A stretch of 64,000 nucleotides of DNA, taken from Allomuricauda sp. (GTDB taxonomy: Bacteria; Bacteroidota; Bacteroidia; Flavobacteriales; Flavobacteriaceae). Where the stretch lies: positions 12,254 to 76,253 of the forward strand of contig JANQIH010000295.1 of NCBI GenBank assembly GCA_028282265.1. Reading direction: 5' to 3'. The notes below the pieces were generated by a model that saw only the letters and a program-made list of their open reading frames with translations, searched no databases and was not told the origin of the DNA. Both the position numbers and the translations under genes were made by a program. How positions within the stretch are numbered: position 1 is the first letter of the stretch; each line of letters opens with the position of its first letter. Below, one piece after another: positions 1-64,000 of this stretch.

Positions 1-193
1 ACGATTCAGAACGTAGCTTCTCAAAGTTGGGCATCTGAACTTGGGGATACAAATCTTTTACTCCCCAACCGTTCATATCATCCACTGAGATAAAAAGTAC
101 ATTGGGTCTTGGTTTTGCAACTTCTTCCTTTTTACAGGACCATAAGCACATAATGGTTATAACAAGGATTACAAACTGACTTAAGAATTTCAT
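1..193 (-). CDS. S1 sulfatase, lipoprotein (5' part only, runs off the window edge; not in the ORF track)
   Basis: Manual translation from ATG at 193: MKFLSQFVILVITIMCLWSCKKEEVAKPRPNVLFISVDDMNGWG...QMPNFEKL. This is a lipobox (WSC) followed by the sulfatase N-terminal PNVLFIxVDD motif; the frame is open to position 1. Confidence 0.85.
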   Translation of the reverse strand, partial: MKFLSQFVILVITIMCLWSCKKEEVAKPRPNVLFISVDDMNGWGVKDLYPQVQMPNFEKLRSES

Positions 194-199
194 TTTCAC

Positions 200-1189
200 T
201 TATTCTTTTAGACTTAGATAATCGCCATGATCTTCCACTTCGAAAAGCTTCGGCCTTTCGTTTGGTCTACTATTGGGTTGGTGCAAACTCATCATTAGCT
301 TGCCATCAAATGTTTTGAACAACATTCCATGCCCTCCATTTTCTTTAAATATCAATTGGTCCAGGTGTTTCCATGGCCCCTTGACACTCCCTGTTTCTGA
401 GATGACCTGGGCAACCTTATAACCGTTCTCGCCAAAACTTGACCAAATCATCAATAATCTACCTGTCTTAGTTCGATATAAAAAGCAGCCATCCGTGATA
501 TAGCCGTAATACTTGTTGTTCATTATTTTGACCTTATCCAAACTAACTACCCAATCCGCTTCCAAAGCAGTAAAAATTGTAGAAGGCGGCCCCACCGTTT
601 TCGACAAGTCATTACTCAGTTGCACCACCTCCATAGTACCGTCCGTATTTTGCGCCCATTCGTGACAGAATATCATATAGGGTACATCATTCTCCACCCA
701 AAGCGTACCATCCAAACTCATCCAATCATTAGGAGTGGTTGGTCCGTTTTCAAAGGGCAGAAATGGTCCTTTGGGACTATCACTCCACAAAATTTGGGTG
801 CCTCGTTTATATTGGGGTGGTTTTCTATCGGATTGTGGTGCCATAACATCCCCTGTAAAAGTTACGAAAAGGTAAAACTTGTCCTTGTACTTGTGAACTT
901 CGGGTGCCCAAACCATTCTTTTTCCCCAATGGTCTTTCGCATGTTGATAGACAGTGGTCGGACCGTACCAGTTTTTTAAATCACTACTGGTAAAAACCTC
1001 TACCCCCTTGATGCTGTCTTTTTCTCCAAGGCGATTATTTGTGGTTCCATAAAGGTAATAGGTCTTTGTAATGGAATCAGGCAATATAAAGGGGTCACGA
1101 ATGCGCAGCTCTTCCAACGATTTCTGGGCACAGATACTCATCCCATAAAGTAATATGCCCAACAGTATTATTCTTTTGTAGAAATCCAT
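200..1189 (-). CDS. Glycoside hydrolase family 43 (five-bladed beta-propeller), signal peptide
   Basis: IRDPF (general base Asp), WAPEVH, LDGTLW and HEW motifs typical of GH43; Sec signal peptide. Confidence 0.85.
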   Translation of the reverse strand: MDFYKRIILLGILLYGMSICAQKSLEELRIRDPFILPDSITKTYYLYGTTNNRLGEKDSIKGVEVFTSSDLKNWYGPTTVYQHAKDHWGKRMVWAPEVHKYKDKFYLFVTFTGDVMAPQSDRKPPQYKRGTQILWSDSPKGPFLPFENGPTTPNDWMSLDGTLWVENDVPYMIFCHEWAQNTDGTMEVVQLSNDLSKTVGPPSTIFTALEADWVVSLDKVKIMNNKYYGYITDGCFLYRTKTGRLLMIWSSFGENGYKVAQVISETGSVKGPWKHLDQLIFKENGGHGMLFKTFDGKLMMSLHQPNSRPNERPKLFEVEDHGDYLSLKE

Positions 1190-1191
1190 TG

Positions 1192-2655
1192 TTAGATTTT
1201 AGTAAGCTTGTAGGCTACGGTACCATGTGGTGGAATCGCGGTAGCCGTAATTTTTTTTGTTTTTTGGCCAAGATGTTCCCCAGACCAGACATCAGTAACT
1301 TGGTAAGTGCCATCCCAATACTCCCAATGAAAGTAAAAATCAAGGTCCATTGGTTCCTCGCCCAAGTTGAAAAAGGCAATATATTTTTCGTTGCCATCTT
1401 TTGATTCAGCCAACCATATCCTATCTGTTCTTCCCATCCCTGAGTACACAAAATTTGCCGCTTGACGATTATGGGTACTGTGCTGGTTTATTCTCAATAG
1501 TTCTTTGTTTTGGAGCCAGGCATAATCCTCGGCTCGGCTTGTGATGGGATCTCCACCCCAAATCAATGGGGATTTTGCGAAAGACCATAGGGTCATTAAA
1601 GTCTTCTTCTCTTCATCATTGAGGTGAGAAAAATGTTCCTTTTTGGTGCTTTCTCCAGGATAATCAGAGAGGCATAAATTTCCGATGGGAATCATATCCA
1701 AATCGGGCCAGGTGCCATCTCCGATATGAGGTTGCCATGCATAGGCCAAATCAAACATATGAACAATCTTTTCCCAATAGTCCCAGAAGTCAATAGAAAT
1801 CCGGTACAGATTGGCATGGGCTTCCATGTGATTGGCATAACTGACAAAGGCTTCTCCACAGGAAAGGCTCAGTACCATGGGACGGCCACATTGGTCAATA
1901 GCATTCCTGATAAGTTCTATTTCCTTTGAATGATAGGTAGGTGCGGAAATATCATCCACTTTTACGAAATCAACACCCCAATTGGCGTACAAGTCAAAAA
2001 GGGAGTTGTAGTATTCTTGTGCCCCGGGTTTTGTTGGGTCAACACCATACATGTTATTGTTCCATTTGCAGGTATCTATTTTCTTGGCAACATCCGCAGC
2101 GTAATATTCAGTGCCTTTGATAGGGGTATTTGCATTTACAGCCTGGCGTGGAATGCCCCACATGATATGAATACCGAATTTCATATTCTTTTGATGCAGA
2201 TAATCCCCAAGAGCTTTAAATCCATCGCCATTTTTTGATGAGGGAAATCGATTTTCGGCTGGGATCAACCGCCCATATTCATCCATATTTAAAACCGGAT
2301 ATAGATTCCCCAATGAATCTTTTTCTTGCTTAACGGTAAAAGTGGTCCACTGGTTAGGATTCCAATTATCGGGCCCTGGATTGAACCAACAGAAATCTAT
2401 GGTTGCCATATCATATCCGTACGGCAATAGTTTTTTCTCCAAAGAATCCACGGATTGCAAAAACTGTTTTTCAGTTACCGCCCCGTGGTAGGCATCATAA
2501 CTGTTCCATCCCAAAGTTGGGGTTTTGGACCATTCTCTAAAATCGGGCTTCCCTTCTTTTTCTAACGAGGATATTTCTTTCTGTTTTTCATTACAACCAC
2601 TGAAAAACAATGAAGAAAATAAAAACAATATTGGTAGAATTCCATCAGTTCTCAT
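1192..2655 (-). CDS. GH27 glycosidase, lipoprotein; beta-L-arabinopyranosidase (Abp)-like
   Basis: TPTLGWNSY, DFVKVDD (nucleophile), YRISIDFWD (acid/base), WPDLDMIP; lipobox FSGC; IDFCW in place of the DD motif of alpha-galactosidases. Confidence 0.88.
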   Translation of the reverse strand: MRTDGILPILFLFSSLFFSGCNEKQKEISSLEKEGKPDFREWSKTPTLGWNSYDAYHGAVTEKQFLQSVDSLEKKLLPYGYDMATIDFCWFNPGPDNWNPNQWTTFTVKQEKDSLGNLYPVLNMDEYGRLIPAENRFPSSKNGDGFKALGDYLHQKNMKFGIHIMWGIPRQAVNANTPIKGTEYYAADVAKKIDTCKWNNNMYGVDPTKPGAQEYYNSLFDLYANWGVDFVKVDDISAPTYHSKEIELIRNAIDQCGRPMVLSLSCGEAFVSYANHMEAHANLYRISIDFWDYWEKIVHMFDLAYAWQPHIGDGTWPDLDMIPIGNLCLSDYPGESTKKEHFSHLNDEEKKTLMTLWSFAKSPLIWGGDPITSRAEDYAWLQNKELLRINQHSTHNRQAANFVYSGMGRTDRIWLAESKDGNEKYIAFFNLGEEPMDLDFYFHWEYWDGTYQVTDVWSGEHLGQKTKKITATAIPPHGTVAYKLTKI

Positions 2656-2755
2656 AAATATGAAATTCTTTAAAATTCATTAGCTGTATTTGCTCATTTG
2701 TCCAAATGAGTGGTGCAAACGGATTCAGAAATTCAAACCTCAGAATTTAAGATTA

Positions 2756-4357
2756 CTACTCTGACTTGCGTGCTGGGAATTCTATTTTTCTAAGCTCTTC
2801 CCCATCACCTGAGAGATAGAAGTTCTCGATATCACGTTCATCTACCCATCTTACATTAAGGGCTTCTCCTTTTTCAAAGCGATTGTAAACTCCGCCCACC
2901 TTATAAAACGGATGCGATTCATACAAATGTCCATACCCAATCATTCGTAAATCGCCTTGCTCTAAAAGCATGTTTTCCATTTCTGTTTCCATACTCTTTT
3001 TCGAGTTTTGAAGTGCAGGAATTTCTGCAAGATTCCTCACACAGTCAGGGTCTTTTGAAATATCATATAATTCTTCAATGGGTCGTTTGCCAAGATTAAG
3101 TTTCCAGTAATCATAAATACCATCTCGACGCTGTTCTATGAGCAATCTTTTTATAGGACTGCTGTCCACATTTAAATACCCTGTTTCCGGATTGCCGGCA
3201 GGCCATCTATCGGGTTCGTAGTTTTTGATATAAAGCATATCATCCTTGTACATTCCCCTAAATGGATAGCCTTCATCATTGGGCCTTCCAGGGTCATGAC
3301 GTTCTTTTCCAATTAGTACATAATCACGTGATGCTTCTATCTGGCCGGACTCTTTAGAAAAGAGAATGTTTCTGAGGCTCGTCCCTGTAGCGGGATGCAT
3401 CCCCGAAGATTGCCAATCAATGCCTGCTATATCCATAATGGTCGGTGCAAGGTCGATAAAACTGATATAGTCATCAACAACTCGTTTTTCCTTTATTTTA
3501 TCCTTCCACATCATGGTCATGGGAATATGGTTGGCATGTTCATATCCGTTGCCCTTAACCCTGGGAAAAGGCATGCCGTGATCTGAAGTTACTATCACCA
3601 AAGTGTTTTCCAATTCACCTGAATCTTCTAAATATTTTAGTATTTGTTGCAGATGTGAATCAGCATATTCCACTTCCAATGCATAATCCAACAAATCGTG
3701 ACGCACTATAGTCGTATCGGGCCAATACTTGGGTACATGCTTGATATCTGAAAGCTTCTTTTTACCCACCTTCTCTCCCGAACCATATTCATACGCCCTG
3801 TGCGGTTCATGAAAACCAACCCAAAAAAACCAAGGTTGACCTTTTGCAACTTCATTTACGAAATAATTGAAATTGGCTGCATAATCAGTAGCGGAAATCT
3901 CACTGGTAGGCACTTCTTTTTGAAATTCTGAGATGCGCTGTCCTATAACTTGTCGCTCTTTTCCATCAGAAGTCAAGGTTACTCCCGGAACATATCCCTT
4001 ACCTGTATACCCTGTGGCATAACCATTTTCAAGCATTACTTCGGGGAACGTCTTGAATTTTGGTGGAAAATAGATATAATGGTTCGCTCCCGCGTCCAGT
4101 TGCCATGAATTTCTTCCTGTTAAAATCGATGCCCTTGATGGCGAACATTTGGCGTTTGGCGTATAGGTTTTATTGAACAAAATTCCTTGCTCCGCGACTG
4201 CATCAAAACCCGGGGAGTCTACATAGCTTTCACCATAAGCGGACATGTCCATCCCCGCATCGTCAAAAATGACAAGTAAAATGTTGGGTTTTTGCTGTTC
4301 TTGGGATATAGCTATAAACCCAAAAAGGAATACACCTAATAGCAGAACTCTTTTCAT
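2756..4357 (-). CDS. S1 sulfatase (Cys-type, CSPSR), N-sulfoglucosamine sulfohydrolase-like
   Basis: PNILLVIFDD, CSPSRASILTG, TSDHGMPFPR, EELYD; signal peptide. Confidence 0.92.
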   Translation of the reverse strand: MKRVLLLGVFLFGFIAISQEQQKPNILLVIFDDAGMDMSAYGESYVDSPGFDAVAEQGILFNKTYTPNAKCSPSRASILTGRNSWQLDAGANHYIYFPPKFKTFPEVMLENGYATGYTGKGYVPGVTLTSDGKERQVIGQRISEFQKEVPTSEISATDYAANFNYFVNEVAKGQPWFFWVGFHEPHRAYEYGSGEKVGKKKLSDIKHVPKYWPDTTIVRHDLLDYALEVEYADSHLQQILKYLEDSGELENTLVIVTSDHGMPFPRVKGNGYEHANHIPMTMMWKDKIKEKRVVDDYISFIDLAPTIMDIAGIDWQSSGMHPATGTSLRNILFSKESGQIEASRDYVLIGKERHDPGRPNDEGYPFRGMYKDDMLYIKNYEPDRWPAGNPETGYLNVDSSPIKRLLIEQRRDGIYDYWKLNLGKRPIEELYDISKDPDCVRNLAEIPALQNSKKSMETEMENMLLEQGDLRMIGYGHLYESHPFYKVGGVYNRFEKGEALNVRWVDERDIENFYLSGDGEELRKIEFPARKSE

Positions 4358-4367
4358 AACAATTCAA

Positions 4368-5858
4368 TTATGAAAATGCGATATCATTCCATCGCAGTTC
4401 TTGTTTGAAGCGGTATAAATCGGTCTTTTCATCAATGAGCAAAAATTCGATTCCAAAAATATCAGCAAGGTCTTCCATTTGTTCTGCACTTATGTTTTCA
4501 CTATACCCTGTGTGATGCGCTCCGCCACCTAAAATCCATGCAGAAGCAGCGATATCAAGATTGGGATGCGGGTTCCACAGTACCCTTGCCACAGGTAGAT
4601 TGGGCATATTATTTTCAATTTCAACGGCATCAACGGTATTGACCAACATTCGAAAACGGTTGCCAACATCAATTATGGAAGCATTCAATGCTTTTCCTGC
4701 TCCGGCATTGAATACCAATCGAGCAGGGTCTTCCTTACCTCCAATACCCAGTGGATGTACCTCTACGCGAACTTCACCTTTTGCAATGGAAGGACAAATT
4801 TCAAGCATATGGGATCCCAAAACGGTACTTTGATTAGGGTCAAAATGGTAGGTGTAATCCTCCATAAAACTATTGCCCCCTTCCAATCCACTGGCCATAA
4901 CTTTCATAGTTCGTACAAGTGCTGCTGTTTTCCAATCTCCCTCGCCACCAAAACCATACCCTTTGGCCATGAGCCGCTGAGTTGCGATTCCGGGTAATTG
5001 TTTCATGCCATGAAGATTTTCAAAAGTATCGGTAAAGGCGGTAAAACCTCCTTCGTTCATAAAGGCTTCCATGCCCAGTTCTATTTGGGCCGAATCACGT
5101 AGGGATTGATGCTTTTCTCCGCCCTTTTTCACATTATCGGCCAGTATATAGCTTGATTCGTATTCTTCCAGCAACCTATTGATCTCACCTTCTGAAACCT
5201 GGTCGATATATTCCACTAAATCACCAACACCATACCCATTTACCTCGTAACCAAACTGAATTTGGGCAGAGACCTTATTGCCTTCGGTAACCGCAACTTG
5301 TCTCATATTATCGCCGATGCGTGCCACTTTCATTTGTTTGGAATCGGCTACAGCACAGGCAACGCGGCACCAATCATCCACTTTTTTGATAACGGCTTCA
5401 TTTTGCCAATGTCCCACAACCACCTTGCGGTTGATTCGCATCCTAGAAGCAATAAATCCAAACTCCCGACCCCCATGGGCCGATTGATTCAGATTCATAA
5501 AGTCCATATCAATAGTATTCCAAGGAATATCCCTGTTAAACTGGGTGTGTAAATGCAAAAATGGTTTGTTAAGTTCCTTTAAACCCGCTATCCACATTTT
5601 TGCCGGTGAGAAAGTATGCATCCATGCGATGATTCCAACGCAATTTTCGTCATTATTGGCGGCCCGTAAGGTTTGGGTAATCTCATCAGGGGTTTTGACG
5701 GTATCCTTCCAAATTACCTTCACCACAATGCTTTTATTGTCGTTATAGGCTTTTGCAATTTCTTTGGAATGCTCGGCTACCTGTTTTAAGGTTTCAGGAC
5801 CATACAAATGTTGACTGCCTGTCACGAACCAAACCTCATATTTTGATAAATCTACCAT
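4368..5858 (-). CDS. araA: L-arabinose isomerase
   Basis: [62 protein letters not shown]; about 496 aa. Confidence 0.97.
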
Positions 5859-5867
5859 ACTAAATTT

Positions 5868-7493
5868 TTAGAGAGATAAAGTACTGAATGAAATCATGAT
5901 GTAAACCACGATAATTACTACAACTATTGATACCAAGATATCCAACCAACCATAACTTGATTTGTTTTCTGCTTTTTGCTCTTCGGTAATAGTACCGAAT
6001 GTCATTCCGGCCAACTTTGCTGGTGCCGGGGCTGGAGACATCAGACTCACAACCACGGCTATGGCGATGCAAATAGCAAAGAAATATGCACCAAAGACCA
6101 GCCAATTAATGTTTGCCAGTGAGTGAATCAAACTACCTTCCGTAAAGTTATTCTTTAGTATTTCCAAGGTCAATTTTGAAAAACCAATGATAAAACCACC
6201 TATTAAAGTGGCCAGTGCCCCTTTTGAATTTATGCGTTTGTAAAAAATGCCCAAAAGGAAAACTGCTGCAATGGGTGGTGAAATGTAGGCCTGTACGTTT
6301 TGCAAGTATTCATAGAGACCATCGGAAAGTCTTGTTATGATAGGAATCCATAGCAATCCTAGAAACACCACAATAAAGGTTGCTATTCGACCCGTTTTTA
6401 CCAATTCTTCTTCTGGTTTCTCGGGTTTTAATTTTTTGTAAATATCCAATGTGAATAGTGTAGAGCATGAATTGAATACCGAAGCCAAAGAACTCATCAA
6501 AGCAGCTAGAAGTCCTGCGGCTACCAATCCCCTTAGACCAGAGGGCAATAGATTACTCATCAAAACGGGAAACGCTTGGTCAGGGCTGTCCCAATCCAAT
6601 CTTCCTTGCATTTTTAATCCCAAAGCGATAACACCTGGAATTAAAAACAAGAACACAGGCATTAATTTCAATAAGGCTCCAAAAATGCTTCCACGCCGAC
6701 CTTCTTTTATATTCTTTGCCGTCAATACACGTTGCACGATGACTTGGTCCGTACACCAATACCAAATTCCCACTACGGTACTGGTGATGAACAAGGGTAG
6801 CCAAGGGTAATCAGGATCTGAGTTGGGACGCCACATGTTGAAATAGTCCTTACCGACCGTCTCTTTTAATTCGCCCCATCCGCCGATGGCATCCAATCCC
6901 ATAAAAGTAAGAACGCCTGCTCCTAAAACCAGAACAATCGCCTGAATCGTCTCGGTATACACCACTGCACGCATTCCGCCCAAGACGGTATAAATCCCTG
7001 TGAGCACAACGGTTGCTACAGCCCCTATCCAAAAAGGAATTCCCAATAAGGCAGAAACCACTACCCCACCGGCATATATGGTAACAGATACTTTGGTCAA
7101 AATATAAGCGACCAAGGAAACAATAGATAGTATCCATCTGGATCGCGCATCAAAACGCTTTTCCAAAAATTCCGGCATGGTGAAAACTCCACTTCGTGCA
7201 TAAAAAGGAAGAAAGACCCAGCCCAACATCAGAACTACCCACGCATGCAGTTCATATATCAACAAAGGCATTTTGTCTCCAGCACCATTACCCGCTAATC
7301 CCACCACATGTTCAGAACCGATATTGGATGCAAAAATGGACGCTCCCACGACAAACCAGCCCACATTTCTGCCAGCTAAAAAATAATCTTCGGTGTCTTT
7401 CTGTTTTTGAAGTATTACCCACCAGGCTACACCAAGCAGTACCAAAAAATAGGCGGCTATTACAATCCAGTCTAAAGAATCCAGTCCTTGCAT
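5868..7493 (-). CDS. Sodium:solute symporter (SGLT-like), probably the L-arabinose importer
   Basis: YFLAGR, ASNIGSEH, FTMPEFLEKRF, YWCTDQVIVQR, AALMSSLAS motifs; about 14 TM segments; lies between araD and araA. Confidence 0.93.
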   Translation of the reverse strand: MQGLDSLDWIVIAAYFLVLLGVAWWVILQKQKDTEDYFLAGRNVGWFVVGASIFASNIGSEHVVGLAGNGAGDKMPLLIYELHAWVVLMLGWVFLPFYARSGVFTMPEFLEKRFDARSRWILSIVSLVAYILTKVSVTIYAGGVVVSALLGIPFWIGAVATVVLTGIYTVLGGMRAVVYTETIQAIVLVLGAGVLTFMGLDAIGGWGELKETVGKDYFNMWRPNSDPDYPWLPLFITSTVVGIWYWCTDQVIVQRVLTAKNIKEGRRGSIFGALLKLMPVFLFLIPGVIALGLKMQGRLDWDSPDQAFPVLMSNLLPSGLRGLVAAGLLAALMSSLASVFNSCSTLFTLDIYKKLKPEKPEEELVKTGRIATFIVVFLGLLWIPIITRLSDGLYEYLQNVQAYISPPIAAVFLLGIFYKRINSKGALATLIGGFIIGFSKLTLEILKNNFTEGSLIHSLANINWLVFGAYFFAICIAIAVVVSLMSPAPAPAKLAGMTFGTITEEQKAENKSSYGWLDILVSIVVVIIVVYIMISFSTLSL

Positions 7494-7542
7494 AATCTTA
7501 TCAGTTTGGTTGTTAATCGGTTTTAAAATTCAGGAAACATAT

Positions 7543-8247
7543 TTAGCATCCTTGACCGTAATATGCATCTTTTCCGTGCTTTCGTTCAAAATGCTTCTTT
7601 TTCAAGGCCTCTTTCAATGGATTGGCGTTAGGATTTATTTGTAACGTTAAATATGCCATTTTTGCCACCTCTTCACAGACCGCACTATTGTAAACGGCCT
7701 TGGCCACATCTTTTCCCCAAGTGAAAGGAGCATGATTTCCCACCAAAATCATTCCGGCATCCATATAATCGATACCACGTTCATTAAGACAGTCAATGAT
7801 TTGATATCCGGTCATGTGCTCATAATCGCCCTCAATATATTCATCTTTCATAGGTGGGGCACAGGGAATATCGGTCACCAAATGGTCCGCATGTGTTGTT
7901 CCAAAAATTGGGATATCAAGTAATGATTGTGCCCAAGCTGTTCCATATGTTGAATGAGTATGTACCACACCTCCGATTTTATCCCATTCTTTGTATAGAA
8001 CGGCATGTGTTTTTGTATCGGAAGAAGGACGCATTTTACCCTCGACCACTTCACCTTCATAATCACAGATGACAATGTCTTCTGGTTTCAAATCGTCGTA
8101 GGGAACACCACTTGGCTTAATGGCAAAAACTGCTTTATCTCTATCCACCGCGCTGGCATTACCAAAGGTAAAAAGCACCAGCCCCAGTTCCGGAAGCCGC
8201 ATATTGGCCTCGTAAGCCTCTTCTTTTAAGGATTTGTACTTGCTCAT
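7543..8247 (-). CDS. araD: L-ribulose-5-phosphate 4-epimerase
   Basis: FTFGNAS, IKPSGVPY, PSSDTKTH, VHTHS, THADH, HFERKHGKDAYYGQ. Confidence 0.97.
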   Translation of the reverse strand: MSKYKSLKEEAYEANMRLPELGLVLFTFGNASAVDRDKAVFAIKPSGVPYDDLKPEDIVICDYEGEVVEGKMRPSSDTKTHAVLYKEWDKIGGVVHTHSTYGTAWAQSLLDIPIFGTTHADHLVTDIPCAPPMKDEYIEGDYEHMTGYQIIDCLNERGIDYMDAGMILVGNHAPFTWGKDVAKAVYNSAVCEEVAKMAYLTLQINPNANPLKEALKKKHFERKHGKDAYYGQGC

Positions 8248-9914
8248 TGATTCATAGTATGTGCCTCCATGGTCTCACATAGGGCATTATATCTTTTGTA
8301 TACTTTTTTGTAACTGGCAGCATCAGCCTTGTTTGGATGATATTCTGCATCAAATGGACTTCCTATGTGTTCCATAGCTTGATGGGTATCCTCATACAGA
8401 CCAGCGGCCACAGCACCAAAAATACTTGCTCCCAAGGCACATGTCTGTTCTGATTTTGATACCCTTATCGGCATATTCAATACGTCGGCCATCATTTGCA
8501 TGATGAATTTTGACTTTTTAGCCACACCACCCAAAGCGATAATTCCTTTGATGGGAATACCCTCTTCTAAAAATCGATCCACAATTTTCTTAGCACCAAA
8601 ACATGAAGCTTCCACCAAAGCCCTAAAAACCTTTGGCGAGGTGCTCCCTAAATTTAATCCTCCTAAGACACCTTTTAAGCTTTGATTGGCATCAGGGGTG
8701 CGGCGGCCGTTCATCCAATCCAATGCCAACTCTCCTGAAGCTCCAATGGGTTCTTTAGATGCTGCCTCGCTTAATTTTGGGATAATTTTTGCCATGGTTT
8801 CGGCCACAATGGCATCTGCTGTTGCTTGTTCCACCAGAGCGGTGTGTGAAATAATTTCTTTGATAGGCCATGCCACCAATCGCTCGTACCATGCATATAG
8901 ATCTCCGAAAGCAGATTGCCCTGCTTCAAGACCCAACATCCCTGGAATAACAGAACCGTCCACCTGTCCGCAAATACCTTTGACCAATTTTTCTTCACCT
9001 TCCATGGGAGCGACCAAAATATCACAAGTAGAAGTCCCCATAATTTTGGTCAAGTGATAGGGTTCAATTTTTGCCCCGACGGCACCCATATGTGCATCAA
9101 AAGCACCAACGGCAACGGTTACATTAGTGGATAATCCTAATTTTTCTGCCCATTCAGGGGATAGCTTTCCAGCAGGAACATCAGAAGTGAAGGTTTCGGT
9201 AAAAAGACGGTCGCGAAGGCCATCTAAAATTGGATCTAATGCCTTGAAGAAATCATTAGGGGGTAAACCTCCGAAGGATTCATGCCAAAGCGCTTTATGC
9301 CCTGCTGCACATCTACTGCGTTTCATTTGGGAAACATCGCTACCGCCCGTCAATAAGAAAGGAACCCAGTCGCAATGTTCCACCCAAGAATAAGCGGCTT
9401 TGCGTACAGCTTCATCCTGGCGGGATACATGCAATATTTTTGACCAATACCACTCTGACGAGTAAATTCCACCTTCAAACTTACTGTAATCAATGTCCCA
9501 TCGTCCGCACAGTTCATTAATCTCATCGGCCTCCTTGATCCCGGTATGATCTTTCCAAAGCACAAACATAGCATTCGGATTTTCTTCAAATTCGGGTAAG
9601 AGTGCCAAAGGTGTTCCGGTCTTGTCCACTGCGGCGGGCGTTGAACCAGTGGTATCAACACCGATAGCCACAATATTGTCCACAACTTCTTGCTCAACCT
9701 GAGAAATCACATCCCTTATCGTGTTATCAATCCCTTCAATGTAGTCCAATGGGTGTTGGCGAAACTGGTTTTTGGAGGGTTCGCAATACAAGCCCTTTTT
9801 CCATCTTTGGTAATAATGTACGGAAGTGGCCAACTCTTCACCTGTTTTCGCATTTACCAATAGTGCGCGTACCGAATCAGAGCCAAAGTCCATTCCTATA
9901 GTATATTTTTCCAT
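8244..9914 (-). CDS. araB: L-ribulokinase
   Basis: IGMDFGSDSVRA, GVDTTGSTP, LWKDHT, YSSEW, AFDAH, GLEAGQSAFGD, LDWMNGRRTP (FGGY kinase). Confidence 0.96.
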   Translation of the reverse strand: MEKYTIGMDFGSDSVRALLVNAKTGEELATSVHYYQRWKKGLYCEPSKNQFRQHPLDYIEGIDNTIRDVISQVEQEVVDNIVAIGVDTTGSTPAAVDKTGTPLALLPEFEENPNAMFVLWKDHTGIKEADEINELCGRWDIDYSKFEGGIYSSEWYWSKILHVSRQDEAVRKAAYSWVEHCDWVPFLLTGGSDVSQMKRSRCAAGHKALWHESFGGLPPNDFFKALDPILDGLRDRLFTETFTSDVPAGKLSPEWAEKLGLSTNVTVAVGAFDAHMGAVGAKIEPYHLTKIMGTSTCDILVAPMEGEEKLVKGICGQVDGSVIPGMLGLEAGQSAFGDLYAWYERLVAWPIKEIISHTALVEQATADAIVAETMAKIIPKLSEAASKEPIGASGELALDWMNGRRTPDANQSLKGVLGGLNLGSTSPKVFRALVEASCFGAKKIVDRFLEEGIPIKGIIALGGVAKKSKFIMQMMADVLNMPIRVSKSEQTCALGASIFGAVAAGLYEDTHQAMEHIGSPFDAEYHPNKADAASYKKVYKRYNALCETMEAHTMNQ

Positions 9915-9924
9915 TTGAGTGGTT

Positions 9925-11250
9925 TTATGAAATCCTAAGCACCACAGTGCTATGAGCGTTCACTTTTGTTTTAAATTCATTGGCAAACTCACCAAGTTCT
10001 TCCTGTAACCAAAGGTCATATATTCTTCGACTCCCTTTCAAGCCCAAACTATCGAAACCAAATTGAATTTCTTGTTCTTTTTGTGACAAATTGAAAAGAG
10101 CGGCATAGATTGAACCTTTTCCATTTTGTGCCGTCCACAGTCTTATATCCTCTGTTCTGTCGAATTCCTTGTTGCCAAAACTGTTCTGGTTAATATCAAG
10201 AATCTCTTGATTTGTCAATAAATCGATGGTTTCTTGACTACACTTTGGTAAATGTCCACCAAACATCAATGGCGAACGGAACATGCACCAGAGTGATATA
10301 ACTGATCTTTGTTCTTCTATTGAAAAGTTTGAGAATCGCTCATGTCCTCCAGATTCACCTCTAGGCATATAACCAAAAGGCAACATATCCGCATCAGGCC
10401 AATGTCCTTCGGTGGCAAAAGGTGCCCAAATGGCGCAACGGTCTGTCTGTTTGACAAAGGAACCCCACTCGTCCCAAAAATCGGCAGAAATCCGCCATAA
10501 ATTGGCATTTTTTCTCAAGTGATTGATCACTGTGGTTTCCGGGCCTCCAGGGGACAGACTAAAAACAATATCACGTCCACAAGTGTTAATGGCGGCACTC
10601 ATACCCTCAATATCATCTATGCGGTAGGGCGACCCTTCTCCGGTAGGTGAACCGGTGCTTCGCTCTACTTCGTGCCAGGCATTGACATCATCGGCTTTGA
10701 TGTAGTCCACGCCCCAAGAAGCGTATAATTCCATAATGGAGTCATAGTATTTCTGTGCTTCGGGTTGGGTAAAATCCAGCGTATGCATGCTATTGAACCA
10801 GGGACAGATTTCTCTTTTATAGGAGATTTGGTCAGCAGTTTTATTTGTCCCTTTGATACGACATTTTTCTTCCACTGCCTTCCAGGGGATACCCCGCATA
10901 ATGTGCAGTCCAAACTTCAAACCCAGATTGTGAACGTAATCCGCCAATGGCTTTAAGCCCAAACCATTTTTGGAAGATGGGTGCATTATGGAGTCTGGCA
11001 TTAGCCTACCATACTCATCAATATGTAATGGAATATTGGAATTTTTGTAGTTGTGGTCATTAATACTTTCTCCGTACCACCCTAAATCCAACACCACATA
11101 TTCCCACCCGTATTGTTTTAGGTGTTTGGCCATAAAATCCGCATTGGCCCTTACCTCTTCTTCGGTTGCGTTAGGACCAAAACAATCCCAGCTGTTCCAA
11201 CCCATTGGTGGCGTTTTTGCCCTATTTGCTATGCGTTCCTGTTTTGTCAT
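9925..11250 (-). CDS. GH27 glycosidase without signal peptide (cytoplasmic); Abp-like
   Basis: KTPPMGWNSWD, YVVLDLGWY, DYIKADD, WRISADFWD, WPDADMLP; N-terminus MTKQERIANR is hydrophilic. Confidence 0.9.
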   Translation of the reverse strand: MTKQERIANRAKTPPMGWNSWDCFGPNATEEEVRANADFMAKHLKQYGWEYVVLDLGWYGESINDHNYKNSNIPLHIDEYGRLMPDSIMHPSSKNGLGLKPLADYVHNLGLKFGLHIMRGIPWKAVEEKCRIKGTNKTADQISYKREICPWFNSMHTLDFTQPEAQKYYDSIMELYASWGVDYIKADDVNAWHEVERSTGSPTGEGSPYRIDDIEGMSAAINTCGRDIVFSLSPGGPETTVINHLRKNANLWRISADFWDEWGSFVKQTDRCAIWAPFATEGHWPDADMLPFGYMPRGESGGHERFSNFSIEEQRSVISLWCMFRSPLMFGGHLPKCSQETIDLLTNQEILDINQNSFGNKEFDRTEDIRLWTAQNGKGSIYAALFNLSQKEQEIQFGFDSLGLKGSRRIYDLWLQEELGEFANEFKTKVNAHSTVVLRIS

Positions 11251-13007
11251 TTAATAAACACTGAAAAGATTAAGATAATAGCAATTAAAAGCAAAACACT
11301 CAACAACCACCAGAAAAAAATACCGTTGTACCATTTGCTTCCCAGTCCTTCCCGTAGTGCTTCTCCTTTTACATTAAACGTAAGGTTTTCTGCTTCGGGA
11401 TTCAAATGTTTGTCAGATGTCAATAGCGTACTGACTGCACAAATGAGCATGGAGAAAATCCAAGTAATCAACGCTTGATTGGCAAAGGGTTTTATGATTC
11501 CCGCGAAAGTGGAGGTTGAATCGGCCAATGGACCAAACTCCAAAAACTTTAGAAATCCTGCCATGGCAAAACCCCCGATGACCGTTACCAATGCATCACG
11601 ACCATTCACTTTTTTCCATAGCATCCCCAACAGGAACAAAGCGGAAAAAGGCGGTGCTATGAACGTGTACAGTGCCTGTATTAAGATAAATAAGTTGACC
11701 TTGGTTGCTGTGGCCAACATAACCGCAAAACCAATCGAAAGCAATAAGAACAGCGTGCCTGAGATTTTACCTACTCGCACCATCTGCTCACTGCTGGCAT
11801 TTTCATTGATACTTTCCCCGTAGAAATCCACTGTGAACATCGTAGAGGTGGAATTCAATACGGAACTTACCGTAGATTGAATGGCCCCGAAAAGCGCTGC
11901 CAATAGGACACCTTTCAAAAAGGTGGGCACCAAAATGTTTATCATTATGATGTAGGTTTTATTGGCTTCATCACTTTGAAATGCCCAATCTCCCGAAGTC
12001 AAATACTCGGGCTGCATCGCAAAAAATATTAGCCCTGGAATCACAACAATTACAGGAAGTAATAATTTGAGGTAACCCGCAAGTACCATTCCAGCCCTAG
12101 CATGATACGTATCTTTCGCAGCGAAAACTTTCTGAATCATGGTCTGATTAATGACCGTATACCAAAGTCCTATATAAAAGAAACTAAATACCCAATGGGT
12201 CCATGGATTGGAATAATGATTCAAGGGCTGTAGTACGGATAAGCGGTTATAATAATCTCCCTCCTGACTTCCTTTAAGAATGTTAGTTACATTTTCATTA
12301 ATCCATTCTTTGGACCAAAGCTCGCCCCCAAGATTTACATCGACCATTTTAGTGAATCCAGCGATAATTCCATTGCCCTCACCCAGATAGGAAAGTCCCA
12401 AAAAAGTAACGGTTAAGCCCCCGAAAATCATGATTAGGATGGTAAGCACATCCATGAAGGCCACGGATTTCAGTCCGCCCCAGATGGCCCATCCTCCGGT
12501 AGTTATTCCGATAATTATGCATGCCGTTAACGGAGATAGTTCAAAGAATTCAACGAGTATAAGACTACCTCCATAGATTACAGGTCCCATAAAGGCAAAA
12601 ACGTTAGCCAAAATGGAAATTCCGGCAAAAATGGAGCGAATCTTTTTACTGAATCGTTTTTCCAAATATTCAGGCGTTGTAAGTACTTTGGAGGTAAGCA
12701 AATACGGTATAAACAACCAGATTAAGAAAGTAAAGGCAATTACGGTACTCCACTCTCCTGTAGCGACACTTATACCGTAAATGACCGCCGCCCCGATTAA
12801 ACCGATAAAATGTTCCGTACTAATATTGGCCGCAATGTAAGAGCTGCCCACAACATACCATGGAAGACTTCTTCCTGCCAAAAAATAATCTGATGAATCT
12901 TTGCTTTTTTTTCTCCCATACCACCAGCCTATTGCGCTTAACAAAAAGAAGTAGGCAAAAAATGCAAAATAGTCCCAGAACGTGAAATTGAAAAGCTGTT
13001 CTGTCAT
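11247..13007 (-). CDS. Sodium:solute symporter (second, divergent paralog)
   Basis: YFLAGRSLPW, AANISTEHFIG, PEYLEKRFS, INQTMIQK, STVSSVLNS; stop overlaps the GH27 start (ATGA-type overlap at 11247-11250). Confidence 0.92.
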   Translation of the reverse strand: MTEQLFNFTFWDYFAFFAYFFLLSAIGWWYGRKKSKDSSDYFLAGRSLPWYVVGSSYIAANISTEHFIGLIGAAVIYGISVATGEWSTVIAFTFLIWLFIPYLLTSKVLTTPEYLEKRFSKKIRSIFAGISILANVFAFMGPVIYGGSLILVEFFELSPLTACIIIGITTGGWAIWGGLKSVAFMDVLTILIMIFGGLTVTFLGLSYLGEGNGIIAGFTKMVDVNLGGELWSKEWINENVTNILKGSQEGDYYNRLSVLQPLNHYSNPWTHWVFSFFYIGLWYTVINQTMIQKVFAAKDTYHARAGMVLAGYLKLLLPVIVVIPGLIFFAMQPEYLTSGDWAFQSDEANKTYIIMINILVPTFLKGVLLAALFGAIQSTVSSVLNSTSTMFTVDFYGESINENASSEQMVRVGKISGTLFLLLSIGFAVMLATATKVNLFILIQALYTFIAPPFSALFLLGMLWKKVNGRDALVTVIGGFAMAGFLKFLEFGPLADSTSTFAGIIKPFANQALITWIFSMLICAVSTLLTSDKHLNPEAENLTFNVKGEALREGLGSKWYNGIFFWWLLSVLLLIAIILIFSVFIK

Positions 13008-13030
13008 GTTGGTTTATTGGAAGGCTTACC

Positions 13031-14569
13031 TCATTTTATCGTGATATTACTCACGTAATCGTTTCGTGTAATGTTTATCTGATTTAGATTTTCCAACTTT
13101 CCTTCTTTGGTCATAATATTGATAAGGGTCAATCCCTCAATATTACTGACTTCACTTTCACCGATTAATTGTTTACCAATGGCATTGAAACCTGCATCGA
13201 TCTCCACATTTTCCAAAGTCATGTTCCGGATTTTACCTCCACCTGCTCCCTGGAAATTGGACTTCCCGATTTCAATGTCGAACAAATTACCATGCATTAA
13301 CTTCACATTTTTGATGTTGAGGTTGTTTATGTCCGCACTACCCCCATGTCTTGCTGCAATAAACGCTTTGTTGGAAGGAGTAAGGCTTACTGTATTCTCG
13401 ATGGTGATATCCTTGGCGTAGTCGGCCCCATTCCATGTCAGCATAATATCCCCACCATTGTTGTCCAATCCCCAAAAGACTATATCCTTAATGAAAATAT
13501 TGGAAACAGGGACTCCCTTTAACTGGTTGGACCCGTCCCATGATAATTCATCGTTTCCAGTTTCTGCATCATAAAGTCCGGTAATGCAGATACGGTCATC
13601 ATTACTGGCTATGAAACTATCTGTAACCTCCACATTGGTACTGTAGGTGTGAAGACCATCATTGTTATGTTCACCAAATCCACAGAGCTTAACATTATTT
13701 ATTTTTACATCATTGCAATTGGCAACCTCTAATTGATAGCTGGGACTACTCATGATGGCAACACCATCAATCTCAATATCTTCGGAATCTATGAAAACTA
13801 CACCCAGCCAATCAGCATCCCATTCTTCTTCTTTACTGGATTCTTCTGCATGGGTAACAAACGACTGAGAAAGTATACCCCGACCCAAAATTTTCACCCC
13901 CTTTTTATTCTTGGCCTTAATGGTCGCTTCTACAACAGCACCACGGGCAATGTAAAGTGTCTTGATGCCGTCAACGAATGGGTCCCAAGCTTGGCCATAT
14001 TTGTAAATTCCAGGCTCCAAAAAGAGAACCGATTTGTCCTCCTTATCTGGTATATCGGTTTCCGGTTCCTCTGCACTAACTATCAAGTAGTGTTCTTTCT
14101 CACCAATTTTAGAAGAAACCACAAATTTTTGTGGTTTTTCAAGGGATATGGTGATTGTATTTCCTTCTTTACGAACTGCGGAATTGATTTCTGGCATTAC
14201 TTTCCACTCAGCAAAGGAGCTATCCCCTTTCAGGATTTGTAATGATATTGGATCTGAAATCGAAAAACTCAAATAGGAAACTCCATCATAAGAAACACTG
14301 TTTCCTTGTTTTTTGTGTTCGTTTTTGTCTCTTATTTCAATTGATTTGTACACGAAAGCTTCTTCCCCATTTAAACTGGCACTGAAAATATCGGATTGCG
14401 AAAGCCCATGGATATCGCTAAGACCTTCCGCTATTTTTAGATGAGTCATAGCTCCATCACTATCATTTAGAAAGCTTGCTGAAGCGACAGTGGATGTTTT
14501 TTGCTTGGCCTGGTTACACGAAATAAATAGTACTAAAACTGTGACATAAGCATTCAGGAGATTTTTCAT
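13031..14569 (-). CDS. Right-handed beta-helix glycoside hydrolase lipoprotein, GH49/GH28 (clan GH-N)-like
   Basis: Lipobox FISC; N-terminal beta-sandwich, then FLEPGIY...GRGILS...HNNDGLH...IASNDDRI (three-Asp arrangement of clan GH-N); repeated NIxIxN beta-helix rungs. Confidence 0.75.
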   Translation of the reverse strand: MKNLLNAYVTVLVLFISCNQAKQKTSTVASASFLNDSDGAMTHLKIAEGLSDIHGLSQSDIFSASLNGEEAFVYKSIEIRDKNEHKKQGNSVSYDGVSYLSFSISDPISLQILKGDSSFAEWKVMPEINSAVRKEGNTITISLEKPQKFVVSSKIGEKEHYLIVSAEEPETDIPDKEDKSVLFLEPGIYKYGQAWDPFVDGIKTLYIARGAVVEATIKAKNKKGVKILGRGILSQSFVTHAEESSKEEEWDADWLGVVFIDSEDIEIDGVAIMSSPSYQLEVANCNDVKINNVKLCGFGEHNNDGLHTYSTNVEVTDSFIASNDDRICITGLYDAETGNDELSWDGSNQLKGVPVSNIFIKDIVFWGLDNNGGDIMLTWNGADYAKDITIENTVSLTPSNKAFIAARHGGSADINNLNIKNVKLMHGNLFDIEIGKSNFQGAGGGKIRNMTLENVEIDAGFNAIGKQLIGESEVSNIEGLTLINIMTKEGKLENLNQINITRNDYVSNITIK

Positions 14570-14968
14570 AATTCTTATGATTAGGCATAGAAATACCTAG
14601 TTCTAAATCAAAAATAAGGCTCGGAAGTATTTGTTCTTTTGTTCAAATGTTACTTACTTTAGCTCTTTTGTACCGAATTAAGGTCTGTTCATTCTTCATA
14701 TATTTTTATCAAATATGTACGAACGAGCTGGGGTATTATATTTCCTTGTCATCCATTTCTAGGGTTTCTGAAAGCCCGATTTGGAATTGGGTTTTATCAA
14801 TTAACACACCGTTTGACATGGAAAAGCTAGTTTTCCATCTATCGGATAAGTTTCAAGATGGCAATTTAAAAAGTGCTCCTTCTGGGTTGTTCAAAAGGAA
14901 TAAAACTAGTCCCTTGATGTGTTCAGGAAACATTTTACCTATCTGACTCCTGTCCTGAAAAGCCAACC

Positions 14969-15218
14969 TTCTTGGAAGTGTTGTGTGCTCCCATCATTGT
15001 TAATCGGGAAAAGATAATCCCTCAGCGGTTTTACCATTTAGATGATAGTCTAATATACTCTTGGGTCCTACTGTGATTTTTACCGAAAGCGGCTCATCGG
15101 TCTTGCTCCTTCCATAGGATAACCGTTCATTGAAAATATCTTCTACCTTGAACTGTGCCAAATCTACAAAGTTCATTCCCTTACTATAAAACATGGCCAT
15201 TGACCTAATTCCTGTCAT
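14969..15218 (-). pseudogene. Tyrosine recombinase/integrase remnant
   Basis: MFYSKGMNFVDLAQFKVEDIFNERLSYGRSKT..PLSVKIT..ILDYHL, continuing after a frameshift as FPINNDGSTQHFQE, resembles the catalytic-domain start of Bacteroidota site-specific integrases; the N-terminal domains and the C-terminal HxxR/H/Y residues are missing. Confidence 0.75.
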
Positions 15219-15326
15219 GCCAAAGGATACGGTTCAGTGGATATACCAAGTTTTTGTTTGAAGTATATCCCTTTTGGAAATTGCCCTTTTTCTCTGTCAC
15301 CGCAGAGGAGGACAACCTATAATTTA

Positions 15327-15356
15327 TAAAGCCCATACCTTTCAGCATGGGCTTTA
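15327..15356 (-). terminator. Intrinsic terminator after the FIVAR/LamG gene
   Basis: Perfect 10-bp inverted repeat TAAAGCCCAT / ATGGGCTTTA about 30 nt past the stop at 15384. Confidence 0.75.
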
Positions 15357-15383
15357 AATCGATTCTTTAAATTGAATTTTTAT

Positions 15384-16856
15384 CTACTCATCAAATGGAA
15401 AACCTGGATCAATTTCTGTCCATACCGGTCTGGCCATTTCACCGATATCACCACCAAGCGTACCAGGATTACCGTTGACACTTGCATCATTCACTGTAGT
15501 TCCCGTGCCTTCATCCAATTTCCAATAGCCTATCAGACCTGCTTCATCGCCATTCAGTCTGCTATCATAATCAGCAGCGATTTCTGAAGCACTTCTTGCT
15601 CTGTCCCAAACACGGATATCGGTCAATCCTCCAATCCAATATCTATCGGGCTGTGCAGCACTTCTACCGATCTCAAAATCGTTGAGCGACGAGGTGTTGA
15701 TTGGGTTACTACCTGAAGCAGATGTGGTCGCCTCTGGTTGACCATCGACATAAAGCAGAACACTAGTCAACGGCACACCGTCTGCCGGGACGACAATCGC
15801 GATGTGGTGCCACTCTCCGTCATTCAATGGTGTGGTTCCTACTACCCCGCCACCATTGTACTCAACACGAAGTGCTCTATTGCCATTGTGAAGTCTTATA
15901 TCCCATTTCTGTGCACTTGAGTTTTCACCCCAAGACATGATGATGATATTATTTTCAGACGATTCGGTTTTGACCCAGGCTTCACAAGTTCTTGGACCTC
16001 CACCGGTAACTGCTTTAAATCCGTTTACCTTTATATAATCATCACCCTCAAATGTCAAGAAACTAGGTGGTACCACTTTTCCAGCTTCAAAGACTGCCAC
16101 GGCCGCATTAAGATCCGCTAGTGCTTGGTCCACTTGCAACTGTTGTGCCGCTGCATTGTTCGCTACGACCCGGGCAACATCAATAGCTGCTTGCAAAACT
16201 GCTTTTGACCCCACCGCATATTGACCATTTTCAGTACCTTCAACGGCATTGTCCACTAATTCCTGTGCAGAGGCAATGGCATCGTTCAAAGCGGAAAAAT
16301 CCGTATCCGCTACAATACTGGCCTCAAAAATGGCCGTTGCCTCATTAAGATCGGTTTCTGCTCCATCGATTTCTGCTTGGGAGGAGTTAGGGTTATCTGC
16401 GACTACTTGTGCAGCGTTAATGGCCGCTTGGAATATAGCTTTTGACCCCACGATAACATCCCCTATTTCGGTTCCCTCCGGACCCGCACTGTCCAATAAC
16501 GTTTGTGCCGCATTAATCGACTGTACCAGTGAAACATTGTCAATTACGACCACACTGTTGCGATAAGTATCCAATGCTATGGTTAAAAGATTTACGGCAC
16601 TATTTACAGTACCCTGATTAACGGCAGTTTCCTTATAGGCAGAGAACCTTTCTATGGCATCCAATAAAATCTGGGTGGATCCTACAATAATATCACCCCC
16701 ATTTTCACCTTCTTTGTCGATATCAGCTTCAGCCGTTGCCTCTGCAACTACTGCATCCAATGCTGAAAAGTCCAAGGTGGCCATTCCCTCATCGTCCTCA
16801 CAAGAATTGGAGAAGGCCGCCACAAACAATAGGAATAGATAAGTTAATTTTTTCAT
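15384..16856 (-). CDS. Surface lipoprotein with three FIVAR-like helical repeats and a C-terminal LamG/ConA-like domain (candidate glycan-binding protein)
   Basis: Lipobox SNSC; three repeats of about 78 aa (DFSALxxxIxxAQ...G..xGxxxVGSKAxxQAAI..A); LamG motifs LNDGEWHHIAIV, LLYVDG, IRVWDRARSASEI, GYWKLDEG. Confidence 0.8.
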   Translation of the reverse strand: MKKLTYLFLLFVAAFSNSCEDDEGMATLDFSALDAVVAEATAEADIDKEGENGGDIIVGSTQILLDAIERFSAYKETAVNQGTVNSAVNLLTIALDTYRNSVVVIDNVSLVQSINAAQTLLDSAGPEGTEIGDVIVGSKAIFQAAINAAQVVADNPNSSQAEIDGAETDLNEATAIFEASIVADTDFSALNDAIASAQELVDNAVEGTENGQYAVGSKAVLQAAIDVARVVANNAAAQQLQVDQALADLNAAVAVFEAGKVVPPSFLTFEGDDYIKVNGFKAVTGGGPRTCEAWVKTESSENNIIIMSWGENSSAQKWDIRLHNGNRALRVEYNGGGVVGTTPLNDGEWHHIAIVVPADGVPLTSVLLYVDGQPEATTSASGSNPINTSSLNDFEIGRSAAQPDRYWIGGLTDIRVWDRARSASEIAADYDSRLNGDEAGLIGYWKLDEGTGTTVNDASVNGNPGTLGGDIGEMARPVWTEIDPGFPFDE

Positions 16857-17197
16857 TTTAAAAGAATATTTAAGTTTGGTTGTTACTCTAAAAATGATTT
16901 TGATGTATTCATTTTTTCGAACATTCTAATTTAAAGGGATTAGAAATTTTGTATCTCTCATTAAAAGGGTAAAAATGTTGCAAATTTTCAATTCTCATTA
17001 AATCTACATGAGAATACGCCTGTTTAAAGTAAGTATCACCCGCCGGCCAATCCGCAGGTCAGGATTTAGTCTTAATAAGGAACCAGAATTCATTTATAAC
17101 GGTAGTATCAAATTGGAGGTTTTAATGTTGCAACCTTCTAAAAATGTTTCGGATCAAGGGCGGCTTTAATTACTTTTAAATTTCAAAACTTATCCCC

Positions 17198-18544
17198 TTG
17201 AAAACATTTAATCCACTATTTTTTCTTGTTCTGATCCCCATTTTATTGAACTACGGTTGTAGTACGGATACTGGTGATGTTGAAATCCAACAATCCGAAG
17301 AAAATGGACTACCAGAAGAACAGGAGAATGAAACCTCAGTAGAGGTCAACAGTATTATCAACACAAGCAACCAAGGTAAGTTGATAGATGCTTTTTTCTT
17401 TGATTTGAAAGGCTGGCCCGATAGAACCAACACCGTTGAAAAAGCGACTTCGCATCTAATCAATGATGGTATGAACGGTCTTAGAATTTCCATTTATGGG
17501 GACATTCAACGCCCTGCGCATCCTGGCCCCGGTGTTGTTTTGGAGTCTGAATACGAACCTATGCTGACTTCCATCACCACCGCTCTTTCTGTTAGGCCAG
17601 ATCTTAAAATTTTTGCCAGTAAAAAGCTGAGAAGCACGAATTCCTTTCCAGACTGGGTCAAGGACGGAACCGGTATTGTACCGAAACAATATGCCATTAT
17701 GTTGGCTGATTTTATTGAATTTATGAATGATAGGGGTATTACCATAGATTATTTGGGAATCGACAACGAGTTTGTATATAACGAGGGAAACATCACTCCC
17801 CAAAAATACCATGAAACCATTTTTGAATTACGAACCTTGGCTTCAACCCGTGGCTTTGACATACCAGTTCTGGTAGGCTATGAAGACTTTGGCCCCAATA
17901 AAAGGAATTGGGTGCAAATTCTAATGGAAAGCGGATGGGGCAATGATATGGATATCTATGGGACTCACTACTATCCGCAGTTCAGGCCAAAAGACAAGTT
18001 GATTACAGATCTAAACACCGTTAGTGATAGACCTTTTTGGGCTACCGAACCGCACTGGGACAATGTAAAAGCGGATAGACCTGATGTTTTTTTGAATGCA
18101 GAAGCAGCCATGGTCACGCTCTGGGATCAGACGGATTTGGGAATGACCGGTTTCATGTGGTGGGATTACAATCTAAAGGATGAGCTTCGTACCAGATTGA
18201 TGCAAGCTGCCTCAACCCCGCTTTTGGGCTCAAGGCCCATAACCATGACAGATATCGATGGAGAGGACATTTCGGAGCTCGGTAAACTCCAAAGTCGTGC
18301 TTTTATAAAGGATAAACTTGTAACGGTATATTTTGTTAACATGACCGACACTTCTTACACAGATTATACCATATCCTTTGAGAACAACCTTGAAATCAAT
18401 GGGGCGGTGACCTACAGACAATGGCGTGAAACAACCACAATTGATGGTCAGTCTTTATCAGCCAAGGTTATAGAAAACAGCACAATTATTCAGGTGAATT
18501 TACCCAGACGATCCATAACCAAAATCGATATTACCCTTCTGTAG
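17198..18544 (+). CDS. Clan GH-A glycoside hydrolase lipoprotein (GH30-like), TTG start
   Basis: Lipobox NYGC; acidic low-complexity linker; IDYLGIDNE (acid/base), YGTHYY, RPFWATE (nucleophile), WW; C-terminal beta-sandwich (VYFVN...LPRRSIT). Confidence 0.72.
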   Translation: MKTFNPLFFLVLIPILLNYGCSTDTGDVEIQQSEENGLPEEQENETSVEVNSIINTSNQGKLIDAFFFDLKGWPDRTNTVEKATSHLINDGMNGLRISIYGDIQRPAHPGPGVVLESEYEPMLTSITTALSVRPDLKIFASKKLRSTNSFPDWVKDGTGIVPKQYAIMLADFIEFMNDRGITIDYLGIDNEFVYNEGNITPQKYHETIFELRTLASTRGFDIPVLVGYEDFGPNKRNWVQILMESGWGNDMDIYGTHYYPQFRPKDKLITDLNTVSDRPFWATEPHWDNVKADRPDVFLNAEAAMVTLWDQTDLGMTGFMWWDYNLKDELRTRLMQAASTPLLGSRPITMTDIDGEDISELGKLQSRAFIKDKLVTVYFVNMTDTSYTDYTISFENNLEINGAVTYRQWRETTTIDGQSLSAKVIENSTIIQVNLPRRSITKIDITLL

Positions 18545-18662
18545 CCATATAGGTAAGCTAGAGAAATGATGGTTTCCTTAATTGTGTGTTGTCAATTTCC
18601 CTTTATTGGCTTAATGTAAAGAATGCGCCTTAGGCTCCTCCAAAGAGCATGGGCATTCTCAC

Positions 18663-18950
18663 AAACCATCTGTCGTATTATTGTTGTGGACGGTCTTGGT
18701 TACACTAATGTGGTTTGCCAAGGCGTAAAGGATGTTGTCACTCTAAACATTGACCATATCGCAGAAAGCGGAATTCAATTTAAAGATGCCATATTTGAAT
18801 CGGGGACTCTTCGAAAACCTCACAGTTGATAGGCAAATTATGCCTTTAGAAATAAGACAACTTTTTATCCAAAAATGCACCACTTCCAATCGATACCTCT
18901 TTGGGCCACACTACCAAAATGTTGAAAAGCCGTTTAGTCCAACGGTCGTG
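18663..18950 (+). pseudogene. Decayed 5' fragment of an S1 sulfatase, paralogous to 57085..58638
   Basis: KPSV(V) + IIVVDGLGYTNVVCQGVKDVVTLNIDHIAESGIQFKDA...**ANYAFRNK. DNA blocks ATGCACCACTT..AATCGA.ACC and AAAATGTTGAAAA are shared with the intact gene; frameshifts and stops present, CxPxR lost. Confidence 0.75.
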
Positions 18951-19042
18951 GATTCTTTACAAAATGAAATCCCAGAAAAAATGTCGCAAATAAAAAAAAC
19001 CATTGGGTTTTTCATGAGATTTTGTTTTGAGCCTTTGATTCA

Positions 19043-21637
19043 TCAATCGACTTTGGTTTTGACCTCAATTATCCTATCAGGTTGAGCACTAAAAACGTCC
19101 TTCCCGTTCGTGTTCACATAGGCCTTTATCGCGTATCGGGAATTCTGTCGAAGTTTCTCCCTTGGAATAACGACTTGAAACCTGGTTCGGTTTTTATCGA
19201 CCTGATTTTCTTCAATCCGTGTTTCTTCCACGGTTAGGTACGAGATATTACTATATACGATTCCAAAGCTATGGTAACCATCAAGAGGGATATTATCAAA
19301 TTCAACATCTACAACATAGTTGCCATTGGTGTCTTGTTCTATCGCCGTTATTTCAATCCTGTAATTGGCGTCCAGTTTGATCGGTGTGGCAATATTGGGA
19401 TAGAAATTGCTTTCCCCTTCCCCTGTCGCGGCTTTCACCGTATAAAAAAACTCCTTGCCCTTCTTCACGGAAGTATCTTCAAAGCTGGTGTTTTCCAAAT
19501 CTGAAGCCAGTACTTTAAAGTCATGTAACTTTTCACCCCGAAGAACAATATATGTTGTTCCTGGTGGGTTTAGATCATTGGGAGTCCAGTTCAACATGAT
19601 ATTTCCCTCAGGGGTTTCCCGTGCGGATACGTCCCTTGGGGAATAGGGAATGTTTTCTTTAGGGATTACGGTCACAGGTTCCGAAAATTTACCCTGTCCC
19701 AATCCATTGTAGGCTGCAACAGTAAAGTCACGAGCTATGTCCATTTCAAGTCCTTCCACACGATACCCAAAAACATTCTTGGCATCCACTATTTTTTCCT
19801 CACCTGTTTTTGAAATGTATTTTAAGAGATATCCTTCAGCATTTTTGACACTTTGCCACATAATGGTGGCGGTATCATCCCGCCTTGCGGTCTTGAAAAT
19901 TGATGGTGTTCCCGGCAAATGATATCCTTGAGAAACGATTTTGGATTTTGAAATATCACCTGAAGAGTTCAAAGCCACCGCTTGAAAATGATAGGTTTCG
20001 CCAAGTTTCAAATTGGTCACTTCATGGTTTGTCCTTTTTATACCATCGATTTTGTTGTTTAGAGAATCAGATACTGTTCCATACCACAATTGATATTCGG
20101 TGGCTCCTTCTAGGTTGCCCCAAACCGCGTTCACTCCATTTTCAGTAACTGATAAATCATAAATTCGTGGCGGTGGTAAGGTAGTTTTTCGGTCAGACTT
20201 CCATTTAGCCACTGTAACGCTCAACGGTTTTATAACGAGTCTTTGGCCGTCGCTTGTTTCGGAACGTATTTCGGTGTTCTTTGTTGTCAAGTCATCAGCT
20301 GAGATGTATTCAAGTTCTATCTTTCTTTTCAAAGGCTTTCCGTCCAAAGTCAACTCAAATTCACTTGTTTCCAAACTGCGGTTGGTGACCACCAAATAAT
20401 CATAACCATTGGTACCCCGATAAGTTTGGGCGTACATGCCTTCAACAACGGTCTGATTCATTCCGATTGCCTTTAAACCACCTAATATTCTGGTTGTATA
20501 AACAAAATCGGAATTGTTGACTGCACGGTTGTAAATCTTATAGGCCTTGCCCTCCAACAACCTGTGGATTCCTGTTTTAATGGAATCGGTATTCAGTTGT
20601 TCGCGTTTCCGATACGCTTCTGTTACCAAATGATTGAAATTCTTTTCGGGAACATATTTGTTGCTGATCTCGTGTGCGCCGACCCATCGAGTATTTTTAT
20701 GTTGCAACTGGCGCATGGTATATTCGATATTATAGATGCTGTAATAAATACCGTCCAAAGGTTTGTTCCAAATACCAAACTCGGTTATGAGCATGGGAAT
20801 GCCTTCAGAGGTATATGCTTCTATTTCCTCCATGGCTTCTTTGCCGGTAGCCTCCAAAAGCTTGGAGTTGGCCCTGCGATATGCAGCATCTAGGGATTCG
20901 CGTTTGCCCGTATGTGGGGCATAGGAGTGTTTTGAAAAGGTGTTCCAATAGGCACCATGCTCCCGTTGATATTGGTTTATCTCCTTCATGAACCCCCAGA
21001 TTCCGTCCCACGTGAAGTTCAGCGCTAATTGCGCTTCTGGAAAGACTTCCAATATAGCATCTGCGTGTGGCCGCATTTTAACCGCATAGTCGTATCCATT
21101 GTTCCACCAATACCTTTCACGATGTGGAACGTAGAAATAGGGTTCATTACAAAACTGCCAAACCTCCACCTCAATGTTATTGTTCTTTACAAAACGTGCA
21201 AGCTCTTTAGTGATTTCAGGAGTTTCGGAAAAGGCATTGATGGTCACAACAAGTTTTCCGTTTATTTCTCCCAAAAGTTGGTATAAGTCAAAAATGCGAT
21301 GTGGTCCTTTTATCTCTGTAAATTCATATCCCTTAAGATATTGCTTTGACTTATCGAACATATGGGCATAATCCAAATCGTATTGACCCGTGGCACAGTT
21401 AAAGGCATCACCCATCGTTCCGGAAAAAAAACGCAACCAACCTGGGCGTAGCTCATGAACAGCTTTACGGAAATCAGGGTGGGTATAGTTCCATACCTTG
21501 TCTGCTATTCTTACATTGAACCCGCTACTTCCCAAATTTATCCCGTGTCCTTTTTTGGTGTCGATTTCAATTTTTGGTAACGGCTCTTGAGCGATGAAAA
21601 ACACAGGAAATAGGAGAATGAATAAAAAAATCTTCAT
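19043..21637 (-). CDS. Unclassified clan GH-A glycoside hydrolase with three FN3 domains, Sec signal peptide
   Basis: WLRFFSGT, WQFCNEPYF (acid/base), HSY, LITEF (nucleophile); three FN3 repeats (VWGNL..ATEY, MWQSVKNAEGY, LNWTP..Y); homologous to the catalytic module of 41653..46683. Confidence 0.75.
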   Translation of the reverse strand: MKIFLFILLFPVFFIAQEPLPKIEIDTKKGHGINLGSSGFNVRIADKVWNYTHPDFRKAVHELRPGWLRFFSGTMGDAFNCATGQYDLDYAHMFDKSKQYLKGYEFTEIKGPHRIFDLYQLLGEINGKLVVTINAFSETPEITKELARFVKNNNIEVEVWQFCNEPYFYVPHRERYWWNNGYDYAVKMRPHADAILEVFPEAQLALNFTWDGIWGFMKEINQYQREHGAYWNTFSKHSYAPHTGKRESLDAAYRRANSKLLEATGKEAMEEIEAYTSEGIPMLITEFGIWNKPLDGIYYSIYNIEYTMRQLQHKNTRWVGAHEISNKYVPEKNFNHLVTEAYRKREQLNTDSIKTGIHRLLEGKAYKIYNRAVNNSDFVYTTRILGGLKAIGMNQTVVEGMYAQTYRGTNGYDYLVVTNRSLETSEFELTLDGKPLKRKIELEYISADDLTTKNTEIRSETSDGQRLVIKPLSVTVAKWKSDRKTTLPPPRIYDLSVTENGVNAVWGNLEGATEYQLWYGTVSDSLNNKIDGIKRTNHEVTNLKLGETYHFQAVALNSSGDISKSKIVSQGYHLPGTPSIFKTARRDDTATIMWQSVKNAEGYLLKYISKTGEEKIVDAKNVFGYRVEGLEMDIARDFTVAAYNGLGQGKFSEPVTVIPKENIPYSPRDVSARETPEGNIMLNWTPNDLNPPGTTYIVLRGEKLHDFKVLASDLENTSFEDTSVKKGKEFFYTVKAATGEGESNFYPNIATPIKLDANYRIEITAIEQDTNGNYVVDVEFDNIPLDGYHSFGIVYSNISYLTVEETRIEENQVDKNRTRFQVVIPREKLRQNSRYAIKAYVNTNGKDVFSAQPDRIIEVKTKVD

Positions 21638-21650
21638 GACTTCGATTTAA

Positions 21651-21677
21651 AAAGGGGCCTTTGCGAAAAGCCCCTTT
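21651..21677 (-). terminator. Intra-operon hairpin/terminator between the sulfatase and the GH-FN3 gene
   Basis: AAAGGGGCCTTT-GCGA-AAAGCCCCTTT stem with one mismatch, followed by a U-run on the minus strand. Confidence 0.6.
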
Positions 21678-21714
21678 GGAGTAAAACCCACTAACTCAAA
21701 TTAACTAAACTACT

Positions 21715-23193
21715 TTACTTGCTGTTCAAATAGGTTTCCTGACTGAACTGAAAAACCTCCGAAGGTGTCCGGGCCTCTTCCATTAATGCGCCCATTTCAG
21801 CGACAAGTTCTGGATAGTGCTCGGCCACGTTGTTTTGCTCCCTTTCGTCTTTTGATAAATCATACAGTTCGATTTTAGAACTTTCCTCAAAAACGTTATA
21901 CCTTACTGCCTTCCATTTTCCTTTTCGTATCGCCTGTCTACCTCCTTTTTCATGAAATTCCCAATATAGATAGTCGTGTTCTTGTTGGTTCTCCACATCA
22001 CCGAGGAGTGTCGGCAAAAAGCTGATACCATCCCAACCTTCCAATTGACGGCCTCCTGCCAATTCCGTCAACGTAGGCAATACATCCCAAAAGGCTGAGA
22101 TATGATCGGTTCTTGAATTTTCTTCAATCCTTTCGGGCCATTTGACAATCATCGGCACCCGAATTCCCCCTTCGTACAAATCGCGCTTAAAACCTCTATA
22201 GGGGCCATTACTGTCAAAATAAACAGGATCTCCCCCTCCTTCTTGGTGCGGGCCATTATCAGAAGTAAAAATTATCAATGTGTTTTCAGTGAGGCCAAGC
22301 TCTTCAATTTTGGAAACGATTTCTCCAACCTGTTGGTCCAAAACATCAACCATAGCTGCAAATGCAGCATGGGTTTCTTTTTGGGATTCATATGGGCCTT
22401 CCCTATATTCGGGTCCATCATCATACCCTTCATAGGTTTTTTCCGGTTCATATTTTCCTCGATGTTTTTTCATCAATACTTCGGGGGCAGCCAATTCAGC
22501 ATGAGGTAAGATGGAAGCTACGTAGAGAAAAAAAGGATTGGATTTGTTGTTCTCAATAAAATCAAGTGTTTTTTCATGAATTAAATCCGGGGCGTAAACT
22601 TCTTTGTTCTTTCCTTCGTTCCCAGATATTACGATGGAATCATAGTTTGACCATAAATGTCTGGGATAGTAGTTGTGCCCGAGCCGTTGACAGTTATAAC
22701 CAAAGAATGAATCAAATCCTTGTTTGATGGGATCCCCCTCGGAACCTGGAAATCCGAGTCCCCACTTGCCAAAAGCACCCGTGGAATACCCTTGCGCTTT
22801 CAAAGCCTCGGCCATAGTGAAAGTACTATCTGGAATTGGAAATTGTCCTTCTGGTTTTATTTCCTTGTTTCCCCTAACAACCGTATGACCAGTGTGCATG
22901 CCAGTCATTAAAGCCGACCTTGATGGAGCGCAAACCGTGCTTCCAGAATAATGCTGTGTAAACAACATTCCCTGCTTGGCCAATTTATCAATGTTTGGTG
23001 TGGGAAACTTCTTTTGTCCATAAACCCCAATATCACCGTACCCCAAATCATCGGCTAAAATGTAGATTATATTAGGTTTGGTTTTGCCATTAAGCATATG
23101 GGCCATTTCCTTCTTGTTTTTGTTTTTTGGGTTGCAGGCAAATATTAAAAACAACACCGCATAGCCTAAAGACCTTCCTATTCTATCTTTCAT
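21715..23193 (-). CDS. S1 arylsulfatase (Cys-type, CAPSR), lipoprotein
   Basis: PNIIYILADDLGYGD, CAPSRSALMTG, GKWGLG, TSDNGPH, YEGGIRVP; lipobox IFAC; directly downstream of SusD. Confidence 0.93.
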   Translation of the reverse strand: MKDRIGRSLGYAVLFLIFACNPKNKNKKEMAHMLNGKTKPNIIYILADDLGYGDIGVYGQKKFPTPNIDKLAKQGMLFTQHYSGSTVCAPSRSALMTGMHTGHTVVRGNKEIKPEGQFPIPDSTFTMAEALKAQGYSTGAFGKWGLGFPGSEGDPIKQGFDSFFGYNCQRLGHNYYPRHLWSNYDSIVISGNEGKNKEVYAPDLIHEKTLDFIENNKSNPFFLYVASILPHAELAAPEVLMKKHRGKYEPEKTYEGYDDGPEYREGPYESQKETHAAFAAMVDVLDQQVGEIVSKIEELGLTENTLIIFTSDNGPHQEGGGDPVYFDSNGPYRGFKRDLYEGGIRVPMIVKWPERIEENSRTDHISAFWDVLPTLTELAGGRQLEGWDGISFLPTLLGDVENQQEHDYLYWEFHEKGGRQAIRKGKWKAVRYNVFEESSKIELYDLSKDEREQNNVAEHYPELVAEMGALMEEARTPSEVFQFSQETYLNSK

Positions 23194-23238
23194 CTAATAA
23201 TAATGATATCAAATTGCCAATTTTTCCAGTTTAATTTT

Positions 23239-24792
23239 TTATCCGCCTCTATACCCATTGTTGGTAGGGTCTGAGTTTAATAAATTTGGATTCAGGATAA
23301 GCTCCTCCTGAGGTATGGGAAGCAATACGTGGTATGGTTGAATGTTGTCCGCTGGGTTGTTCCATGCTCTATGCTGAACACTTTGCACAGTTTCCAGTAA
23401 AATGCCCCAACGAATCAAGTCCATTCTACGATACCCCTCGGTACATAGCTCAAACTTACGCTCATCATACATCGCCAAGCGAAATTGTTCCTGGTTCATT
23501 CCGCTCCAAGGTTTATCAGGTTCAAAGGCCCGCTCACGGACACGGTTCACATAAGGGTATGCTCCGTTAGGACCATTAAGTTCGTTTTCGGCTTCCGCCG
23601 CCATTAAATAAATATCCGCCAAACGGAACACCACGTAATTTTCATGGTGGTTCTGTCGAGGCGAAGTCTGGTTCAAGTTCCAATTTTTCCTGAAATATGG
23701 AAACGACAACTCGTATCCCAAATATTCGCTGACAATGGTGGCATCATATCTCAAGTCATCCGGATCCCAATTGGCCCGGTCTGCCAATTCTGGGAGTGGA
23801 ATAGCCCATCCAAAACCAGTCATATCCTGTCCAACAGCCTGTAAATCCGCAAAAAGCAATTCCCACCTTGCGGGTGTGCCCTCGCCTCCAGGGCGATCAT
23901 TTCGATTACTGGGCTCATCACGTAGCCTTGGATTGTAATCATCCGTCCGTTGTGTAGCTCCATCGTTGAACCCTTCTACGGGATCAGTGGTAAAATCAAT
24001 AACAAAAATCTGTTCATCGTTATATTGATCTGTCAAATCTGTCTGGTCAAAAACGGCGGCGAAATCCTCAAGTAAACGATGTGGCGAATTATTGATAATG
24101 TTATCACATGCGATCTTGGCTTCTGCCCATTCCCTATCGAAGAGATGAAATTTAGCTTTCAAAGCTTCGGCCGCCCATCTTGAGGCACGCCCCAAATCAG
24201 GTTGATTCGGTAATAAATCAAAGGCTAGGGTCAAATCGGCCTTCATGTCGGTACGAATTTGATCTCTCGAAGTGCGTTCCAACACGCCCAGTTCTTCAAG
24301 GGGAAGCAGTTCCCTAAAATAGGGTACATCGCCCCAAAGGTTGGTCAAGTGAAAATAGGCCAATGCCCTCATGAAATAGGATTCGCCCAAGGTTTGATTC
24401 CTTACTTCCTCAGAAAGGCTCTCATTACCTTCAATACTTGAAATGTTCAATGATGCATTACGTACAATTTCATAGAGTGCTCCCCATGTGCCATTTCCAT
24501 CAGCGACCCCTTCTTGAATCAAATAGTTATGGATATTGCCGTTCACATTTCTGCTAGGACCCACCTCATCGGCACCATTGACATAATAATTATCCAAGCC
24601 TCTGGTTCTATAAAGGGTTCCCCTGTGTAAAATACGATAAAGTCCATTGGCGGCCAACACGGCTTCTTGATCGTTGTTAAAGAAATTCTCTACGGCAATT
24701 TGATCGCGCAAATCTTCCTCTAAAAAGCTATCACAGCCTGAAAGCACCATCAAAACTGCACAAATTGATACGATAAATGTTTTGTTTTTCAT
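23239..24792 (-). CDS. susD: SusD/RagB family outer-membrane lipoprotein
   Basis: Lipobox LSGC; GESYFMRALAYFHLTNLWGDVP, FRLADIYLMAAEA, DERKFELCTEGYRRMDLIRWG, LLPIPQEE. Confidence 0.95.
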   Translation of the reverse strand: MKNKTFIVSICAVLMVLSGCDSFLEEDLRDQIAVENFFNNDQEAVLAANGLYRILHRGTLYRTRGLDNYYVNGADEVGPSRNVNGNIHNYLIQEGVADGNGTWGALYEIVRNASLNISSIEGNESLSEEVRNQTLGESYFMRALAYFHLTNLWGDVPYFRELLPLEELGVLERTSRDQIRTDMKADLTLAFDLLPNQPDLGRASRWAAEALKAKFHLFDREWAEAKIACDNIINNSPHRLLEDFAAVFDQTDLTDQYNDEQIFVIDFTTDPVEGFNDGATQRTDDYNPRLRDEPSNRNDRPGGEGTPARWELLFADLQAVGQDMTGFGWAIPLPELADRANWDPDDLRYDATIVSEYLGYELSFPYFRKNWNLNQTSPRQNHHENYVVFRLADIYLMAAEAENELNGPNGAYPYVNRVRERAFEPDKPWSGMNQEQFRLAMYDERKFELCTEGYRRMDLIRWGILLETVQSVQHRAWNNPADNIQPYHVLLPIPQEELILNPNLLNSDPTNNGYRGG

Positions 24793-24802
24793 TGCTGTTT
24801 TT

Positions 24803-27800
24803 TTAAAATTCGAATCTTACACCCGTTAATATACTTGTTGCATATGGATATGCTCCTGCAGCAAAACCTTGGGAAACACCACCAAATTGATTGTTTGTAC
24901 TCGCGGAAGTGAAATTATTCACTTCAGGATCACCCAAGGTGAAGTCAGAGAATAGTAAAAGGTTTCTACCCGTTACGTACACGTTTATACCTTTGAAAAT
25001 ATCACCCAGTCCCACATTTTCCACAGGAATATCATAGGAGAGGGTAACTGTGCGCAATCGAACAAAAGAACCATCCTCTATATTAACCGTACTATTTGGG
25101 TTAAACAGACTGGTAGAGGTTCCTGCTCGAGGAATGTCGGAGGTTTCATCAATCCCTTCCCTCCATCGGTTCAATACTCTTGGATCTACATTTTCATCCC
25201 CTCTTCCGAACAAGGAACGTTGGGTCACCACGTTGAATATTTCGGCACCAAAGGAGTACTGAAAGAAAACATCCAGATTCAGACCTTTCCAGGAGAAAGT
25301 ATTTCTTAACCCTCCAAAAAAGTCAGGTTGGGGACTCCCAATTACCGAAAAATCTTCTTGATTGATGGTCCCATCCTCATTAACATCACGATAACGGGGA
25401 CTCCCTAAAAAGGCGCGTCCTACGGCGTTGTCATCTATAATTTCCTGTGGGTCTTTGTAAGTCCCCAAATACTCGGCACCAACAAAGGCTGGAAAAGCTT
25501 CTCCAGGGATAAGTCGTGCAGAAGGACCGCCCTGATTACCGGTTGACTGAATGTCGATAAACTCTTCATCACCAATATCCAAAACCTCGCTGTCGTTGGA
25601 AGTGAGGGTAAACGTAGTGTTCCAGCTAAAGTTATCATTGCTAATATTTCTTGTATCCAACAAAAATTCAAAACCTCGGTTCTCAACACTACCTACATTT
25701 TCAAGTACCCTGTTACCCGCTGTATTGGGCAAATCCCGAAACAGTAATAAATCTTCCGTAGTCCTTTTATAATATCCTGCCTCGATTGAAATCCGATTGT
25801 TCAACAAGCCGATTTCCAGACCTAAATCCAGTTGCTTTGTTGTCTCCCAGGTCAAATCATTGGTAGCAGGATCGTCCAAGATTACAGCTGGAACCAAGAC
25901 TTCGTTGAAATAATTAAATTCAGGATCGAATAAATTAAAAGAATTGTATGGGCTTACCCCTTGCTCACCAACTATTCCATAGCTTCCCCTAAACTTCAAC
26001 CTGTTGATGGCTTCCAAATCAGTCATAAAATTTTCCTCGTCGACATTCCAAGCCACCCCAACGGATGGAAAAAAAGAATACTTGTTCCCGTCCTCAAACA
26101 CAGAGGAGCCATCTTGCCTTCCAACTACCGTTAAAATATAGCGGTCTTTGTATCCGTAGGTTACCCTGCCCAAGATGGAAGTCAATGTTCGTTGGCCATA
26201 CCCGGATCTAACTTGATAGGTTTCTGGGTCAGAACCTAAGGAAAGGTTGTTGAACTCCACAACATCGTTGGGAAAGCCTTCTGCGGATTGATCGGTGGTT
26301 TCATTGGTGATTTTTTGAGCCGTAAAACCACCCAATATGTTTAACGAATGGTCACCAAATCTCTTGTCCCAAGTAAAAGTGGTCTCACTCAATATATCCT
26401 TGGAATTATTCGTTCTTATGCGACCGAAACCACCAATATTATTGTTCAAAAGCCTTTCTGGTAGGGCACCTGGTTGATACTCGTTTCGCTTAAAAAAATT
26501 AAAGGTCGCCCCAAAACTGGTTCTCATCCTAAAATCCTCGAAGAGTTCATATTCTGCATATAAGTTGGTAATAATATTGGTGACCAAATCGTGGTCCACC
26601 CGCAACTGGTAATCCGCTACAGGGTTACGTTGCAATGTACCGCTTACGGGATTGGTTCCGGTGAAATTGCCCTCATCGTCAAATACCGTTCTAATTGGAA
26701 GTACTCCGGAAATTATTTGTTGAAAATTGACCTTATTTCGCTCCCTTCTGAAGGTGCTTAGATTTAAACGCGTACCAAACTTAAACCGTTCGGACACATC
26801 AACATCAAAGTTGCTCCTAAAAGTTACCCGCTCCAACCCGGAATTTTTAATCAAACCTTCTTGATTGAAATAGTTGATTGATGAGTAGTAATTGGTATTC
26901 TCCGTTCTACCGGTTACAGAAAGGTCGGTATTATAGATTATACCCGACGAGGTTACTTCATCTACCCAGTCGGTAGTGGGCACCGCACCTGGATTATCAA
27001 ACTGCAATGGCAAACTGGGATCCGTGAAACCGATGGGCACCAGAGTACCGTTTACATTGATTGGGGTTCCAGGCGTAAATTGACCCGCTTCGTTAAGATA
27101 ATCCACATAATCCTGACCTCCCAATATTTCGATTTCGTTGGCCAGCGCGTCCATGCTCACATAAGAATTTAGAGTGAAGGTCGGTTTTCCAACAGGCAAG
27201 GATGTTCCGTTCTTGGTAGTTATAAGGACCACTCCTGCAGCGCCTCGTGTACCGTAGATGGACAATGCGGTCGCATCTTTAAGAATTTCTATGGACTGAA
27301 TATCATTAATGTTGATATTGTTCAAATTGAATCCTGTACCCACAATAAACCCATCTACCACAAAAAGAGGGTCATTGTTCCCATTAATGGAACTGTTACC
27401 CCTAATACGGATAGTCGCTCCCTCACCAGGGGCACCATTGTTGGAGACCACCTCGACGCCCGCTGCCCGACCCTGTAGGGCCTGATCGACCCTTGACACC
27501 GGTTGGTTCTGAATTTCTTCAGCCTTTACCGATGCCACCGCGGATACCAGTTGTTTTTTCGAGGACGTTCCATAACCAATGACCACAACCTCATCCAATA
27601 GTTGGGTATCTTCAACCAAGACAATGTTTATAACTGTTGCTTCGCCCACAGTAACATTTTGGGGTATATAACCTATAAAGGAAAACTGCAATACATCCCC
27701 GGTATTGGCTTGAATGGAATAGTTACCATCAAAATCTGCAGCGACGCCATTGTTGGTGCCCTGTACCAAAACAGTAACACCCGGCAATAGGGTACCTGCC

Positions 27801-27886
27801 TCATCGGTTACGACGCCCGATATCGTTTTTTGACTCTGGCCAGAAAACCATATGGTTCCTAGCAAGATAAAAAGTAGTTGTCGCAT
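24803..27886 (-). CDS. susC: SusC/RagA TonB-dependent transporter (start reassigned to ATG at 27886)
   Basis: Signal peptide MRQLLFILLG; carboxypeptidase-regulatory-like N-domain (ISGVVTDE..PGVTV), LDEVVVIGYG, IEILKDA.A..IYG.RGAAGVVLITTK, LTWETT; C-terminal aromatic F. Confidence 0.96.
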   Translation of the reverse strand: MRQLLFILLGTIWFSGQSQKTISGVVTDEAGTLLPGVTVLVQGTNNGVAADFDGNYSIQANTGDVLQFSFIGYIPQNVTVGEATVINIVLVEDTQLLDEVVVIGYGTSSKKQLVSAVASVKAEEIQNQPVSRVDQALQGRAAGVEVVSNNGAPGEGATIRIRGNSSINGNNDPLFVVDGFIVGTGFNLNNININDIQSIEILKDATALSIYGTRGAAGVVLITTKNGTSLPVGKPTFTLNSYVSMDALANEIEILGGQDYVDYLNEAGQFTPGTPINVNGTLVPIGFTDPSLPLQFDNPGAVPTTDWVDEVTSSGIIYNTDLSVTGRTENTNYYSSINYFNQEGLIKNSGLERVTFRSNFDVDVSERFKFGTRLNLSTFRRERNKVNFQQIISGVLPIRTVFDDEGNFTGTNPVSGTLQRNPVADYQLRVDHDLVTNIITNLYAEYELFEDFRMRTSFGATFNFFKRNEYQPGALPERLLNNNIGGFGRIRTNNSKDILSETTFTWDKRFGDHSLNILGGFTAQKITNETTDQSAEGFPNDVVEFNNLSLGSDPETYQVRSGYGQRTLTSILGRVTYGYKDRYILTVVGRQDGSSVFEDGNKYSFFPSVGVAWNVDEENFMTDLEAINRLKFRGSYGIVGEQGVSPYNSFNLFDPEFNYFNEVLVPAVILDDPATNDLTWETTKQLDLGLEIGLLNNRISIEAGYYKRTTEDLLLFRDLPNTAGNRVLENVGSVENRGFEFLLDTRNISNDNFSWNTTFTLTSNDSEVLDIGDEEFIDIQSTGNQGGPSARLIPGEAFPAFVGAEYLGTYKDPQEIIDDNAVGRAFLGSPRYRDVNEDGTINQEDFSVIGSPQPDFFGGLRNTFSWKGLNLDVFFQYSFGAEIFNVVTQRSLFGRGDENVDPRVLNRWREGIDETSDIPRAGTSTSLFNPNSTVNIEDGSFVRLRTVTLSYDIPVENVGLGDIFKGINVYVTGRNLLLFSDFTLGDPEVNNFTSASTNNQFGGVSQGFAAGAYPYATSILTGVRFEF

Positions 27887-28225
27887 AGTTTGTAATATTA
27901 ATTCAGTTAGACTAAAGCTGGTTATTGTTTCGGTAAACTTAACAAGAGAATCTGCTCCCGACCCTTTCGACATTCTCAATAATAGGGGAAAATTGTTACA
28001 AAAAATTTACATTTTATTAAGATTTACAGGTATCGGGAAGTTATGCAACATTTTTGCCCCATAAATTAGACAGCACACAACAGTTCTCCTTGGAATGTAT
28101 TTGAATTATATATAATATTGACATAAATATGTATGGTTTTTTAAATAAACCACAATTTCAAAATGTATAGATTATATTATCATCATTTTTTCAGGTTTTT
28201 CCGTCTAAGGATTTCTTTATCCTTT

Positions 28226-31200
28226 ATGCAACATTTTGGCCCCTTGTCATCCCTCTTTTTACTTCTGCTAGTGCAAGTAGGCTATACGCAGCTACAATCT
28301 TCTCGTTCCAACATCCTGACGGTTGATGGAAAGTCCTTTGATATAAATGCCAATGTGGTGTATCAAGATAATATCGGTTTCATGTGGATAGGGACCAACG
28401 ATGGTCTTTTTCGTTATGACGGACATGATTTGATCGAATATCAATTCAACGTATTTGAAGAGTCCTCACTTCCCAACAATACGGTTAACAGCATTCTTGA
28501 AGACGATTTCGGTAACCTTTGGATTGGCACAGAAAGTTATTTGGTATTTTTCAATCGATCAGAAGAAAAATTCTCGGGTTTTTATAAAAACACCACAGCT
28601 TCCATATTGGGTAAATCATCCAAAGGGGTCGTTTATGCCAATTTATGGAAGTCGGGGCTTTTGAAAGTCCAACCACATACTGAAGCAGATAGCCTCATAT
28701 TTGATACGGCACATAACTACCTGGATCGAAATCAGCATTTGCCGTTCAACAAGCGGATAAACTCCTTTGTTGAAGACATACACCAGAGGTACTGGATTGC
28801 TACCACAAAGGGTATTTTAGCGGTGAAGCCGAATGGGAACCTGCAAAAAACCAATTTTGAGCAGCCCACCTTGTCTTTGATAAATTATAAGGAAAATTCC
28901 TTTTTGACTCTGAATTCCCAAGGTTTATACATACTCTCCTATCGCAAAGATGATCGTAAACTGGAAACTTTGGATGCGTATTCCTTCAAAACAGGAAACA
29001 TAAATGGGCCAGCAAGTCTGGTGAAGCATCCCTACAAAAAGGAATATTACGTATGCACGCCGAACCAGATTATCAAGGTTTATACCAAGGGAAACCAACT
29101 CGAAGTATTTGAAAACTATATTAGTTCAGAGGATATAGGAGAATCGAACAGTTTTAAGTCCCTTGCTATTGATAAGCACCAGAATATTTGGATTGCTAGC
29201 TCAAGTGGAGTTTTCAAGCTCAAAAATGACGGCATCATCTTTGAACGGCACAATCTACCATACAGAAGTTCTCCCGAGCTTATAACAGCCCTATTTGCTG
29301 AGCCAGAGGGAAAATTATATACTGCATCAACTGAGGGATTGTATGTGAATGAAGAGGAAAATGAGTTTTCCGAAGTTTTGTCCCGAAACAAATTGAACGG
29401 TCAAATCAACGTTATCGCCAAAGATTTTGGCTCAGAAGAATTATGGCTAGGGGTAGACAATACACTCAAAAGAACAAAGGGACTCTACTCAACAGCTCCA
29501 ACCCTTGAAACCATCAAAGAATATGAACGTGGGATAAAGGACATTCTTTCTCTGAATTCCAATGAGACTTGGATTGGTCTATGGAGCGGCGGTATCGATA
29601 TTATAAACTCTGAGACCTCAATTTCCAATTTCAAGCTCAAAATTCAGCAAAAGCTGAAGAACTTGAACGTTTCTGCCTTTCATCTCGATAAAAATAACAA
29701 GTTATGGATAGGCACTCGTGGAATGGGGGTTTATCTAGCTGATTTGACCCAGGAGCGATTGCAACATTTTTATCCTAACAGACGAGAGGGGCTAAACTCC
29801 AATGCTATTTTATGTTTTTTAGAACTGGACGATAAAATCTACATCGGTACCAGAGGTGGAGGAATCAACGTTTACGACGCAACTGACGGAACATTTATCG
29901 CCTATGGCAAAGAACATGGGCTCAACTCCCTCACCATTGCCGCAATGGAATCAGATGACAGAGGCAATATTTGGGTTTCTACTGTCAATGGAATTACCCT
30001 TTTTGAGGTAAAGACAGAACGATTTACAAACTTTGGTCGCCAAGATGGCCTTCTGGATAACCAGTTCAATTTTAACGAGAGTGCAAAGGAGGTGTCGGGC
30101 GGCATTTACTTTGCCAATAGCAAAAATTTGGTAAAGCTAAATCCTAAAGAATATTCGATTAACGAAGAACTGGGAAAAACCATCATAACCGAATTTGAGG
30201 TTTTGAAAACATCCAACAACCCAAATAACACAGGTTTACGTAACCTAAGTTCACTTACTGAAAACGAAAAAATAGTCTTGCCGTACAACGAGAACAATAT
30301 TGCCATAAAATTCACCTCTTTAGATTTTACAGCTCCGGATAAGAACAAGTTTGCCTACATGATGGAAGGGGTTAATGATTTTTGGATTTATACCTCATCT
30401 GAAAATAGCAGCGCCAACTATAATGGGCTTAACCCTGGAGACTACACTTTTAAGGTCAAAAGCACTAATAGTCATGGTGTTTGGAACAACCAGCCTGCTG
30501 TTTTAAAATTTACAATCAGACCACCTTTTTGGGCCAATAACACAGCGAAGCTATTATACGTTGTTGCTGGAATTCTCATTATCCTAATTGGAAGTTTCTT
30601 GGTCAGAAATTGGTTTAGACTGAAAAAAAACCTTTTTGCCGAAACGGTAAGCCACCTTAAGGACCTGGAACACCACAAAATGAAAATGGTATTCTTCACA
30701 GATATATCGCATGAGCTTCGTACGCCTTTGACATTAATTCAAGGGACAATTGAAAAAGTGATTCGAGAAGGAAAGTATCAGTTGGGAGAAAACACCGCGA
30801 AACGTATTTATAATAATTCTTTACGTATCGGAAGGCTCATTGACCAGATAATGGATATTCGCAAGAACGATGTTGGCGCTTTTAAACTTCGGGTATCAAA
30901 AAACAACATTGTGAAAGATATAAAAAACCTAAAGAACGCTTTCAACGACTTTGCCAAAATCAACAACATAACCTACAAGCTGATTTGCAAGGAGAAAGAA
31001 ATCAGTGCCTTTTATGACCTTCAAATTTTCGAAAAAGTTCTCTTCAACCTCCTATCAAACGCTTTCAAGTATACTGCAGAGAATGGGCGTGTGGAAATAC
31101 GTTTGAGTTCAAAAAAAATAGGCATTGAACAAAGTATTCGAAATAATATTCCCAAAGGAATGTATGTAGAGTGTACAGTTTGGGACAATGGTCTTGGCAT

Positions 31201-32341
31201 TCCAAAGGAAAACCTGAAATACATCTTTGATAGGTACTATCAATCAACAAAAATGCCCGCCAAGCAGGTTCCTGGTACGGGAATAGGCATGGAATTGGTT
31301 CAAAAACTAATTAAGGCGCACAAGGGCGTCATAGAGGTGGACAGCATAGAAAATGAGTTTACCCAGTTCACCTTCCTATTGCCTATAGAAAGGGATCACT
31401 ATGAAGAAAATCAGCTTCTTGGCGAAAATAGGAGCAGAAGACCTTCCATTACCACTAAAACAGAATACCAGGTATATGAAGAAATAACATCCAATGGAGT
31501 ACATCAGGAAACAGCCCCTTATGTACAAAGACCCAAAATATTACTGGTTGATGACAACAACGAATTAAGGACCATGATGCGGGAAGAACTATTCAACGAA
31601 TTTGACATCATAGAGGCAAAAAATGGAAAAGAGGGGTATCAAAAGGTGCAGGAGCATCGACCTAACCTTATCATTAGTGATATCTTGATGCCCGTGGAAG
31701 ATGGCATAGAGCTGCTTAAAAATCTCAAGGCCAATGAAGACCTTTCGCATCTTCCCATTTTTATGCTCACTGCCAAGGATTCAGAAGAAACCAAGATTGA
31801 ATGTCTAAGCTTGGGGGCTTCTGACTACATTGAAAAACCCTTTAGTCCAGACTTTTTAAAATGGAAGGTCAAAAACACCCTTCAATCAAGAAAATCCCTG
31901 AAGGATAAGTACAGCAAAATCATTTCGGTGAACACCTCGGAAATCGAATTGGAATCCAATGATGAAAAACTCATCAAAAAACTTATCCAGATCGTAGAAA
32001 GTTCACTGGAAGATGCAGAATTGAGTGTTGAATACCTTGCTTCCGAAGTTGGTATGAGCCGTGCCAATCTTTATAGAAAATTACAGGCCATTCTTGATGA
32101 AACCCCGGTGAACTTCATAAAAAAGATTCGTCTGAAACGAGCTTCCCAGTTACTTCAGAAAAATCGAATGTATGTATCCGAGATTGCCTATATGACGGGC
32201 TTCAATAATCCAAAATACTTTGCCAAGTGCTTCAACAAGGAATTTGGAGTGAGTCCGAAAGAATATGCCAAGCAATTCGAAGAGAAAAAGGAGAATGTTG
32301 TAAAACCGAGTTTAGATTTGATTTTGAGTAATACAGGGTAA
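28226..32341 (+). CDS. Hybrid two-component sensor-regulator (periplasmic beta-propeller/Y_Y_Y, HisKA, HATPase, REC, AraC HTH); alternative start at 28163
   Basis: MWIGTNDGL repeats, YTFKVKSTN, ISHELRTPLTLI, NLLSNAFKYT, GTGIGM, ILLVDDN, LIISDILMP, AYMTGFNNPKYFAKCF; divergent from susC. Confidence 0.95.
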   Translation: MQHFGPLSSLFLLLLVQVGYTQLQSSRSNILTVDGKSFDINANVVYQDNIGFMWIGTNDGLFRYDGHDLIEYQFNVFEESSLPNNTVNSILEDDFGNLWIGTESYLVFFNRSEEKFSGFYKNTTASILGKSSKGVVYANLWKSGLLKVQPHTEADSLIFDTAHNYLDRNQHLPFNKRINSFVEDIHQRYWIATTKGILAVKPNGNLQKTNFEQPTLSLINYKENSFLTLNSQGLYILSYRKDDRKLETLDAYSFKTGNINGPASLVKHPYKKEYYVCTPNQIIKVYTKGNQLEVFENYISSEDIGESNSFKSLAIDKHQNIWIASSSGVFKLKNDGIIFERHNLPYRSSPELITALFAEPEGKLYTASTEGLYVNEEENEFSEVLSRNKLNGQINVIAKDFGSEELWLGVDNTLKRTKGLYSTAPTLETIKEYERGIKDILSLNSNETWIGLWSGGIDIINSETSISNFKLKIQQKLKNLNVSAFHLDKNNKLWIGTRGMGVYLADLTQERLQHFYPNRREGLNSNAILCFLELDDKIYIGTRGGGINVYDATDGTFIAYGKEHGLNSLTIAAMESDDRGNIWVSTVNGITLFEVKTERFTNFGRQDGLLDNQFNFNESAKEVSGGIYFANSKNLVKLNPKEYSINEELGKTIITEFEVLKTSNNPNNTGLRNLSSLTENEKIVLPYNENNIAIKFTSLDFTAPDKNKFAYMMEGVNDFWIYTSSENSSANYNGLNPGDYTFKVKSTNSHGVWNNQPAVLKFTIRPPFWANNTAKLLYVVAGILIILIGSFLVRNWFRLKKNLFAETVSHLKDLEHHKMKMVFFTDISHELRTPLTLIQGTIEKVIREGKYQLGENTAKRIYNNSLRIGRLIDQIMDIRKNDVGAFKLRVSKNNIVKDIKNLKNAFNDFAKINNITYKLICKEKEISAFYDLQIFEKVLFNLLSNAFKYTAENGRVEIRLSSKKIGIEQSIRNNIPKGMYVECTVWDNGLGIPKENLKYIFDRYYQSTKMPAKQVPGTGIGMELVQKLIKAHKGVIEVDSIENEFTQFTFLLPIERDHYEENQLLGENRSRRPSITTKTEYQVYEEITSNGVHQETAPYVQRPKILLVDDNNELRTMMREELFNEFDIIEAKNGKEGYQKVQEHRPNLIISDILMPVEDGIELLKNLKANEDLSHLPIFMLTAKDSEETKIECLSLGASDYIEKPFSPDFLKWKVKNTLQSRKSLKDKYSKIISVNTSEIELESNDEKLIKKLIQIVESSLEDAELSVEYLASEVGMSRANLYRKLQAILDETPVNFIKKIRLKRASQLLQKNRMYVSEIAYMTGFNNPKYFAKCFNKEFGVSPKEYAKQFEEKKENVVKPSLDLILSNTG

Positions 32342-32401
32342 GAACATTTGTATACCCAATTTGCAACCTTTTGTGAACAAAATCCAAATCTTGATGCCTA
32401 G

Positions 32402-37123
<4,722 letters not shown>

Positions 37124-37134
<11 letters not shown>

Positions 37135-38596
37135 AAAGGTTTACATAAAGTCATTATGGTTTGGGTTGTTTTATCTGATGTCGGTGGTATTGGCAGCATT
37201 TTCATGTAAACCACGCCCCAAGGCAAAACCAGTGGAAAAACCCAATATTGTTTTGATCAATGTGGATGACTTAGGTTGGAAGGATGTAGGATTTATGGGC
37301 AGTATGTATTATGACACTCCCAACCTGGACGCCTTTGCCGAGCAAGGAATGGTCTTTACCAACGCCTACGCGGGGGCTGCGAATTGCGCTCCTAGCCGGG
37401 CGTGTTTAATTTCGGGGTGGAACACTCCACGACACGGGGTCTATACGGTAAGTCCGTCGGAGCGGGGTGATAAAAGAACACGCCAACTGATACCCACTAA
37501 AAACACCGATCATCTTGGCAATATGGTTTATACACTACCGGAGATGCTTAAATCTGCCGGCTATGTGACTGCAAATTTTGGTAAATGGCATGTTGGATCG
37601 GACCCAGGTGAGCAGGGTATTGACCATAATATTGGTGGAAGTCATCGTGGCAATCCAGGAAAGGATGGATATTTCTCTCCCTATAATATAGACTTTATCG
37701 AAAATGGACCAGATGGCGAATACCTTACCGATAGATTAACACAGGAAGCAATTTCATTCATAAAAAAGAACAAGGATACTTCATTTTTTGCCTACATACC
37801 CTTCTACACCGTACACACACCTATCCAAGGAAAAGAATCATGGATAGATAGGTACCGGTTGAAAGAAGGTATTGACGGACAAGATAATCCAACCTATGGT
37901 GCTATGGTCAGCGCTATGGATGAAAATGTGGGAAGACTGTTGAATACGTTGGATGAATTTCATCTTGCCGAGAATACACTGGTGATTTTCACTTCCGATA
38001 ACGGGGGTATACGTTCCATTTCCAATCAGGATCCCCTGCGGGCCGGAAAAGGTAGCTACTATGAGGGAGGTATCCGCGTTCCCTTGGTATTGCGATGGCC
38101 CGAAAAAGTGGCATCTGGAATCAAAAACAAAAACCCGGTAAGCAACTTGGACATCTACCCTACCCTGCAAGAAATTGCAGGTCCTAACCAAAAGGCAGTG
38201 AATTTGGACGGATTGAGTCTGGTAGGCCAATTTCAAAATCCTTTAAAATGGGAAAGAGATCTTTATTTTCATTTCCCCATTTACCTTCAAGCTTACAACA
38301 AAACAGAAGATGATAGCCGTGACCCTCTGTTCAGAACCCGGCCAGGTTCGGTCATCATTTCTGGCCAATGGAAACTTCACCAATATTTTGAAGATAGTGC
38401 CTTGGAACTTTATAACCTGAATAACGATTTGGGTGAAACTTATAATTTGATTGATGAAAACCCTGAAATGGCCAAAGAACTTCTGGCGAAATTAGATTTA
38501 TGGAGAATGGCAAATAGGGCACCAATTCCCACCGAAAATAATCCTGATTATGATGCAGCTTTTGAAAAACAGCAAGCCAATACTATTACAGATTAG
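37124..38596 (+). CDS. S1 sulfatase (CAPSR), lipoprotein; paralog of the preceding gene
   Basis: PNIVLINVDDLGWKD, CAPSRACLISG, GKWH, YLTDRLT, TSDNGG, YEGGIRVP; lipobox AFSC. Confidence 0.93.
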
Positions 38597-40481
38597 GTTT
38601 CTCCCAAAAGTAGGATTGGTGGTTCCCATTTTGTTTATGGTAATGGCTTCATGTAAAAAGGAAGAGGTAGAAAAACCCAACATTCTATGGTTGGTAGTTG
38701 AAGATATGACCCCTTATCTTTCATTTTATGGCAACGCGTATACCACTACCCCAACATTGGATTCCTTGGCCAAAAACAGTATCGTGTTCGATAATGCCTA
38801 TTCCAATGGGGCACAGTGTTCGCCTGCCAGAAGTACTTTGATTTCAGGTGTATATGCACCCATGTTGGCTACCGATTGGCACCGCGAGGCACGACCAGTT
38901 CCACAAGAATTTTACTATCCCCTTTATCTCCGAGAAGCTGGGTATTACACTTCGAATAACAGCAAAACCGACTATAATGACAGTAAACGTCCTGAAAATT
39001 TATGGGACAAGTCCAAAAAAGGGGCAACCTATGTCGACCGTCCGAATAAATCACAACCATTTTTCTCAGTTTTTAATTACAATGGCACACACACTCAACG
39101 TATTGCAACCCGTGATACCTTAAATAGAAAACCCAGATACATACATCGAGACTCGATAACTTTACCAGCCTATCTCCCTGACATCCCCGAAATTCGGGAT
39201 GATATTGCCTGGCATTATGATGCCGTATCCAAAATGGATTTATGGGTCAAGAAGCGCCTGCAGGAGTTGAAAGATTCTGGTGAGCATGAAAATACCATCA
39301 TTTTTTTCTATTCAGATCATGGTGGTTGTCTTCCAAGGGCCAAAGCCTTTGTATATGAAGTAGGAACCAAAATCCCATTATTGGTTCACTTCCCTGAAAA
39401 ATTTAAACATCTGGCCGGGGTTAAGACAACTGGTCGCGATGACCGTTTGGTAGGTTTTGTAGACTTCGCACCCACCATTTTCAACTTATTGGATGTTGAA
39501 ATTCCAGATTTTATGATGGGACAACCATTCCTGGGAAAGAACTTGCCCCAACCTAAAAAGGAACTGTTTCTTTATCGTGCCAATCAAGAGCAGAATTTCA
39601 TTCCATCACGAGCTTTGACTGATGGCAAATATCGATTGATATGGAACTTCAATACGGCCCATCCCAATGGGGTCAGACAGTCATATCAATGGCAAATGCC
39701 CTCTTACCAGGCTTGGGACCAAGCTTTTATACAAGGAAAAACGGATTCCCTTCAAAGCGTGTTTTGGAACCCGATGGAACCTTTGGAGTTTTATGATACC
39801 GAGAATGATTTCTACGAGGTGAAAAACCTAGTAAACGCTCTTGAACATCAAGAGAGACTAAATTCAATGAAAGAAAAGTTGCTTTCCTTCATGAAAGAGA
39901 ACAAAGATCTGGGGTTATATCCATGGTCCATGCGGAGAAAGGAAGATAGCATTCCATTTTATAATTATGTCCGAAATACAAATCAAAACGTATCAGCCGT
40001 AATCGACGCAGCGGCCCTGGCCAGCATGGCCAAACCCTCGGATAAGGCTTTGCTAATGGAAAACCTGAAAAGCGAAGTTCCCGCAATTCGATATTGGGGT
40101 GTCATGGGCTTATTGCAACTATTTACGCATCACAAACTGGAAAAAATCCCAGACCAAATTGTTTCAATTTTCCAAAACCCAAAAGAGGAAACCGAAATAC
40201 GTTTGATAGCTGCAGAACTTTTGGTAAAGCACGGTAATAATAAGGATGCCTTGAACTATATTCTTCAGCAGGTAAAAGACAACCATTTTACTGTTTTTTC
40301 AGTGCTCCAAAATCTAGGAAGTAAGGCAAAGCCCCTTGAAAAAGAATTGCTAGAATTGGAAGATAACCCAAGGCTGAAGCAATTCTATATTCGTTCTGCA
40401 CTTATTAATACAGGGTATTACAAGTATCAAAACCTATTCAAAACAAGAGAACATGATTTAGGCTATCAACACGACAAATAA
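38550..40481 (+). CDS. S1 sulfatase (CSPAR) with a C-terminal HEAT-like helical extension, lipoprotein
   Basis: PNILWLVVED, CSPARSTLISG, YSDHGG, EFYD; about 140 extra C-terminal residues with PAIRYWGVMGL and EIRLIAAELL helices; lipobox MASC. Confidence 0.9.
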   Translation: MMQLLKNSKPILLQIRFLPKVGLVVPILFMVMASCKKEEVEKPNILWLVVEDMTPYLSFYGNAYTTTPTLDSLAKNSIVFDNAYSNGAQCSPARSTLISGVYAPMLATDWHREARPVPQEFYYPLYLREAGYYTSNNSKTDYNDSKRPENLWDKSKKGATYVDRPNKSQPFFSVFNYNGTHTQRIATRDTLNRKPRYIHRDSITLPAYLPDIPEIRDDIAWHYDAVSKMDLWVKKRLQELKDSGEHENTIIFFYSDHGGCLPRAKAFVYEVGTKIPLLVHFPEKFKHLAGVKTTGRDDRLVGFVDFAPTIFNLLDVEIPDFMMGQPFLGKNLPQPKKELFLYRANQEQNFIPSRALTDGKYRLIWNFNTAHPNGVRQSYQWQMPSYQAWDQAFIQGKTDSLQSVFWNPMEPLEFYDTENDFYEVKNLVNALEHQERLNSMKEKLLSFMKENKDLGLYPWSMRRKEDSIPFYNYVRNTNQNVSAVIDAAALASMAKPSDKALLMENLKSEVPAIRYWGVMGLLQLFTHHKLEKIPDQIVSIFQNPKEETEIRLIAAELLVKHGNNKDALNYILQQVKDNHFTVFSVLQNLGSKAKPLEKELLELEDNPRLKQFYIRSALINTGYYKYQNLFKTREHDLGYQHDK

Positions 40482-41515
40482 TGAAGAACATATTTATTGC
40501 CATAGTGCTTTTCCGAGTGTTTCTAGCTTGCTCACAAGAACAATCATTGGAGGTTACTAAGCCAATTTTCATTGCTCCAGATTATCAAGGTTCTTGTGAC
40601 CCAGAAATTATATTCAACTCATCATTGAATACGTACTTCATTTACTATACGGCACGGCGTTCAGCCAAACAGAATACATTTTTACAAACCCCTATAGGCG
40701 TTGCTTCTTCCCAGAATCTGGCGGATTGGAAATTCGAAGGCTACTGCCAATTTGATGGAAAACACAATCAAAAAGATGCGGGAGCCACCTTTTGGGCGCC
40801 GGCCATTATTGCTGCTAAAGACAGCCTCCACATGTTTGTAACCTTTAAGCAGGACACCCTTACTACAGAGGGGCCTTGGGGTGGCAAAGGCTCTATTGTC
40901 CATTATGTCACTTCATCAAAAAATCCTATAAAAGGATGGAAAAAGAAGCAAGTAATGCATACAGATACGCTGAGTACTTTGGATGCTTCCGCCTATTGGG
41001 TAGATGATGCGGCCCACTTATGGTTTATGGCAAAAAGCGCATTGTACAAAAACCAAGACTATACGCTTGTGCACCAGACCACAAAGGACTTGAAAGCATG
41101 GGAAACTGTCCAGCAGCCGCTCGGAGATGTATATAACAAATCTGTTACGAATATAGGTTACGAAGAAGCACCGTATATATTTCAGTGGAAAGACAGCTAT
41201 TGGTTGATTACAGACCCACATCAGGGTTTTGCCATATACCATAGTAAAGACGCCTCTAATTGGAGGTTTCAGGGTTATATACTCAGAAATCCTGGTATAG
41301 GAAAAATGGATACGGCCCGAGCAAGACACGGCAGTGTACTAGTCAGGGAAAATCGGGCTTTTCTTTTTTACCATGTGGAATACAATAGGGATTATAATGA
41401 CAAACCTATTTATGAACAACCTCTCGAAAATCGAAAGAGTGCGCTACAAATGATCGAGCTAAAACTCTCCAAGGGTAAATTAACTGCCAATAGGAACAAA
41501 AAAGTGACTCTATAA
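40481..41515 (+). CDS. GH43-like five-bladed beta-propeller hydrolase
   Basis: SCDPEI, FWAPAI, LDAS, YEEAPYIFQW, ARHGSV; signal peptide. Confidence 0.72.
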   Translation: MKNIFIAIVLFRVFLACSQEQSLEVTKPIFIAPDYQGSCDPEIIFNSSLNTYFIYYTARRSAKQNTFLQTPIGVASSQNLADWKFEGYCQFDGKHNQKDAGATFWAPAIIAAKDSLHMFVTFKQDTLTTEGPWGGKGSIVHYVTSSKNPIKGWKKKQVMHTDTLSTLDASAYWVDDAAHLWFMAKSALYKNQDYTLVHQTTKDLKAWETVQQPLGDVYNKSVTNIGYEEAPYIFQWKDSYWLITDPHQGFAIYHSKDASNWRFQGYILRNPGIGKMDTARARHGSVLVRENRAFLFYHVEYNRDYNDKPIYEQPLENRKSALQMIELKLSKGKLTANRNKKVTL

Positions 41516-41652
41516 ATACATCTTGGACAGATTAATCCCCTAATTGATACAAATTTTCTTATCAAAGACCGTAAGGCAACAATTACAACCCGTTTTTGAG
41601 ACACTTCATATAAGAGAGCGACATATCTTTAAGTTATTGAAAATCAGTAACA

Positions 41653-44600
41653 ATGCAAAGAACGACTACCCTACTTTTTTCGTTGGTAACTTTAATTTGT
41701 TCATCTCAAATTACGCAGTTGACCAACTTTGAGACAACAGACCTCAAGTCGAGTACATTGACCCTATCCCAGAACAGACTATTTTTTGAAGCGACCGATT
41801 CTGGAAACGGGAACGGCCTCTTTTATTATGACCTAGCTACAGCCACTGTAACGTTTGTAAAGGATATCAATCCCTCAGGAGAGGATGGTTTGGTGTCGGT
41901 AATCCCCTTTAACAACGGGATTGTTTTCAGGGCTACCGATGGTGTCAACGGCCCAGAACTTTGGTTCTCAGACGGTACTGATACCGGAACCTACATGGTA
42001 AAGGACATTAACCTCGGGGGCGGAAGCTTTCCGGAACAAATGATTGAACTGAACGGCCAGGTAATTTTTATGGCCAATGACGGTACTAATGGCAAAGAGC
42101 TTTGGAAAAGTGATGGAACCGATACTGGCACCCAACTGCTCTTGAACATTGCGCCGGGAAATACCAGCGGTACGCCCGCCAATACTGATATCGTCTATGG
42201 AAAAAATGATAACTACGTTTTCTTTAGAGCAGACAATGGCACGCAAGGATTTGAACTCTACATAACCGATGGCACTACCGATGGCACACGTCAGGTTCAA
42301 GATCTGTTTGCGGGTGGTGGTTCCGGTATGGGAGAAACTACCGCGGAACACGCTGCAATATTTAAGGGCACCCTCTATTTTAGGGGTCATGACGGAGGAG
42401 CGGCAACAGGCAAGGAACTCCGCTTTTTTGATACCGTGGATGAAACCATCAAGCTTGTTAAGGAAATCAATCCAGGTGCAAATCAACAGGCAGATGTAAA
42501 AAATCTTTTCGTTGTCGGTGATAAAATGTATTTCAGGGCCAAACAAGGTTCACAGGGTGTTGAACCCTACCTCACCGATGGTACCGAAGCCGGTACCATT
42601 AAAATCATCGACCTTAATCCCAATGGAGGTTCAAGTCCAGTCTATCAACTGGGCGATCCTGCTACGGGTCGCGTTTTTTTTCGAGCCACCCCTCAAGGGG
42701 GCAACGAACCTTGGGTAAGTGATGGTACTGCTACCGGAACCTATCAAATCATCGATTTGATCACTAACAACCAAAGTGCCCCAAATTTCCTCTCATTTCT
42801 AGACGGGTTTGCTTATTTTGCCGCCAATACCAACGATACCTCATTCACTGGCAATGTGGGAAGAGAACTATTTGCAACCGATGGGACAAACGTATTCTTG
42901 GTCGAGGATTTAAAACCTGGTAGTGAAAGTAGCGGCCCAAATGTTACATCCTACGTTGTCGGAGGCAAATTGTATTTCACAACCCAGGAAAACTTGTATG
43001 TTCTCGAGCCTGCCCAGTTCGTAAATGTCACACCAATAGACGATTTTGCCGGAGTAGCCGTGGGCACGGTATCTGTACCCAAAAGCTTCCAGTTACAACT
43101 CTCCAACCTTACTCAACCTGTAAGGATTACTCCTCCTGACGGCTTTCAGGTGAGTTTGAGCGGGTCAACAGGATTTACCGGTGCGGCCATTTCGGTAGAG
43201 CCGGATGCATCTGGGACTGTCGACCAAACCATATATGTAAGATTTGCACCTATTCTCACGGTTTTATATGAAGAAAACATTTTGATTGAAAGTGAGGAGA
43301 TTTTTACTGGAAGGGTACGTGTAACTGGAGAAGGCCTTGCCCCTCAACCACAGGGTTTGCTTGCGTTTGACATCTTCAGCCTCGCAAATCTTCCTGAGGG
43401 CTGGACAGAAGGTCCTGAAACCTCTGGCTTTGTTACCATAGTAAATGACCGCTTAAATATTGCTTACGACCCATCGGTAGAACAAAGGGCAACCGCCATA
43501 AGAACTTTTACCGAAACCTCTGGAATCGTCTACTTTGGGTTCATTCTGAACACAGATAGGCAGACTATGAATGCACCCGTGTCTATAAAGAATTCGATAG
43601 GCGATGTGGTGGCACGGATTGATTTTGAAAATGGAATTGAATTGGTTACGGGCCTTGATTCCAATGGAAACCCAACCTCCACCATTGTATTTACGGACCG
43701 TAATGATATAGTACCCAGAGGTTTTGACCATCTTGTCTTACTAAAAATCGATACTGATAACAACACCATGAGTTTAAATGTCAATGGTGTTGAAAAGCCG
43801 GAAGGTCAAAATATACCTCTTCTCAACTTGACCTCAAACGTAGCTTCATTGGAAATATTTGTACCCTATATGTTTGATACCGGCAGGGTTCAAATTGATG
43901 ATGTAATCATTGGAAGTATAAACAAATGGGACCTGCGCCGATTGCTCTTGGAGGCTTCTGAATTGGCAGCTTCAGCGGAAGTTGGCAGTGACCCCGGTCA
44001 GTATCCCCAAATGGCAGTCGACATCTTTTTCAATGCCATAAGTATGGCAACCTCTGTTTTTATTGACGGTACCACCCAAGAAATCATTGACCAAGGTCTG
44101 ACCGACCTTACCAATGCCATCTCCACATTTAGGGACAGCATTATTAAATCGTTGGCAACAGTCATCATTGACCCCAATAGTGGCCATGAGCTAAGAGATG
44201 GACTCTTTGGCTATAACAATCGTAGTGTTGACCAGGCCTGGAGCTACAAGAACCCAGAGTTTGTTGAAGCTATGAAAGCTGGCAAAACCGGTTGGATGCG
44301 GTACCTATCAGGTACTATCAGTGACCCCTTCAATATGAACACCGGAGAGTATGAGTTAGAGTGGATTGAACAGTTCAGGAGGGTAAACAATCAAGTGAAA
44401 GCCTACGAGCGTGTCGAAGTTAAGGGGCCCCAACTGGTCTATGACCTTTATCAAGCCCTAGGTGAGGTAGGTGCCAAATTAATCGTTACTTGGCCCGGGT
44501 TTATGGCAGGTCCAGAGGAGGCCAGAATCTTTGCCAAATTCTGTGAGGACAATAATATCATCGTAGAGTATTGGCAATTGAACAACGAACCTTATTTCTT

Positions 44601-46683
44601 TATTCCGGCAAGAAACCATTGGTTTTACAACAATGGGGCCGATTATACGGCAAAAATGGAAGAATTGGACAAGGCCATAAAGCAAGGGTATAACGGGGCA
44701 CTGACCGCTCCGAATGCGGTTTGGGGTGTTGATTTCAGTGGAGGTTTTAGTTTAGGAGTCCGTAATTATTCACCTCAATATTATGATGCTCTTTCATATC
44801 ATTCCTATGCTGCGTTCAACAACTCTAACCCTGCCCCTGATTTGGCCATTCGGAATGCCAATGCGGGAATGAAAATAGGGGGTACGGATGCCCCGACAAA
44901 AGCTAGGAATATTTACGGGGAGAACTTTAGATACTTCATCACGGAATACAATGTCTTCAACAACGGCTTTGATAAGAGCTACTATGCGGGTATGTACAAT
45001 GCAGAGTTCTTAATTCGAAACACCGTTTTTGACAATATGGATTATCTGGGCCTTCACGTATTCAATGTAGATGTCGTGGTGCCCAGTTTCAACCATAATA
45101 ACCTTCTGGATGATGCATTTGCCTCAGGTTCCGACGTGGATGCCGATGCAATAGAGTATGGTTTCAATATTTCAACACAAGGTGAGGTCATTTTAGTAGC
45201 TGCCGAGGCATTGAACAATAGTAATTTCTCTTTGGAAACCGAGGTTACGGGAGGTGAAGTTGTCCCTGCGGAACACCCCAACAGTTTGGTTTCAGAAATT
45301 CCGGCATTGTTTGCTAGGGCCTATCGCGGTTCAAATGATAAGGATTATATCTTAATTTCCAACAAATCAAGTATCCCCCATGAAATTACGCTTCAGGGTA
45401 TAGACCTTCCTGAGGATGTCCTGGTCACTTCCATTACCAGTGATGATCCCTTGGTACTTTCTGGTGTAAGCCCAACCCAAGAGACCAAGGATTTATCCAA
45501 CGGAACCCTATCCGTGCCAGGATATAGTATGACTCGTCTTGAATGGACAGTAGGAACCCGAAAACCTAAGCAGAACAGAATCTTCAAAACAGAATTCACC
45601 AATTCCGGTGTCCTTTTAAAATGGTGGATGGACGAGCAGGCCGAAGGTTACCGAATCAAAACAGGAAGCAATAAAAACAACCTTAACAACGTAGTAGAAG
45701 TAAATGGCGGTGAAAACAATGAGTACCATTTACCACTAAGCTATGGTCGTCAGTTGTACATTGGGGTGACCGCTTTAAATGAAATCGGTGAAAGTGACCT
45801 ATCGAACGTGGTAAAGATAAAATACGAGCGACCCCAAAGACCTAATTTGGTAAGGGCAAGTGCCAAGGATGGGCGTGTGAGCCTGCTTTGGGAAAGTGTA
45901 GCCAATGCAAACGGATATAAGGTCTATTATGGGACAGACCGAAATCGTTTGACTGAGGAACTTGAGGCCAGCAACACCAGCGGGTTTAATGTTAAGGGAT
46001 TGGAAAATGGCCAGAAGTATTTCTTTTCCGTTAGAGCTTACAGTGGTGCGGGTATAAGCGACCAATCACGAATTCTTGGAGCGACCCCAGAAACCAATAT
46101 TCCCTTTGCACCATACGACTTACGCGGAGGTGAAGACTCGAATGGCGTGGTCAATCTACAATGGGACCAGACCGCTTTCAGCTTTGGAGCGACTTTTAAC
46201 CTATACCGAAGTACACAACCGTGGAAGGATTACCAATTAGTGGAAAGTGAGATTGTGGGCAATAGTTATTCTGACACATCCCCAATAGATAACGGTACTT
46301 ATTACTACATTGTAAAAGCGGAAAATGAAGTGGGTGAAAGCTTTTATCCTTCCAACATTTTCACAGTTGTAAAAACACAAAGTAGCGGTGGCGGAGCAAC
46401 TGCTTTGACATCTAGATTGCCTTTACAGGATGAAGCACTGCTGCAAAATAGGGTCGTTTTAAGGCGAAACCCGATTCAAAACCAAATCAGTTTGAGCATT
46501 CCCGATACAGTGGAAGTTCAAGGTTATAGGGTTTATAACTTTCAAGGAAGTGTAATACAGTCTGAGCGCAAGCTGTACCAAAAATCTGAGATGCAAATTC
46601 CCTTTAACTTGACGCAAAAAGGAATATATTTCTTGGAATTGGATACCAATGTTGGCAGACAGACCTTCAAATTGGTAAACTAA
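41653..46683 (+). CDS. T9SS-secreted multimodular enzyme: ELWxxDGT propeller, Ig-like domain, lectin-like beta-sandwich, FIVAR, clan GH-A catalytic domain, three FN3, T9SS CTD
   Basis: Repeats such as GPELWFSDGT, GKELWKSDGT, GVEPYLTDGT, GNEPWVSDGT; YWQLNNEPYF and FITEYN catalytic glutamates; FN3 repeats; C-terminal NPIQNQISL...YNFQG...GIYFLEL...FKLVN type-A CTD. Confidence 0.85.
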   Translation: MQRTTTLLFSLVTLICSSQITQLTNFETTDLKSSTLTLSQNRLFFEATDSGNGNGLFYYDLATATVTFVKDINPSGEDGLVSVIPFNNGIVFRATDGVNGPELWFSDGTDTGTYMVKDINLGGGSFPEQMIELNGQVIFMANDGTNGKELWKSDGTDTGTQLLLNIAPGNTSGTPANTDIVYGKNDNYVFFRADNGTQGFELYITDGTTDGTRQVQDLFAGGGSGMGETTAEHAAIFKGTLYFRGHDGGAATGKELRFFDTVDETIKLVKEINPGANQQADVKNLFVVGDKMYFRAKQGSQGVEPYLTDGTEAGTIKIIDLNPNGGSSPVYQLGDPATGRVFFRATPQGGNEPWVSDGTATGTYQIIDLITNNQSAPNFLSFLDGFAYFAANTNDTSFTGNVGRELFATDGTNVFLVEDLKPGSESSGPNVTSYVVGGKLYFTTQENLYVLEPAQFVNVTPIDDFAGVAVGTVSVPKSFQLQLSNLTQPVRITPPDGFQVSLSGSTGFTGAAISVEPDASGTVDQTIYVRFAPILTVLYEENILIESEEIFTGRVRVTGEGLAPQPQGLLAFDIFSLANLPEGWTEGPETSGFVTIVNDRLNIAYDPSVEQRATAIRTFTETSGIVYFGFILNTDRQTMNAPVSIKNSIGDVVARIDFENGIELVTGLDSNGNPTSTIVFTDRNDIVPRGFDHLVLLKIDTDNNTMSLNVNGVEKPEGQNIPLLNLTSNVASLEIFVPYMFDTGRVQIDDVIIGSINKWDLRRLLLEASELAASAEVGSDPGQYPQMAVDIFFNAISMATSVFIDGTTQEIIDQGLTDLTNAISTFRDSIIKSLATVIIDPNSGHELRDGLFGYNNRSVDQAWSYKNPEFVEAMKAGKTGWMRYLSGTISDPFNMNTGEYELEWIEQFRRVNNQVKAYERVEVKGPQLVYDLYQALGEVGAKLIVTWPGFMAGPEEARIFAKFCEDNNIIVEYWQLNNEPYFFIPARNHWFYNNGADYTAKMEELDKAIKQGYNGALTAPNAVWGVDFSGGFSLGVRNYSPQYYDALSYHSYAAFNNSNPAPDLAIRNANAGMKIGGTDAPTKARNIYGENFRYFITEYNVFNNGFDKSYYAGMYNAEFLIRNTVFDNMDYLGLHVFNVDVVVPSFNHNNLLDDAFASGSDVDADAIEYGFNISTQGEVILVAAEALNNSNFSLETEVTGGEVVPAEHPNSLVSEIPALFARAYRGSNDKDYILISNKSSIPHEITLQGIDLPEDVLVTSITSDDPLVLSGVSPTQETKDLSNGTLSVPGYSMTRLEWTVGTRKPKQNRIFKTEFTNSGVLLKWWMDEQAEGYRIKTGSNKNNLNNVVEVNGGENNEYHLPLSYGRQLYIGVTALNEIGESDLSNVVKIKYERPQRPNLVRASAKDGRVSLLWESVANANGYKVYYGTDRNRLTEELEASNTSGFNVKGLENGQKYFFSVRAYSGAGISDQSRILGATPETNIPFAPYDLRGGEDSNGVVNLQWDQTAFSFGATFNLYRSTQPWKDYQLVESEIVGNSYSDTSPIDNGTYYYIVKAENEVGESFYPSNIFTVVKTQSSGGGATALTSRLPLQDEALLQNRVVLRRNPIQNQISLSIPDTVEVQGYRVYNFQGSVIQSERKLYQKSEMQIPFNLTQKGIYFLELDTNVGRQTFKLVN

Positions 46684-46710
46684 GACCATTACCGAACCAA
46701 TCAAGATTAA

Positions 46711-46738
46711 TAGGCCCTTCTCTCATAAGAAGGGTCTA
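46711..46738 (+). terminator. Hairpin after the T9SS gene
   Basis: TAGGCCCTTCT-CTCATA-AGAAGGGTCTA, an 11-bp stem with one G-U pair; the U-tract on the plus strand is weak. Confidence 0.5.
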
Positions 46739-46874
46739 AACTATATACTCACACAGGAGAGTGTTTTTTGTTTACCTAGTAAGATACTGCCTTTTTAATA
46801 AGTCTCTAGCTGCGGCCTTCCCCATCACTGGCTTTGTATTTTGGTATGGCAGGAAAAGAGATAAGTCATTTTAA
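46739..46874 (+). pseudogene. 3' remnant of a PepSY-associated TM helix gene
   Basis: With several 1-nt frameshifts it reads NY..HTGE..FCLPSKIL(A)FLISL(L)AAAFPITGFVFWYGRKRDKSF*, resembling the conserved C-terminus (NYDIH.G...LPGKILAF.ASL..ASLPITGF.IW.GRK) of Bacteroidota PepSY-TM proteins. Confidence 0.65.
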
Positions 46875-47119
46875 AAGTTTCTGTAAAACAACACACTTGT
46901 GGAAACTGATTCATTTATGAATCTATCTTGTTAACCGGTGAGTGAGAAAACCAACTTTTTTTAATGAAAAGTTAGGAAAGCAGGTATCGAAAGTGAACCA
47001 TTAAAAAAATAAAATTAACCAAAACTCCCTAAATAGATTTTTACCACTTTGTTCCTTTTCGTTTTCAAATCCCAACCTGTTGATTCTAATCATGAAAATC
47101 TAATGGTATGTCGGTCGAC

Positions 47120-48781
47120 TTACCAAAGTAAGGCATAAACTACTGTCAAAATAATCATTATTGCAAATGCCCCTATATTGAACAACTTGCTCGTTTTAAA
47201 AGTATCCGTATCTATAGGTATCCCTTTGGCATCATCGACTCCCTTATTTTGGAAATAACTGATTAAAACAATAACAAGCAACGTGATTAGACATGTCAAT
47301 CCCATTTGATCCATCCATGGAAGTGTGGGAAACATCGGCTCGAGGGAACTTCCAGCGGCCCAACCTTTTGGGCCAATCTTAAAGAACATTGCCACAGGTA
47401 TAGATGCGAGTACTCCAATCACAGCACCTCTGTTGGTGGTCTTTTTCCAGAAGAGACCGGAAAGGAACACGGCCAAAATTCCGGGACTTACTATCCCGGT
47501 ATACTCCTGAATGAACTGAAACGCTTGGTCCAATCCTCCCAAAAGGGGTGCAATAAAGACCGCGATCAACAAAGAAACGGCGGCCGAAAGCCTCCCTACG
47601 CCTACGGTGGACTTGTGGTCTGCGTTCCTGTTTATATACTGTCGGTAGATGTCCATTGTAAAAATAGTGGAGGTTGAGTTCAACATGGATGCCAAAGAGG
47701 ATACAATGGCCGCGGCCAGAGCTGCAATAGCCAAGCCCTTTAAGCCCGTCGGCAAAAACTGCATCAACCAAGGATAGGCCTTATCCGAAGCTCCTGCAGC
47801 AGGAATGTTCATTTGGCCTTGTTCGCCCAAAACTGCTAGAACTTCTGGATTTTCTGTAATCACATAAGCTGCGATTCCAGGTATCACCACAATCAATGGG
47901 ATTATCAACTTTAACACTGCTGCAAAGAGAATTCCCTTTTGGGATTCCTTCAATGACTTTGCCGCCAAAGTTCGCTGGATAATATATTGGTTAAAGCCAA
48001 AATAGTAGAGGTTGGCCACCCAAAGCCCTCCCACAAGTACCCCTATGCCAGGTAGGTTGACATACTCTGGATTACTTTTATCCAAAATCATATCGAAATG
48101 TCCCGGAGCGAACTCGTAAACTTTTTTGAGGCCTGCCATGGGGCCATTCCCATCTGAAACGGTGTCCAAAGCAAGATATGTGGTCACCAATCCGCCCAGT
48201 ACCAAAAAAACAACCTGTATGATATCGGTCCAAGCGACAGCAGATAGCCCCCCGTACAATGAATAGGCTGCGGCAAACAGTGCCAGGCCAATAATTGCAT
48301 ATAGCAAATCAACCCCTAAAATGGTCTCCAATGCAAGACCTCCTAAATACAGGACCGATGTGAGGTTTACAAAAATGTAAAGTCCAATCCAGAAAACGGC
48401 GAGGATGGTCTTTAGGTTGGTTGAAAACCGTTTCTCGACAAACTCGGGAATGGTATAAAGTCTCTTCTCGATGAATATGGGAAGAAAGTATTTCCCAACG
48501 ATGAGCAGTGTCAATGCCCCCATCCACTCATAGGAGGCAATGCCAAGACCCAGGGCAAAACCAGACCCGGACATCCCGATAAACTGCTCTGCAGATATGT
48601 TGGCAGCAATCAACGAAGCGCCTATCGCCCACCAGGGCAACGACTTACTGGCCAGGAAGTAATCCTCGGCTGTTTTTTGTTGACCTTTTTTAGTTCTAGA
48701 GACCCAAAGGCCAATGACCAAAATCAGCAGGGCATAAATAATAAAAACAAGGTAATCCCAGAATTCAAAGCTGTTTTGCAT
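47120..48781 (-). CDS. Sodium/galactose symporter (vSGLT-like; start reassigned to 48781)
   Basis: YFLASKSLPWWAIGASLIAANISAEQFIGMSGSG, IASYEWM, FNQYIIQRTLAAK, SSLASMLNS; last gene of the gal cluster. Confidence 0.93.
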   Translation of the reverse strand: MQNSFEFWDYLVFIIYALLILVIGLWVSRTKKGQQKTAEDYFLASKSLPWWAIGASLIAANISAEQFIGMSGSGFALGLGIASYEWMGALTLLIVGKYFLPIFIEKRLYTIPEFVEKRFSTNLKTILAVFWIGLYIFVNLTSVLYLGGLALETILGVDLLYAIIGLALFAAAYSLYGGLSAVAWTDIIQVVFLVLGGLVTTYLALDTVSDGNGPMAGLKKVYEFAPGHFDMILDKSNPEYVNLPGIGVLVGGLWVANLYYFGFNQYIIQRTLAAKSLKESQKGILFAAVLKLIIPLIVVIPGIAAYVITENPEVLAVLGEQGQMNIPAAGASDKAYPWLMQFLPTGLKGLAIAALAAAIVSSLASMLNSTSTIFTMDIYRQYINRNADHKSTVGVGRLSAAVSLLIAVFIAPLLGGLDQAFQFIQEYTGIVSPGILAVFLSGLFWKKTTNRGAVIGVLASIPVAMFFKIGPKGWAAGSSLEPMFPTLPWMDQMGLTCLITLLVIVLISYFQNKGVDDAKGIPIDTDTFKTSKLFNIGAFAIMIILTVVYALLW

Positions 48782-48786
48782 AATTA

Positions 48787-49818
48787 TTATCGGTGTTTGA
48801 TGGTATTTCGAAGTTTCTCTTCCCATTTCCACGCGGACATCATGGCCTGATCAAGACTTAGGTCCGCTTTCCATCCAAGGAATTCGTTTGCTCTTGAGAC
48901 ATCTGCATAGGCTTCTACCACATCCCCTTCCCTTCTGGGACCTATTTCATAATTCAGTTTGGTACCTGATACCCGTTCAAAGCTATCAATGACCTCATAT
49001 ACCGAATGGCCCTTGCCCGTTCCAAGGTTAAATACCTCATAACGGTTCCGTTCCTCACCTTTCAAAGTCCTTTGCAATGCAGTTACATGGGCCTTGGCCA
49101 AATCTACTATATGGATATAGTCTCGAATACAGGTGCCATCAGGAGTAGGGTAGTCGTCTCCAAAGACTATAAGTTTTTCATGTCGGCCCATAGCGGTCTG
49201 GGTTATAAAAGGGACCAAGTTTTGCGGAGTACCTATAGGCAGTTCACCTATCTCCAAAGAGTCATGGGCTCCGATGGGATTGAAGTATCGTAGAATTACA
49301 GTTGAAAGTTTTTTATTTGCCCGTAGTGCATCAGCCAATATCTCCTCACCTATTCGTTTCGTGTTCCCGTAGGGAGATTTGGCTTTCTTCAAAGGTGCTT
49401 CCTCTGTGATTGGCAAGGTATCTGGCTCACCGTACACCGTGCAGGAAGAACTAAAAACAATAGGAATATCCCTGTCAAGCATTTCAACTTCCTGAAGCAA
49501 GTATATCAACGGAGTCAAGTTGTTGTCATAGTATAACAAAGGCCGTGAAACGCTCTCTCCTACTGCCTTGGAAGCTGCGAAATGGATTATCCCATCAATA
49601 TCCCTGTAGTTGTGGAACAATGATTTTACCGACATCCGCTCATTCAGGCTTAATCTCTCAAAAAAAGGTTTCTTGCCACAGGCACGCTCTATGCCCCTTA
49701 GTACTTCAATGGAGGAATTTGACAGGTCATCGACCACTAAGACCTTAAAACCCTCTTCCAGCAGCTCCACTGTAGTGTGGGAGCCAATGTAGCCCAGTCC
49801 TCCTGTTACCAATATCAT
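48787..49818 (-). CDS. galE: UDP-glucose 4-epimerase
   Basis: ILVTGGLGYIGSH, HFAASKAVGES, FSSSCTVYG, PYGNTK, LRYFNPIGAH, RDYIHIVDLA. Confidence 0.97.
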   Translation of the reverse strand: MILVTGGLGYIGSHTTVELLEEGFKVLVVDDLSNSSIEVLRGIERACGKKPFFERLSLNERMSVKSLFHNYRDIDGIIHFAASKAVGESVSRPLLYYDNNLTPLIYLLQEVEMLDRDIPIVFSSSCTVYGEPDTLPITEEAPLKKAKSPYGNTKRIGEEILADALRANKKLSTVILRYFNPIGAHDSLEIGELPIGTPQNLVPFITQTAMGRHEKLIVFGDDYPTPDGTCIRDYIHIVDLAKAHVTALQRTLKGEERNRYEVFNLGTGKGHSVYEVIDSFERVSGTKLNYEIGPRREGDVVEAYADVSRANEFLGWKADLSLDQAMMSAWKWEEKLRNTIKHR

Positions 49819-49820
49819 GA

Positions 49821-50945
49821 CTAGTTGCTTTTTAAATATTGTTGTTTGCCCAGCACGGTTCTAAATCCGAGATGTTCAGCTCCAGAATCCATACTGGTGG
49901 CCATGCGGGCACTGATTCGATAACTGGCGCAATAGCTGTCACTGCACAAAAAGGACCCTCCTTTTATGACTTTTTCCTGTTGAAAAGGATTGTTTGGGTC
50001 AAATGCCTTATCCGCACCTTTAGGGTTGACCAAAGTACCTGCCGAGGCAACTTCTGGATAATAGGTTGTGTTGTACCAATCACTTGTCCATTCCCAAACA
50101 TTTCCTGCCATATCGTACAATCCAAATTGGTTGGGAGGATAGCTTTTGACAGGGGCTCTCAGTTCAAAACCGTCTTCCAAGGTGTTGTTGACAGGAAATT
50201 CTCCCTCCCATGTATTGGCTTGAACACTTAGCCGCCCAAAATCATTGCCCCAAAAGAAAACAGCTTCTTCTTGCCCGCCACGGGCAGCATACTCCCATTC
50301 CGCTTCTGTAGGAAGTCGTCTACCTGCCCATTCACAATAGGCCAGTGCATCCTCATAGGCGATTTGCACCACGGGATGGTCATCTTTTTCTTCTATGGAA
50401 CTATCTGGGCCATTGGGATGCCTCCAATCGGCCCCTATCTTCCACTGCCACCATTGTGAATAGTCATAGAGATTGGGTACACTTGTTTTTGTCTTTTTGA
50501 AAACAAGAGCCCCAGGTTGTAATATTGAATCATGGGGTTTGGGTGTATTTGGTGGCAGTTGTTTCCTCATTTCCTCCCACTCAATTTTTCTTTCGGCAAC
50601 GGTTACATATCCCGTTGCTTTGACGAATTTGGAAAACTGTTCATTGGTAACTGGGTGTTCATCCATAAAAAAACCATCCACTGCAACTTTATGTCTTGGT
50701 CTTTCATGTGCCATCGCCATAGTATCTTGTTCAACAGCTCCTTGATAGAATTCACCACCCGAAATCCAAATCATACCATTTGGGACTTCAACTCCCGATG
50801 GCAAACTCGTAATAAGTTCGACTTCACTTTTGGATAAGGGCAATTCCAATTTGGCTTTGGAGTTTTGCTTGCATCCAATAATCGGTAGCACCATAATGAA
50901 AATAGGATAAAAACAATATCTGGCCATCATTATACCTTTGTTCAC
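49821..50945 (-). CDS. Formylglycine-generating enzyme (FGE/SUMF1), lipoprotein
   Basis: FGE-sulfatase motifs HPVVQIAYEDA.AYC.WAG.RLPTEAEWEYAARGG, GLYDMAGNVWEW, KGGSFLCSDSYCASYRISAR (C-x4-C core), HLGFR; lipobox IIGC. Confidence 0.9.
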   Translation of the reverse strand: MNKGIMMARYCFYPIFIMVLPIIGCKQNSKAKLELPLSKSEVELITSLPSGVEVPNGMIWISGGEFYQGAVEQDTMAMAHERPRHKVAVDGFFMDEHPVTNEQFSKFVKATGYVTVAERKIEWEEMRKQLPPNTPKPHDSILQPGALVFKKTKTSVPNLYDYSQWWQWKIGADWRHPNGPDSSIEEKDDHPVVQIAYEDALAYCEWAGRRLPTEAEWEYAARGGQEEAVFFWGNDFGRLSVQANTWEGEFPVNNTLEDGFELRAPVKSYPPNQFGLYDMAGNVWEWTSDWYNTTYYPEVASAGTLVNPKGADKAFDPNNPFQQEKVIKGGSFLCSDSYCASYRISARMATSMDSGAEHLGFRTVLGKQQYLKSN

Positions 50946-50959
50946 TTGTATCAGTTTTG

Positions 50960-51970
50960 TTAGATTTTGTTCGTTGAGTCCCTTAATACCAATTCCGGTT
51001 GTATCACCACATTTTCACTTTTTTTGTTGGGCCTGATCAATCTATCTTTCATCATTGCAAAAGATATTTCGCCTATTCTTTCAGCATGCTGTGACACCAC
51101 ACTTAAACCGGGATTAGAGGACTGTGCCATCGGACCATTTGTAAAACCCATCACAGATACTTTTTTTGGAACCTCAAAGCCCAACTGCTGTAAGGTGTTC
51201 ATTGTATAGATTGCAGAAAGTTCATCAGCTGCCAATATGCCATCGAAGCTATGTTCCATCATTGCCCTTAAGAGTAATTCTTTGAAACCCTCGTAGCTCC
51301 CAAACTCTATTAAGAAAGGAGAGTTTTGTTTATGTTTCCTAGACTCAAGTGCTGCAAGATAACCGTCTTTACGAGAGCGCCCCACACTTGTGTTGGCTAT
51401 GGGTGATAGAAAGGCAATTTTTTGTCATCCTGATTTATAAAGATGGTTAGCGGCAAGATAGGCTCCTTCAAAATCATCAATGGTGCCGGAATCAGCTGTG
51501 AGTTCCTTATGCACGCGATCGAACATGACTATGGGTACACCATACGCCATCAATTTTTTAATATCACTGTAATCACTGGATTTTTGGGTTCCTTTTGAAA
51601 AAGAAATCAAAATTCCGTCAACACTATGTTTGATTAAGGATAATAGGTTTTTATACTCGTTTCCTCTTCGATCATTGGAGAAAGTGACCAATACGGTATA
51701 TCCGTGTTTTGAAGCCTCTTTTTCAATACCATGCAAAACTTTGGCAAAAAAATCATCGATGACATTGGGCACTACAACACCAACTGTCTTGGTTATTCTT
51801 GACTTCAAACTACGTGCGTAGTGATTTGGAACATACCCTAATGCCTCTGCAGCTTCCCTAACTCTTTTCTTGGTTCTTACACTTATTTCCGAACTATTAC
51901 TGAGCGCTTTGGATATCGTTGAAGGCGAAACTTCCAAGATTTCTGCCATTTCTCTAATCGTTGTCATCAT
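50960..51970 (-). pseudogene. LacI-family repressor (GalR-like) interrupted by one in-frame TGA at 51425-51427
   Basis: N-terminal HTH (TIREMAEILEVSPSTISKAL); reads ...HLYKSG*QKIAFLSPIANTSVGRSRKDGY... in one frame; 1011 nt would give about 336 aa, a normal LacI length. Confidence 0.88.
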
Positions 51971-51977
51971 AGGTGTA

Positions 51978-53024
51978 TTAATTAGGGTGTTGACTGTAGT
52001 GTTTATGGGAAAGATTCCTTAGGGTATTCGCAGCCTGTTCAGCAGTAATATCACGTTGTGGATTGGCAAACATCTCGTAGCCCACCATAAATTTCTTTAC
52101 GGTCGCAGAACGTAACAGGGGCGGATAGAAAGACATGTGAAAATGCCACTCTTCATGTGGTTGTCCATCTGTGGGCGATTGATGTATGCCCATGGAATAG
52201 GGAAATGAAGTTTTAAAAAGGTTGTCATATTTAGTGGTCACCTCTTTTATAATTTGGGCAAAGCTCGATTTTTCTTCATCAGAGACCTGTCCAATATATT
52301 GCAAATGTCGTTTTGGGGCAATCATCACTTCGTAGGGCCATACTGCCCAAAAGGGAACTAAAGCCAAAAAATGGTCATTCTCAATAACTATTCGCTCCCT
52401 AGCTTCCATTTCTTGTCCTAGATAATCTTTCAAAAGACTACGTTGATTCTCTTGCCAGTAAGCTAACTGGAAATCACATTTTTTCTGAACTTCTTGCGGA
52501 ATGGAAACTTGCGCCCATATCTGCCCGTGAGGATGGGGATTGCTACAGCCCATCAATGCTCCTTTATTTTCAAAAATCTGAACATAGTTGATATTTTCCA
52601 TTGCACCCAGTTCATGATATTCCTTTTGCCAAATAGAAATTACTTCTTCAATTCCGGTAACCTCCATTTGGGATAAGGTCAGCGAGTGGTCTGGAGAAAA
52701 ACAAATGACTTTGCAAATACCTGTTTCACCCCTGGCTCTGAAAAGTCCCTCATTTATTTCAGTGCTTGGGGTATTTGGGAGTAGGGCGGAAAAATCGTTG
52801 GTGAAACTATAGGTTGAAGTATATTGGGGATTAACTTCACCATTAGCGCGGGTATTGCCAGGACACAAATAGCAATTTTCATCATATTCAGGCCGGTTTT
52901 CGACTGCGGTCTTTTCTTGTTTCCCTTGCCAAGGGCGTTTGGTTCTATGGGGTGACACCAAAACCCATTCACCGGTCAAGATATTAAACCTACGATGCGG
53001 ATGTTCATTTAGATTCAGCTTCAT
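51978..53024 (-). CDS. galT: Galactose-1-phosphate uridylyltransferase
   Basis: [64 protein letters not shown]. Confidence 0.97.
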
Positions 53025-54141
53025 TGGTTTGTTTAATTATGGTGGTTCCGTCGCTGGGGACTGACACAAAATGGGACAAATTAATGCCAAAAGTCTTTTC
53101 ATAAGCCATGGAAACTCTCTCTACATATCCTTCTACGGCATCCTCATGAATTATATTTAGGGTACAGCCTCCAAAACCGCCCCCTACCATTCTGGACCCC
53201 AATATCTCTTTGAACTCTTTTGAAAATTCTACCAAAAAATCAAGCTCTGCACAGCTTACCTCGTATTTCTGGCTCTGTCCCTTGTGGGAATTATACAAAA
53301 TTTCACCCAATGCCATAAGGTCATTTCTTTTTAGGGCTTCTGCTGCCGTTAACACCCTTCGATTTTCTTCCAAAACATAGGTGCACCTTTTGTAGCGAAC
53401 GTCCCCAAGCATAGCCTTGCATTCCTCTATCATCTCTAAGCTAATGTCCCTGAAAGAGTTCTTTGTGCCAAAATGGTCCGCAACAATTTTTAGTCCAGAA
53501 GCGCTTTCTTCACGTCTGGTATTATAGCCACTGGTGGCCAGGTTGTGCGTCACATTGGTATTTAGCATTAAAATAACATAGGGACTCAATTTTGTAGGGA
53601 TATATTCAAATTCAAGAGATTGGCAATCGAGCAACATGGTATGGTCCTTTTTTCCCATGACCGATGAAAACTGATCCATAATACCACATTTGGTTCCCAC
53701 AAAGTTGTGCTCCGCACGTTGGCTCAGTTTGATAATTTGCCAGTTATCCAGACCCAATTCAAACAGCTCATTTAATCCGTACGCCAGTCCGCACTCAAGT
53801 GCTGCTGATGAACTGACACCTGAACCTACCGGTACATCGGTATGCATTTCACAATCAAAGCCCTTTAATCCTTGAGTAAGCAATTGTAACTCATGCAACA
53901 CCCCAAGCACATAGTTGTGCCAGCTTTCGGTTCCAGGCTTCAGACTGAAAAGGTCGGCAATCAAAACAGTATCAAATCCCTTGCTTTTTATCCTACAAGT
54001 GGTTTTGGTTCCATTGATTGAAAGCCTCATATAAATCCGTTTGTCTATAGCCGCGGGCAGTACATAACCATCATTATAATCGGTGTGCTCACCAATTAGA
54101 TTAATTCTTCCTGGTGATGAAATTATAAGTTCTTTTATCAA
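53005..54141 (-). CDS. galK: Galactokinase (TTG start)
   Basis: [49 protein letters not shown]. Confidence 0.97.
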
Positions 54142-54274
54142 AAGTTATAGAAATCAAATTATACATAAACATATTAAGTACTTATCAAAGGTACTTGTGC
54201 CATTGACCTTAAAAAGTGTTGTTTTGTTCAAAAAGGGGACAAAGTTGTTGCAAACTATAAAGAGAGATGATTTT

Positions 54275-55447
54275 CTAAAAATCTTGAGCCTCATCTGGTC
54301 CAGGGTTCGCATAACGAGGGTCCTTGGCTCTTATGTATACATCTCCATCGGGTTTAATAGTCACCTCCAATGGAACTATTGTTGTTCCTTGTTCATTTAT
54401 AGTCTGTGCCGTTTCAGAAAGGTCTCTTCCTTGAATCCCTTCTGATGGAACAGGAGGTACATTACCATTATAAAAAGCCGTACACCACCATCTTCCTAGC
54501 CGGTCTTGAAATGGAGTACCATGCCCTAAAAATCTGCCTACAAACCTTCTTGGCCCGTACGGACCCAAGATATTATCCGAAAGACAGTAATACAGATTGT
54601 ACGAACCCTTACGCATCTCATCGGTCGACCATGCCGTTCCAAAATGGACGTATTTATCCCCAATTTTACGCAGGGTTGCCCCCTCATGACCAATAACACG
54701 GTTTTCGGGGTCAATACGGACCGGTTCTGCAGCCAATCCAGAAAAGTTAGGTTTTATTGGAGCTATTTTGGTATTTGCCCAAAGTAGGTACCAAGTACCA
54801 TCATCATCTTGGAACAAAGATGGGTCATGTTTGGTACGCATATCATCTTCCAAGGGAAAGGAGAATTTGTCAGAAATCAACTTTCCATTCTCGGTGATTG
54901 CGAGGTTTGCTCCCCTTTCCACCGGTGCAGGGGATGTATGTACAAAAACCCACTTGCCATCAATTTGATACAACTCAGGAGCCCATAGTCGCCAATCCTT
55001 CGGGTCGCTCTCATATTTTTCTGGAAATAGGCCCTTCCAATACCCCTGACCTAAAGAAAAAGGCACACCTACATACTCCCAATCCAAAAGGTCTTTACTT
55101 TTCCATACATTGATATCTGGCCCTACGATACTTGGGGTACCGTATAATTCTTGGTTTTGATTGTCCAAACCAGTGTTGTAAGGTTCCGACTTTTCCCTTG
55201 GATCGTTTTGTATTGGTGTGGTTCCCGTTAGGTAATAGTAATCATCGTCGGCCAGATATATGTAAGGGTCTCGAATCCATCCTTGTTTAAGATAAATGGC
55301 TTTGTCGTGGTCTTTAAAAGCACTCATTTTGAAATTCTCAACAACAGATTTCGTTTGGGCACTTTCATTGATGGTTTTCTCTTTACAGGAAAAAAAACAG
55401 CACAACACAAGAAGAAGAAGAAGAAGAATAATTCTTAAACTAAGCAT
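54275..55447 (-). CDS. GH43 glycoside hydrolase, lipoprotein
   Basis: WIRDPYI, WAPELY, HDPSLFQDDDGTWYLLW, HEGA, GHGTPF; lipobox FFSC. Confidence 0.83.
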   Translation of the reverse strand: MLSLRIILLLLLLVLCCFFSCKEKTINESAQTKSVVENFKMSAFKDHDKAIYLKQGWIRDPYIYLADDDYYYLTGTTPIQNDPREKSEPYNTGLDNQNQELYGTPSIVGPDINVWKSKDLLDWEYVGVPFSLGQGYWKGLFPEKYESDPKDWRLWAPELYQIDGKWVFVHTSPAPVERGANLAITENGKLISDKFSFPLEDDMRTKHDPSLFQDDDGTWYLLWANTKIAPIKPNFSGLAAEPVRIDPENRVIGHEGATLRKIGDKYVHFGTAWSTDEMRKGSYNLYYCLSDNILGPYGPRRFVGRFLGHGTPFQDRLGRWWCTAFYNGNVPPVPSEGIQGRDLSETAQTINEQGTTIVPLEVTIKPDGDVYIRAKDPRYANPGPDEAQDF

Positions 55448-55449
55448 AC

Positions 55450-56616
55450 CTATTCAGTAATGGAGAATTTGTAAATGCAAGTGGAAGTATACATCTCCTC
55501 TGGTTCCAATGTTGTACTGGGAAAATTTTCTTGATTAGGGGAATCGGGAAAATGTTGGGTTTCCAAACAAAATGCACCTCTAAAGTCATATGATTTACCT
55601 CCTTTGCCCTTTTTCCCATTTAAAAAATTGCCCCCGTAAAACTGCAGTCCAGGTTCATCGGTATAAACCTCCATTGTCCTACCAGATTCCGGTTCAATTA
55701 CCTTAGCGGCCAAAACCAAGCCATCATCATTTACAGGATCTTGGTTCAATACAAAGTTATGGTCATAGCCAAGGCCAAACTCCAGTTGCTCGTTCGGTAT
55801 TTCCAAGTCCCGACCAATAGGTTTTGGCGAGATGAAATCGAATGGCGTACCTGCAACCCCAGCAATTTCCCCCGTCGGTATCAGCCCACTATCCACAGGT
55901 GTAAAATGGTCTGCATTAATCATCAAAACATGATCGTTTATCGTACCATTGCCCTGTCCCTTCAAATTAAAAAAAGAGTGGTGGGTAAGGTTGACCACCG
56001 TTTTTTTATCAGTTTTGGCTTTGTAGTTAATTACCAATTCGTTCTCTTCATTCAGCAAGTAATTCACTTTGACGGATAGATTACCAGGATACCCCTCTTC
56101 CCCATCTGGTGAAGTCCTTGAAAAGGTGATGGTATTTTCAGTATGCGAATCCACATCCCAAACCACGCTTTCAAAACCCACATCTCCTCCATGCAAATGG
56201 TTTTCACCATTGTTGGTCGCTAGAGTGTATTCATTTCCATCTAGAGAAAACCTGCCCTTTGCGATTCGGTTACCGTAGCGACCAATGGTGGCCCCAAAAT
56301 ATTTTTCTTGCGCATTTTGGAAGCCTCTCAGGGTATTGAATCCAAGTACAATATCCTCGAATTTTCCATCTCTATCAGGAGTAAATAATGATATCAGCCG
56401 TTGTCCATAATTGGTAAAGGTCACCTCAATACCTTTACTGTTTTTCAACATATAAATACCGACTTTTTTGCCATCAATTATAGTATCGAAATCTACTGCT
56501 TTTGCCATAGTGAGCGTTGAATCTTTAAGTTTTGCCTTTTCAGTATTTTTTGGAGTTTGCTTGCAAGCCAAGGTTGAAAATAGCGTTATCCCAATTAGTA
56601 AAGTGGTTGTTTTCAT
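55450..56616 (-). CDS. galM: Aldose 1-epimerase (mutarotase), lipoprotein-type signal (start reassigned to 56616)
   Basis: GATIGRYGNRI, NHLHGG, EEGYPGNL, NLTHHSFFNL, GYDHNF, GLQFYGGN, FCLETQHFPDSPN; lipobox TLAC. Confidence 0.95.
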   Translation of the reverse strand: MKTTTLLIGITLFSTLACKQTPKNTEKAKLKDSTLTMAKAVDFDTIIDGKKVGIYMLKNSKGIEVTFTNYGQRLISLFTPDRDGKFEDIVLGFNTLRGFQNAQEKYFGATIGRYGNRIAKGRFSLDGNEYTLATNNGENHLHGGDVGFESVVWDVDSHTENTITFSRTSPDGEEGYPGNLSVKVNYLLNEENELVINYKAKTDKKTVVNLTHHSFFNLKGQGNGTINDHVLMINADHFTPVDSGLIPTGEIAGVAGTPFDFISPKPIGRDLEIPNEQLEFGLGYDHNFVLNQDPVNDDGLVLAAKVIEPESGRTMEVYTDEPGLQFYGGNFLNGKKGKGGKSYDFRGAFCLETQHFPDSPNQENFPSTTLEPEEMYTSTCIYKFSITE

Positions 56617-56948
56617 TCTTTTGATTTTGTATTGTAGGAAACCCATGTTTTTTTTCTTTCTTGTCTGGATAAAGCTGTCATTTCGGTGGCCAAGCCTTTA
56701 TCTCCCTGTGATTTCATCCACGAAGCTAACTCTTCCTGCAATCGCTGCTTGGTCGATTCATATTCAGGGTTTTCCGCCAGATTGACCATTTCAAGTGGGT
56801 CGCTCCCAATGTCATACAATTCTTCAGAAGGTCGAAATTTATACTTCGATACCATTACATCTTTATCCTGCTTGCAGGAAGTGAAACAAAATAAAAAAGC
56901 AATTAAAAACCCGTCCAGTATATGAATGTGGTTAAAACGAAATCTCAT
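56613..56948 (-). pseudogene. Internally deleted sulfatase: lipoprotein signal fused in frame to the sulfatase C-terminus
   Basis: MRFRFNHIHILDGFLIAFLFCFTSCKQDKDV joined directly to YKFRPSEELYDIGSDPLEMVNLAENPEY...LASWMKSQGDKG; the whole catalytic core is absent. Confidence 0.75.
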
Positions 56949-57084
56949 AAAGACGCAACTTAATCCATCTTTAAGTTCCATTATTAGCATTATAGTTCAA
57001 AAATGGGGTAGAAATGTTCAAAATTGGTATACATCGCCCTAAAAGGTTGTTGTAAAACGCTATTAATTATTAAATTTTCACCAT

Positions 57085-58638
57085 TTGAAAATTACGACGT
57101 TGAAAAGACAAGTTATACTATTATCTCTTTTTTCTTTTGTTGCCCTCGTCTCCTGTAAAGAGAAAAAAACCGAAACTGAGGTTGAACGAACAATAGCCAA
57201 ACCGAACATCATCTTTTTGTATGTGGATGATTTAGGTTATGCCGATGTAAGTTGTTACGGAGCAAAAGGCGTTGAAACCCCAAATATAGATTTCTTGGCT
57301 AAAAACGGAATCAAATTCACGGACGCCCACAGTTCCGCTGCAACGTGCACTCCTTCTCGATATTCTTTTTTGACCGGGAATTACGCTTTCAGGAATAAGG
57401 CTGTCATTTTACCTGGAGATGCACCACTTTTAATCGACACCGCTACGGTCACGCTGCCGAAAATGTTGAAAAAAGCAGGTTACACAACTGGTGTAGTCGG
57501 CAAATGGCATTTAGGGCTGGGTGTTGGTCAAGTAGACTGGAATACGAAAATCAGTCCGGGGCCCAATGAAATCGGTTTTGACTATAGTTTTTTGTTGCCC
57601 GCAACAGGTGACCGCGTACCTACCGTTTTTGTGGAGAATGGATATGTGGTGGACCTTGAACCTGAAGACAACCTAATGGTGAGTTATGGAGCGCGAATTG
57701 GTGATCGCCCTGTTGGATATGAGCATCCTGAACTCCTAAAACAAAAAGCAGACCGCCAGCATAGCGAAACCATAATCAACGGCGTGAGTCGTATCGGGTA
57801 CATGGCGGGTGGCCAATCTGCGGAATGGATTGATGAGGATTTCCCATACGTCTTCAATAAAAAAGCAACCGATTTTATAACTGCCAACAAGGAAAATCCA
57901 TTCTTTTTGTTCTACTCGTTTCATGATATACATGTACCTCGAATCCCACATGATAATTTTAAGGGAAAAAGCACCATGGGGCCTAGGGGTGATGCCATTG
58001 TCCAAGTCGATTTTGTGGTCGGTGAAATTGTAAAAAGTCTTGAGGAAAATGGTATTCTGGAAAACACACTAATCATTTTTACTAGCGATAATGGTCCTGT
58101 GCTCAATGACGGCTATGAAGACCAAGCTGTTGAATTGATAGGAGAGCACCATCCTTCTGGACCATTCAGGGGAGGTAAGTATAGTATTTATGAAGCCGGA
58201 AGCCGGGTTCCTACCATCACTTATTGGCCTGGAACCATTGAACCCATGGAATCGAATGCTATGATGAATCAGCTGGATATCTATGCTTCTTTGGCAGGAC
58301 ATCTAAATATTGAACTATCAGATGATATCATCGACAGCGAAAACCATTGGAAAGCCTGGATAGGAAAATCAACAAAAGGGCGCAAAGCAATGCTCGAAGA
58401 AGGTTTTACCCTAGCCTACCGAGAAGGCGATTGGAAATACATTCGGCCTTTACCTGAAGGAAAGGAGATTCCCACTTGGATGGAAAATAAAAAAGAAATA
58501 GAATCTGGTTTGATGAAAGTACCACAACTATTCAATTTAAAGGACGATTTGGGTGAGCAAATCAATTTGGCAGAATCCCACCCTGAAAAAATTGAGGAAT
58601 TTGAAAAAAGCCTAAAACAGCTAATAGATAAAAAATGA
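57085..58638 (+). CDS. S1 sulfatase (CTPSR), S1_15-like, lipoprotein (TTG start)
   Basis: PNIIFLYVDDLGY, ATCTPSRYSFLTG, GKWHLGLG, ATGDRVP, DIHVPR, TSDNGP; lipobox LVSC. Confidence 0.92.
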   Translation: MKITTLKRQVILLSLFSFVALVSCKEKKTETEVERTIAKPNIIFLYVDDLGYADVSCYGAKGVETPNIDFLAKNGIKFTDAHSSAATCTPSRYSFLTGNYAFRNKAVILPGDAPLLIDTATVTLPKMLKKAGYTTGVVGKWHLGLGVGQVDWNTKISPGPNEIGFDYSFLLPATGDRVPTVFVENGYVVDLEPEDNLMVSYGARIGDRPVGYEHPELLKQKADRQHSETIINGVSRIGYMAGGQSAEWIDEDFPYVFNKKATDFITANKENPFFLFYSFHDIHVPRIPHDNFKGKSTMGPRGDAIVQVDFVVGEIVKSLEENGILENTLIIFTSDNGPVLNDGYEDQAVELIGEHHPSGPFRGGKYSIYEAGSRVPTITYWPGTIEPMESNAMMNQLDIYASLAGHLNIELSDDIIDSENHWKAWIGKSTKGRKAMLEEGFTLAYREGDWKYIRPLPEGKEIPTWMENKKEIESGLMKVPQLFNLKDDLGEQINLAESHPEKIEEFEKSLKQLIDKK

Positions 58639-59789
58639 AAAAACTGATAATTACAACGGGAATCCTAACCTTTTTGGTTTTATCCTGTAAAGAGACAAAG
58701 CCAAAGGAAACGAAAACTGTTGAGGCTGAAATCATCTCAGATAGAACCGTTTGGGACAGTACACAGGCACATAAGTGGTATGCCGAACAAGAATGGATGG
58801 TGGGAGCCAACTACAATCCGCGTTCAGCTATCAACCAATTGGAAATGTGGCAGGCTGAAACCTTTGACCTTGAAATGATAGATGAAGAACTGGGCTGGGC
58901 CTCAGAAATTGGAATGAACGTGATGCGGGTGTATCTGCATGACCTATTGCACAAAAGCGATTCAATAGGACTTTATAAAAGAATGGACGATTATTTGGGG
59001 GTTGCTGACAAACATGGCATCAAAACTCTGTTTGTTTTCTTTGATTCTTGCTGGAACGATGAACCAAAATTGGGGAAGCAACCTGAGCCCCTGCCACATC
59101 GACATAATTCGGGATGGGTCGAGAGCCCGGGTCATACCGCACTTCGAGATTCTACACAATATCCTCGTTATGAACGTTTCATAAAGGGCACAATTACAAA
59201 GTTTAGGGAGGATGAACGTGTGTTGGGCTGGGACCTATGGAACGAACCTGATAATGGCAAATGGAAAGTCTCCCCAGATAGCATTGCGCGAAGTAAAACT
59301 TCTTACGTGATTCCCCTTTTGGAGAAGAGTTTTGAATGGGCACGTAGCGTAGACCCTAAACAGCCTTTGACCTCAGGTATTTGGGGTGGTGGGGATTGGT
59401 CATCCCACGAAGTTTTGGAACCGCTTCAAAAATTGCAACTAGAGCAGTCTGACATCATCACCTTTCACCATTATTCCAACCCTGAAGATTTTGAGAAACG
59501 AATTATTGAGTTAAAGCGGTACAACAAACCCCTAATCTGTACCGAATATATGGCCCGAACCGCTGGAAGCACCTTTCAAAGTCACCTACCTCTTGGCAAA
59601 AAACACCAAATTGGGATGATCAATTGGGGGTTGGTCGATGGTAAAACCCAAACCAAGTATCCGTGGAAGAGCAATCGTGAAAAGTTTACAAAAGAACCCG
59701 ATGTCTGGTTTCATGAGGTTTTTAGAGCTGATGGCACTCCTTATGACCCTGAGGAAACAAAACTAATCGAGCAACTTACTGGTCTTTAA
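58635..59789 (+). CDS. GH5 glycoside hydrolase, lipoprotein (resembles the GH5_13 group)
   Basis: VGANY.P.SAINQLEMWQ, MRVYLHD, WDLWNEPDN (acid/base), PLICTEYMAR (nucleophile), NWGLVDGKTQT; overlaps the sulfatase stop. Confidence 0.8.
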   Translation: MKKLIITTGILTFLVLSCKETKPKETKTVEAEIISDRTVWDSTQAHKWYAEQEWMVGANYNPRSAINQLEMWQAETFDLEMIDEELGWASEIGMNVMRVYLHDLLHKSDSIGLYKRMDDYLGVADKHGIKTLFVFFDSCWNDEPKLGKQPEPLPHRHNSGWVESPGHTALRDSTQYPRYERFIKGTITKFREDERVLGWDLWNEPDNGKWKVSPDSIARSKTSYVIPLLEKSFEWARSVDPKQPLTSGIWGGGDWSSHEVLEPLQKLQLEQSDIITFHHYSNPEDFEKRIIELKRYNKPLICTEYMARTAGSTFQSHLPLGKKHQIGMINWGLVDGKTQTKYPWKSNREKFTKEPDVWFHEVFRADGTPYDPEETKLIEQLTGL

Positions 59790-59827
59790 CTAAAGAAAGA
59801 ATTCCTTTTTATTAATGCCTTTGTTAA

Positions 59828-61402
59828 TTATTGCAGTTCCTGAGCTCTAGGGTAGTTGTCTAAAATGGCCTCTAGATTTTTTACGACCTTCTTATTCTTT
59901 TTTGCCACGTTTTTAGTTTCTAACGGGTCTTCCTTATAGTCGTATAACTCGTAGGCCACATCATCGTAATTTTTGGTATTCGTCCAGCGTACCATTCGGT
60001 AACGTTGATTTCTGATGGCTTCACCTACGTATCCTCCCTTTTTAAAACAATGGTAGACATGGTCTTTTATCTCCATATCTGGCTTTGAGATTGAGGGTGC
60101 CAAACTAATGCCATCCAACAATTGGATTCCCTTGGGTTGGGGTAATTTCGCCAGATCTACCAAGGTTGGATAGATATCTACCGTTTCCATAAACTGTTGT
60201 GTGGTTGTTTTCTTCTGTGTTATCCCTGGAACCCGCATCAAGAAGGGAATTCGTGTGGGCTGTTCGTAATTGGTATGCTTCGTCCAAATACCATGATCGC
60301 CCAAGTGCCAACCGTGATCACCCCAAAGCAGTACAATGGTGTTCTTATCCAATCCCAAACGTTCCAACTCATTCATGACCTTGCCCAATTGGGCATCCAT
60401 ATAACTGACACTGGCATAGTATCCATGAATAAGGTTACGTTTTAGCTCTTCGGAATACTCCGCATCTTTGTCTTCGGGTACAGGAAAAAATTGTGTGATT
60501 TCACCGCCTCTTTTCTGGGCCATTTTGGGGGAATCTTCAGGGAATTCCTCAAATTCTGGCATTGGAAGCTTTGCTGGATCGTACATATCCCAATATTTCT
60601 TTGGCACGGAAAAAGGTAAATGGGGTCGTGCAAAGCCAACGGCCATCATAAAGGGTTTTTCTCCCTTACCCAATTTTCGCAATCGGTCAATGGCATGGCG
60701 CGCTATTCGGCCATCGGCATAAGCATCGTCAAGTACATCAGGCATTTCCCAGGCCGCACCCCTAGGTAATTGTCTATTTGGAGGTAAATCTTTGATGTAC
60801 TTCCTACTGTTCTCAAAAAAAGCTTCCTCGCGGGTCAGTTCACCTTCCTTACTTTCTGGAACAATATATTCAATGACTTTATCCTTCCGAGATGGCACAC
60901 TCCAAGAAAGTTCGTCATCCCCTTGTCCATGTCCAACATGGTATACTTTTCCCATGGATTCCACATGGTAGCCGTTTTCCTTAAAATACTGGGGAAGCGT
61001 GACGGCTTCTGGCATCGTTTTTCGAAAATTCCTCCCAAAACCATAAATACCAGAACTGGTCGAGCGCATGCCCAACATCAAATTATAGCGGGAAGGTCCA
61101 CATACAGCTTGATTAACATAGGCTCGATTAAATTGTAGTCCACTAGCTGCCAACTTGTCAATATTTGGACTAATGGCGACACCATCTCCATAACTACCCA
61201 GCGTAGGTTTTAAATCATCAACCAGAATCATTAAAATATTTGGCTTGGTCTCTTCATTGCTTTCTTGTCCATACATATTTATGAACGTCGCCAATAAAAA
61301 CAAAAGGCCTGTTAGATATTTCTTAATTTTTTTAGTCTTAAAAGCATTCAAGCCTAATATGACGACCAAACGTAGTACTACAGATACAAATTTATTTTTC
61401 AC
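59828..61402 (-). CDS. S1 sulfatase (CGPSR), iduronate-2-sulfatase/choline-sulfatase-like (S1_7-like)
   Basis: PNILMILVDDL, VCGPSRYNLMLG, GKVYH, GF.RPHLPF, WGDHGWHLGDH, WTKHT, ELYD. Confidence 0.9.
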   Translation of the reverse strand: MKNKFVSVVLRLVVILGLNAFKTKKIKKYLTGLLFLLATFINMYGQESNEETKPNILMILVDDLKPTLGSYGDGVAISPNIDKLAASGLQFNRAYVNQAVCGPSRYNLMLGMRSTSSGIYGFGRNFRKTMPEAVTLPQYFKENGYHVESMGKVYHVGHGQGDDELSWSVPSRKDKVIEYIVPESKEGELTREEAFFENSRKYIKDLPPNRQLPRGAAWEMPDVLDDAYADGRIARHAIDRLRKLGKGEKPFMMAVGFARPHLPFSVPKKYWDMYDPAKLPMPEFEEFPEDSPKMAQKRGGEITQFFPVPEDKDAEYSEELKRNLIHGYYASVSYMDAQLGKVMNELERLGLDKNTIVLLWGDHGWHLGDHGIWTKHTNYEQPTRIPFLMRVPGITQKKTTTQQFMETVDIYPTLVDLAKLPQPKGIQLLDGISLAPSISKPDMEIKDHVYHCFKKGGYVGEAIRNQRYRMVRWTNTKNYDDVAYELYDYKEDPLETKNVAKKNKKVVKNLEAILDNYPRAQELQ

Positions 61403-61412
61403 ATTTATTTAA

Positions 61413-62846
61413 TTAATCAACAAAAACAACATTTTTAGAATACCAGCTTAGAATCGTTTCGGTATATTCTTTTACCCTATCCAAATCTTTACCAGCTAGG
61501 TTAGTTTGTTCCTGTGGGTCGTTCTTTAAGTTATACAATTGAGGCCCAGTACCATCTTCATTAACCAAAAGCTTCCAGTCCCCGTCACGCATTGCGAGCT
61601 TCGGCGTCAAAAAATCAGGATTTCCTGGTGTTGGAACATTGGGAAAGTACCAGAAAATGGGTTTCTGCCTTTGCTGGGGCGTTCCTTTTATTGACTGGTT
61701 CAGCGCAATCCCATCCAATTTTGATGAAATTTTATAAAAATCCGTATTTGTGAAATTCATTATCGTAGGAAATAAGTCCATCACAGCTCCCACTGTGGTG
61801 CTATCTACTTTATTTTCTGGCAAATGACCTTTCCACTGTACTATTAAAGGTTCACGTATGCCTCCTTCATACAGACTCCATTTTCGACCTCGTAGATTGC
61901 CTTGACTTGATGGGGGTTGCCCTCCGTTTTTATAATACCGCGGCCAATCGGTTGGGCCATTATCACTTGACATGATGAATATGGTATTTTCCGTCAGGCC
62001 CATATCTTCTATTCCCTGAATCAATCTTCCTACTTGTATATCCGTCTCCTTTAACACAGCAAAAAACTTGGCTTCTTCTTCATCTCTTGCAATAGCCCTA
62101 AATTCTGAAGTCTGTTCTTCGGTAGGTTTAAAGGGATCATGTACATCACCTGGAAAAAAACTTAAGTAAAAAGGCGTGTCTTTATTTCGCTTAATGAATG
62201 CCAATGAACTATCCACATAAATTTCCGTAATGCGATGCTTATCTGTTCTCATGATATTGCCTTTGCCCAATTTGGCACTCATGTCACTCAAAAAATGGTC
62301 GTTATCCAAGATGCGGTCCCCGATTCCCTCAAAACCGACTAAGGACATATCATAACCATAATCGGTGGGGTAAGGTACTTCATTGATATCCCTTCCTCCG
62401 CCCATGTGCCATTTTCCAACTTGAGCAGTGGCGTAGCCATTTTTCTTCAAAAGTCTGGGCAATAATGGCCCTACGGTATCCAAAAAATTGGCCTGTCGTC
62501 GTTCCTTATTGTTCTTTGTGCTGCCCACTACCCCATGAATCCGTCTCCTAAAAGGATACTGACCAGTTATAAAGGCTACCCTTGAGGGTGAACAAACCGG
62601 AGCATTGCTATAAAATTGAGTGAAACGAATTCCGTTTTTGGCCAAGGCATCAAAATTGGGTGTTTCCATTTTTTGATTGCCATAGCAGCTTAAATCCCCA
62701 TAGCCCAGATCATCAATAAAGATGAAAACCACATTTGGAAGTACTTCCTCTTTTGCAGAAGTGGCCATTTTTACTTCCTTAACTTTGTTCATACAACTAA
62801 GGGCAAAAGCCAAGAAGAGCAGGATTCCAAAAATAGTTTTTCCCAT
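61413..62846 (-). CDS. S1 sulfatase (CSPSR), lipoprotein (start reassigned to 62846)
   Basis: PNVVFIFIDDLGYGD, CSPSRVAFITG, GKWHMGG, SSDNGP, YEGGIREP; lipobox ALSC. Confidence 0.92.
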   Translation of the reverse strand: MGKTIFGILLFLAFALSCMNKVKEVKMATSAKEEVLPNVVFIFIDDLGYGDLSCYGNQKMETPNFDALAKNGIRFTQFYSNAPVCSPSRVAFITGQYPFRRRIHGVVGSTKNNKERRQANFLDTVGPLLPRLLKKNGYATAQVGKWHMGGGRDINEVPYPTDYGYDMSLVGFEGIGDRILDNDHFLSDMSAKLGKGNIMRTDKHRITEIYVDSSLAFIKRNKDTPFYLSFFPGDVHDPFKPTEEQTSEFRAIARDEEEAKFFAVLKETDIQVGRLIQGIEDMGLTENTIFIMSSDNGPTDWPRYYKNGGQPPSSQGNLRGRKWSLYEGGIREPLIVQWKGHLPENKVDSTTVGAVMDLFPTIMNFTNTDFYKISSKLDGIALNQSIKGTPQQRQKPIFWYFPNVPTPGNPDFLTPKLAMRDGDWKLLVNEDGTGPQLYNLKNDPQEQTNLAGKDLDRVKEYTETILSWYSKNVVFVD

Positions 62847-63125
62847 AATCAGACAATTTAAGTAGTGTACTACTTGTATAGAAGCATTTTTGATGAATTT
62901 TTCTATAATCCCGTTCATTATTAGGAATAAAATTTTGTTGTCAGGAATATATCATAAAATATTCAGTTTAATCTGTGCCACAAAAAATATGAATGGAGGA
63001 ATTCTTTATTTTCTTCCCAAGATTTAACTATTAAGGTTTCATCAATGTTTTCCAAAACCTTTGTCAAGAGAAGCATTACAAGCAGACCGCCGAAGGTTCG
63101 AATCTTCCAACAATTATCAAAAAAT

Positions 63126-63152
63126 AAGGGTTTCCAGTATTTGGAAACCCTT
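63126..63152. terminator. Strong, probably bidirectional hairpin
   Basis: AAGGGTTTCCA-GTATT-TGGAAACCCTT, a perfect 11-bp stem flanked by A- and T-rich runs. Confidence 0.75.
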
Positions 63153-63266
63153 TATTTTACCTAAATGTTGCCCAGTTTTAGGGTTTATTTTTCTGCAAAA
63201 ATAGAAGTTAAATGCATTAAAGACATTGTATTCAAACTATAATTTTAGTGGATTATCGTGTTTTCT

Positions 63267-63989
63267 TCAACCTCTTTTCCTCACTTTTGAATTCCCGCTT
63301 AGGCGTTCTCGAACGATTTCCGCATTTCCTTTATAATTGAGTTCACTATTACCTGATGCATCCACATCAATAGTATTGGAAACCGAAAGGAAGACCTCAC
63401 TACCACCTGACATACTTAAAGTCAAGTTTTCGGTGAACAAATCATAGTCCTTCATCAGACTATTTCCTTCTAATCTAGCGTTAATGTTTGCAGCCAATCC
63501 GTACACATTCAATACAGAATTCCCTGTTGCATCTGCGGTTAGTCTTTCTACATCCACGTTTCCTAAAAACCGACTATTACCAGAAGCTAGCAAGTTTAGG
63601 TTATCCGTTACCAATAAGTTTTCAAGCTCGATAAGAGAATTTCCGGAAGTCTGGAAATTAGAAATTTCCGTTGTGGTAATATAGGCCTTGAGTGTTGCAT
63701 TACCCCGAATGCCGACATTGTCTTTCAATCTTATTCTTAAGGTGTTGCCATCTTTGGAAACGATAATCTTATCTTGAAGATTTTCATTCGCCTCTATTTC
63801 AATGCTTTCTTCACTATTCGAAAACCGTACAAAGGCTTCAAAATTGCTAGATACTTGTAAGCCGCTATACCCTGAAAAAGAATATTCCACGGTTGAAATT
63901 TCATTTGAAGCTCTTATGGATTCGCTGTCACAAGAGGACATAATAAGGGCGGTGGCCATGATTAGGCCATAAATTAATCTTGATTTCAT
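63267..63989 (-). CDS. DUF2807/head-GIN-domain lipoprotein (beta-helix, autotransporter-adhesin-like); probably outside the PUL
   Basis: Lipobox MSSC; IEIEANENLQDKI..K.G..L.I and repeated ASGNS rungs ending ASGNSELNYKGN. Confidence 0.8.
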   Translation of the reverse strand: MKSRLIYGLIMATALIMSSCDSESIRASNEISTVEYSFSGYSGLQVSSNFEAFVRFSNSEESIEIEANENLQDKIIVSKDGNTLRIRLKDNVGIRGNATLKAYITTTEISNFQTSGNSLIELENLLVTDNLNLLASGNSRFLGNVDVERLTADATGNSVLNVYGLAANINARLEGNSLMKDYDLFTENLTLSMSGGSEVFLSVSNTIDVDASGNSELNYKGNAEIVRERLSGNSKVRKRG

Positions 63990-64000
63990 TTGATTGATGT

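Follow-up and report, generated by a model that had tools for sequence, protein, structure and literature searches.

A related system already described is PUL13 of Bacteroides plebeius, which is induced by the sulfated arabinogalactan of Codium fragile and has an active S1_8 sulfatase (PMC8406133). An earlier note on the locus described here stated that no fully worked-out PUL was known for sulfated arabinopyranans and arabinogalactans. In view of PUL13, which is partly characterised, this substrate class is not wholly without precedent. However, no beta-L-arabinopyranan system was found in the literature searched. The breakdown of green-algal sulfated arabinans and galactans is barely known, and the locus offers candidate enzymes for it.

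The window (the whole stretch of 64,000 nucleotides analysed) is from a coral metagenome, and the host, a flavobacterium associated with coral, is a relative of Croceivirga. All 36 open reading frames of at least 150 amino acids were scanned with Pfam, and the results bear out most of the earlier inventory: araBAD, galMKTE, two Abp-type GH27s, a LacZ-type GH2, three GH43s, an FGE, a single SusCD pair and a single HTCS. The proposed beta-helix enzyme is indeed a divergent GH28-like protein (g10), and the GH30-like enzyme and two further clan-A enzymes correspond to g12, which has a GH30 fold, and to g13 and g33 of clan GH-A. Two details need correction. There are eight S1 sulfatases rather than nine, and no window protein reaches Pfam GH5; what the window has instead is g12, g13 and g33, three members of clan GH-A that are not assigned to a family.

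The reading we slightly favour is that of a composite island degrading a heavily and heterogeneously sulfated glycan of D-galactose and beta-linked L-arabinopyranose, possibly from green algae. A sulfated target with both beta-L-arabinopyranose and galactose has good support. It is also supported that L-arabinose and galactose are the only sugars of the target catabolised by window genes, and, as the earlier note had it, catabolic genes for other sugars are absent from the 36 reading frames. The arabinose side of the argument rests on the following genes.

200-1189, reverse: g01, GH43 (Pfam GH43 E 6e-32), last gene of the arabinopyranoside module
1192-2655, reverse: g02, secreted lipoprotein GH27 of the Abp (beta-L-arabinopyranosidase) clade, lipobox FSGC
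2756-4357, reverse: g03, S1_8-like S1 sulfatase inside the arabinose module (Pfam Sulfatase E 1e-45; CSPSR motif)
4368-5858, reverse: AraA (Pfam AraA_N, AraA_central, Arabinose_Iso_C, E 1e-65 to 1e-86)
5868-7493, reverse: SSF transporter (Pfam SSF)
7543-8247, reverse: AraD (Pfam Aldolase_II)
8244-9914, reverse: AraB (Pfam FGGY)
9925-11250, reverse: g08, cytoplasmic Abp-type GH27 without a signal peptide
11247-13007, reverse: g09, SSF transporter (Pfam SSF E 1e-60), always paired with g10 and g08
13031-14569, reverse: g10, lipoprotein, divergent GH28-like beta-helix hydrolase (Pfam GH28 34.5 bits, cut-off 22.9)

The Ile67 position of Abp is a specificity position in GH27 (PMC4598101). For both enzymes the best solved relative is Abp, 4NX0 (E 3e-104 for g02; E 2e-125 for g08, over residues 11-441), and g02 also matches 3CC1 (E 8e-105). 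Both keep the two catalytic Asp residues, in g02 within a DD nucleophile motif and a DFWD acid/base motif, and both lack the alpha-galactosidase Asp at the specificity position. This is Phe in g02 (TIDFCWF), as in the Flavobacterium flevense orthologue, and Leu in g08, as in all five orthologues checked. The GH27 clade and the non-Asp specificity residue support a role in which these enzymes would release arabinose from beta-L-arabinopyranosides.

The neighbouring g10 is a candidate for hydrolysing beta-L-arabinopyranan or arabinopyranosides. Motif analysis of its family finds NNDG..H and NDD, the GH28 catalytic Asp triad, to be invariant; the GHG and RIK motifs are missing, and an invariant D-I-M stands in place of RIK. 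With the Asp triad and without the uronate (carboxylate)-binding RIK, g10 should cut beta-L-Arap linkages, the stereochemical equivalents of alpha-D-Gal/GalA linkages. At E<=1e-30 the family has only 13 clusters among 1.84 billion representatives. The operon of g10, SSF transporter and cytoplasmic GH27 recurs in six other genomes or contigs (L065, L066, L067, L068, L070 and L074), and in five of these araB-araD-SSF(-araA) comes next. The order araA/SSF/araD/araB is kept in L065-L068 and L070. Orthologues of g09, a predicted importer of Arap-containing oligosaccharides, adjoin a g10 homologue in all six (77-93% identity) and in L076 (57%), and distant g10 homologues adjoin sulfatases, GH27 or GH43 (L069, L075, L077). 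The best solved relative of g01 is 5C0P, an "endo-arabinase" (E 1e-61).

The middle of the island is a core block.

14678-47120: core block g11 to g23 (32.4 kb), absent from the close relative L065
15384-16856, reverse: g11, lipoprotein with FIVAR and LamG domains (Pfam Laminin_G_3 E 6e-25, FIVAR)
17198-18544, forward: g12, lipoprotein glycosidase with a GH30 fold, clan GH-A (AF2 model and Foldseek)
19043-21637, reverse: g13, clan GH-A glycosidase without family assignment, with Fn3 domains, the hallmark of the core
21715-23193, reverse: g14, S1_20-type sulfatase, partner of g13 (7ANA E 8e-124; 7AN1 E 2e-114)
23239-24792, reverse: SusD (Pfam SusD_RagB, SusD-like_3)
24803-27979, reverse: SusC (Pfam Plug, CarbopepD_reg_2, TonB barrel)
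28163-32341, forward: HTCS (Pfam Reg_prop, Y_Y_Y, HisKA, HATPase_c, Response_reg, HTH_18)
32411-35632, forward: LacZ-type GH2 beta-galactosidase (all five LacZ domains; GH2_C E 1e-96)
35629-37134, forward: g19, sulfatase (Pfam Sulfatase)
37124-38596, forward: g20, sulfatase (Pfam Sulfatase)
38550-40481, forward: g21, sulfatase (Pfam Sulfatase)
40481-41515, forward: g22, GH43 (Pfam GH43)
41653-46683, forward: g23, ELWxxDGT-repeat protein of 1676 aa (NCBIfam TIGR04534, 8 repeats, E 3e-84; Por_Secre_tail)

The AF2 model of g12 (pLDDT 89) is closest in Foldseek to GH30 xylanases (TM 0.70-0.73, 15-18% identity); Pfam gives only a weak GH59 match, and E191 (NEF) and E284 (TEP) are invariant. For g13 (pLDDT 89) the best folds are GH51, GH79 and GH44 (TMt 0.6-0.69, 10-16% identity), with N164-E165-P166 and T285-E286-F287 invariant in 36 sequences. 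Homologues of g13 number 142, and 61 genomic loci are available. Homologues of g12 adjoin g13 in L002, L011 and L041, and a gut Bacteroides locus has two copies. Around half of the loci with g13 also hold a g14 homologue (about 55-73% identity), and wherever a locus was mapped in detail this lies immediately upstream of g13. The SGBP-like g11 has an acidic lipobox N-terminus (...SNSCEDDEG) and is a predicted surface glycan-binding protein; its orthologue in the Croceivirga MAG (79% identical) adjoins g12. In that MAG the SusC/SusD pair is 88% identical to that of the window, and the g21-g22 adjacency is kept, as it is in the gut Bacteroides locus. Judged by its domains, g23 is a T9SS-secreted repeat protein and not evidently an enzyme.

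The remaining genes form a galactose module and a distal group.

47120-56646, reverse: galactose module (SSF g24, galE, FGE, LacI-family regulator, galT, galK, GH43 g30, galM)
47120-48832, reverse: g24, SSF transporter (Pfam)
48787-49818, reverse: GalE (Pfam)
49821-50945, reverse: FGE (Pfam), inside the galactose module
about 50972-51970, reverse: LacI-family regulator (Pfam), with an in-frame TGA at 51425-51427 in the window sequence
51978-53024, reverse: GalT (Pfam)
53005-54141, reverse: GalK (Pfam)
54275-55447, reverse: g30, GH43 (Pfam)
55450-56646, reverse: GalM, periplasmic (Pfam)
57085-58638, forward: g32, sulfatase (Pfam Sulfatase E 4e-49)
58635-59789, forward: g33, lipoprotein with clan GH-A motifs (NEP and CTEY only, in WDLWNEPDNG and LICTEYMA)
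59828-61402, reverse: g34, sulfatase (Pfam Sulfatase E 2e-47)
61413-62918, reverse: g35, sulfatase (Pfam Sulfatase E 3e-50)

All Pfam matches of g33 are sub-threshold (GH10 0.0024, GH2_C 0.047). Orthologues of g34 and g35 (80% and 73% identity) come after g13 in the Croceivirga MAG.

That the target is sulfated is well supported by the eight mutually divergent sulfatases, all with a Cys-type CxPxR motif and with pairwise identity below 40%, together with the FGE. The closest solved structures to g03 (E 2e-35) are the S1_8A/B galactose-2-O-sulfatases (bioRxiv 10.1101/2025.01.09.632246), and its orthologues are likewise embedded in the arabinose module, behind araA in L065 (85%) and, in F. flevense L067 (61%), behind the second GH27. 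The B. plebeius sulfatase that acts on Codium AGP belongs to the S1_8 subfamily (PMC8406133). The g14 protein carries an exact match (CQRLGHNYYP) to the published signature of S1_20, a subfamily with Gal-3S activity (bioRxiv 10.1101/2020.11.20.392076).

In the pathway that we propose, genes are assigned, and we infer the order of steps and the substrates. The polymer would be bound at the cell surface by SusD and g11, and cut to oligosaccharides by g12, possibly with g23, for import via SusC; the HTCS would sense a product. In the periplasm, the eight FGE-matured S1 sulfatases would remove sulfate, g14 probably from 3-O-sulfated galacto-configured sugars and g03 from 2-O-sulfate. Desulfated chains may then be trimmed by the GH2 beta-galactosidase, the three GH43s, g13, g33 and secreted g02, with g10 cutting beta-L-Arap linkages to give short oligosaccharides. 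These would be moved by g09, one of three SSF transporters in the window (Pfam), to the cytoplasm, where g08 would free L-arabinose. AraA, AraB and AraD would consume the arabinose, and GalM, GalK, GalT and GalE the galactose.

The earlier note called this a dedicated pathway, which is too strong. The 63-kb island is a mosaic of three separately movable modules, not one indivisible PUL. In L065 the arabinose and galactose genes lie side by side, the g24 orthologue immediately before that of g10; DNA homology with the window ends at 14677 and restarts at 47121, and the arabinose-module proteins are 82-95% identical. The gene order of the galactose module is the same there except for g30. Conversely, core and galactose genes are both present in the Croceivirga MAG, the closest genome, where unrelated housekeeping genes occupy the position of the arabinose module. 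The core may have a substrate of its own, and its juxtaposition with the arabinose genes may be a rearrangement with no functional link. None of the 61 genomic g13 loci has a GH27, araBAD or GH28-like gene within 10 kb, and more than 60 other species carry the g13 and g14 core without GH27, araBAD or g10 nearby, so the core substrate may contain no arabinose. In addition, the arabinose operon elsewhere comes with an HTCS or AraR regulator of its own (the L068 g10/GH27 operon includes AraR/NrtR), and neither is present here. On the other side, freshwater F. flevense has both modules (L011, L067).

The second rival concerns the source glycan, which might be AGP-type glycans or coral mucus; that the DNA came from a coral metagenome, not an alga, adds such sources. 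Among glycans that would suit this gene set, the sulfated beta-L-arabinopyranans and galactans (arabinogalactans) made by Bryopsidales and Cladophorales are the best documented, and a green-algal source is inferred from them. The chemistry that the earlier note gave for them is correct (PMC7550628). However, Codium galactans are reported to carry sulfate at C4 and C6 (PMC7550628), whereas S1_20 predicts Gal-3-sulfate, which counts against the favoured reading. Two more observations do so. Among their matches to solved structures, neither g01 nor g30, two of the three GH43s, shows likeness to the GH43_24 exo-beta-1,3-galactanases. Pyruvate ketals are typical of Codium galactans, and an enzyme removing them is not recognisable in the window.

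The arabinose-module/core junction did not arise only in the assembly of the window, since an independent Logan contig from the same sequencing run spans 12500-19500 with no differences. The other junction, near 47120, lies within a single Logan contig over 45500-51503; of its three differences from the window, none is listed near the junction. At the in-frame stop of the LacI-family gene, the Logan contig from this run has TGT (Cys).

In the window, 36 ORFs reach 150 aa or more in an almost gapless arrangement, and every one was scanned against Pfam. From left to right, with ORF numbers (g) where they are used here, the features are as follows.

Features of the window
g01: GH43
g02: GH27 lipoprotein
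g03: sulfatase
after g03: araA, SSF transporter, araD and araB
g08: GH27 without signal peptide
g09: SSF transporter
g10: GH28-like lipoprotein
g11: FIVAR/LamG lipoprotein
g12: weak GH59 Pfam match
g13: 864 aa, Fn3 domains as sole Pfam matches
g14: sulfatase
23239-24792: SusD (SusD_RagB, SusD-like_3 by Pfam)
24803-27979: SusC (Plug, CarbopepD_reg_2, TonB barrel by Pfam)
28163-32341: HTCS with complete domain set
GH2 gene: LacZ type, five of five domains
g19, g20, g21: sulfatases
g22: GH43
g23: 1676-aa ELWxxDGT-repeat protein with T9SS sorting domain
after g23: SSF transporter g24, galE, FGE (g26), LacI-family gene (about 50972-51970, minus strand), galT and galK
g30: GH43
galM: lipoprotein signal
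g32: sulfatase
g33: no Pfam match
g34, g35: sulfatases
63267-63989: DUF2807 gene, right of the last sulfatase; lipoprotein, putative adhesin head, unrelated

The earlier note's inventory is right in substance, with two corrections. It listed nine sulfatases, whereas eight are found, all of the Cys type (CxPxR) and less than 40% identical in any pair. It also listed a GH5, a family that no protein reaches; instead three proteins, g12, g13 and g33, have clan GH-A catalytic motifs and no family assignment. With its adjacent SusC and SusD, and an HTCS flanked by GH2, GH43, GH27, GH28-like and clan-A genes, the window is a sulfatase-rich SusCD PUL, a known kind of locus, that holds several candidate new enzyme specificities. 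L-arabinose and galactose are, as had been claimed, the only sugars with a catabolic pathway in the window. Genes of uronate, rhamnose and fucose pathways are absent from it, as are tRNAs and Rfam families, and a search for RNA runs containing the window sequence returned none. To the right, the island probably ends at the DUF2807 gene; its left-hand end lies beyond the window. That the target is a sulfated glycan with beta-L-arabinopyranose and galactose is well founded in sequence and synteny. The other half of the earlier proposal, that this is one dedicated PUL, is weakened by the modularity of the locus, which is better read as a composite island.

One clue to the arabinose part comes from the GH27 enzymes, the cytoplasmic g08 and the secreted g02. 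Abp of Geobacillus stearothermophilus T6 (structure 4NX0, residues 22-441) aligns end to end with g08 (11-441) at E 2e-125, and its residues 19-441 align with g02 (40-485) at E 3e-104. Canonical alpha-galactosidases, in contrast, match g08 and g02 at E 1e-20 to 1e-33, which is 70-90 orders of magnitude poorer. The full-length homology includes the loop insertions specific to the Abp clade. KADDV and KVDDI of the window enzymes align with KVDDI of Abp and keep the catalytic nucleophile, the Asp changed to Ala in 4NXK; the acid/base Asp is likewise kept in SADFWD and SIDFWD, which align with TDDFWD. Alpha-galactosidases have Asp at the position of Abp Ile67, and mutagenesis has established that this residue sets specificity for Arap versus Gal (PMC4598101). 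Here the position is neither Asp nor Ile. Leu fills it in g08 and the five g08 orthologues, Phe in g02 and the g02 orthologue, and one or other of these is shared by every orthologue that could be read. The C6 hydroxymethyl group should likewise be kept out by a bulky hydrophobic side chain, and there is a strong prediction that g08 and g02 are beta-L-arabinopyranosidases, with Leu or Phe in place of the canonical Ile. The catalytic Asps and a non-Asp hydrophobic specificity residue are shared with Abp and with CpArap27 of Chitinophaga pinensis (GH27 group VI). Abp, an intracellular enzyme, also resembles g08 in its location and in being encoded with arabinose-utilisation genes. What differs from Abp, besides the specificity residue, is the marine and sulfatase-rich context.

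The GH28-like protein g10 belongs to a scarce family, with 13 clusters of homologues at E<=1e-30 among 1.84 billion representative proteins and a gap from E-68 to E-36 separating them from remote GH28-like proteins. A metagenome-wide scan for relatives gave four loci only, which are informative on context, not on habitat. In six independent genomes or contigs, a g10 homologue is followed by a g09-type SSF transporter and a signal-less GH27. These are L065 (a close relative of the window), L066 (Polaribacter sp. M15), L067 (Flavobacterium flevense), L068, L070 and the marine contig L074. In loci with further sequence, araB, araD, SSF and araA lie downstream, preceded in some loci by transketolase and transaldolase. 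L067 and L068 have a regulator of the AraR/NrtR type, whereas the gene directly upstream is an HTCS in L066, L070 and L074. The F. flevense operon runs on into a g02-type secreted GH27 and a g03-type sulfatase, and in L065 the g03 orthologue comes after araA. More distant g10 homologues adjoin sulfatases (L069 from Pelagicoccus, and L075) or GH27, sulfatase and GH43 together (L077). Because of this conserved operon and these sulfatase and GH27 neighbours, guilt by association ties g10 both to L-arabinopyranosides and to sulfate.

The g10 family retains the catalytic Asp triad of GH28. N302-N303-D304-G305-x-H307 and N323-D324-D325 are invariant in 31 family sequences, align with NTDG and GDDC of plant polygalacturonases and carry the three catalytic Asps. 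The Pfam GH28 score of g10 is 34.5 bits against a cut-off of 22.9. These NxDG..H and xDD motifs, the above-threshold match and a right-handed beta-helix are shared with polygalacturonases and rhamnogalacturonases. In GH28 the Arg and Lys of an RIK motif bind the galacturonate carboxylate. However, NGVRIKSW of the polygalacturonases aligns with NGGDIMLTW in the g10 family, so that RIK has become D-I-M, with D374 and I375 invariant and M376 conserved to at least 90%. The GHG motif (polygalacturonase CGPGHGISIG) has no counterpart in the g10-family profile alignment. Again unlike the pectinases, g10 never occurs with uronate or pectin genes, and its context is instead GH27, a sugar symporter, araBAD and sulfatases. 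Beta-L-Arap shares the C1-C4 configuration of alpha-D-Galp (PMC7550628). Therefore, a 4-linked beta-L-arabinopyranan is a carboxylate-free stereochemical analogue of polygalacturonan. We infer that g10 may be an inverting hydrolase of beta-L-arabinopyranosidic linkages, the products of which would be imported by g09 and then finished in the cytoplasm by g08. A separate observation concerns P0146, a 517-aa g10 homologue (JGI/ENA/Logan) for which precomputed Pfam annotation lists both Melibiase_C, the GH27 C-terminal domain, and GH28. It could be a fusion or a gene-call merger joining the two families.

The remaining candidates lie mainly in the part of the window around SusCD and the HTCS. The clan GH-A enzyme g13, which could be assigned to none of the GH families, has 142 detectable homologues, nearly all in marine Bacteroidota, and its N-E-P (E165) and T-E-F (E286) motifs are invariant in 36 sequences. 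The best Foldseek matches of its AF2 model (pLDDT 89) are GH51, GH79 and GH44, families of (beta/alpha)8 barrels with a beta-sandwich, at TM 0.6-0.69 and 10-16% identity. A PDB sequence search with g13 returned Fn3 matches only, and NCBIfam was uninformative for the unclassified proteins. Neolewinella/Lewinella marina has a 1326-aa protein (P0120; see also locus L042) in which a g13 homologue and an S1 sulfatase domain form one polypeptide. The fusion is independent evidence for a shared substrate of clan-A enzyme and sulfatase. When neighbourhoods were examined at 61 genomic loci with a g13 homologue, a g14 homologue (~55-73% identity) was present in roughly half, directly upstream of g13 wherever mapped in detail. 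Other frequent neighbours are an HTCS (44-48% identity), a GH2 and sulfatases of the g20/g21 type, joined in some cases by galK/galT. GH27, araBAD and g10 are absent within 10 kb of g13 at all 61 loci, and GH97 is found at 15, GH29 at five and GH116 at four. GH97 includes alpha-galactosidases and beta-L-arabinopyranosidases (PMC8056906), and it may substitute for GH27 at these loci. A second architecture is seen, for example, in Polaribacter sp. Hel1_85 (L017, 14157-16076), with g13, sulfatase, GH97, sulfatase, a 788-aa beta-helix protein, sulfatase and GH43. Upstream of GH97 architectures of this type are several T9SS-secreted proteins with F5/8-type-C or Glyco_hydro_cc domains.

The sulfatase g14 matches 7ANA (E 8e-124) and 7AN1 (E 2e-114), both S1_20 structures from Bacteroides thetaiotaomicron, with a presumptive pairing of code to enzyme. 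The S1_20 signature CQRLGHNYYP, including the Gal-selective His, is exact at residues 168-177. Exo-galactose-3-O-sulfatase activities are described together with this motif, for example for BT1636 and BT1622 (bioRxiv 10.1101/2020.11.20.392076), and the activity predicted for g14 is that of an exo-sulfatase on galacto-configured sugars with 3-O-sulfate. Among solved structures, g03 comes closest to S1_8A/B enzymes, at only E 2e-35. The long sulfatase g21 (643 aa) ends in an extension of ~270 aa without a Pfam match and adjoins the GH43 g22 (344 aa) at 38550-41515; base 40481 is both the last base of the g21 stop codon and the first base of the g22 start codon. The two genes are also neighbours in a Croceivirga sp. 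MAG (75% and 76% identity) and, at 33% and 37%, in gut Bacteroides, so that g21 and g22 could be a functional couple.

The AF2 model of g12 (pLDDT 89) has a GH30 fold, and its best Foldseek matches are GH30_7 and GH30_8 xylanases and glucocerebrosidase at TM 0.6-0.73. GH30 enzymes are (beta/alpha)8 barrels with a side beta-domain, in which strands 4 and 7 bear the acid/base Glu and the nucleophile Glu; E191 and E284 of g12 are invariant. None of the profile matches is above threshold (no Pfam GH30 match, GH59 at 22.9 bits below a 27-bit cut-off, NCBIfam XynC at 16.6 bits), and a phmmer search of the PDB gave no match. The GH30 fold and an acidic lipoprotein N-terminus make g12 a candidate surface enzyme.

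What if the arabinopyranose is only a decoration? The target might be a sulfated type-II arabinogalactan (AGP-like) of microalgae, Symbiodiniaceae dinoflagellates, seagrass or others, with beta-L-Arap as a terminal cap or short side chain such as Arap-(1,3)-Ara. In this scenario g10 and g08 would process released disaccharides, not an arabinopyranan backbone. The characterised Abp-type GH27s GsAbp and CpArap27 do act on arabinogalactan side chains (PMC4598101), the AGP PULs of B. plebeius unite GH2, GH27, GH43 and sulfatases (PMC8406133), and AGP-degrading potential is reported to be enriched in dinoflagellate- and diatom-associated Flavobacteriaceae (PMC12961874), the window being from a coral holobiont. 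A g10 homologue occurs in 'Flavobacterium sp. ARAG 55.4', the name of which, and the name alone, suggests an arabinogalactan isolate. In addition, a gut Bacteroides locus with homologues of g12, g20 and g21-g22 adds a GH127, a family that includes beta-L-arabinofuranosidases. However, the hallmarks of AGP degradation are not recognised in the window. Comparison of g01 and g30 with solved structures gives no match to GH43_24 exo-beta-1,3-galactanases, a Pfam match to GH16, the family of the endo-beta-1,3-galactanase, is absent from all window ORFs, and GH105, GH145 and PL27 for Rha-GlcA caps are lacking together with a uronate pathway. A dedicated beta-helix enzyme of endo/exo type, together with its own transporter and an arabinopyranosidase in the cytoplasm, would also be a large outlay for a minor capping sugar, and Maribacter growing on larch arabinogalactan used neither GH27 nor GH28 by proteomics (PMC11036162). 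An AGP-like target is therefore rather doubtful.

The organisation of the locus bears on a different question, which is whether its parts belong together. In L065, protein identity to the window is 82-95% for the ara module and 69-92% for the gal module (47120-56646). The order there is galM-galK-galT-lacI-FGE-galE-SSF(g24), then g10-SSF-GH27-araB-araD-SSF-araA-sulfatase. DNA homology between the window and L065 ends at 14677 and restarts at 47121; therefore, 14678-47120 (the core, 32.4 kb, g11-g23) is extra with respect to L065. The closest genome in the species collection is the Croceivirga sp. MAG (82% identical in g13 and 88% in SusCD), one contig of which carries g11, g12, g23-g22-g21-g19..., HTCS and SusC-SusD-g14-g13-g35-X-g34-galM-GH43(g30)-galK-galT. 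Upstream of g11 the MAG has unrelated housekeeping genes, and the ara module is absent there. From these two arrangements, core plus gal and ara plus gal each occur alone in near relatives, and the window joins all three. The junction region (12.5-19.5 kb) is spanned with zero differences by an independently assembled contig from the same run. The ~700 bp at the junction itself (14678-15383) contain no convincing gene, only small ORFs of 72-99 aa without database matches. One of these, a 72-aa ORF at 15000-15218, was considered as a tyrosine recombinase remnant and rejected, having no match in Pfam or PHROG or by tblastn to the integrase of L070. That integrase (L070 3325-4608, in genome GCA_043557195.1; Arm-DNA-bind_5, Phage_int_SAM_5, Phage_integrase) is a tyrosine integrase directly upstream of the HTCS and the g10/SSF/GH27/ara operon, which hints that the ara module can be mobile.

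Two features of the gal genes concern sequence quality. The LacI-family gene has an in-frame TGA at 51425-51427. Its L065 orthologue is intact (66% identical over 334 aa), and both this orthologue and an independently assembled contig from the same run read TGT (Cys) at the codon; the contig differs from the window again at 51451 and ends close by. A true pseudogene is not favoured, since the same-run contig reads TGT, and the TGA is probably a strain polymorphism or an assembly error, not decay. In L065 it is galE that is split, into ORFs of 163 and 173 aa (6490-7511), and the window galE is intact at 343 aa. A frameshift, or a sequencing error in the Logan contig, may account for the split.

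Perhaps, then, two unrelated systems were placed side by side by rearrangement, with the core serving a sulfated galactan, or some other sulfated galactose-rich glycan, free of arabinose and the ara module being an independent arabinopyranoside regulon for some other source. This would account for the 32.4-kb core that is missing from L065, where ara and gal genes are contiguous, for the Croceivirga MAG with core and gal genes and no adjacent ara module, and for the 61 g13 loci without GH27, araBAD or g10. Elsewhere the ara operon also has its own HTCS or AraR. In the window, however, the ara module lacks a dedicated sensor, and no regulators occur besides the HTCS and the LacI-family protein. 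The sulfatase g03 lies inside the ara module in three lineages and distant g10 homologues adjoin sulfatases, so the arabinopyranoside substrate itself is likely to be sulfated. GH97 at a quarter of g13 loci means that a GH27-equivalent activity may be a common accessory of the core, and F. flevense holds both modules in one genome. Two unrelated systems are thus unlikely, and a composite island for one sulfated glycan with both sugars is preferred.

The source of the DNA raises a last alternative. The window is 100% contained in a 2022 coral-metagenome run at a depth of ~9-10x, and the substrate might be the arabinose-rich sulfated mucus or skeletal-matrix glycoprotein of the coral host. Arabinose makes up 49-65% of Acropora mucus and skeletal organic matrix, followed by galactose in the latter (PMC11575353, PMC4043741), and Flavobacteriales are enriched by coral exudates (PMC11575353). 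However, the arabinose of a gorgonian glycoprotein is the D enantiomer (PMC8700520). AraA, AraB, AraD and beta-L-arabinopyranosidases handle L-arabinose. The arabinose of Acropora formosa is likewise D, as Meikle et al. reportedly found in 1987. Mannose, GlcNAc and fucose also abound in coral mucus, and the window has no enzymes or pathways for them. Moreover, the modules are not coral-specific, being carried also by planktonic, sediment and freshwater bacteria without a coral link (F. flevense, Lacibacter, Daejeonella). The freshwater carriers are notable because freshwater Cladophora also produces sulfated arabinans (PMC7550628). The enantiomer evidence, the missing genes and the spread of the modules well beyond corals make a coral-mucus substrate very improbable. 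PULs for carrageenan, agar, porphyran, ulvan, fucoidan and pectin are rejected on their absent signature families, as Pfam found no GH16, GH82, GH150, GH110, GH117, GH86, PL24/25/28/40, GH29/95/107/168, PL1/9/10 or GH105 in any ORF of the window.

The nearest functional precedent is PUL13 with PUL5 of Bacteroides (Phocaeicola) plebeius, which use the sulfated arabinogalactan protein of Codium fragile and red wine (Munoz-Munoz et al., 2021, PMC8406133). Both are induced by sulfated Codium fragile arabinogalactan, and the S1_8 sulfatase of PUL13 is needed before a GH43_24 galactanase acts (PMC8406133). The systems are alike in being SusCD-based, in a logic whereby desulfation in the periplasm precedes the glycosidases, in an S1_8 sulfatase (S1_8-like g03 here, by closest solved relatives) and in a substrate that, for B. 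plebeius, is a sulfated green-algal glycan with arabinose and galactose. Three candidate PULs of B. plebeius together reportedly encode GH2, GH27, GH43 and GH145, of which the first three recur in the window, and PUL13 also S1 sulfatases. The differences, compared by reported gene families, begin with two sulfatases in PUL13 against eight in the window. B. plebeius relies on GH43_24, GH145 and GH105, none of which is recognisable in the window (for GH43_24 by the g01/g30 comparison only). The window adds the GH28-like enzyme, an SSF transporter with a cytoplasmic GH27, S1_20, three unclassified clan-A enzymes and linked araBAD and Leloir genes. Marine sulfated-galactan PULs (porphyran, agar and carrageenan, including the lambda-carrageenan cascade of Pseudoalteromonas) share a further logic, in which exo-sulfatases (S1_8, S1_15, S1_19 and others) alternate with exo-glycosidases (GH2, alpha-galactosidases) and feed Leloir genes. 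Unlike them, the window lacks GH16, GH82, GH150, GH110, GH117, GH86, GH127/129 and anhydrogalactose genes, and it has arabinose catabolism and Abp-type GH27s. According to the earlier note, no fully worked-out PUL for such a substrate is known. In the literature searched for characterised marine PULs for sulfated arabinan, arabinopyranan or Codium polysaccharides this holds for marine systems, the only find being a partly characterised gut system (PMC8406133); that same system, PUL13, is the precedent that qualifies the claim.

In Bryopsidales and Cladophorales (Codium, Caulerpa, Cladophora, Chaetomorpha), which are abundant and often bloom-forming or invasive algae, the matrix consists mainly of two polysaccharide types, sulfated beta-L-arabinopyranans and pyruvylated sulfated galactans. 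The arabinopyranans are 3-linked in Codium and 4-linked in Cladophora. We infer a green-algal source for the substrate, as the earlier note proposed; among known chemistries it is the best match. A more ambitious combination of ideas is tentative, although possible. The g10 family would be the first GH dedicated to (sulfated) beta-L-arabinopyranan, arising from GH28 via loss of RIK and GHG and working with a symporter and a cytoplasmic GH27 as a self-contained operon. A new GH family, for a sulfated galactan widespread among marine Bacteroidota, would begin with the g13/S1_20 pair. Taken together, these would be the first route by which enzymes break down sulfated arabinans and galactans from siphonous and siphonocladous green algae. 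Ostreobium, which belongs to the Bryopsidales, lives in coral skeletons, and if this combination is true, the algae concerned could in a coral setting include this skeleton borer; for Ostreobineae wall polysaccharides no data exist (PMC7550628). If the main hypothesis of a composite island for a sulfated green-algal glycan holds, it would mean new CAZy and SulfAtlas specificities and an explained route of green-algal carbon turnover, perhaps extending to carbon cycling in the coral holobiont. The hypothesis is directly testable because a cultured type strain, Flavobacterium flevense DSM 1076, carries both modules. If the modules are unrelated, the locus still documents PUL assembly via module shuffling between close relatives.

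The candidates offered by the locus and its relatives are the GH28-like family without uronate-binding residues, the secreted and the cytoplasmic Abp-type GH27, an unclassified clan-A family in >60 species, S1_20 and S1_8-like sulfatases, and a GH30-fold family common to gut Bacteroides. Two gut-type Bacteroides sp. contigs (L072 and L073, 460-21470; one sample has a DDBJ SAMD accession) carry an ECF/anti-sigma-controlled PUL. Its order is SusCD, GH127, sulfatase, a DUF4971 protein with a g12-like protein (48% identical), a sulfatase (44% to g20), a second DUF4971 and g12-like pair, GH2, sulfatase, sulfatase (33% to g21), GH43 (37% to g22) and sulfatase. The g12, g20 and g21-g22 block is common to this PUL and the marine core, and some of the protein clusters have hundreds of members. 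The gut PUL might be the counterpart for a dietary sulfated (seaweed?) glycan.

Follow-up and report, generated by a model that had tools for sequence, protein, structure and literature searches.

The window, the 64-kb stretch of DNA analysed here as a whole, contains on its reverse strand a gene for a 512-aa lipoprotein, called the target below. Its ORF is genuine and not due to chance, as judged from 52 close homologues with E-values from 0 to 1e-81. The gene and its features are as follows.

13031..14569 (-): target gene with ATG start; 512-aa lipoprotein, predicted to be a divergent GH49-like (clan GH-N) glycoside hydrolase
14516..14569 (-): signal peptide and lipobox, aa 1-18, with LFIS before C18; read from the sequence
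14060..14422 (-): N-terminal beta-sandwich of GH49 type, about aa 50-170; AF2 strands at 56-167 and hhalign alignment of aa 55-170 with the isopullulanase N-domain
13034..14029 (-): right-handed beta-helix catalytic domain, aa 181-512; AF2 secondary structure, Foldseek, and Pfam PF00295 on aa 247-330
13655..13666 (-): NNDG motif, aa 302-305, invariant and aligned with NTDG of GH28 and QTDG of isopullulanase and dextranase; D304 is predicted to belong to the catalytic base pair
13592..13603 (-): NDDR motif, aa 323-326; predicted roles are general acid for D324 and base for D325, and R326 is invariant
13511..13579 (-): family-specific insertion of about 23 aa, aa 331-353, directly after the catalytic DD; hhalign gaps in family B (see below) and in IPU/dextranase
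13427..13459 (-): NGGDIMLTWNG turn, aa 371-381, at the RIK position of GH28; N371, D374, I375 and N380 invariant

The N-terminus, MKNLLNAYVTVLVLFIS followed by C18, is a lipoprotein signal. A tether (aa 19-45) comes after the lipobox and is disordered in the AF2 model (pLDDT <50 for aa 17-45), which as a whole has pLDDT 83.4 and pTM 0.86. When this model was compared with known structures by Foldseek, GH49 entries came out on top over about 560 columns: isopullulanase 3wwg with E 1e-16 and TM 0.69, Dex49A 1ogm with TM 0.66 and AoDex 6nzs with TM 0.63, whereas GH28 matches reached TM 0.34-0.42 only. A preliminary description of this DNA had read the product as a lipoprotein with a GH49-like N-terminal sandwich, and had proposed AlphaFold and Foldseek as a check. 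The reading was borne out by the lipobox Cys18, the AF2 sandwich at about aa 55-167 and the order of the Foldseek matches.

Sequence identities between the target and GH49 structures are 13-17%. Pfam PF00295 (GH28) matches the target with 34.5 bits against a cut-off of 22.9, yet the match covers profile positions 84-169 only (86/324), around the shared Asp motifs. The NCBIfam PglB and rhamnogalacturonidase models give weak matches (14-26 bits against cut-offs of 600-650), and the homologues carry the PGAP label 'glycosyl hydrolase family 28 protein'. Neither Pfam GH49 model, PF03718 or PF17433, matches the target at E<1; moreover, the target-family HMM found no GH49 structure chain at E<10 in HMMER, where GH28 was reached at 6e-9. 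Profile–profile alignment by hhalign connects the target family with isopullulanase over both domains (E 1.9e-5) and with the Arthrobacter dextranase (E 8.8e-7), at probabilities of 78-91%, and a superfamily profile matches the IPU N-domain with E 4e-6. In the HMM comparison that had been suggested for GH28 and GH49, Pfam matches GH28 in part and GH49 not at all, and it is hhalign that reaches GH49. In addition, a strong transitive link runs from the target family (A1) to a second family, family B (A4), with E 5.5e-52 over 423 columns at 26% identity, and from family B to GH49 structures with E-values of 3.5e-37, 3e-27 and 3.5e-24; family B against GH28 gives 4e-7 only. On the basis of these profiles and the predicted model, we place the target as a distant relative of GH49 beta-helix glycosidases, that is, a remote member or a sister of GH49.

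The aspartates of the NNDG...NDD pattern, which the preliminary description had pointed out, are found at aa 302 (NNDG) and aa 323 (NDD) and are conserved family-wide. Among 36 aligned homologues, which reach from Bacteroidota to Verrucomicrobia with overall identities of 35-87%, no variation is seen at N302, N303, D304, G305, H307, D325 and R326, and D324 is kept in at least 90%. Near-invariance of the Asp triad over such a range of identities means that catalysis is likely retained. When the target is aligned with GH28 structures by HMMER, its NNDG matches their N-T-D-G motif and its NDD their G-D-D, and in the hhalign profile alignment D304 falls on the xTDG Asp, and D324/D325 on the DD pair (DDD/NDD), of isopullulanase and the Arthrobacter dextranase. 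The catalytic roles of D324 and D325 are presumably those assigned by analogy with GH28 and GH49, and we take the catalytic Asp triad of Dex49A to be D376/D395/D396. Signature motifs of GH28 are NTD, G/QDD, G/SHG and RIK, the carboxylate of the substrate being bound by G/SHG and RIK. A regex search for GHG, SHG, RIK, NTD and GDD found none anywhere in the target protein, so the earlier statement that GHG and RIK are missing holds. In the HMMER alignments the target has an insertion where GH28 has its GHG turn, and 'NGVRIKSW' of GH28 structures is set against 'NGGDIMLTW', with R replaced by D374 and K by M376, so that the RIK position reads DIM. The same turn aligns with 'PVVEFGW/PVIQWGW' of GH49 and with 'NGAPFQISWNG' of family B. 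Within the insertion at aa 331-353, G331 and D334 are invariant and AF2 gives pLDDT 54-73.

Genes around the target belong to L-arabinose use and to a polysaccharide utilisation locus (PUL), as listed here.

11247..13007 (-): SSF2, sodium:solute symporter, 23 bp downstream of the target; Pfam SSF, NCBIfam and synteny
9925..11250 (-): GH27b, Abp-like beta-L-arabinopyranosidase candidate with no signal peptide (cytoplasmic); PDB 4nx0, E 1.8e-125
4368..9914 (-): L-arabinose genes in the same string, araB 8244-9914, araD 7543-8247, SSF1 5868-7493 and araA 4368-5858; Pfam
200..4357 (-): tail of the string, sulfatase 2756-4357, lipoprotein GH27a 1192-2655 and GH43 200-1189; Pfam and PDB
23239..32341: PUL core, SusD 23239-24792 (-), SusC 24803-27979 (-) and hybrid two-component regulator 28163-32341 (+); Pfam

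In total the window holds 8 sulfatases and FGE, SusCD, HTCS, GH2, three GH43, Leloir (galactose) genes and a mutarotase, and the target is its sole clan GH-N protein. SusCD and HTCS lie 9-14 kb from the target. A Pfam scan of 36 ORFs, each 150 aa or longer, found no uronate-catabolism, lyase or esterase genes, the two unscanned ones being antisense inside larger genes; the earlier remark that the window lacks uronic-acid catabolism agrees with this. PDB sequence searches with the neighbouring 448-aa and 864-aa proteins returned nothing, or fn3 repeats only. An Rfam scan of the 64-kb window gave no matches, and scanning the 814-bp gap upstream of the target for promoters and terminators gave results no different from shuffles.

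The most conserved partner of the target is SSF2, with 62-78% identity in orthologous loci. The order target-SSF2-GH27b is kept in loci L001-L003, L014 and L018, where the string continues with transketolase, transaldolase, an AraR-type regulator, araB, araD, SSF and araA. SusCD is found immediately upstream of the target orthologue in L014, and HTCS immediately upstream in L001, L003 and L018. In Flavobacteriia, the target leads a conserved unit of target, SSF symporter, GH27 and araB/araD/araA. Sulfatases stand beside target orthologues even in Opitutales and Pelagicoccus. The Verrucomicrobia loci have no GH27 or ara genes adjacent to the target orthologue, so that the arabinose link is seen in Bacteroidota only. 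The neighbouring genes are a strong pointer to L-arabinopyranosides.

The GH27 partners were compared with Abp at the specificity position. GH27b is 45.5% identical to Abp, a characterised beta-L-arabinopyranosidase, and carries the motif VLDLGW, with Leu56 at the position of Abp Ile67, where alpha-galactosidases have Asp; GH27a is also Abp-like, with Phe at this position. An Ile/Asp specificity rule has been described for the Ara/Gal preference of GH27 (PMC4598101). Like Geobacillus Abp (GH27), which handles beta-L-Arap glycosides inside the cell, GH27b, the partner of the target, has no signal peptide, and its residue opposite Ile67 is hydrophobic. The Geobacillus Abp system acts on plant arabinan and arabinogalactan and is not known to include a GH49-like enzyme or sulfatases.

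Surface-exposed lipoproteins of Bacteroidota carry a D/E-rich stretch at +2 to +5 after the Cys, an export-signal rule that is statistical. Acidic residues of this kind follow the Cys of several lipoproteins in the window, namely SusD (CDSFLEED), LamG (CEDDEG) and the 448-aa protein (CSTDTGD), whereas the lipid Cys of the target is followed by NQAKQK, with no acidic export signal. The target N-terminus resembles those of the sulfatase lipoproteins in the window. Throughout the target family, positions Cys+1 to +5 have 0-1 acidic residues, and several members have plain type-I signals with no Cys. These N-terminal sequences suggest that the target probably faces the periplasm and not the cell surface.

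The target family is small, with about five clusters at 50% identity. A scan of the genome collection with the family profile found 8 loci only, none of them in Phocaeicola, and a profile of 55 diverse relatives gave essentially the same matches, the word prefilter being anchored on the first family. Family B consists of uncharacterised GH49-like proteins of about 460 aa, such as those of F. flevense (P0270), Thermophagus (P0230) and B. cellulosilyticus (P0349), and has >555 matches compared with about 52 for the target family. Cluster look-ups among the relatives returned Planctomycetota, B. cellulosilyticus and metagenome proteins. One cluster of 827 members (P0323) has a sulfatase/GH43 PUL as its gene context. 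Family B is like the target in full-length homology, Asp triad, xWNG, HGG, common genomes and sulfatase/GH27/GH43 islands, and it was found in 6/6 named genomes with a target orthologue. However, family B is much nearer to GH49, has type-I signal peptides and has no 23-aa insertion; moreover, it sits in GH43-B-sulfatase-GH27-GH43 strings, whereas the target sits in an arabinose operon. The designation 'ARAG 55.4' was considered as a hint of arabinogalactan and rejected, the strain being an agarolytic red-alga isolate.

Helbert et al. (2019, PMC6442616) reported two B. plebeius proteins, EDY96541.1 and EDY96565.1, which are distant GH49 relatives and endo-acting on sulfated arabinan. The preliminary description had mentioned a sulfated-arabinan endo-1,4-beta-L-arabinanase activity under GH49, and this is correct in substance. 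Like the target, the two proteins are distant GH49 relatives from Bacteroidota, and their substrate class suits the gene neighbourhood of the target. Because no Bacteroides or Phocaeicola proteins are among the 52 close homologues, they are at best distant paralogues of the target. No B. plebeius entry was found by name in match lists and clusters. Family B is the more likely home for them than the target family, and a better candidate than the target for the published endo-activity. The tie of the target or of family B to the published sulfated-arabinan activity is indirect.

With moderate confidence, we lean towards the target as an inverting clan GH-N hydrolase, facing the periplasm, which acts on beta-L-arabinopyranosidic bonds in green-algal sulfated arabinan or arabinogalactan and feeds oligosaccharides to the symporter. 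The lipid on Cys18 and the flexible tether would anchor the enzyme to the membrane, most likely on the periplasmic side. D324 may serve as the general acid, and D304 and D325 may activate water, following the chemistry of GH28 and GH49. The putative substrate is the axial beta-L-arabinopyranosidic bond of green-algal sulfated pyranosic L-arabinans and arabinogalactans, 4-linked in Cladophorales and 3-linked in Bryopsidales. Cleavage would probably come after SusCD import and partial desulfation, and give arabinopyrano-oligosaccharides that are presumably short. These may be taken up by the adjacent SSF2 symporter and then split by the cytoplasmic GH27b to L-arabinose, which AraA/AraB/AraD would catabolise. 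Uptake of oligosaccharides by SSF2 is a guess, because SSF transporters usually carry monosaccharides. The stereochemical argument made earlier for such a substrate is sound, as beta-L-Arap shares the C1-C4 configuration of alpha-D-Galp (PMC7550628, PMC4598101). Sulfated arabinans and galactans without uronic acid (PMC7550628) also fit the gene content of the window. The change of RIK to DIM adds an acidic residue that does not fit a sulfated ligand in any obvious way, and this speaks against an arabinan reading. Since there is no family B gene within the 64-kb window, the role of main depolymerase here could still fall to the target.

The same chemistry could take place on the cell surface, as the preliminary description had it, with the target as an endo-enzyme making the first polymer cuts before SusCD import. 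This would be in accordance with its being a lipoprotein and the only clan GH-N protein of the window, with SusCD 9 kb away here and directly adjoining in L014, and with the endo-action of the published GH49 arabinan hydrolase (PMC6442616). However, a surface role in starting depolymerisation is unsupported because the acidic motif seen after the Cys of SusD, LamG and the 448-aa lipoprotein is lacking after Cys18. Type-I signals only in some orthologues, and conserved partners located in the inner membrane (symporter) and the cytoplasm (GH27), also argue against it; the window offers other surface candidates in a 1676-aa T9SS protein, a LamG/FIVAR lipoprotein and the 448-aa lipoprotein, and family B suits the endo-activity better. 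We thus consider a surface-exposed target unlikely, though deserving of attention. It is a good deal less probable that the target works on side chains of sulfated arabinogalactan and not on an arabinan backbone, freeing a beta-L-Arap disaccharide or cutting alpha-D-galactosidic bonds. A downstream symporter and a cytoplasmic GH27 would suit the uptake of small glycosides, but the GH27 partners have Leu or Phe instead of Asp at the Gal/Ara specificity position, the target is in an arabinose and not a galactose operon, and the closest family for which an activity has been suggested indicates arabinan backbones.

Other identities for the target follow from its relatives in the clan. GH28 polygalacturonases and rhamnogalacturonases (1rmg, 7b7a, 3jur) share with the target clan GH-N, the beta-helix and the aligned NxDG and DD motifs, and a GH28 pectinase is what the automatic annotation gives, through a PF00295 score over the gathering threshold, the weak NCBIfam PglB/rhamnogalacturonidase matches and the PGAP name. 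Yet the Pfam match is partial and the NCBIfam scores are far under their cut-offs, and unlike these enzymes the target has no GHG/RIK, has a GH49-type N-terminal sandwich, superimposes at TM of about 0.4 and stands in a window without uronate, lyase or esterase genes, which makes a pectinase very improbable. A classical GH49 alpha-glucanase, i.e. dextranase or isopullulanase, is the least credible of all, even though these enzymes are the best structural matches. Aspergillus isopullulanase (3wwg/1wmr), Penicillium Dex49A (1ogm) and Arthrobacter dextranase (6nzs) resemble the target in the sandwich and right-handed beta-helix, in the aligned xxDG and DD Asp motifs and in a W-containing turn after the catalytic coil; the target differs in its low identity to them, the lack of a Pfam GH49 match, the 23-aa insertion after DD, its lipoprotein nature and its sulfatase/arabinose locus, with no alpha-glucan utilisation genes in the window. 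Pectinase and dextranase identities were both rejected on motifs, structure and gene context. The loss of GHG/RIK and the very divergent sequence might also be expected of a lipoprotein of hydrolase descent that binds glycans without cleaving them, but the three catalytic Asp and several residues near them hardly vary, if at all, between Bacteroidota and Verrucomicrobia, and we give this explanation very little credence.

Beyond the periplasmic hydrolase that we favour, it is conceivable, although we regard it as rather doubtful, that the target founds a separate subfamily or a new family of clan GH-N. Its members would hydrolyse arabinopyrano-oligosaccharides in the periplasm, perhaps as exo-acting 'arabinobiohydrolases' that owe their form to the insertion after DD, and with a dedicated SSF oligosaccharide symporter and the cytoplasmic GH27 they would make up an undescribed route by which marine Bacteroidota and Verrucomicrobia catabolise the pyranosic L-arabinan of green algae.

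Among the glycans of the sea, the sulfated arabinans and arabinogalactans of green algae are abundant, and their breakdown by bacteria is documented by one screening hit, the two GH49 relatives of B. plebeius (PMC6442616), and no later enzymology paper on sulfated arabinan was found in the literature searched. The target marks a conserved three-gene module of GH49-like hydrolase, SSF symporter and cytoplasmic Abp-like GH27, which is tied into an L-arabinose operon inside sulfatase-rich PULs, and its family is systematically mis-named GH28. If the proposed activity is not true, the target would be a routine divergent CAZyme. If it is true, the target would serve as a marker by which arabinan use can be traced in marine metagenomes, widen the specificity map of clan GH-N and provide a tool enzyme for structural studies of sulfated arabinans and arabinogalactans.

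The gene under study is the following:
13031-14569, minus strand, target open reading frame encoding 512 aa

Its product begins with a lipoprotein signal (…VLVLFIS, then C18), and residues 17-45 are predicted to be disordered. In our AlphaFold2 model, computed from 36 homologues (mean pLDDT 83.4, pTM 0.86), a beta-sandwich at about residues 55-167 precedes a long beta-helix, in agreement with the lipoprotein and GH49-like N-terminal sandwich of the preliminary description. The NNDG and NDD aspartates named there lie at residues 302-305 and 323-325, and its statement that GHG and RIK are lacking holds for the whole protein: a scan of all 512 aa found no GHG, SHG or RIK, and the RIK position reads DIM. 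Among 36 aligned homologues (35-87% identity), the positions N302, N303, D304, G305, H307, D325, R326 and D374 never vary, and D324 is kept in at least 90%.

Pfam assigned the target to GH28 alone (PF00295, 34.5 bits against a 22.9-bit cut-off, profile positions 84-169 of 324), no GH49 model in that search matched at E<1, and NCBIfam pectinase equivalogs scored 14-26 bits against cut-offs of 600-650. The HMM search proposed in the preliminary description gave a partial GH28 match and none to GH49. The structure comparison proposed with it was at odds with Pfam and ranked GH49 above GH28: isopullulanase gave E 1e-16 and TM 0.69, Dex49A TM 0.66 and Arthrobacter dextranase TM 0.63, whereas the top GH28 entries reached only 0.34-0.42. 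When aligned to GH28 structures with HMMER, NNDG falls over NTDG and NDD over GDD, the GHG turn lands within an insertion of the target, and 'NGGDIMLTW' stands opposite 'NGVRIKSW', so that both uronate-carboxylate motifs of GH28 are really missing. With hhalign, the target family profile matched isopullulanase (E 1.9e-5, 307 columns, both domains) and dextranase (E 8.8e-7), placing D304 on the xTDG aspartate and D324/D325 on the DD pair. HMMER, run exhaustively over 1.84 billion representatives, found the tight target family to be small (about 5 clusters at 50% identity) and nested in a superfamily of some 4200 proteins. When 55 diverse members of this superfamily were combined into a profile, it matched GH49 structures best (3e-39) and exo-polygalacturonases second (5e-36), which puts the target in the grey area between GH49 and GH28, with the architecture of GH49. 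The target lacks two of the GH28 signature motifs (GHG/SHG, RIK), and both the architecture and the catalytic residues of GH49 are found in it.

The link to GH49 gains from a larger relative, family B, an uncharacterised GH49-like family. Three more beta-helix paralogues lie beside the target orthologue in locus L004 of Thermophagus, and one of these (479 aa, 27% identical to the target) was the query that exposed family B, with more than 555 matches. The family B profile matched GH49 structures at 3.5e-37, 3e-27 and 3.5e-24 and GH28 at only 4e-7, and one member is labelled 'Glycosyl hydrolase family 49' at its source. Target family and family B align over their full length (E 5.5e-52, 26% identity) and share the Asp triad, xWNG and HGG. 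Judged from these profiles, the direct sequence link from target to GH49 is marginal, and that through family B is solid. Target family and family B differ in about 23 additional residues directly after the catalytic DD, which are the target's own; this insertion is the obvious structural candidate for a difference from family B. Family B proteins have type-I signal peptides, their genes lie in GH43-B-sulfatase-GH27-GH43 strings, and gut Bacteroides are among the carriers. All six named genomes with a target orthologue also carry family B, spaced as follows:
Flavobacterium flevense, one contig, about 60 kb between
Flavobacterium sp. ARAG 55.4, 66 kb between
MAG CP121314, 150 kb between
Thermophagus, adjacent
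Polaribacter sp. M15 and Lutibacter sp. HS1-25, separate contigs

No family B gene was found within the 64-kb window. The statement of a GH49 activity on sulfated arabinan in the preliminary description was correct in substance: Helbert et al. 2019 showed that two 'GH49_dist' proteins of Bacteroides plebeius cut Chaetomorpha and Cladophora sulfated arabinan (PMC6442616). On the simplest reading, family B is the putative lineage of these endo-arabinanases and, if so, the target is a paralogue that has diverged further and is not redundant with it.

Two loci extend this picture. In L004 of Thermophagus sp., the stretch 9875-19079 packs four paralogues of clan GH-N into 10 kb, namely the target orthologue, a fusion of beta-helix and GH43 (772 aa), one member of family B and a Verrucomicrobia-like copy of the target family; just upstream (422-9198) lie an SSF2 symporter orthologue, sulfatases and a GH2 gene. 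The family B cluster P0323 (L013) has 827 member sequences from public runs and lies in a SusD/GH43/sulfatase PUL, and Bacteroides cellulosilyticus also carries family B; GH49-like putative arabinan hydrolases may therefore be common in some host-associated microbiomes.

In the window, the target is the first of ten close-packed minus-strand genes: target, SSF2, GH27b, araB, araD, SSF1, araA, sulfatase, GH27a and GH43. GH27b has no signal peptide and matches the Geobacillus beta-L-arabinopyranosidase Abp (E 1.8e-125, 45.5% identity), with Leu at the residue that is Ile67 in Abp and Asp in alpha-galactosidases; GH27a carries Phe at this position, and a preference for arabinose or galactose read from these residues would be putative. 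The two Abp-like paralogues (GH27b, 9925-11250, minus strand, cytoplasmic; GH27a, 1192-2655, minus strand, a lipoprotein) are 40% identical. The target-SSF2-GH27b trio is kept in five Flavobacteriia loci (SSF2 77-78% identical where measured, L001-L003), followed by transketolase, transaldolase, an AraR-type NUDIX regulator, araB, araD, SSF and araA. In the metagenomic contig L017 (10001-11554), a natural deletion has removed SSF2 along with most of GH27b and joined the target to the GH27b tail: the orthologue P0026 carries a Melibiase_C segment at its end, and the arabinose operon follows the fused gene directly. The neighbours found throughout in Thermophagus, Opitutales and Pelagicoccus are sulfatases, joined at times by an SSF2 orthologue. 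Upstream of the target is an 814-bp non-coding gap (14570-15383) with no Rfam match, where promoter-like sites do not exceed what shuffled sequence gives. Just past the LamG stop codon stands a GC-rich hairpin, AAGCCCAT…ATGGGCTT (about 15329-15355, minus strand), and the target therefore probably begins a transcription unit of its own.

Elsewhere the window encodes SusC/SusD, a hybrid two-component regulator, GH2, two further GH43 enzymes, galK/galT/galE with a mutarotase, and a formylglycine-generating enzyme, with eight sulfatases in total. As the preliminary description had stated, no uronic-acid genes were found in the window. This content matches the uronic-acid-free sulfated beta-L-arabinopyranans/galactans of Cladophorales (4-linked, with Gal and Xyl branches) and Bryopsidales (3-linked). 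From C1 to C4, beta-L-Arap is configured like alpha-D-Galp (PMC7550628). The proposed enzyme class and substrate sugar are well supported by gene context. Beside galT/galK, a LacI-family regulator (50960-51970, minus strand) is broken into two ORFs:
51425-51970, minus strand, 181 aa, HTH and start of the sugar-binding domain
50960-51385, minus strand, 141 aa, C-terminal part

The split points to a frameshift or a misassembly, or to a stop-codon pseudogene; LacI is intact in L017 (335 aa). The window was assembled from a coral metagenome. The exact target-region sequence was found in one coral-metagenome run, and marine metagenomes contained just 5-7% of its words, which marks the source as a rarely sampled marine Flavobacteriia-like organism.

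The proposal that the target is a surface enzyme starting depolymerisation is disfavoured. The residues after Cys18 (NQAKQK) are without an acidic export signal and look like the corresponding residues in the locus's sulfatase lipoproteins, and several orthologues have type-I signals only; acidic signals occur in SusD (CDSFLEED), the LamG/FIVAR lipoprotein (CEDDEG) and a 448-aa lipoprotein (CSTDTGD). This comparison favours a periplasmic location. Surface depolymerases or binding proteins, and possibly new families of CAZymes, are better sought among four sizeable, uncharacterised secreted proteins predicted around SusCD (15384-16856, minus; 17198-18544, plus; 19043-21637, minus; 41653-46683, plus):
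LamG/FIVAR lipoprotein, acidic export signal
448-aa lipoprotein, sub-threshold GH59-like match only
864-aa protein, first ~480 residues matching nothing, then fn3 repeats
1676-aa protein, T9SS-sorted

Catalytic roles are taken by analogy with GH28 and GH49. D324 would be the general acid, and D304 and D325 would position and activate water for single-displacement inversion at an axial beta-L-arabinopyranosidic linkage. Its conserved partners, a symporter of the inner membrane and an arabinopyranosidase of the cytoplasm, lead to the proposal that the target acts on imported, at least partly desulfated oligosaccharides and would deliver di- or trisaccharides to SSF2. With SSF1 in the araBAD block, release of free arabinose by the target would leave cytoplasmic GH27b superfluous. 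The target is best seen as an uncharacterised GH49-related subfamily that is mis-annotated and linked to the catabolism of L-arabinose in sulfatase-rich PULs. It offers a clear, testable lead in the poorly charted degradation of marine glycans rather than a new principle.

Follow-up and report, generated by a model that had tools for sequence, protein, structure and literature searches.

A predicted lipoprotein formylglycine-generating enzyme in a galactose gene run of Allomuricauda sp. and possible sulfatase maturation in the periplasm

The gene at positions 49,821 to 50,945 on the minus strand of the window (the whole 64,000-nucleotide stretch of Allomuricauda sp. DNA that was analysed) encodes, as judged from its translation, a genuine and catalytically complete copper/O2-dependent formylglycine-generating enzyme (FGE), whose conversion activity is predicted. 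We propose that this enzyme is a periplasm-facing lipoprotein, which would mature Sec-exported sulfatases after their translocation and would be co-transcribed with the gal genes, and we give this reading a probability of about 0.65. Its export, lipidation, site of action, co-transcription and galactose control are what we infer from the features described below. The lipoprotein signal and the galactose-gene setting of the FGE are common in related bacteria.

The open reading frame gives a protein of 374 aa from a GTG start; the public gene call (P0001) begins at an ATG at 50,930, 15 nt downstream of the GTG, and gives 369 aa. The FGE-sulfatase family PF03781 matches residues 57–364 over profile positions 4–254 of 255 (E 6.1e-80; 269 bits against a cut-off of 23.3), and the best solved relative is human FGE (E 1.5e-72, residues 57–365). 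From the Pfam envelope and the human FGE alignment, we assign the catalytic domain to residues 57–365 (49,851–50,777, minus strand). At the start of this domain lies Met58, which is invariant in homologues and aligned with a Met in human FGE. The intact GGSxxC-x4-CxxxRxxxR core described in the first-pass annotation is present in the translation as GGSFLC334SDSYC339ASYR343ISAR347, with both catalytic cysteines and R343/R347 in place. On alignment to human FGE structures, the cysteine pair C334-SDSY-C339 (49,929–49,946, minus strand) falls on human C336/C341, and R343/R347 fall on human R345/R349. This Cys pair is invariant in 44/44 aligned homologues and 120/120 matches, and more than 7,997 homologues were found at E<=1e-30. 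The NCBIfam models for GldK, GldJ, EgtB, SenA, PvdO and OvoA all remain far under their cut-offs, the GldK and GldJ models scoring 159 and 76 bits against 350 and 458. With the models under their cut-offs and the Cys pair present, a GldK/GldJ/PvdO/EgtB-type identity was rejected. An AlphaFold2 model from the 44-sequence alignment (mean pLDDT 49, pTM 0.47) was set aside as unusable; owing to the homology to solved FGEs, a structure model is unnecessary here.

Residues 1–25 (50,871–50,945, minus strand) form a putative signal peptide with a lipobox (…VLPIIG-C25), of which the Cys is kept in homologues. The N-terminus reads MNKGIMMARYCFYPIFIMVLPIIG-C25-KQNSK, where a positive n-region and a hydrophobic core precede I-I-G-C. 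The charge of the n-region is R9 (R4 counted from the ATG start), the h-region is YCFYPIFIMVLPII, followed by G-C25, and several lysines lie after Cys25. The lipobox reported earlier is borne out by this hydrophobic segment ending in IIGC25, though the Pro at −4, and nothing else, keeps it from matching the strict PROSITE PS51257-type pattern. The polar tether at residues 26–56 (KQNSKAKLELPLSKSEVELITSLPSGVEVPN; 50,778–50,870, minus strand) is of low complexity and variable in sequence and length, with a median of 35 aa among homologues.

A hydrophobic N-terminus is present in 115 of 120 close homologues (60–87% identity), and in 114 of these 115 it closes with a Cys. At −1, 87 close homologues have G, S or A, and K occupies +2 in 78. 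Outside the family, 17 of the 19 Bacteroidota FGEs sampled share the Cys-ended layout. Signal layout and the conserved lipobox Cys together lead us to infer that the FGE is a bacterial lipoprotein, with predicted cleavage and acylation. Since a lipoprotein-type signal conserved across homologues would otherwise make no sense, the enzyme is probably exported. Only 16 close homologues have at least two acidic residues at +2 to +6, and this low acidic content hints that the FGE may not be surface-exposed. The trait is typical of the Bacteroidota FGEs sampled and is not specific to this locus; the novelty that the first-pass annotation implied for a lipoprotein FGE is therefore overstated.

The window encodes eight PF00884 sulfatases. 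Four are on the minus strand: a CSPSR protein with a Sec-type signal (2,756–4,357), a CAPSR protein with a lipobox (21,715–23,193), a CGPSR protein with a signal peptide (59,828–61,402) and a CSPSR protein with a lipobox (61,413–62,918). The other four, all with a lipobox, are on the plus strand and carry CSPSR (35,629–37,134), CAPSR (37,124–38,596), CSPAR (38,550–40,481) and CTPSR (57,085–58,638). This set agrees exactly with the earlier count of eight Cys-type sulfatases and their motifs (CSPSR x3, CAPSR x2, CSPAR, CTPSR, CGPSR), and the hydrophobic N-termini on all eight match the export signals claimed for them. Across the genome, the 25 sulfatases are all Cys-type with hydrophobic Sec-type N-termini, lipobox-like in at least 14; no strict Tat motif was found among them, although TatC is present. 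The absence of the radical-SAM maturase anSME, claimed for the window, holds more widely, as TIGR03942 has no match anywhere in the genome (95% complete). A cytoplasmic maturase, either anSME or a signal-less FGE, was not found in the genome. A second true FGE, a paralogue with a hydrophobic N-terminus, closes a Sulf-Sulf-FGE operon, and GldK and GldJ are separate genes without the Cys pair.

The FGE gene lies within a run of gal genes on the same strand. Upstream are galM, a mutarotase with a lipoprotein-type signal (55,450–56,646, minus strand; PF01263; N-terminus …FSTLAC-KQT), a GH43 lipoprotein (54,275–55,447, minus strand; PF04616; N-terminus …CCFFSC-KEK), galK (53,005–54,141, minus strand; PF10509, PF00288), galT (51,978–53,024, minus strand; PF01087, PF02744) and a LacI-family regulator gene (50,960–51,970, minus strand). 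Downstream, galE (UDP-glucose 4-epimerase; 48,787–49,818, minus strand; PF01370/PF16363) is followed by the last gene of the run, a sodium:solute symporter (47,120–48,781, minus strand; PF00474). For the symporter, 48,781 is the likely start and the listed GTG at 48,832 the less likely one, because the 553-aa orthologue of a sister species fits the later start. As had been described, the FGE gene is placed between the LacI gene and galE, 14 bp after the former and 2 bp before the latter. Gaps in the run are 7, 14 and 2 bp, and galK and galT overlap; with intergenic gaps of 2–14 bp, there is no room for a separate FGE promoter. The gene order is identical on four contigs of the sister species. 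A terminator scan of the minus strand from galM to galE, which is weak evidence, found no terminator-like site, and near the FGE gene neither a sigma-70 promoter and terminator scan nor a search for the Bacteroidota −33/−7 pattern gave anything above chance.

An in-frame TGA at 51,425–51,427 interrupts the LacI gene and separates two Pfam halves in one frame. In the sister species, the LacI protein is intact (341 aa), and the codon that is TGA here is TGT (Cys). This nonsense codon may have cost the strain its galactose control, and expression of the gal operon may be constitutive. The in-frame TGA is absent from the earlier description of the locus.

By comparing FGE loci of related bacteria, we find that FGE adjoins Leloir genes in 10/54 genus-level loci and in 32/80 named loci. 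At least four gene orders occur (FGE>galK>galT, galK>galT>FGE, galK>galT>LacI>FGE and galE>FGE), and on the FGE tree their clades are separate. In at least nine gal-linked genera, the gal-linked FGE is the only one found. FGE>galK, the largest arrangement, makes up essentially a single clade. In most relatives, FGE instead lies beside housekeeping or sulfatase genes: gal linkage is missing from 44 of the 54 genus-level loci, and ten of these are divergent from the housekeeping genes yicC-gmk-nadD. Recurrent neighbours, mostly identified by eye from translations, are yicC-gmk-nadD, an M28 peptidase, GH20, trxB and a LytTR regulator; as to copper-handling or redox partner genes, these recurrent neighbours have no obvious link.

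The presence of FGE follows the number of sulfatases in the family. An orthologue is found in 48/65 genera with at least five sulfatase matches and in 7/56 genera with fewer (Fisher p 4e-12). By six-frame searches of the family genomes, no FGE orthologue was found in the remaining 17/65 sulfatase-rich genera, and another maturation route may thus exist in the family. No anSME (TIGR03942) scored above cut-off in these 17 genera or in any of the 121 genera of the family, and the same search detected the Bacteroides thetaiotaomicron control. In eight of the sulfatase-rich genera without an FGE orthologue, the PF03781 matches are GldK/GldJ-sized or short proteins; in four of these orthologue-less genera, the short FGE-fold proteins that were read are without the Cys pair, and the sulfatases sampled in four (one to three each) are Cys-type with signals. 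Another Bacteroidota genome (G236) has signal-less FGEs alongside Sec-type sulfatases, which makes cytoplasmic maturation before export also possible in the phylum. One signal-less sulfatase of G236 adjoins a signal-less FGE, and with Sec-type sulfatases also present the matching of compartments is mixed.

In the mechanism that we propose, the FGE would be exported through Sec and lipid-modified on Cys25, and the tether of about 30 residues would hold it on the periplasm-facing membrane. The Cys-type sulfatases, many of them predicted lipoproteins themselves, would exit the cytoplasm unfolded through Sec. The exported FGE would then turn the CxPxR cysteine of the organism's sulfatases into formylglycine, after translocation and before folding, which would be the bacterial parallel to what FGE does in the ER lumen. 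The gene would be transcribed within a galM-GH43-galK-galT-lacI-FGE-galE-symporter unit, and therefore the supply of FGE would follow the expression of the galactose pathway. What counts against a periplasmic FGE is the enzyme's need for Cu(I) and reducing equivalents, as the periplasm is oxidising; no partner reductase was seen in the neighbourhood of the gene.

The strongest challenge to this proposal concerns regulation. It is quite possible, though we do not favour it, that the FGE is exported and constitutive, and that its place in the gal operon is inherited or accidental synteny with no regulatory meaning. The gal-linked FGEs cluster on the FGE tree (10 changes in gal linkage against a shuffled-label mean of 36.5), so that the linkage is apparently mostly inherited within clades and could be passive synteny. 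The many loci with no gal linkage, the broken LacI of this strain and the second FGE elsewhere in its genome point the same way. However, at least four gene orders link FGE with gal genes in separate clades, chance would, by a rough estimate, put FGE beside any of four gal genes with a probability well below 1% per genome, the gal-linked enzyme is the sole FGE found in several genera, and the tight spacing leaves no space for a promoter of its own.

The remaining alternatives concern the enzyme itself. We consider it improbable that the FGE is cytoplasmic, through an export signal that does not work or a start at Met58 giving a soluble isoform, with sulfatases modified before Sec as in the anSME/AtsB route. 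The soluble nature of the characterised bacterial FGEs (PMC2459300), the invariance of Met58, the signal-less FGEs beside Sec-type sulfatases in G236 and the less than textbook lipobox are consistent with such a location. Against it, 114 of 115 close homologues, and FGEs of other families too, keep a Cys where the signal ends although the residues around it drift, which makes lipoprotein processing hard to avoid; Met58 aligns with a human Met that is no start codon, and the tether resembles lipoprotein linkers in its low complexity and variable length. A third maturation system has been inferred for E. coli, and there is a similarly small chance that an unidentified one mainly matures the sulfatases of the family, leaving the lipoprotein FGE as an auxiliary or rescue enzyme. 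The sulfatase-rich genera in which neither an FGE orthologue nor an anSME above cut-off was found, the four short PF03781 proteins read there without a Cys pair, and the Cys-type sulfatases with signals sampled there, would fit this idea, but FGE presence strongly follows sulfatase richness, two intact FGEs persist in this genome, the second within a sulfatase operon, and the absence calls stem from six-frame searches. Finally, FGE-fold lipoproteins such as GldK and GldJ are well known in Bacteroidota and both are encoded in this genome, yet a non-maturase function, as in GldK/PorK, GldJ, PvdO or EgtB, is very improbable for the present protein: its catalytic Cys pair and flanking Arg are present and invariant, the specialised-family models are far under their cut-offs, its best solved match is human FGE, and the GldK and GldJ of the genome are separate genes lacking the pair.

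The reading as a periplasm-facing maturase bears on how sulfatases are activated in this group. Among degraders of sulfated algal polysaccharides, the marine Flavobacteriaceae are the main group, and to our knowledge no S1 sulfatase works without formylglycine. If maturation is periplasmic, the supply of copper and oxygen in the periplasm would limit sulfatase activity, and FGE and sulfatases would share a membrane surface. Marine sulfatases are usually co-expressed in E. coli with an actinobacterial FGE that acts in the cytoplasm; this practice would then differ from the route used in the native host, and some subfamilies may acquire formylglycine poorly for this reason. The repeated linkage of FGE to gal genes suggests a simple regulatory model, open to testing, in which sulfatase activation is matched to the supply of substrate. 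We extend the proposal to the aerobic Bacteroidota as a group only tentatively and regard this extension as rather doubtful: formylglycine would be made outside the cytoplasm by a lipid-anchored copper FGE on Sec-translocated, unfolded sulfatases in the periplasm, and in several flavobacterial lineages the only FGE would be wired into the Leloir operon, so that galactose from sulfated galactans would set the number of active sulfatases. A prokaryotic equivalent of ER maturation by a lipid-anchored periplasmic FGE is not known to have been demonstrated. No statement on the site of Bacteroidota or flavobacterial FGE action was found in the searchable literature, although subscription-only papers may differ, and nothing on FGE-galK linkage was found in searchable papers. 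A 2026 specialist preprint still describes formylglycine formation only as co-translational.

Compared with human FGE/SUMF1 (PDB 1Y1E, 2AIJ, 5SSX), the enzyme has the same Cys pair and flanking Arg, and the proposed topology is analogous, with the enzyme in a compartment that unfolded substrates enter via a Sec-type channel. Human FGE is retained in the ER via an N-terminal extension, whereas the FGE here has a predicted N-terminal lipid anchor. It keeps C204 (human C235) but has I345 and T363 where human FGE has C346 and C365, the partners of the structural disulfides being missing; for these disulfide cysteines we assume the human residue numbering C235, C346 and C365. A 19-residue insertion (residues 119–137) is absent in human FGE.

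The FGEs of Thermomonospora curvata (6S07), Streptomyces coelicolor (2Q17/6MUJ) and Mycobacterium tuberculosis (Rv0712) share the fold (E 4e-69 to 5e-62) and presumably the CxPxR substrates, and the same Cu(I)/O2 chemistry is expected. These characterised prokaryotic enzymes are described as soluble, unlike the ER-associated human enzyme (PMC2459300), and are of about 300 aa beginning at the domain. The FGE here has in addition a signal, a lipobox and a tether. GldK/PorK and GldJ, of type IX secretion and gliding, are periplasm-facing Bacteroidota lipoproteins of the FGE fold, and the fold is thus routinely exported and lipid-anchored in the phylum (PMC12421860). Unlike the FGE here, they are without the catalytic cysteines and have large insertions. 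The radical-SAM anSMEs (AtsB, ChuR) yield the same end product, formylglycine on sulfatases, but they are unrelated to FGE, cytoplasmic and O2-independent, and act before export. They are the system of anaerobic Bacteroidota such as Bacteroides thetaiotaomicron.

The FGE (formylglycine-generating enzyme) gene lies at 49821-50945 (minus strand) and, read from its GTG start, codes for 374 residues; the public gene call (P0001, 369 aa) begins at an ATG 15 nt downstream of this GTG. In a profile search, PF03781 (FGE-sulfatase) covers the whole domain with an E-value of 6.1e-80. The closest solved structures are those of human FGE/SUMF1 (E 1.5e-72, residues 57-365), followed by the FGEs of Thermomonospora curvata and Streptomyces coelicolor, and the core GGSFLC334SDSYC339ASYR343ISAR347 aligns onto the human catalytic residues Cys336/Cys341 and Arg345/Arg349. 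A non-FGE member of the FGE fold was considered and rejected: the protein scores far under all cut-offs of the NCBIfam models GldK, GldJ, EgtB, SenA, PvdO and OvoA, and the GldK, GldJ and EgtB-like proteins of this genome are separate genes without the Cys pair. Given the PF03781 match, the alignment with human FGE, the Cys pair and the low scores against non-FGE models, the window protein is almost certainly a true FGE, and every sequence criterion tested places it in this family. Apart from its identity, we notice a 19-residue insertion relative to human FGE, KIEWEEMRKQLPPNTPKPH (residues 119-137, window 50535-50591), which is kept in flavobacterial homologues with the consensus EIDWEEMKKQLPxGTPKPH.

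The FGE gene is separated by 14 bp from a LacI-family gene and by 2 bp from galE. It belongs to a minus-strand run in the order galM, GH43, galK, galT, lacI, FGE, galE and a sodium:solute symporter, whose genes overlap or lie 2-14 bp apart, except for 133 bp before galK. The listed GTG of the symporter (48832) overlaps galE by 46 bp; according to the 553-aa orthologue of a sister species, translation would start instead at 48781 (MQNSFEF…), 5 bp past the galE stop. A terminator scan, which is weak evidence, found no terminator-like sites on the minus strand from galM to galE. This arrangement makes it quite likely that FGE is co-transcribed with the gal genes. Since GH43 (54275-55447, minus strand, …FFSC-KEK) and galM, the galactose mutarotase gene (55450-56646, minus strand, …STLAC-KQT), carry lipoprotein-type signals, the operon mixes periplasmic steps with cytoplasmic Leloir enzymes. 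Beside the run lies a large polysaccharide utilisation locus with SusC/SusD, a hybrid two-component sensor, GH2, GH27, GH43 and L-arabinose genes. The LacI-family gene (50960-51970, minus strand) has an in-frame TGA at 51425-51427. The sister species, with an FGE 87% identical, shows the same gene order on four contigs, all with an intact LacI of 341 aa and TGT (Cys) in place of TGA; the TGA of the window could be genuine or an artefact of the assembly.

To place this linkage, we surveyed one genome from each of 121 Flavobacteriaceae genera. FGE orthologues were found in 55 of them, and 54 FGE loci were read, all from genomes other than that of the window. FGE lies within two genes of galK, galT or galM in 10 of these genus-level loci, is divergent from yicC-gmk-nadD in another count of 10/54, and adjoins a sulfatase in 13/54. 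In at least nine gal-linked genera the gal-linked FGE is the only one found; among the 80 best named FGE loci, 32 are gal-linked. The gene order varies: FGE>galK>galT in Arenibacter, Ulvibacterium, Pseudozobellia, Pricia and some Maribacter, galK>galT>FGE in Flagellimonas/Allomuricauda, galK>galT>LacI>FGE in Croceitalea and the window, and galE>FGE in three uncultured lineages. Gal linkage changes 10 times on a maximum-likelihood tree built from 136 FGEs, compared with 36.5 times on average after shuffling; the largest gene order is essentially one clade, with loss inside Maribacter, and the other orders fall in separate clades. Given this strong clustering, the linkage is mostly inherited. 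Its several forms are more than chance adjacency gives, and they are not proof of selection for co-regulation. We found no description of recurrent FGE placement in a gal operon in the literature searched.

The N-terminus of the window FGE reads MNKGIMMARYCFYPIFIMVLPIIG-C25-KQNSK; a 31-residue polar stretch then leads to the domain. It fails a strict PROSITE-type lipobox pattern solely through Pro at -4. More than 7,997 homologous proteins were retrieved at E<=1e-30, and signals were counted on the best 120, which are Flavobacteriaceae proteins of 60-87% identity, usually annotated as formylglycine-generating enzyme family protein. All 120 keep the Cys pair and 115 have a hydrophobic N-terminus, the remaining five resembling truncated gene calls. 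In 114 of the 115 signal-bearing homologues a Cys closes the hydrophobic segment and a polar stretch follows. Position -1 is G, S or A in 87/115, position +2 is K in 78/115, two or more acidic residues occur at +2..+6 in only 16/115, and the median tether is 35 residues. A Cys fixed at that exact spot amid drifting sequence is the signature of lipoprotein processing. Across a phylum-wide sample, FGE orthologues occur in 38/301 genomes; the Cys pair is present in 19 of 20 loci read from other families, orders and classes, and of these 19, 17 share the signal-plus-Cys layout, and the other two have an SPI-type signal and no signal, respectively. As 114/115 close homologues and 17/19 FGEs from other families share the layout, the predicted export signal is a general trait of Bacteroidota FGEs and not particular to the window locus. 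The window FGE itself is very likely exported.

Six of the other-family FGEs (L099, L100, L101, L103, L105, L108) have a conserved second Cys motif in the tether between lipobox and domain, seen as DCHSGVPSRFGN, SCMQVPNRFGN or TCMTIPKRLGT among others. The motif is similar to the sulfatase CxPxR but differently spaced, is absent from the window FGE, and might serve as a pseudo-substrate or be the counterpart of human N-terminal Cys50/52.

The candidate substrates carry export signals as well. The first-pass annotation had described an FGE with an intact core between the LacI gene and galE, eight Cys-type sulfatases with export signals, and no radical-SAM maturase (anSME) in the window. This observation is confirmed in every particular: the eight motifs are exact (CSPSR x3, CAPSR x2, CSPAR, CTPSR and CGPSR) and every N-terminus is hydrophobic. 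Searched with a profile made from the sulfatases of the window, the genome (3.87 Mb, 312 contigs, 95% complete) yields 25 sulfatases of at least 250 aa. All 25 are Cys-type and begin with a hydrophobic segment, which ends like a lipobox in at least 14; a strict twin-arginine motif occurs in none of them, and TatC is encoded. The anSME model TIGR03942 has no match in this genome, 95% complete, and is above cut-off in 0/121 family genera, although the same search detected the Bacteroides thetaiotaomicron control. A second true FGE (387 aa, 59% identical; minus strand, C189:26056-27219, equal to L092:7057-8220) closes a Sulf-Sulf-FGE operon located on a different contig, and its hydrophobic N-terminus ends LSYC. 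The anSME model and the FGE search reveal no recognisable cytoplasmic maturase in the genome.

Modification requires sulfatases in the unfolded state (PMC5066984). The sulfatases of this genome are predicted to leave the cytoplasm unfolded via Sec; after translocation, the lipid-anchored FGE would form formylglycine (FGly), as in the ER lumen, and would share the membrane surface with its many lipoprotein substrates. Because the sulfatases are Sec-type, all maturases bear export signals and anSME is missing, FGly formation after translocation is the simplest reading, and the FGE probably acts on sulfatases at that stage. If FGE is transcribed together with the Leloir genes, its supply would be coupled to galactose catabolism, which is sensible for a feeder on sulfated galactans or arabinogalactans. 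In this strain's assembly, however, LacI is truncated, and functional galactose control is somewhat less likely than not. For the reading as a whole, a periplasm-facing lipoprotein FGE that matures Sec-exported sulfatases after translocation and is co-transcribed with gal genes, we estimate a probability of about 0.65.

Several points weigh against this reading. FGE depends on Cu(I) and on a source of reducing equivalents, and export would place it where conditions are oxidising; no partner gene for their supply is seen beside FGE in the window or in the relatives' loci. Moreover, an FGE orthologue is absent from 17 of the 65 family genera with at least five sulfatase hits (G005, G018, G022, G023, G025, G033, G035, G038, G040, G048, G057, G058, G072, G087, G103, G108, G114; loci L197-L206), and none of the 65 has anSME above cut-off. 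In eight FGE-less genera searched, PF03781 hits are GldK/GldJ-sized or short, and the Cys pair is missing from all four short proteins read. In four of these genera, the sulfatases sampled are Cys-type with signals. There may be a further maturation route in the family, and an FGE knockout might therefore leave sulfatase activity. A different route is suggested by the distant Bacteroidota genome G236, which encodes two signal-less FGEs, one signal-less sulfatase and several Sec-type sulfatases. At one of its loci (L213, G236:C6:140700-145600), a signal-less FGE lies 1.8 kb upstream of the signal-less sulfatase (METQQTQTT…CTPSR), whereas the FGE and sulfatases of the window have export signals. 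As signal-less FGEs coexist there with Sec-type sulfatases, maturation in the cytoplasm before export is also possible in Bacteroidota.

The window FGE is an unremarkable member of a very large group that is already annotated, and no new kind of element; the question it raises is where aerobic Bacteroidota form FGly. PorK/GldK and GldJ are Bacteroidota lipoproteins of the FGE fold established as periplasm-facing (PMC12421860). Characterised prokaryotic FGEs are described as soluble, and human FGE as ER-associated (PMC2459300). The window FGE, predicted to be exported and anchored, differs from the soluble bacterial enzymes, whereas its topology, as predicted from sequence, is like that of human FGE.
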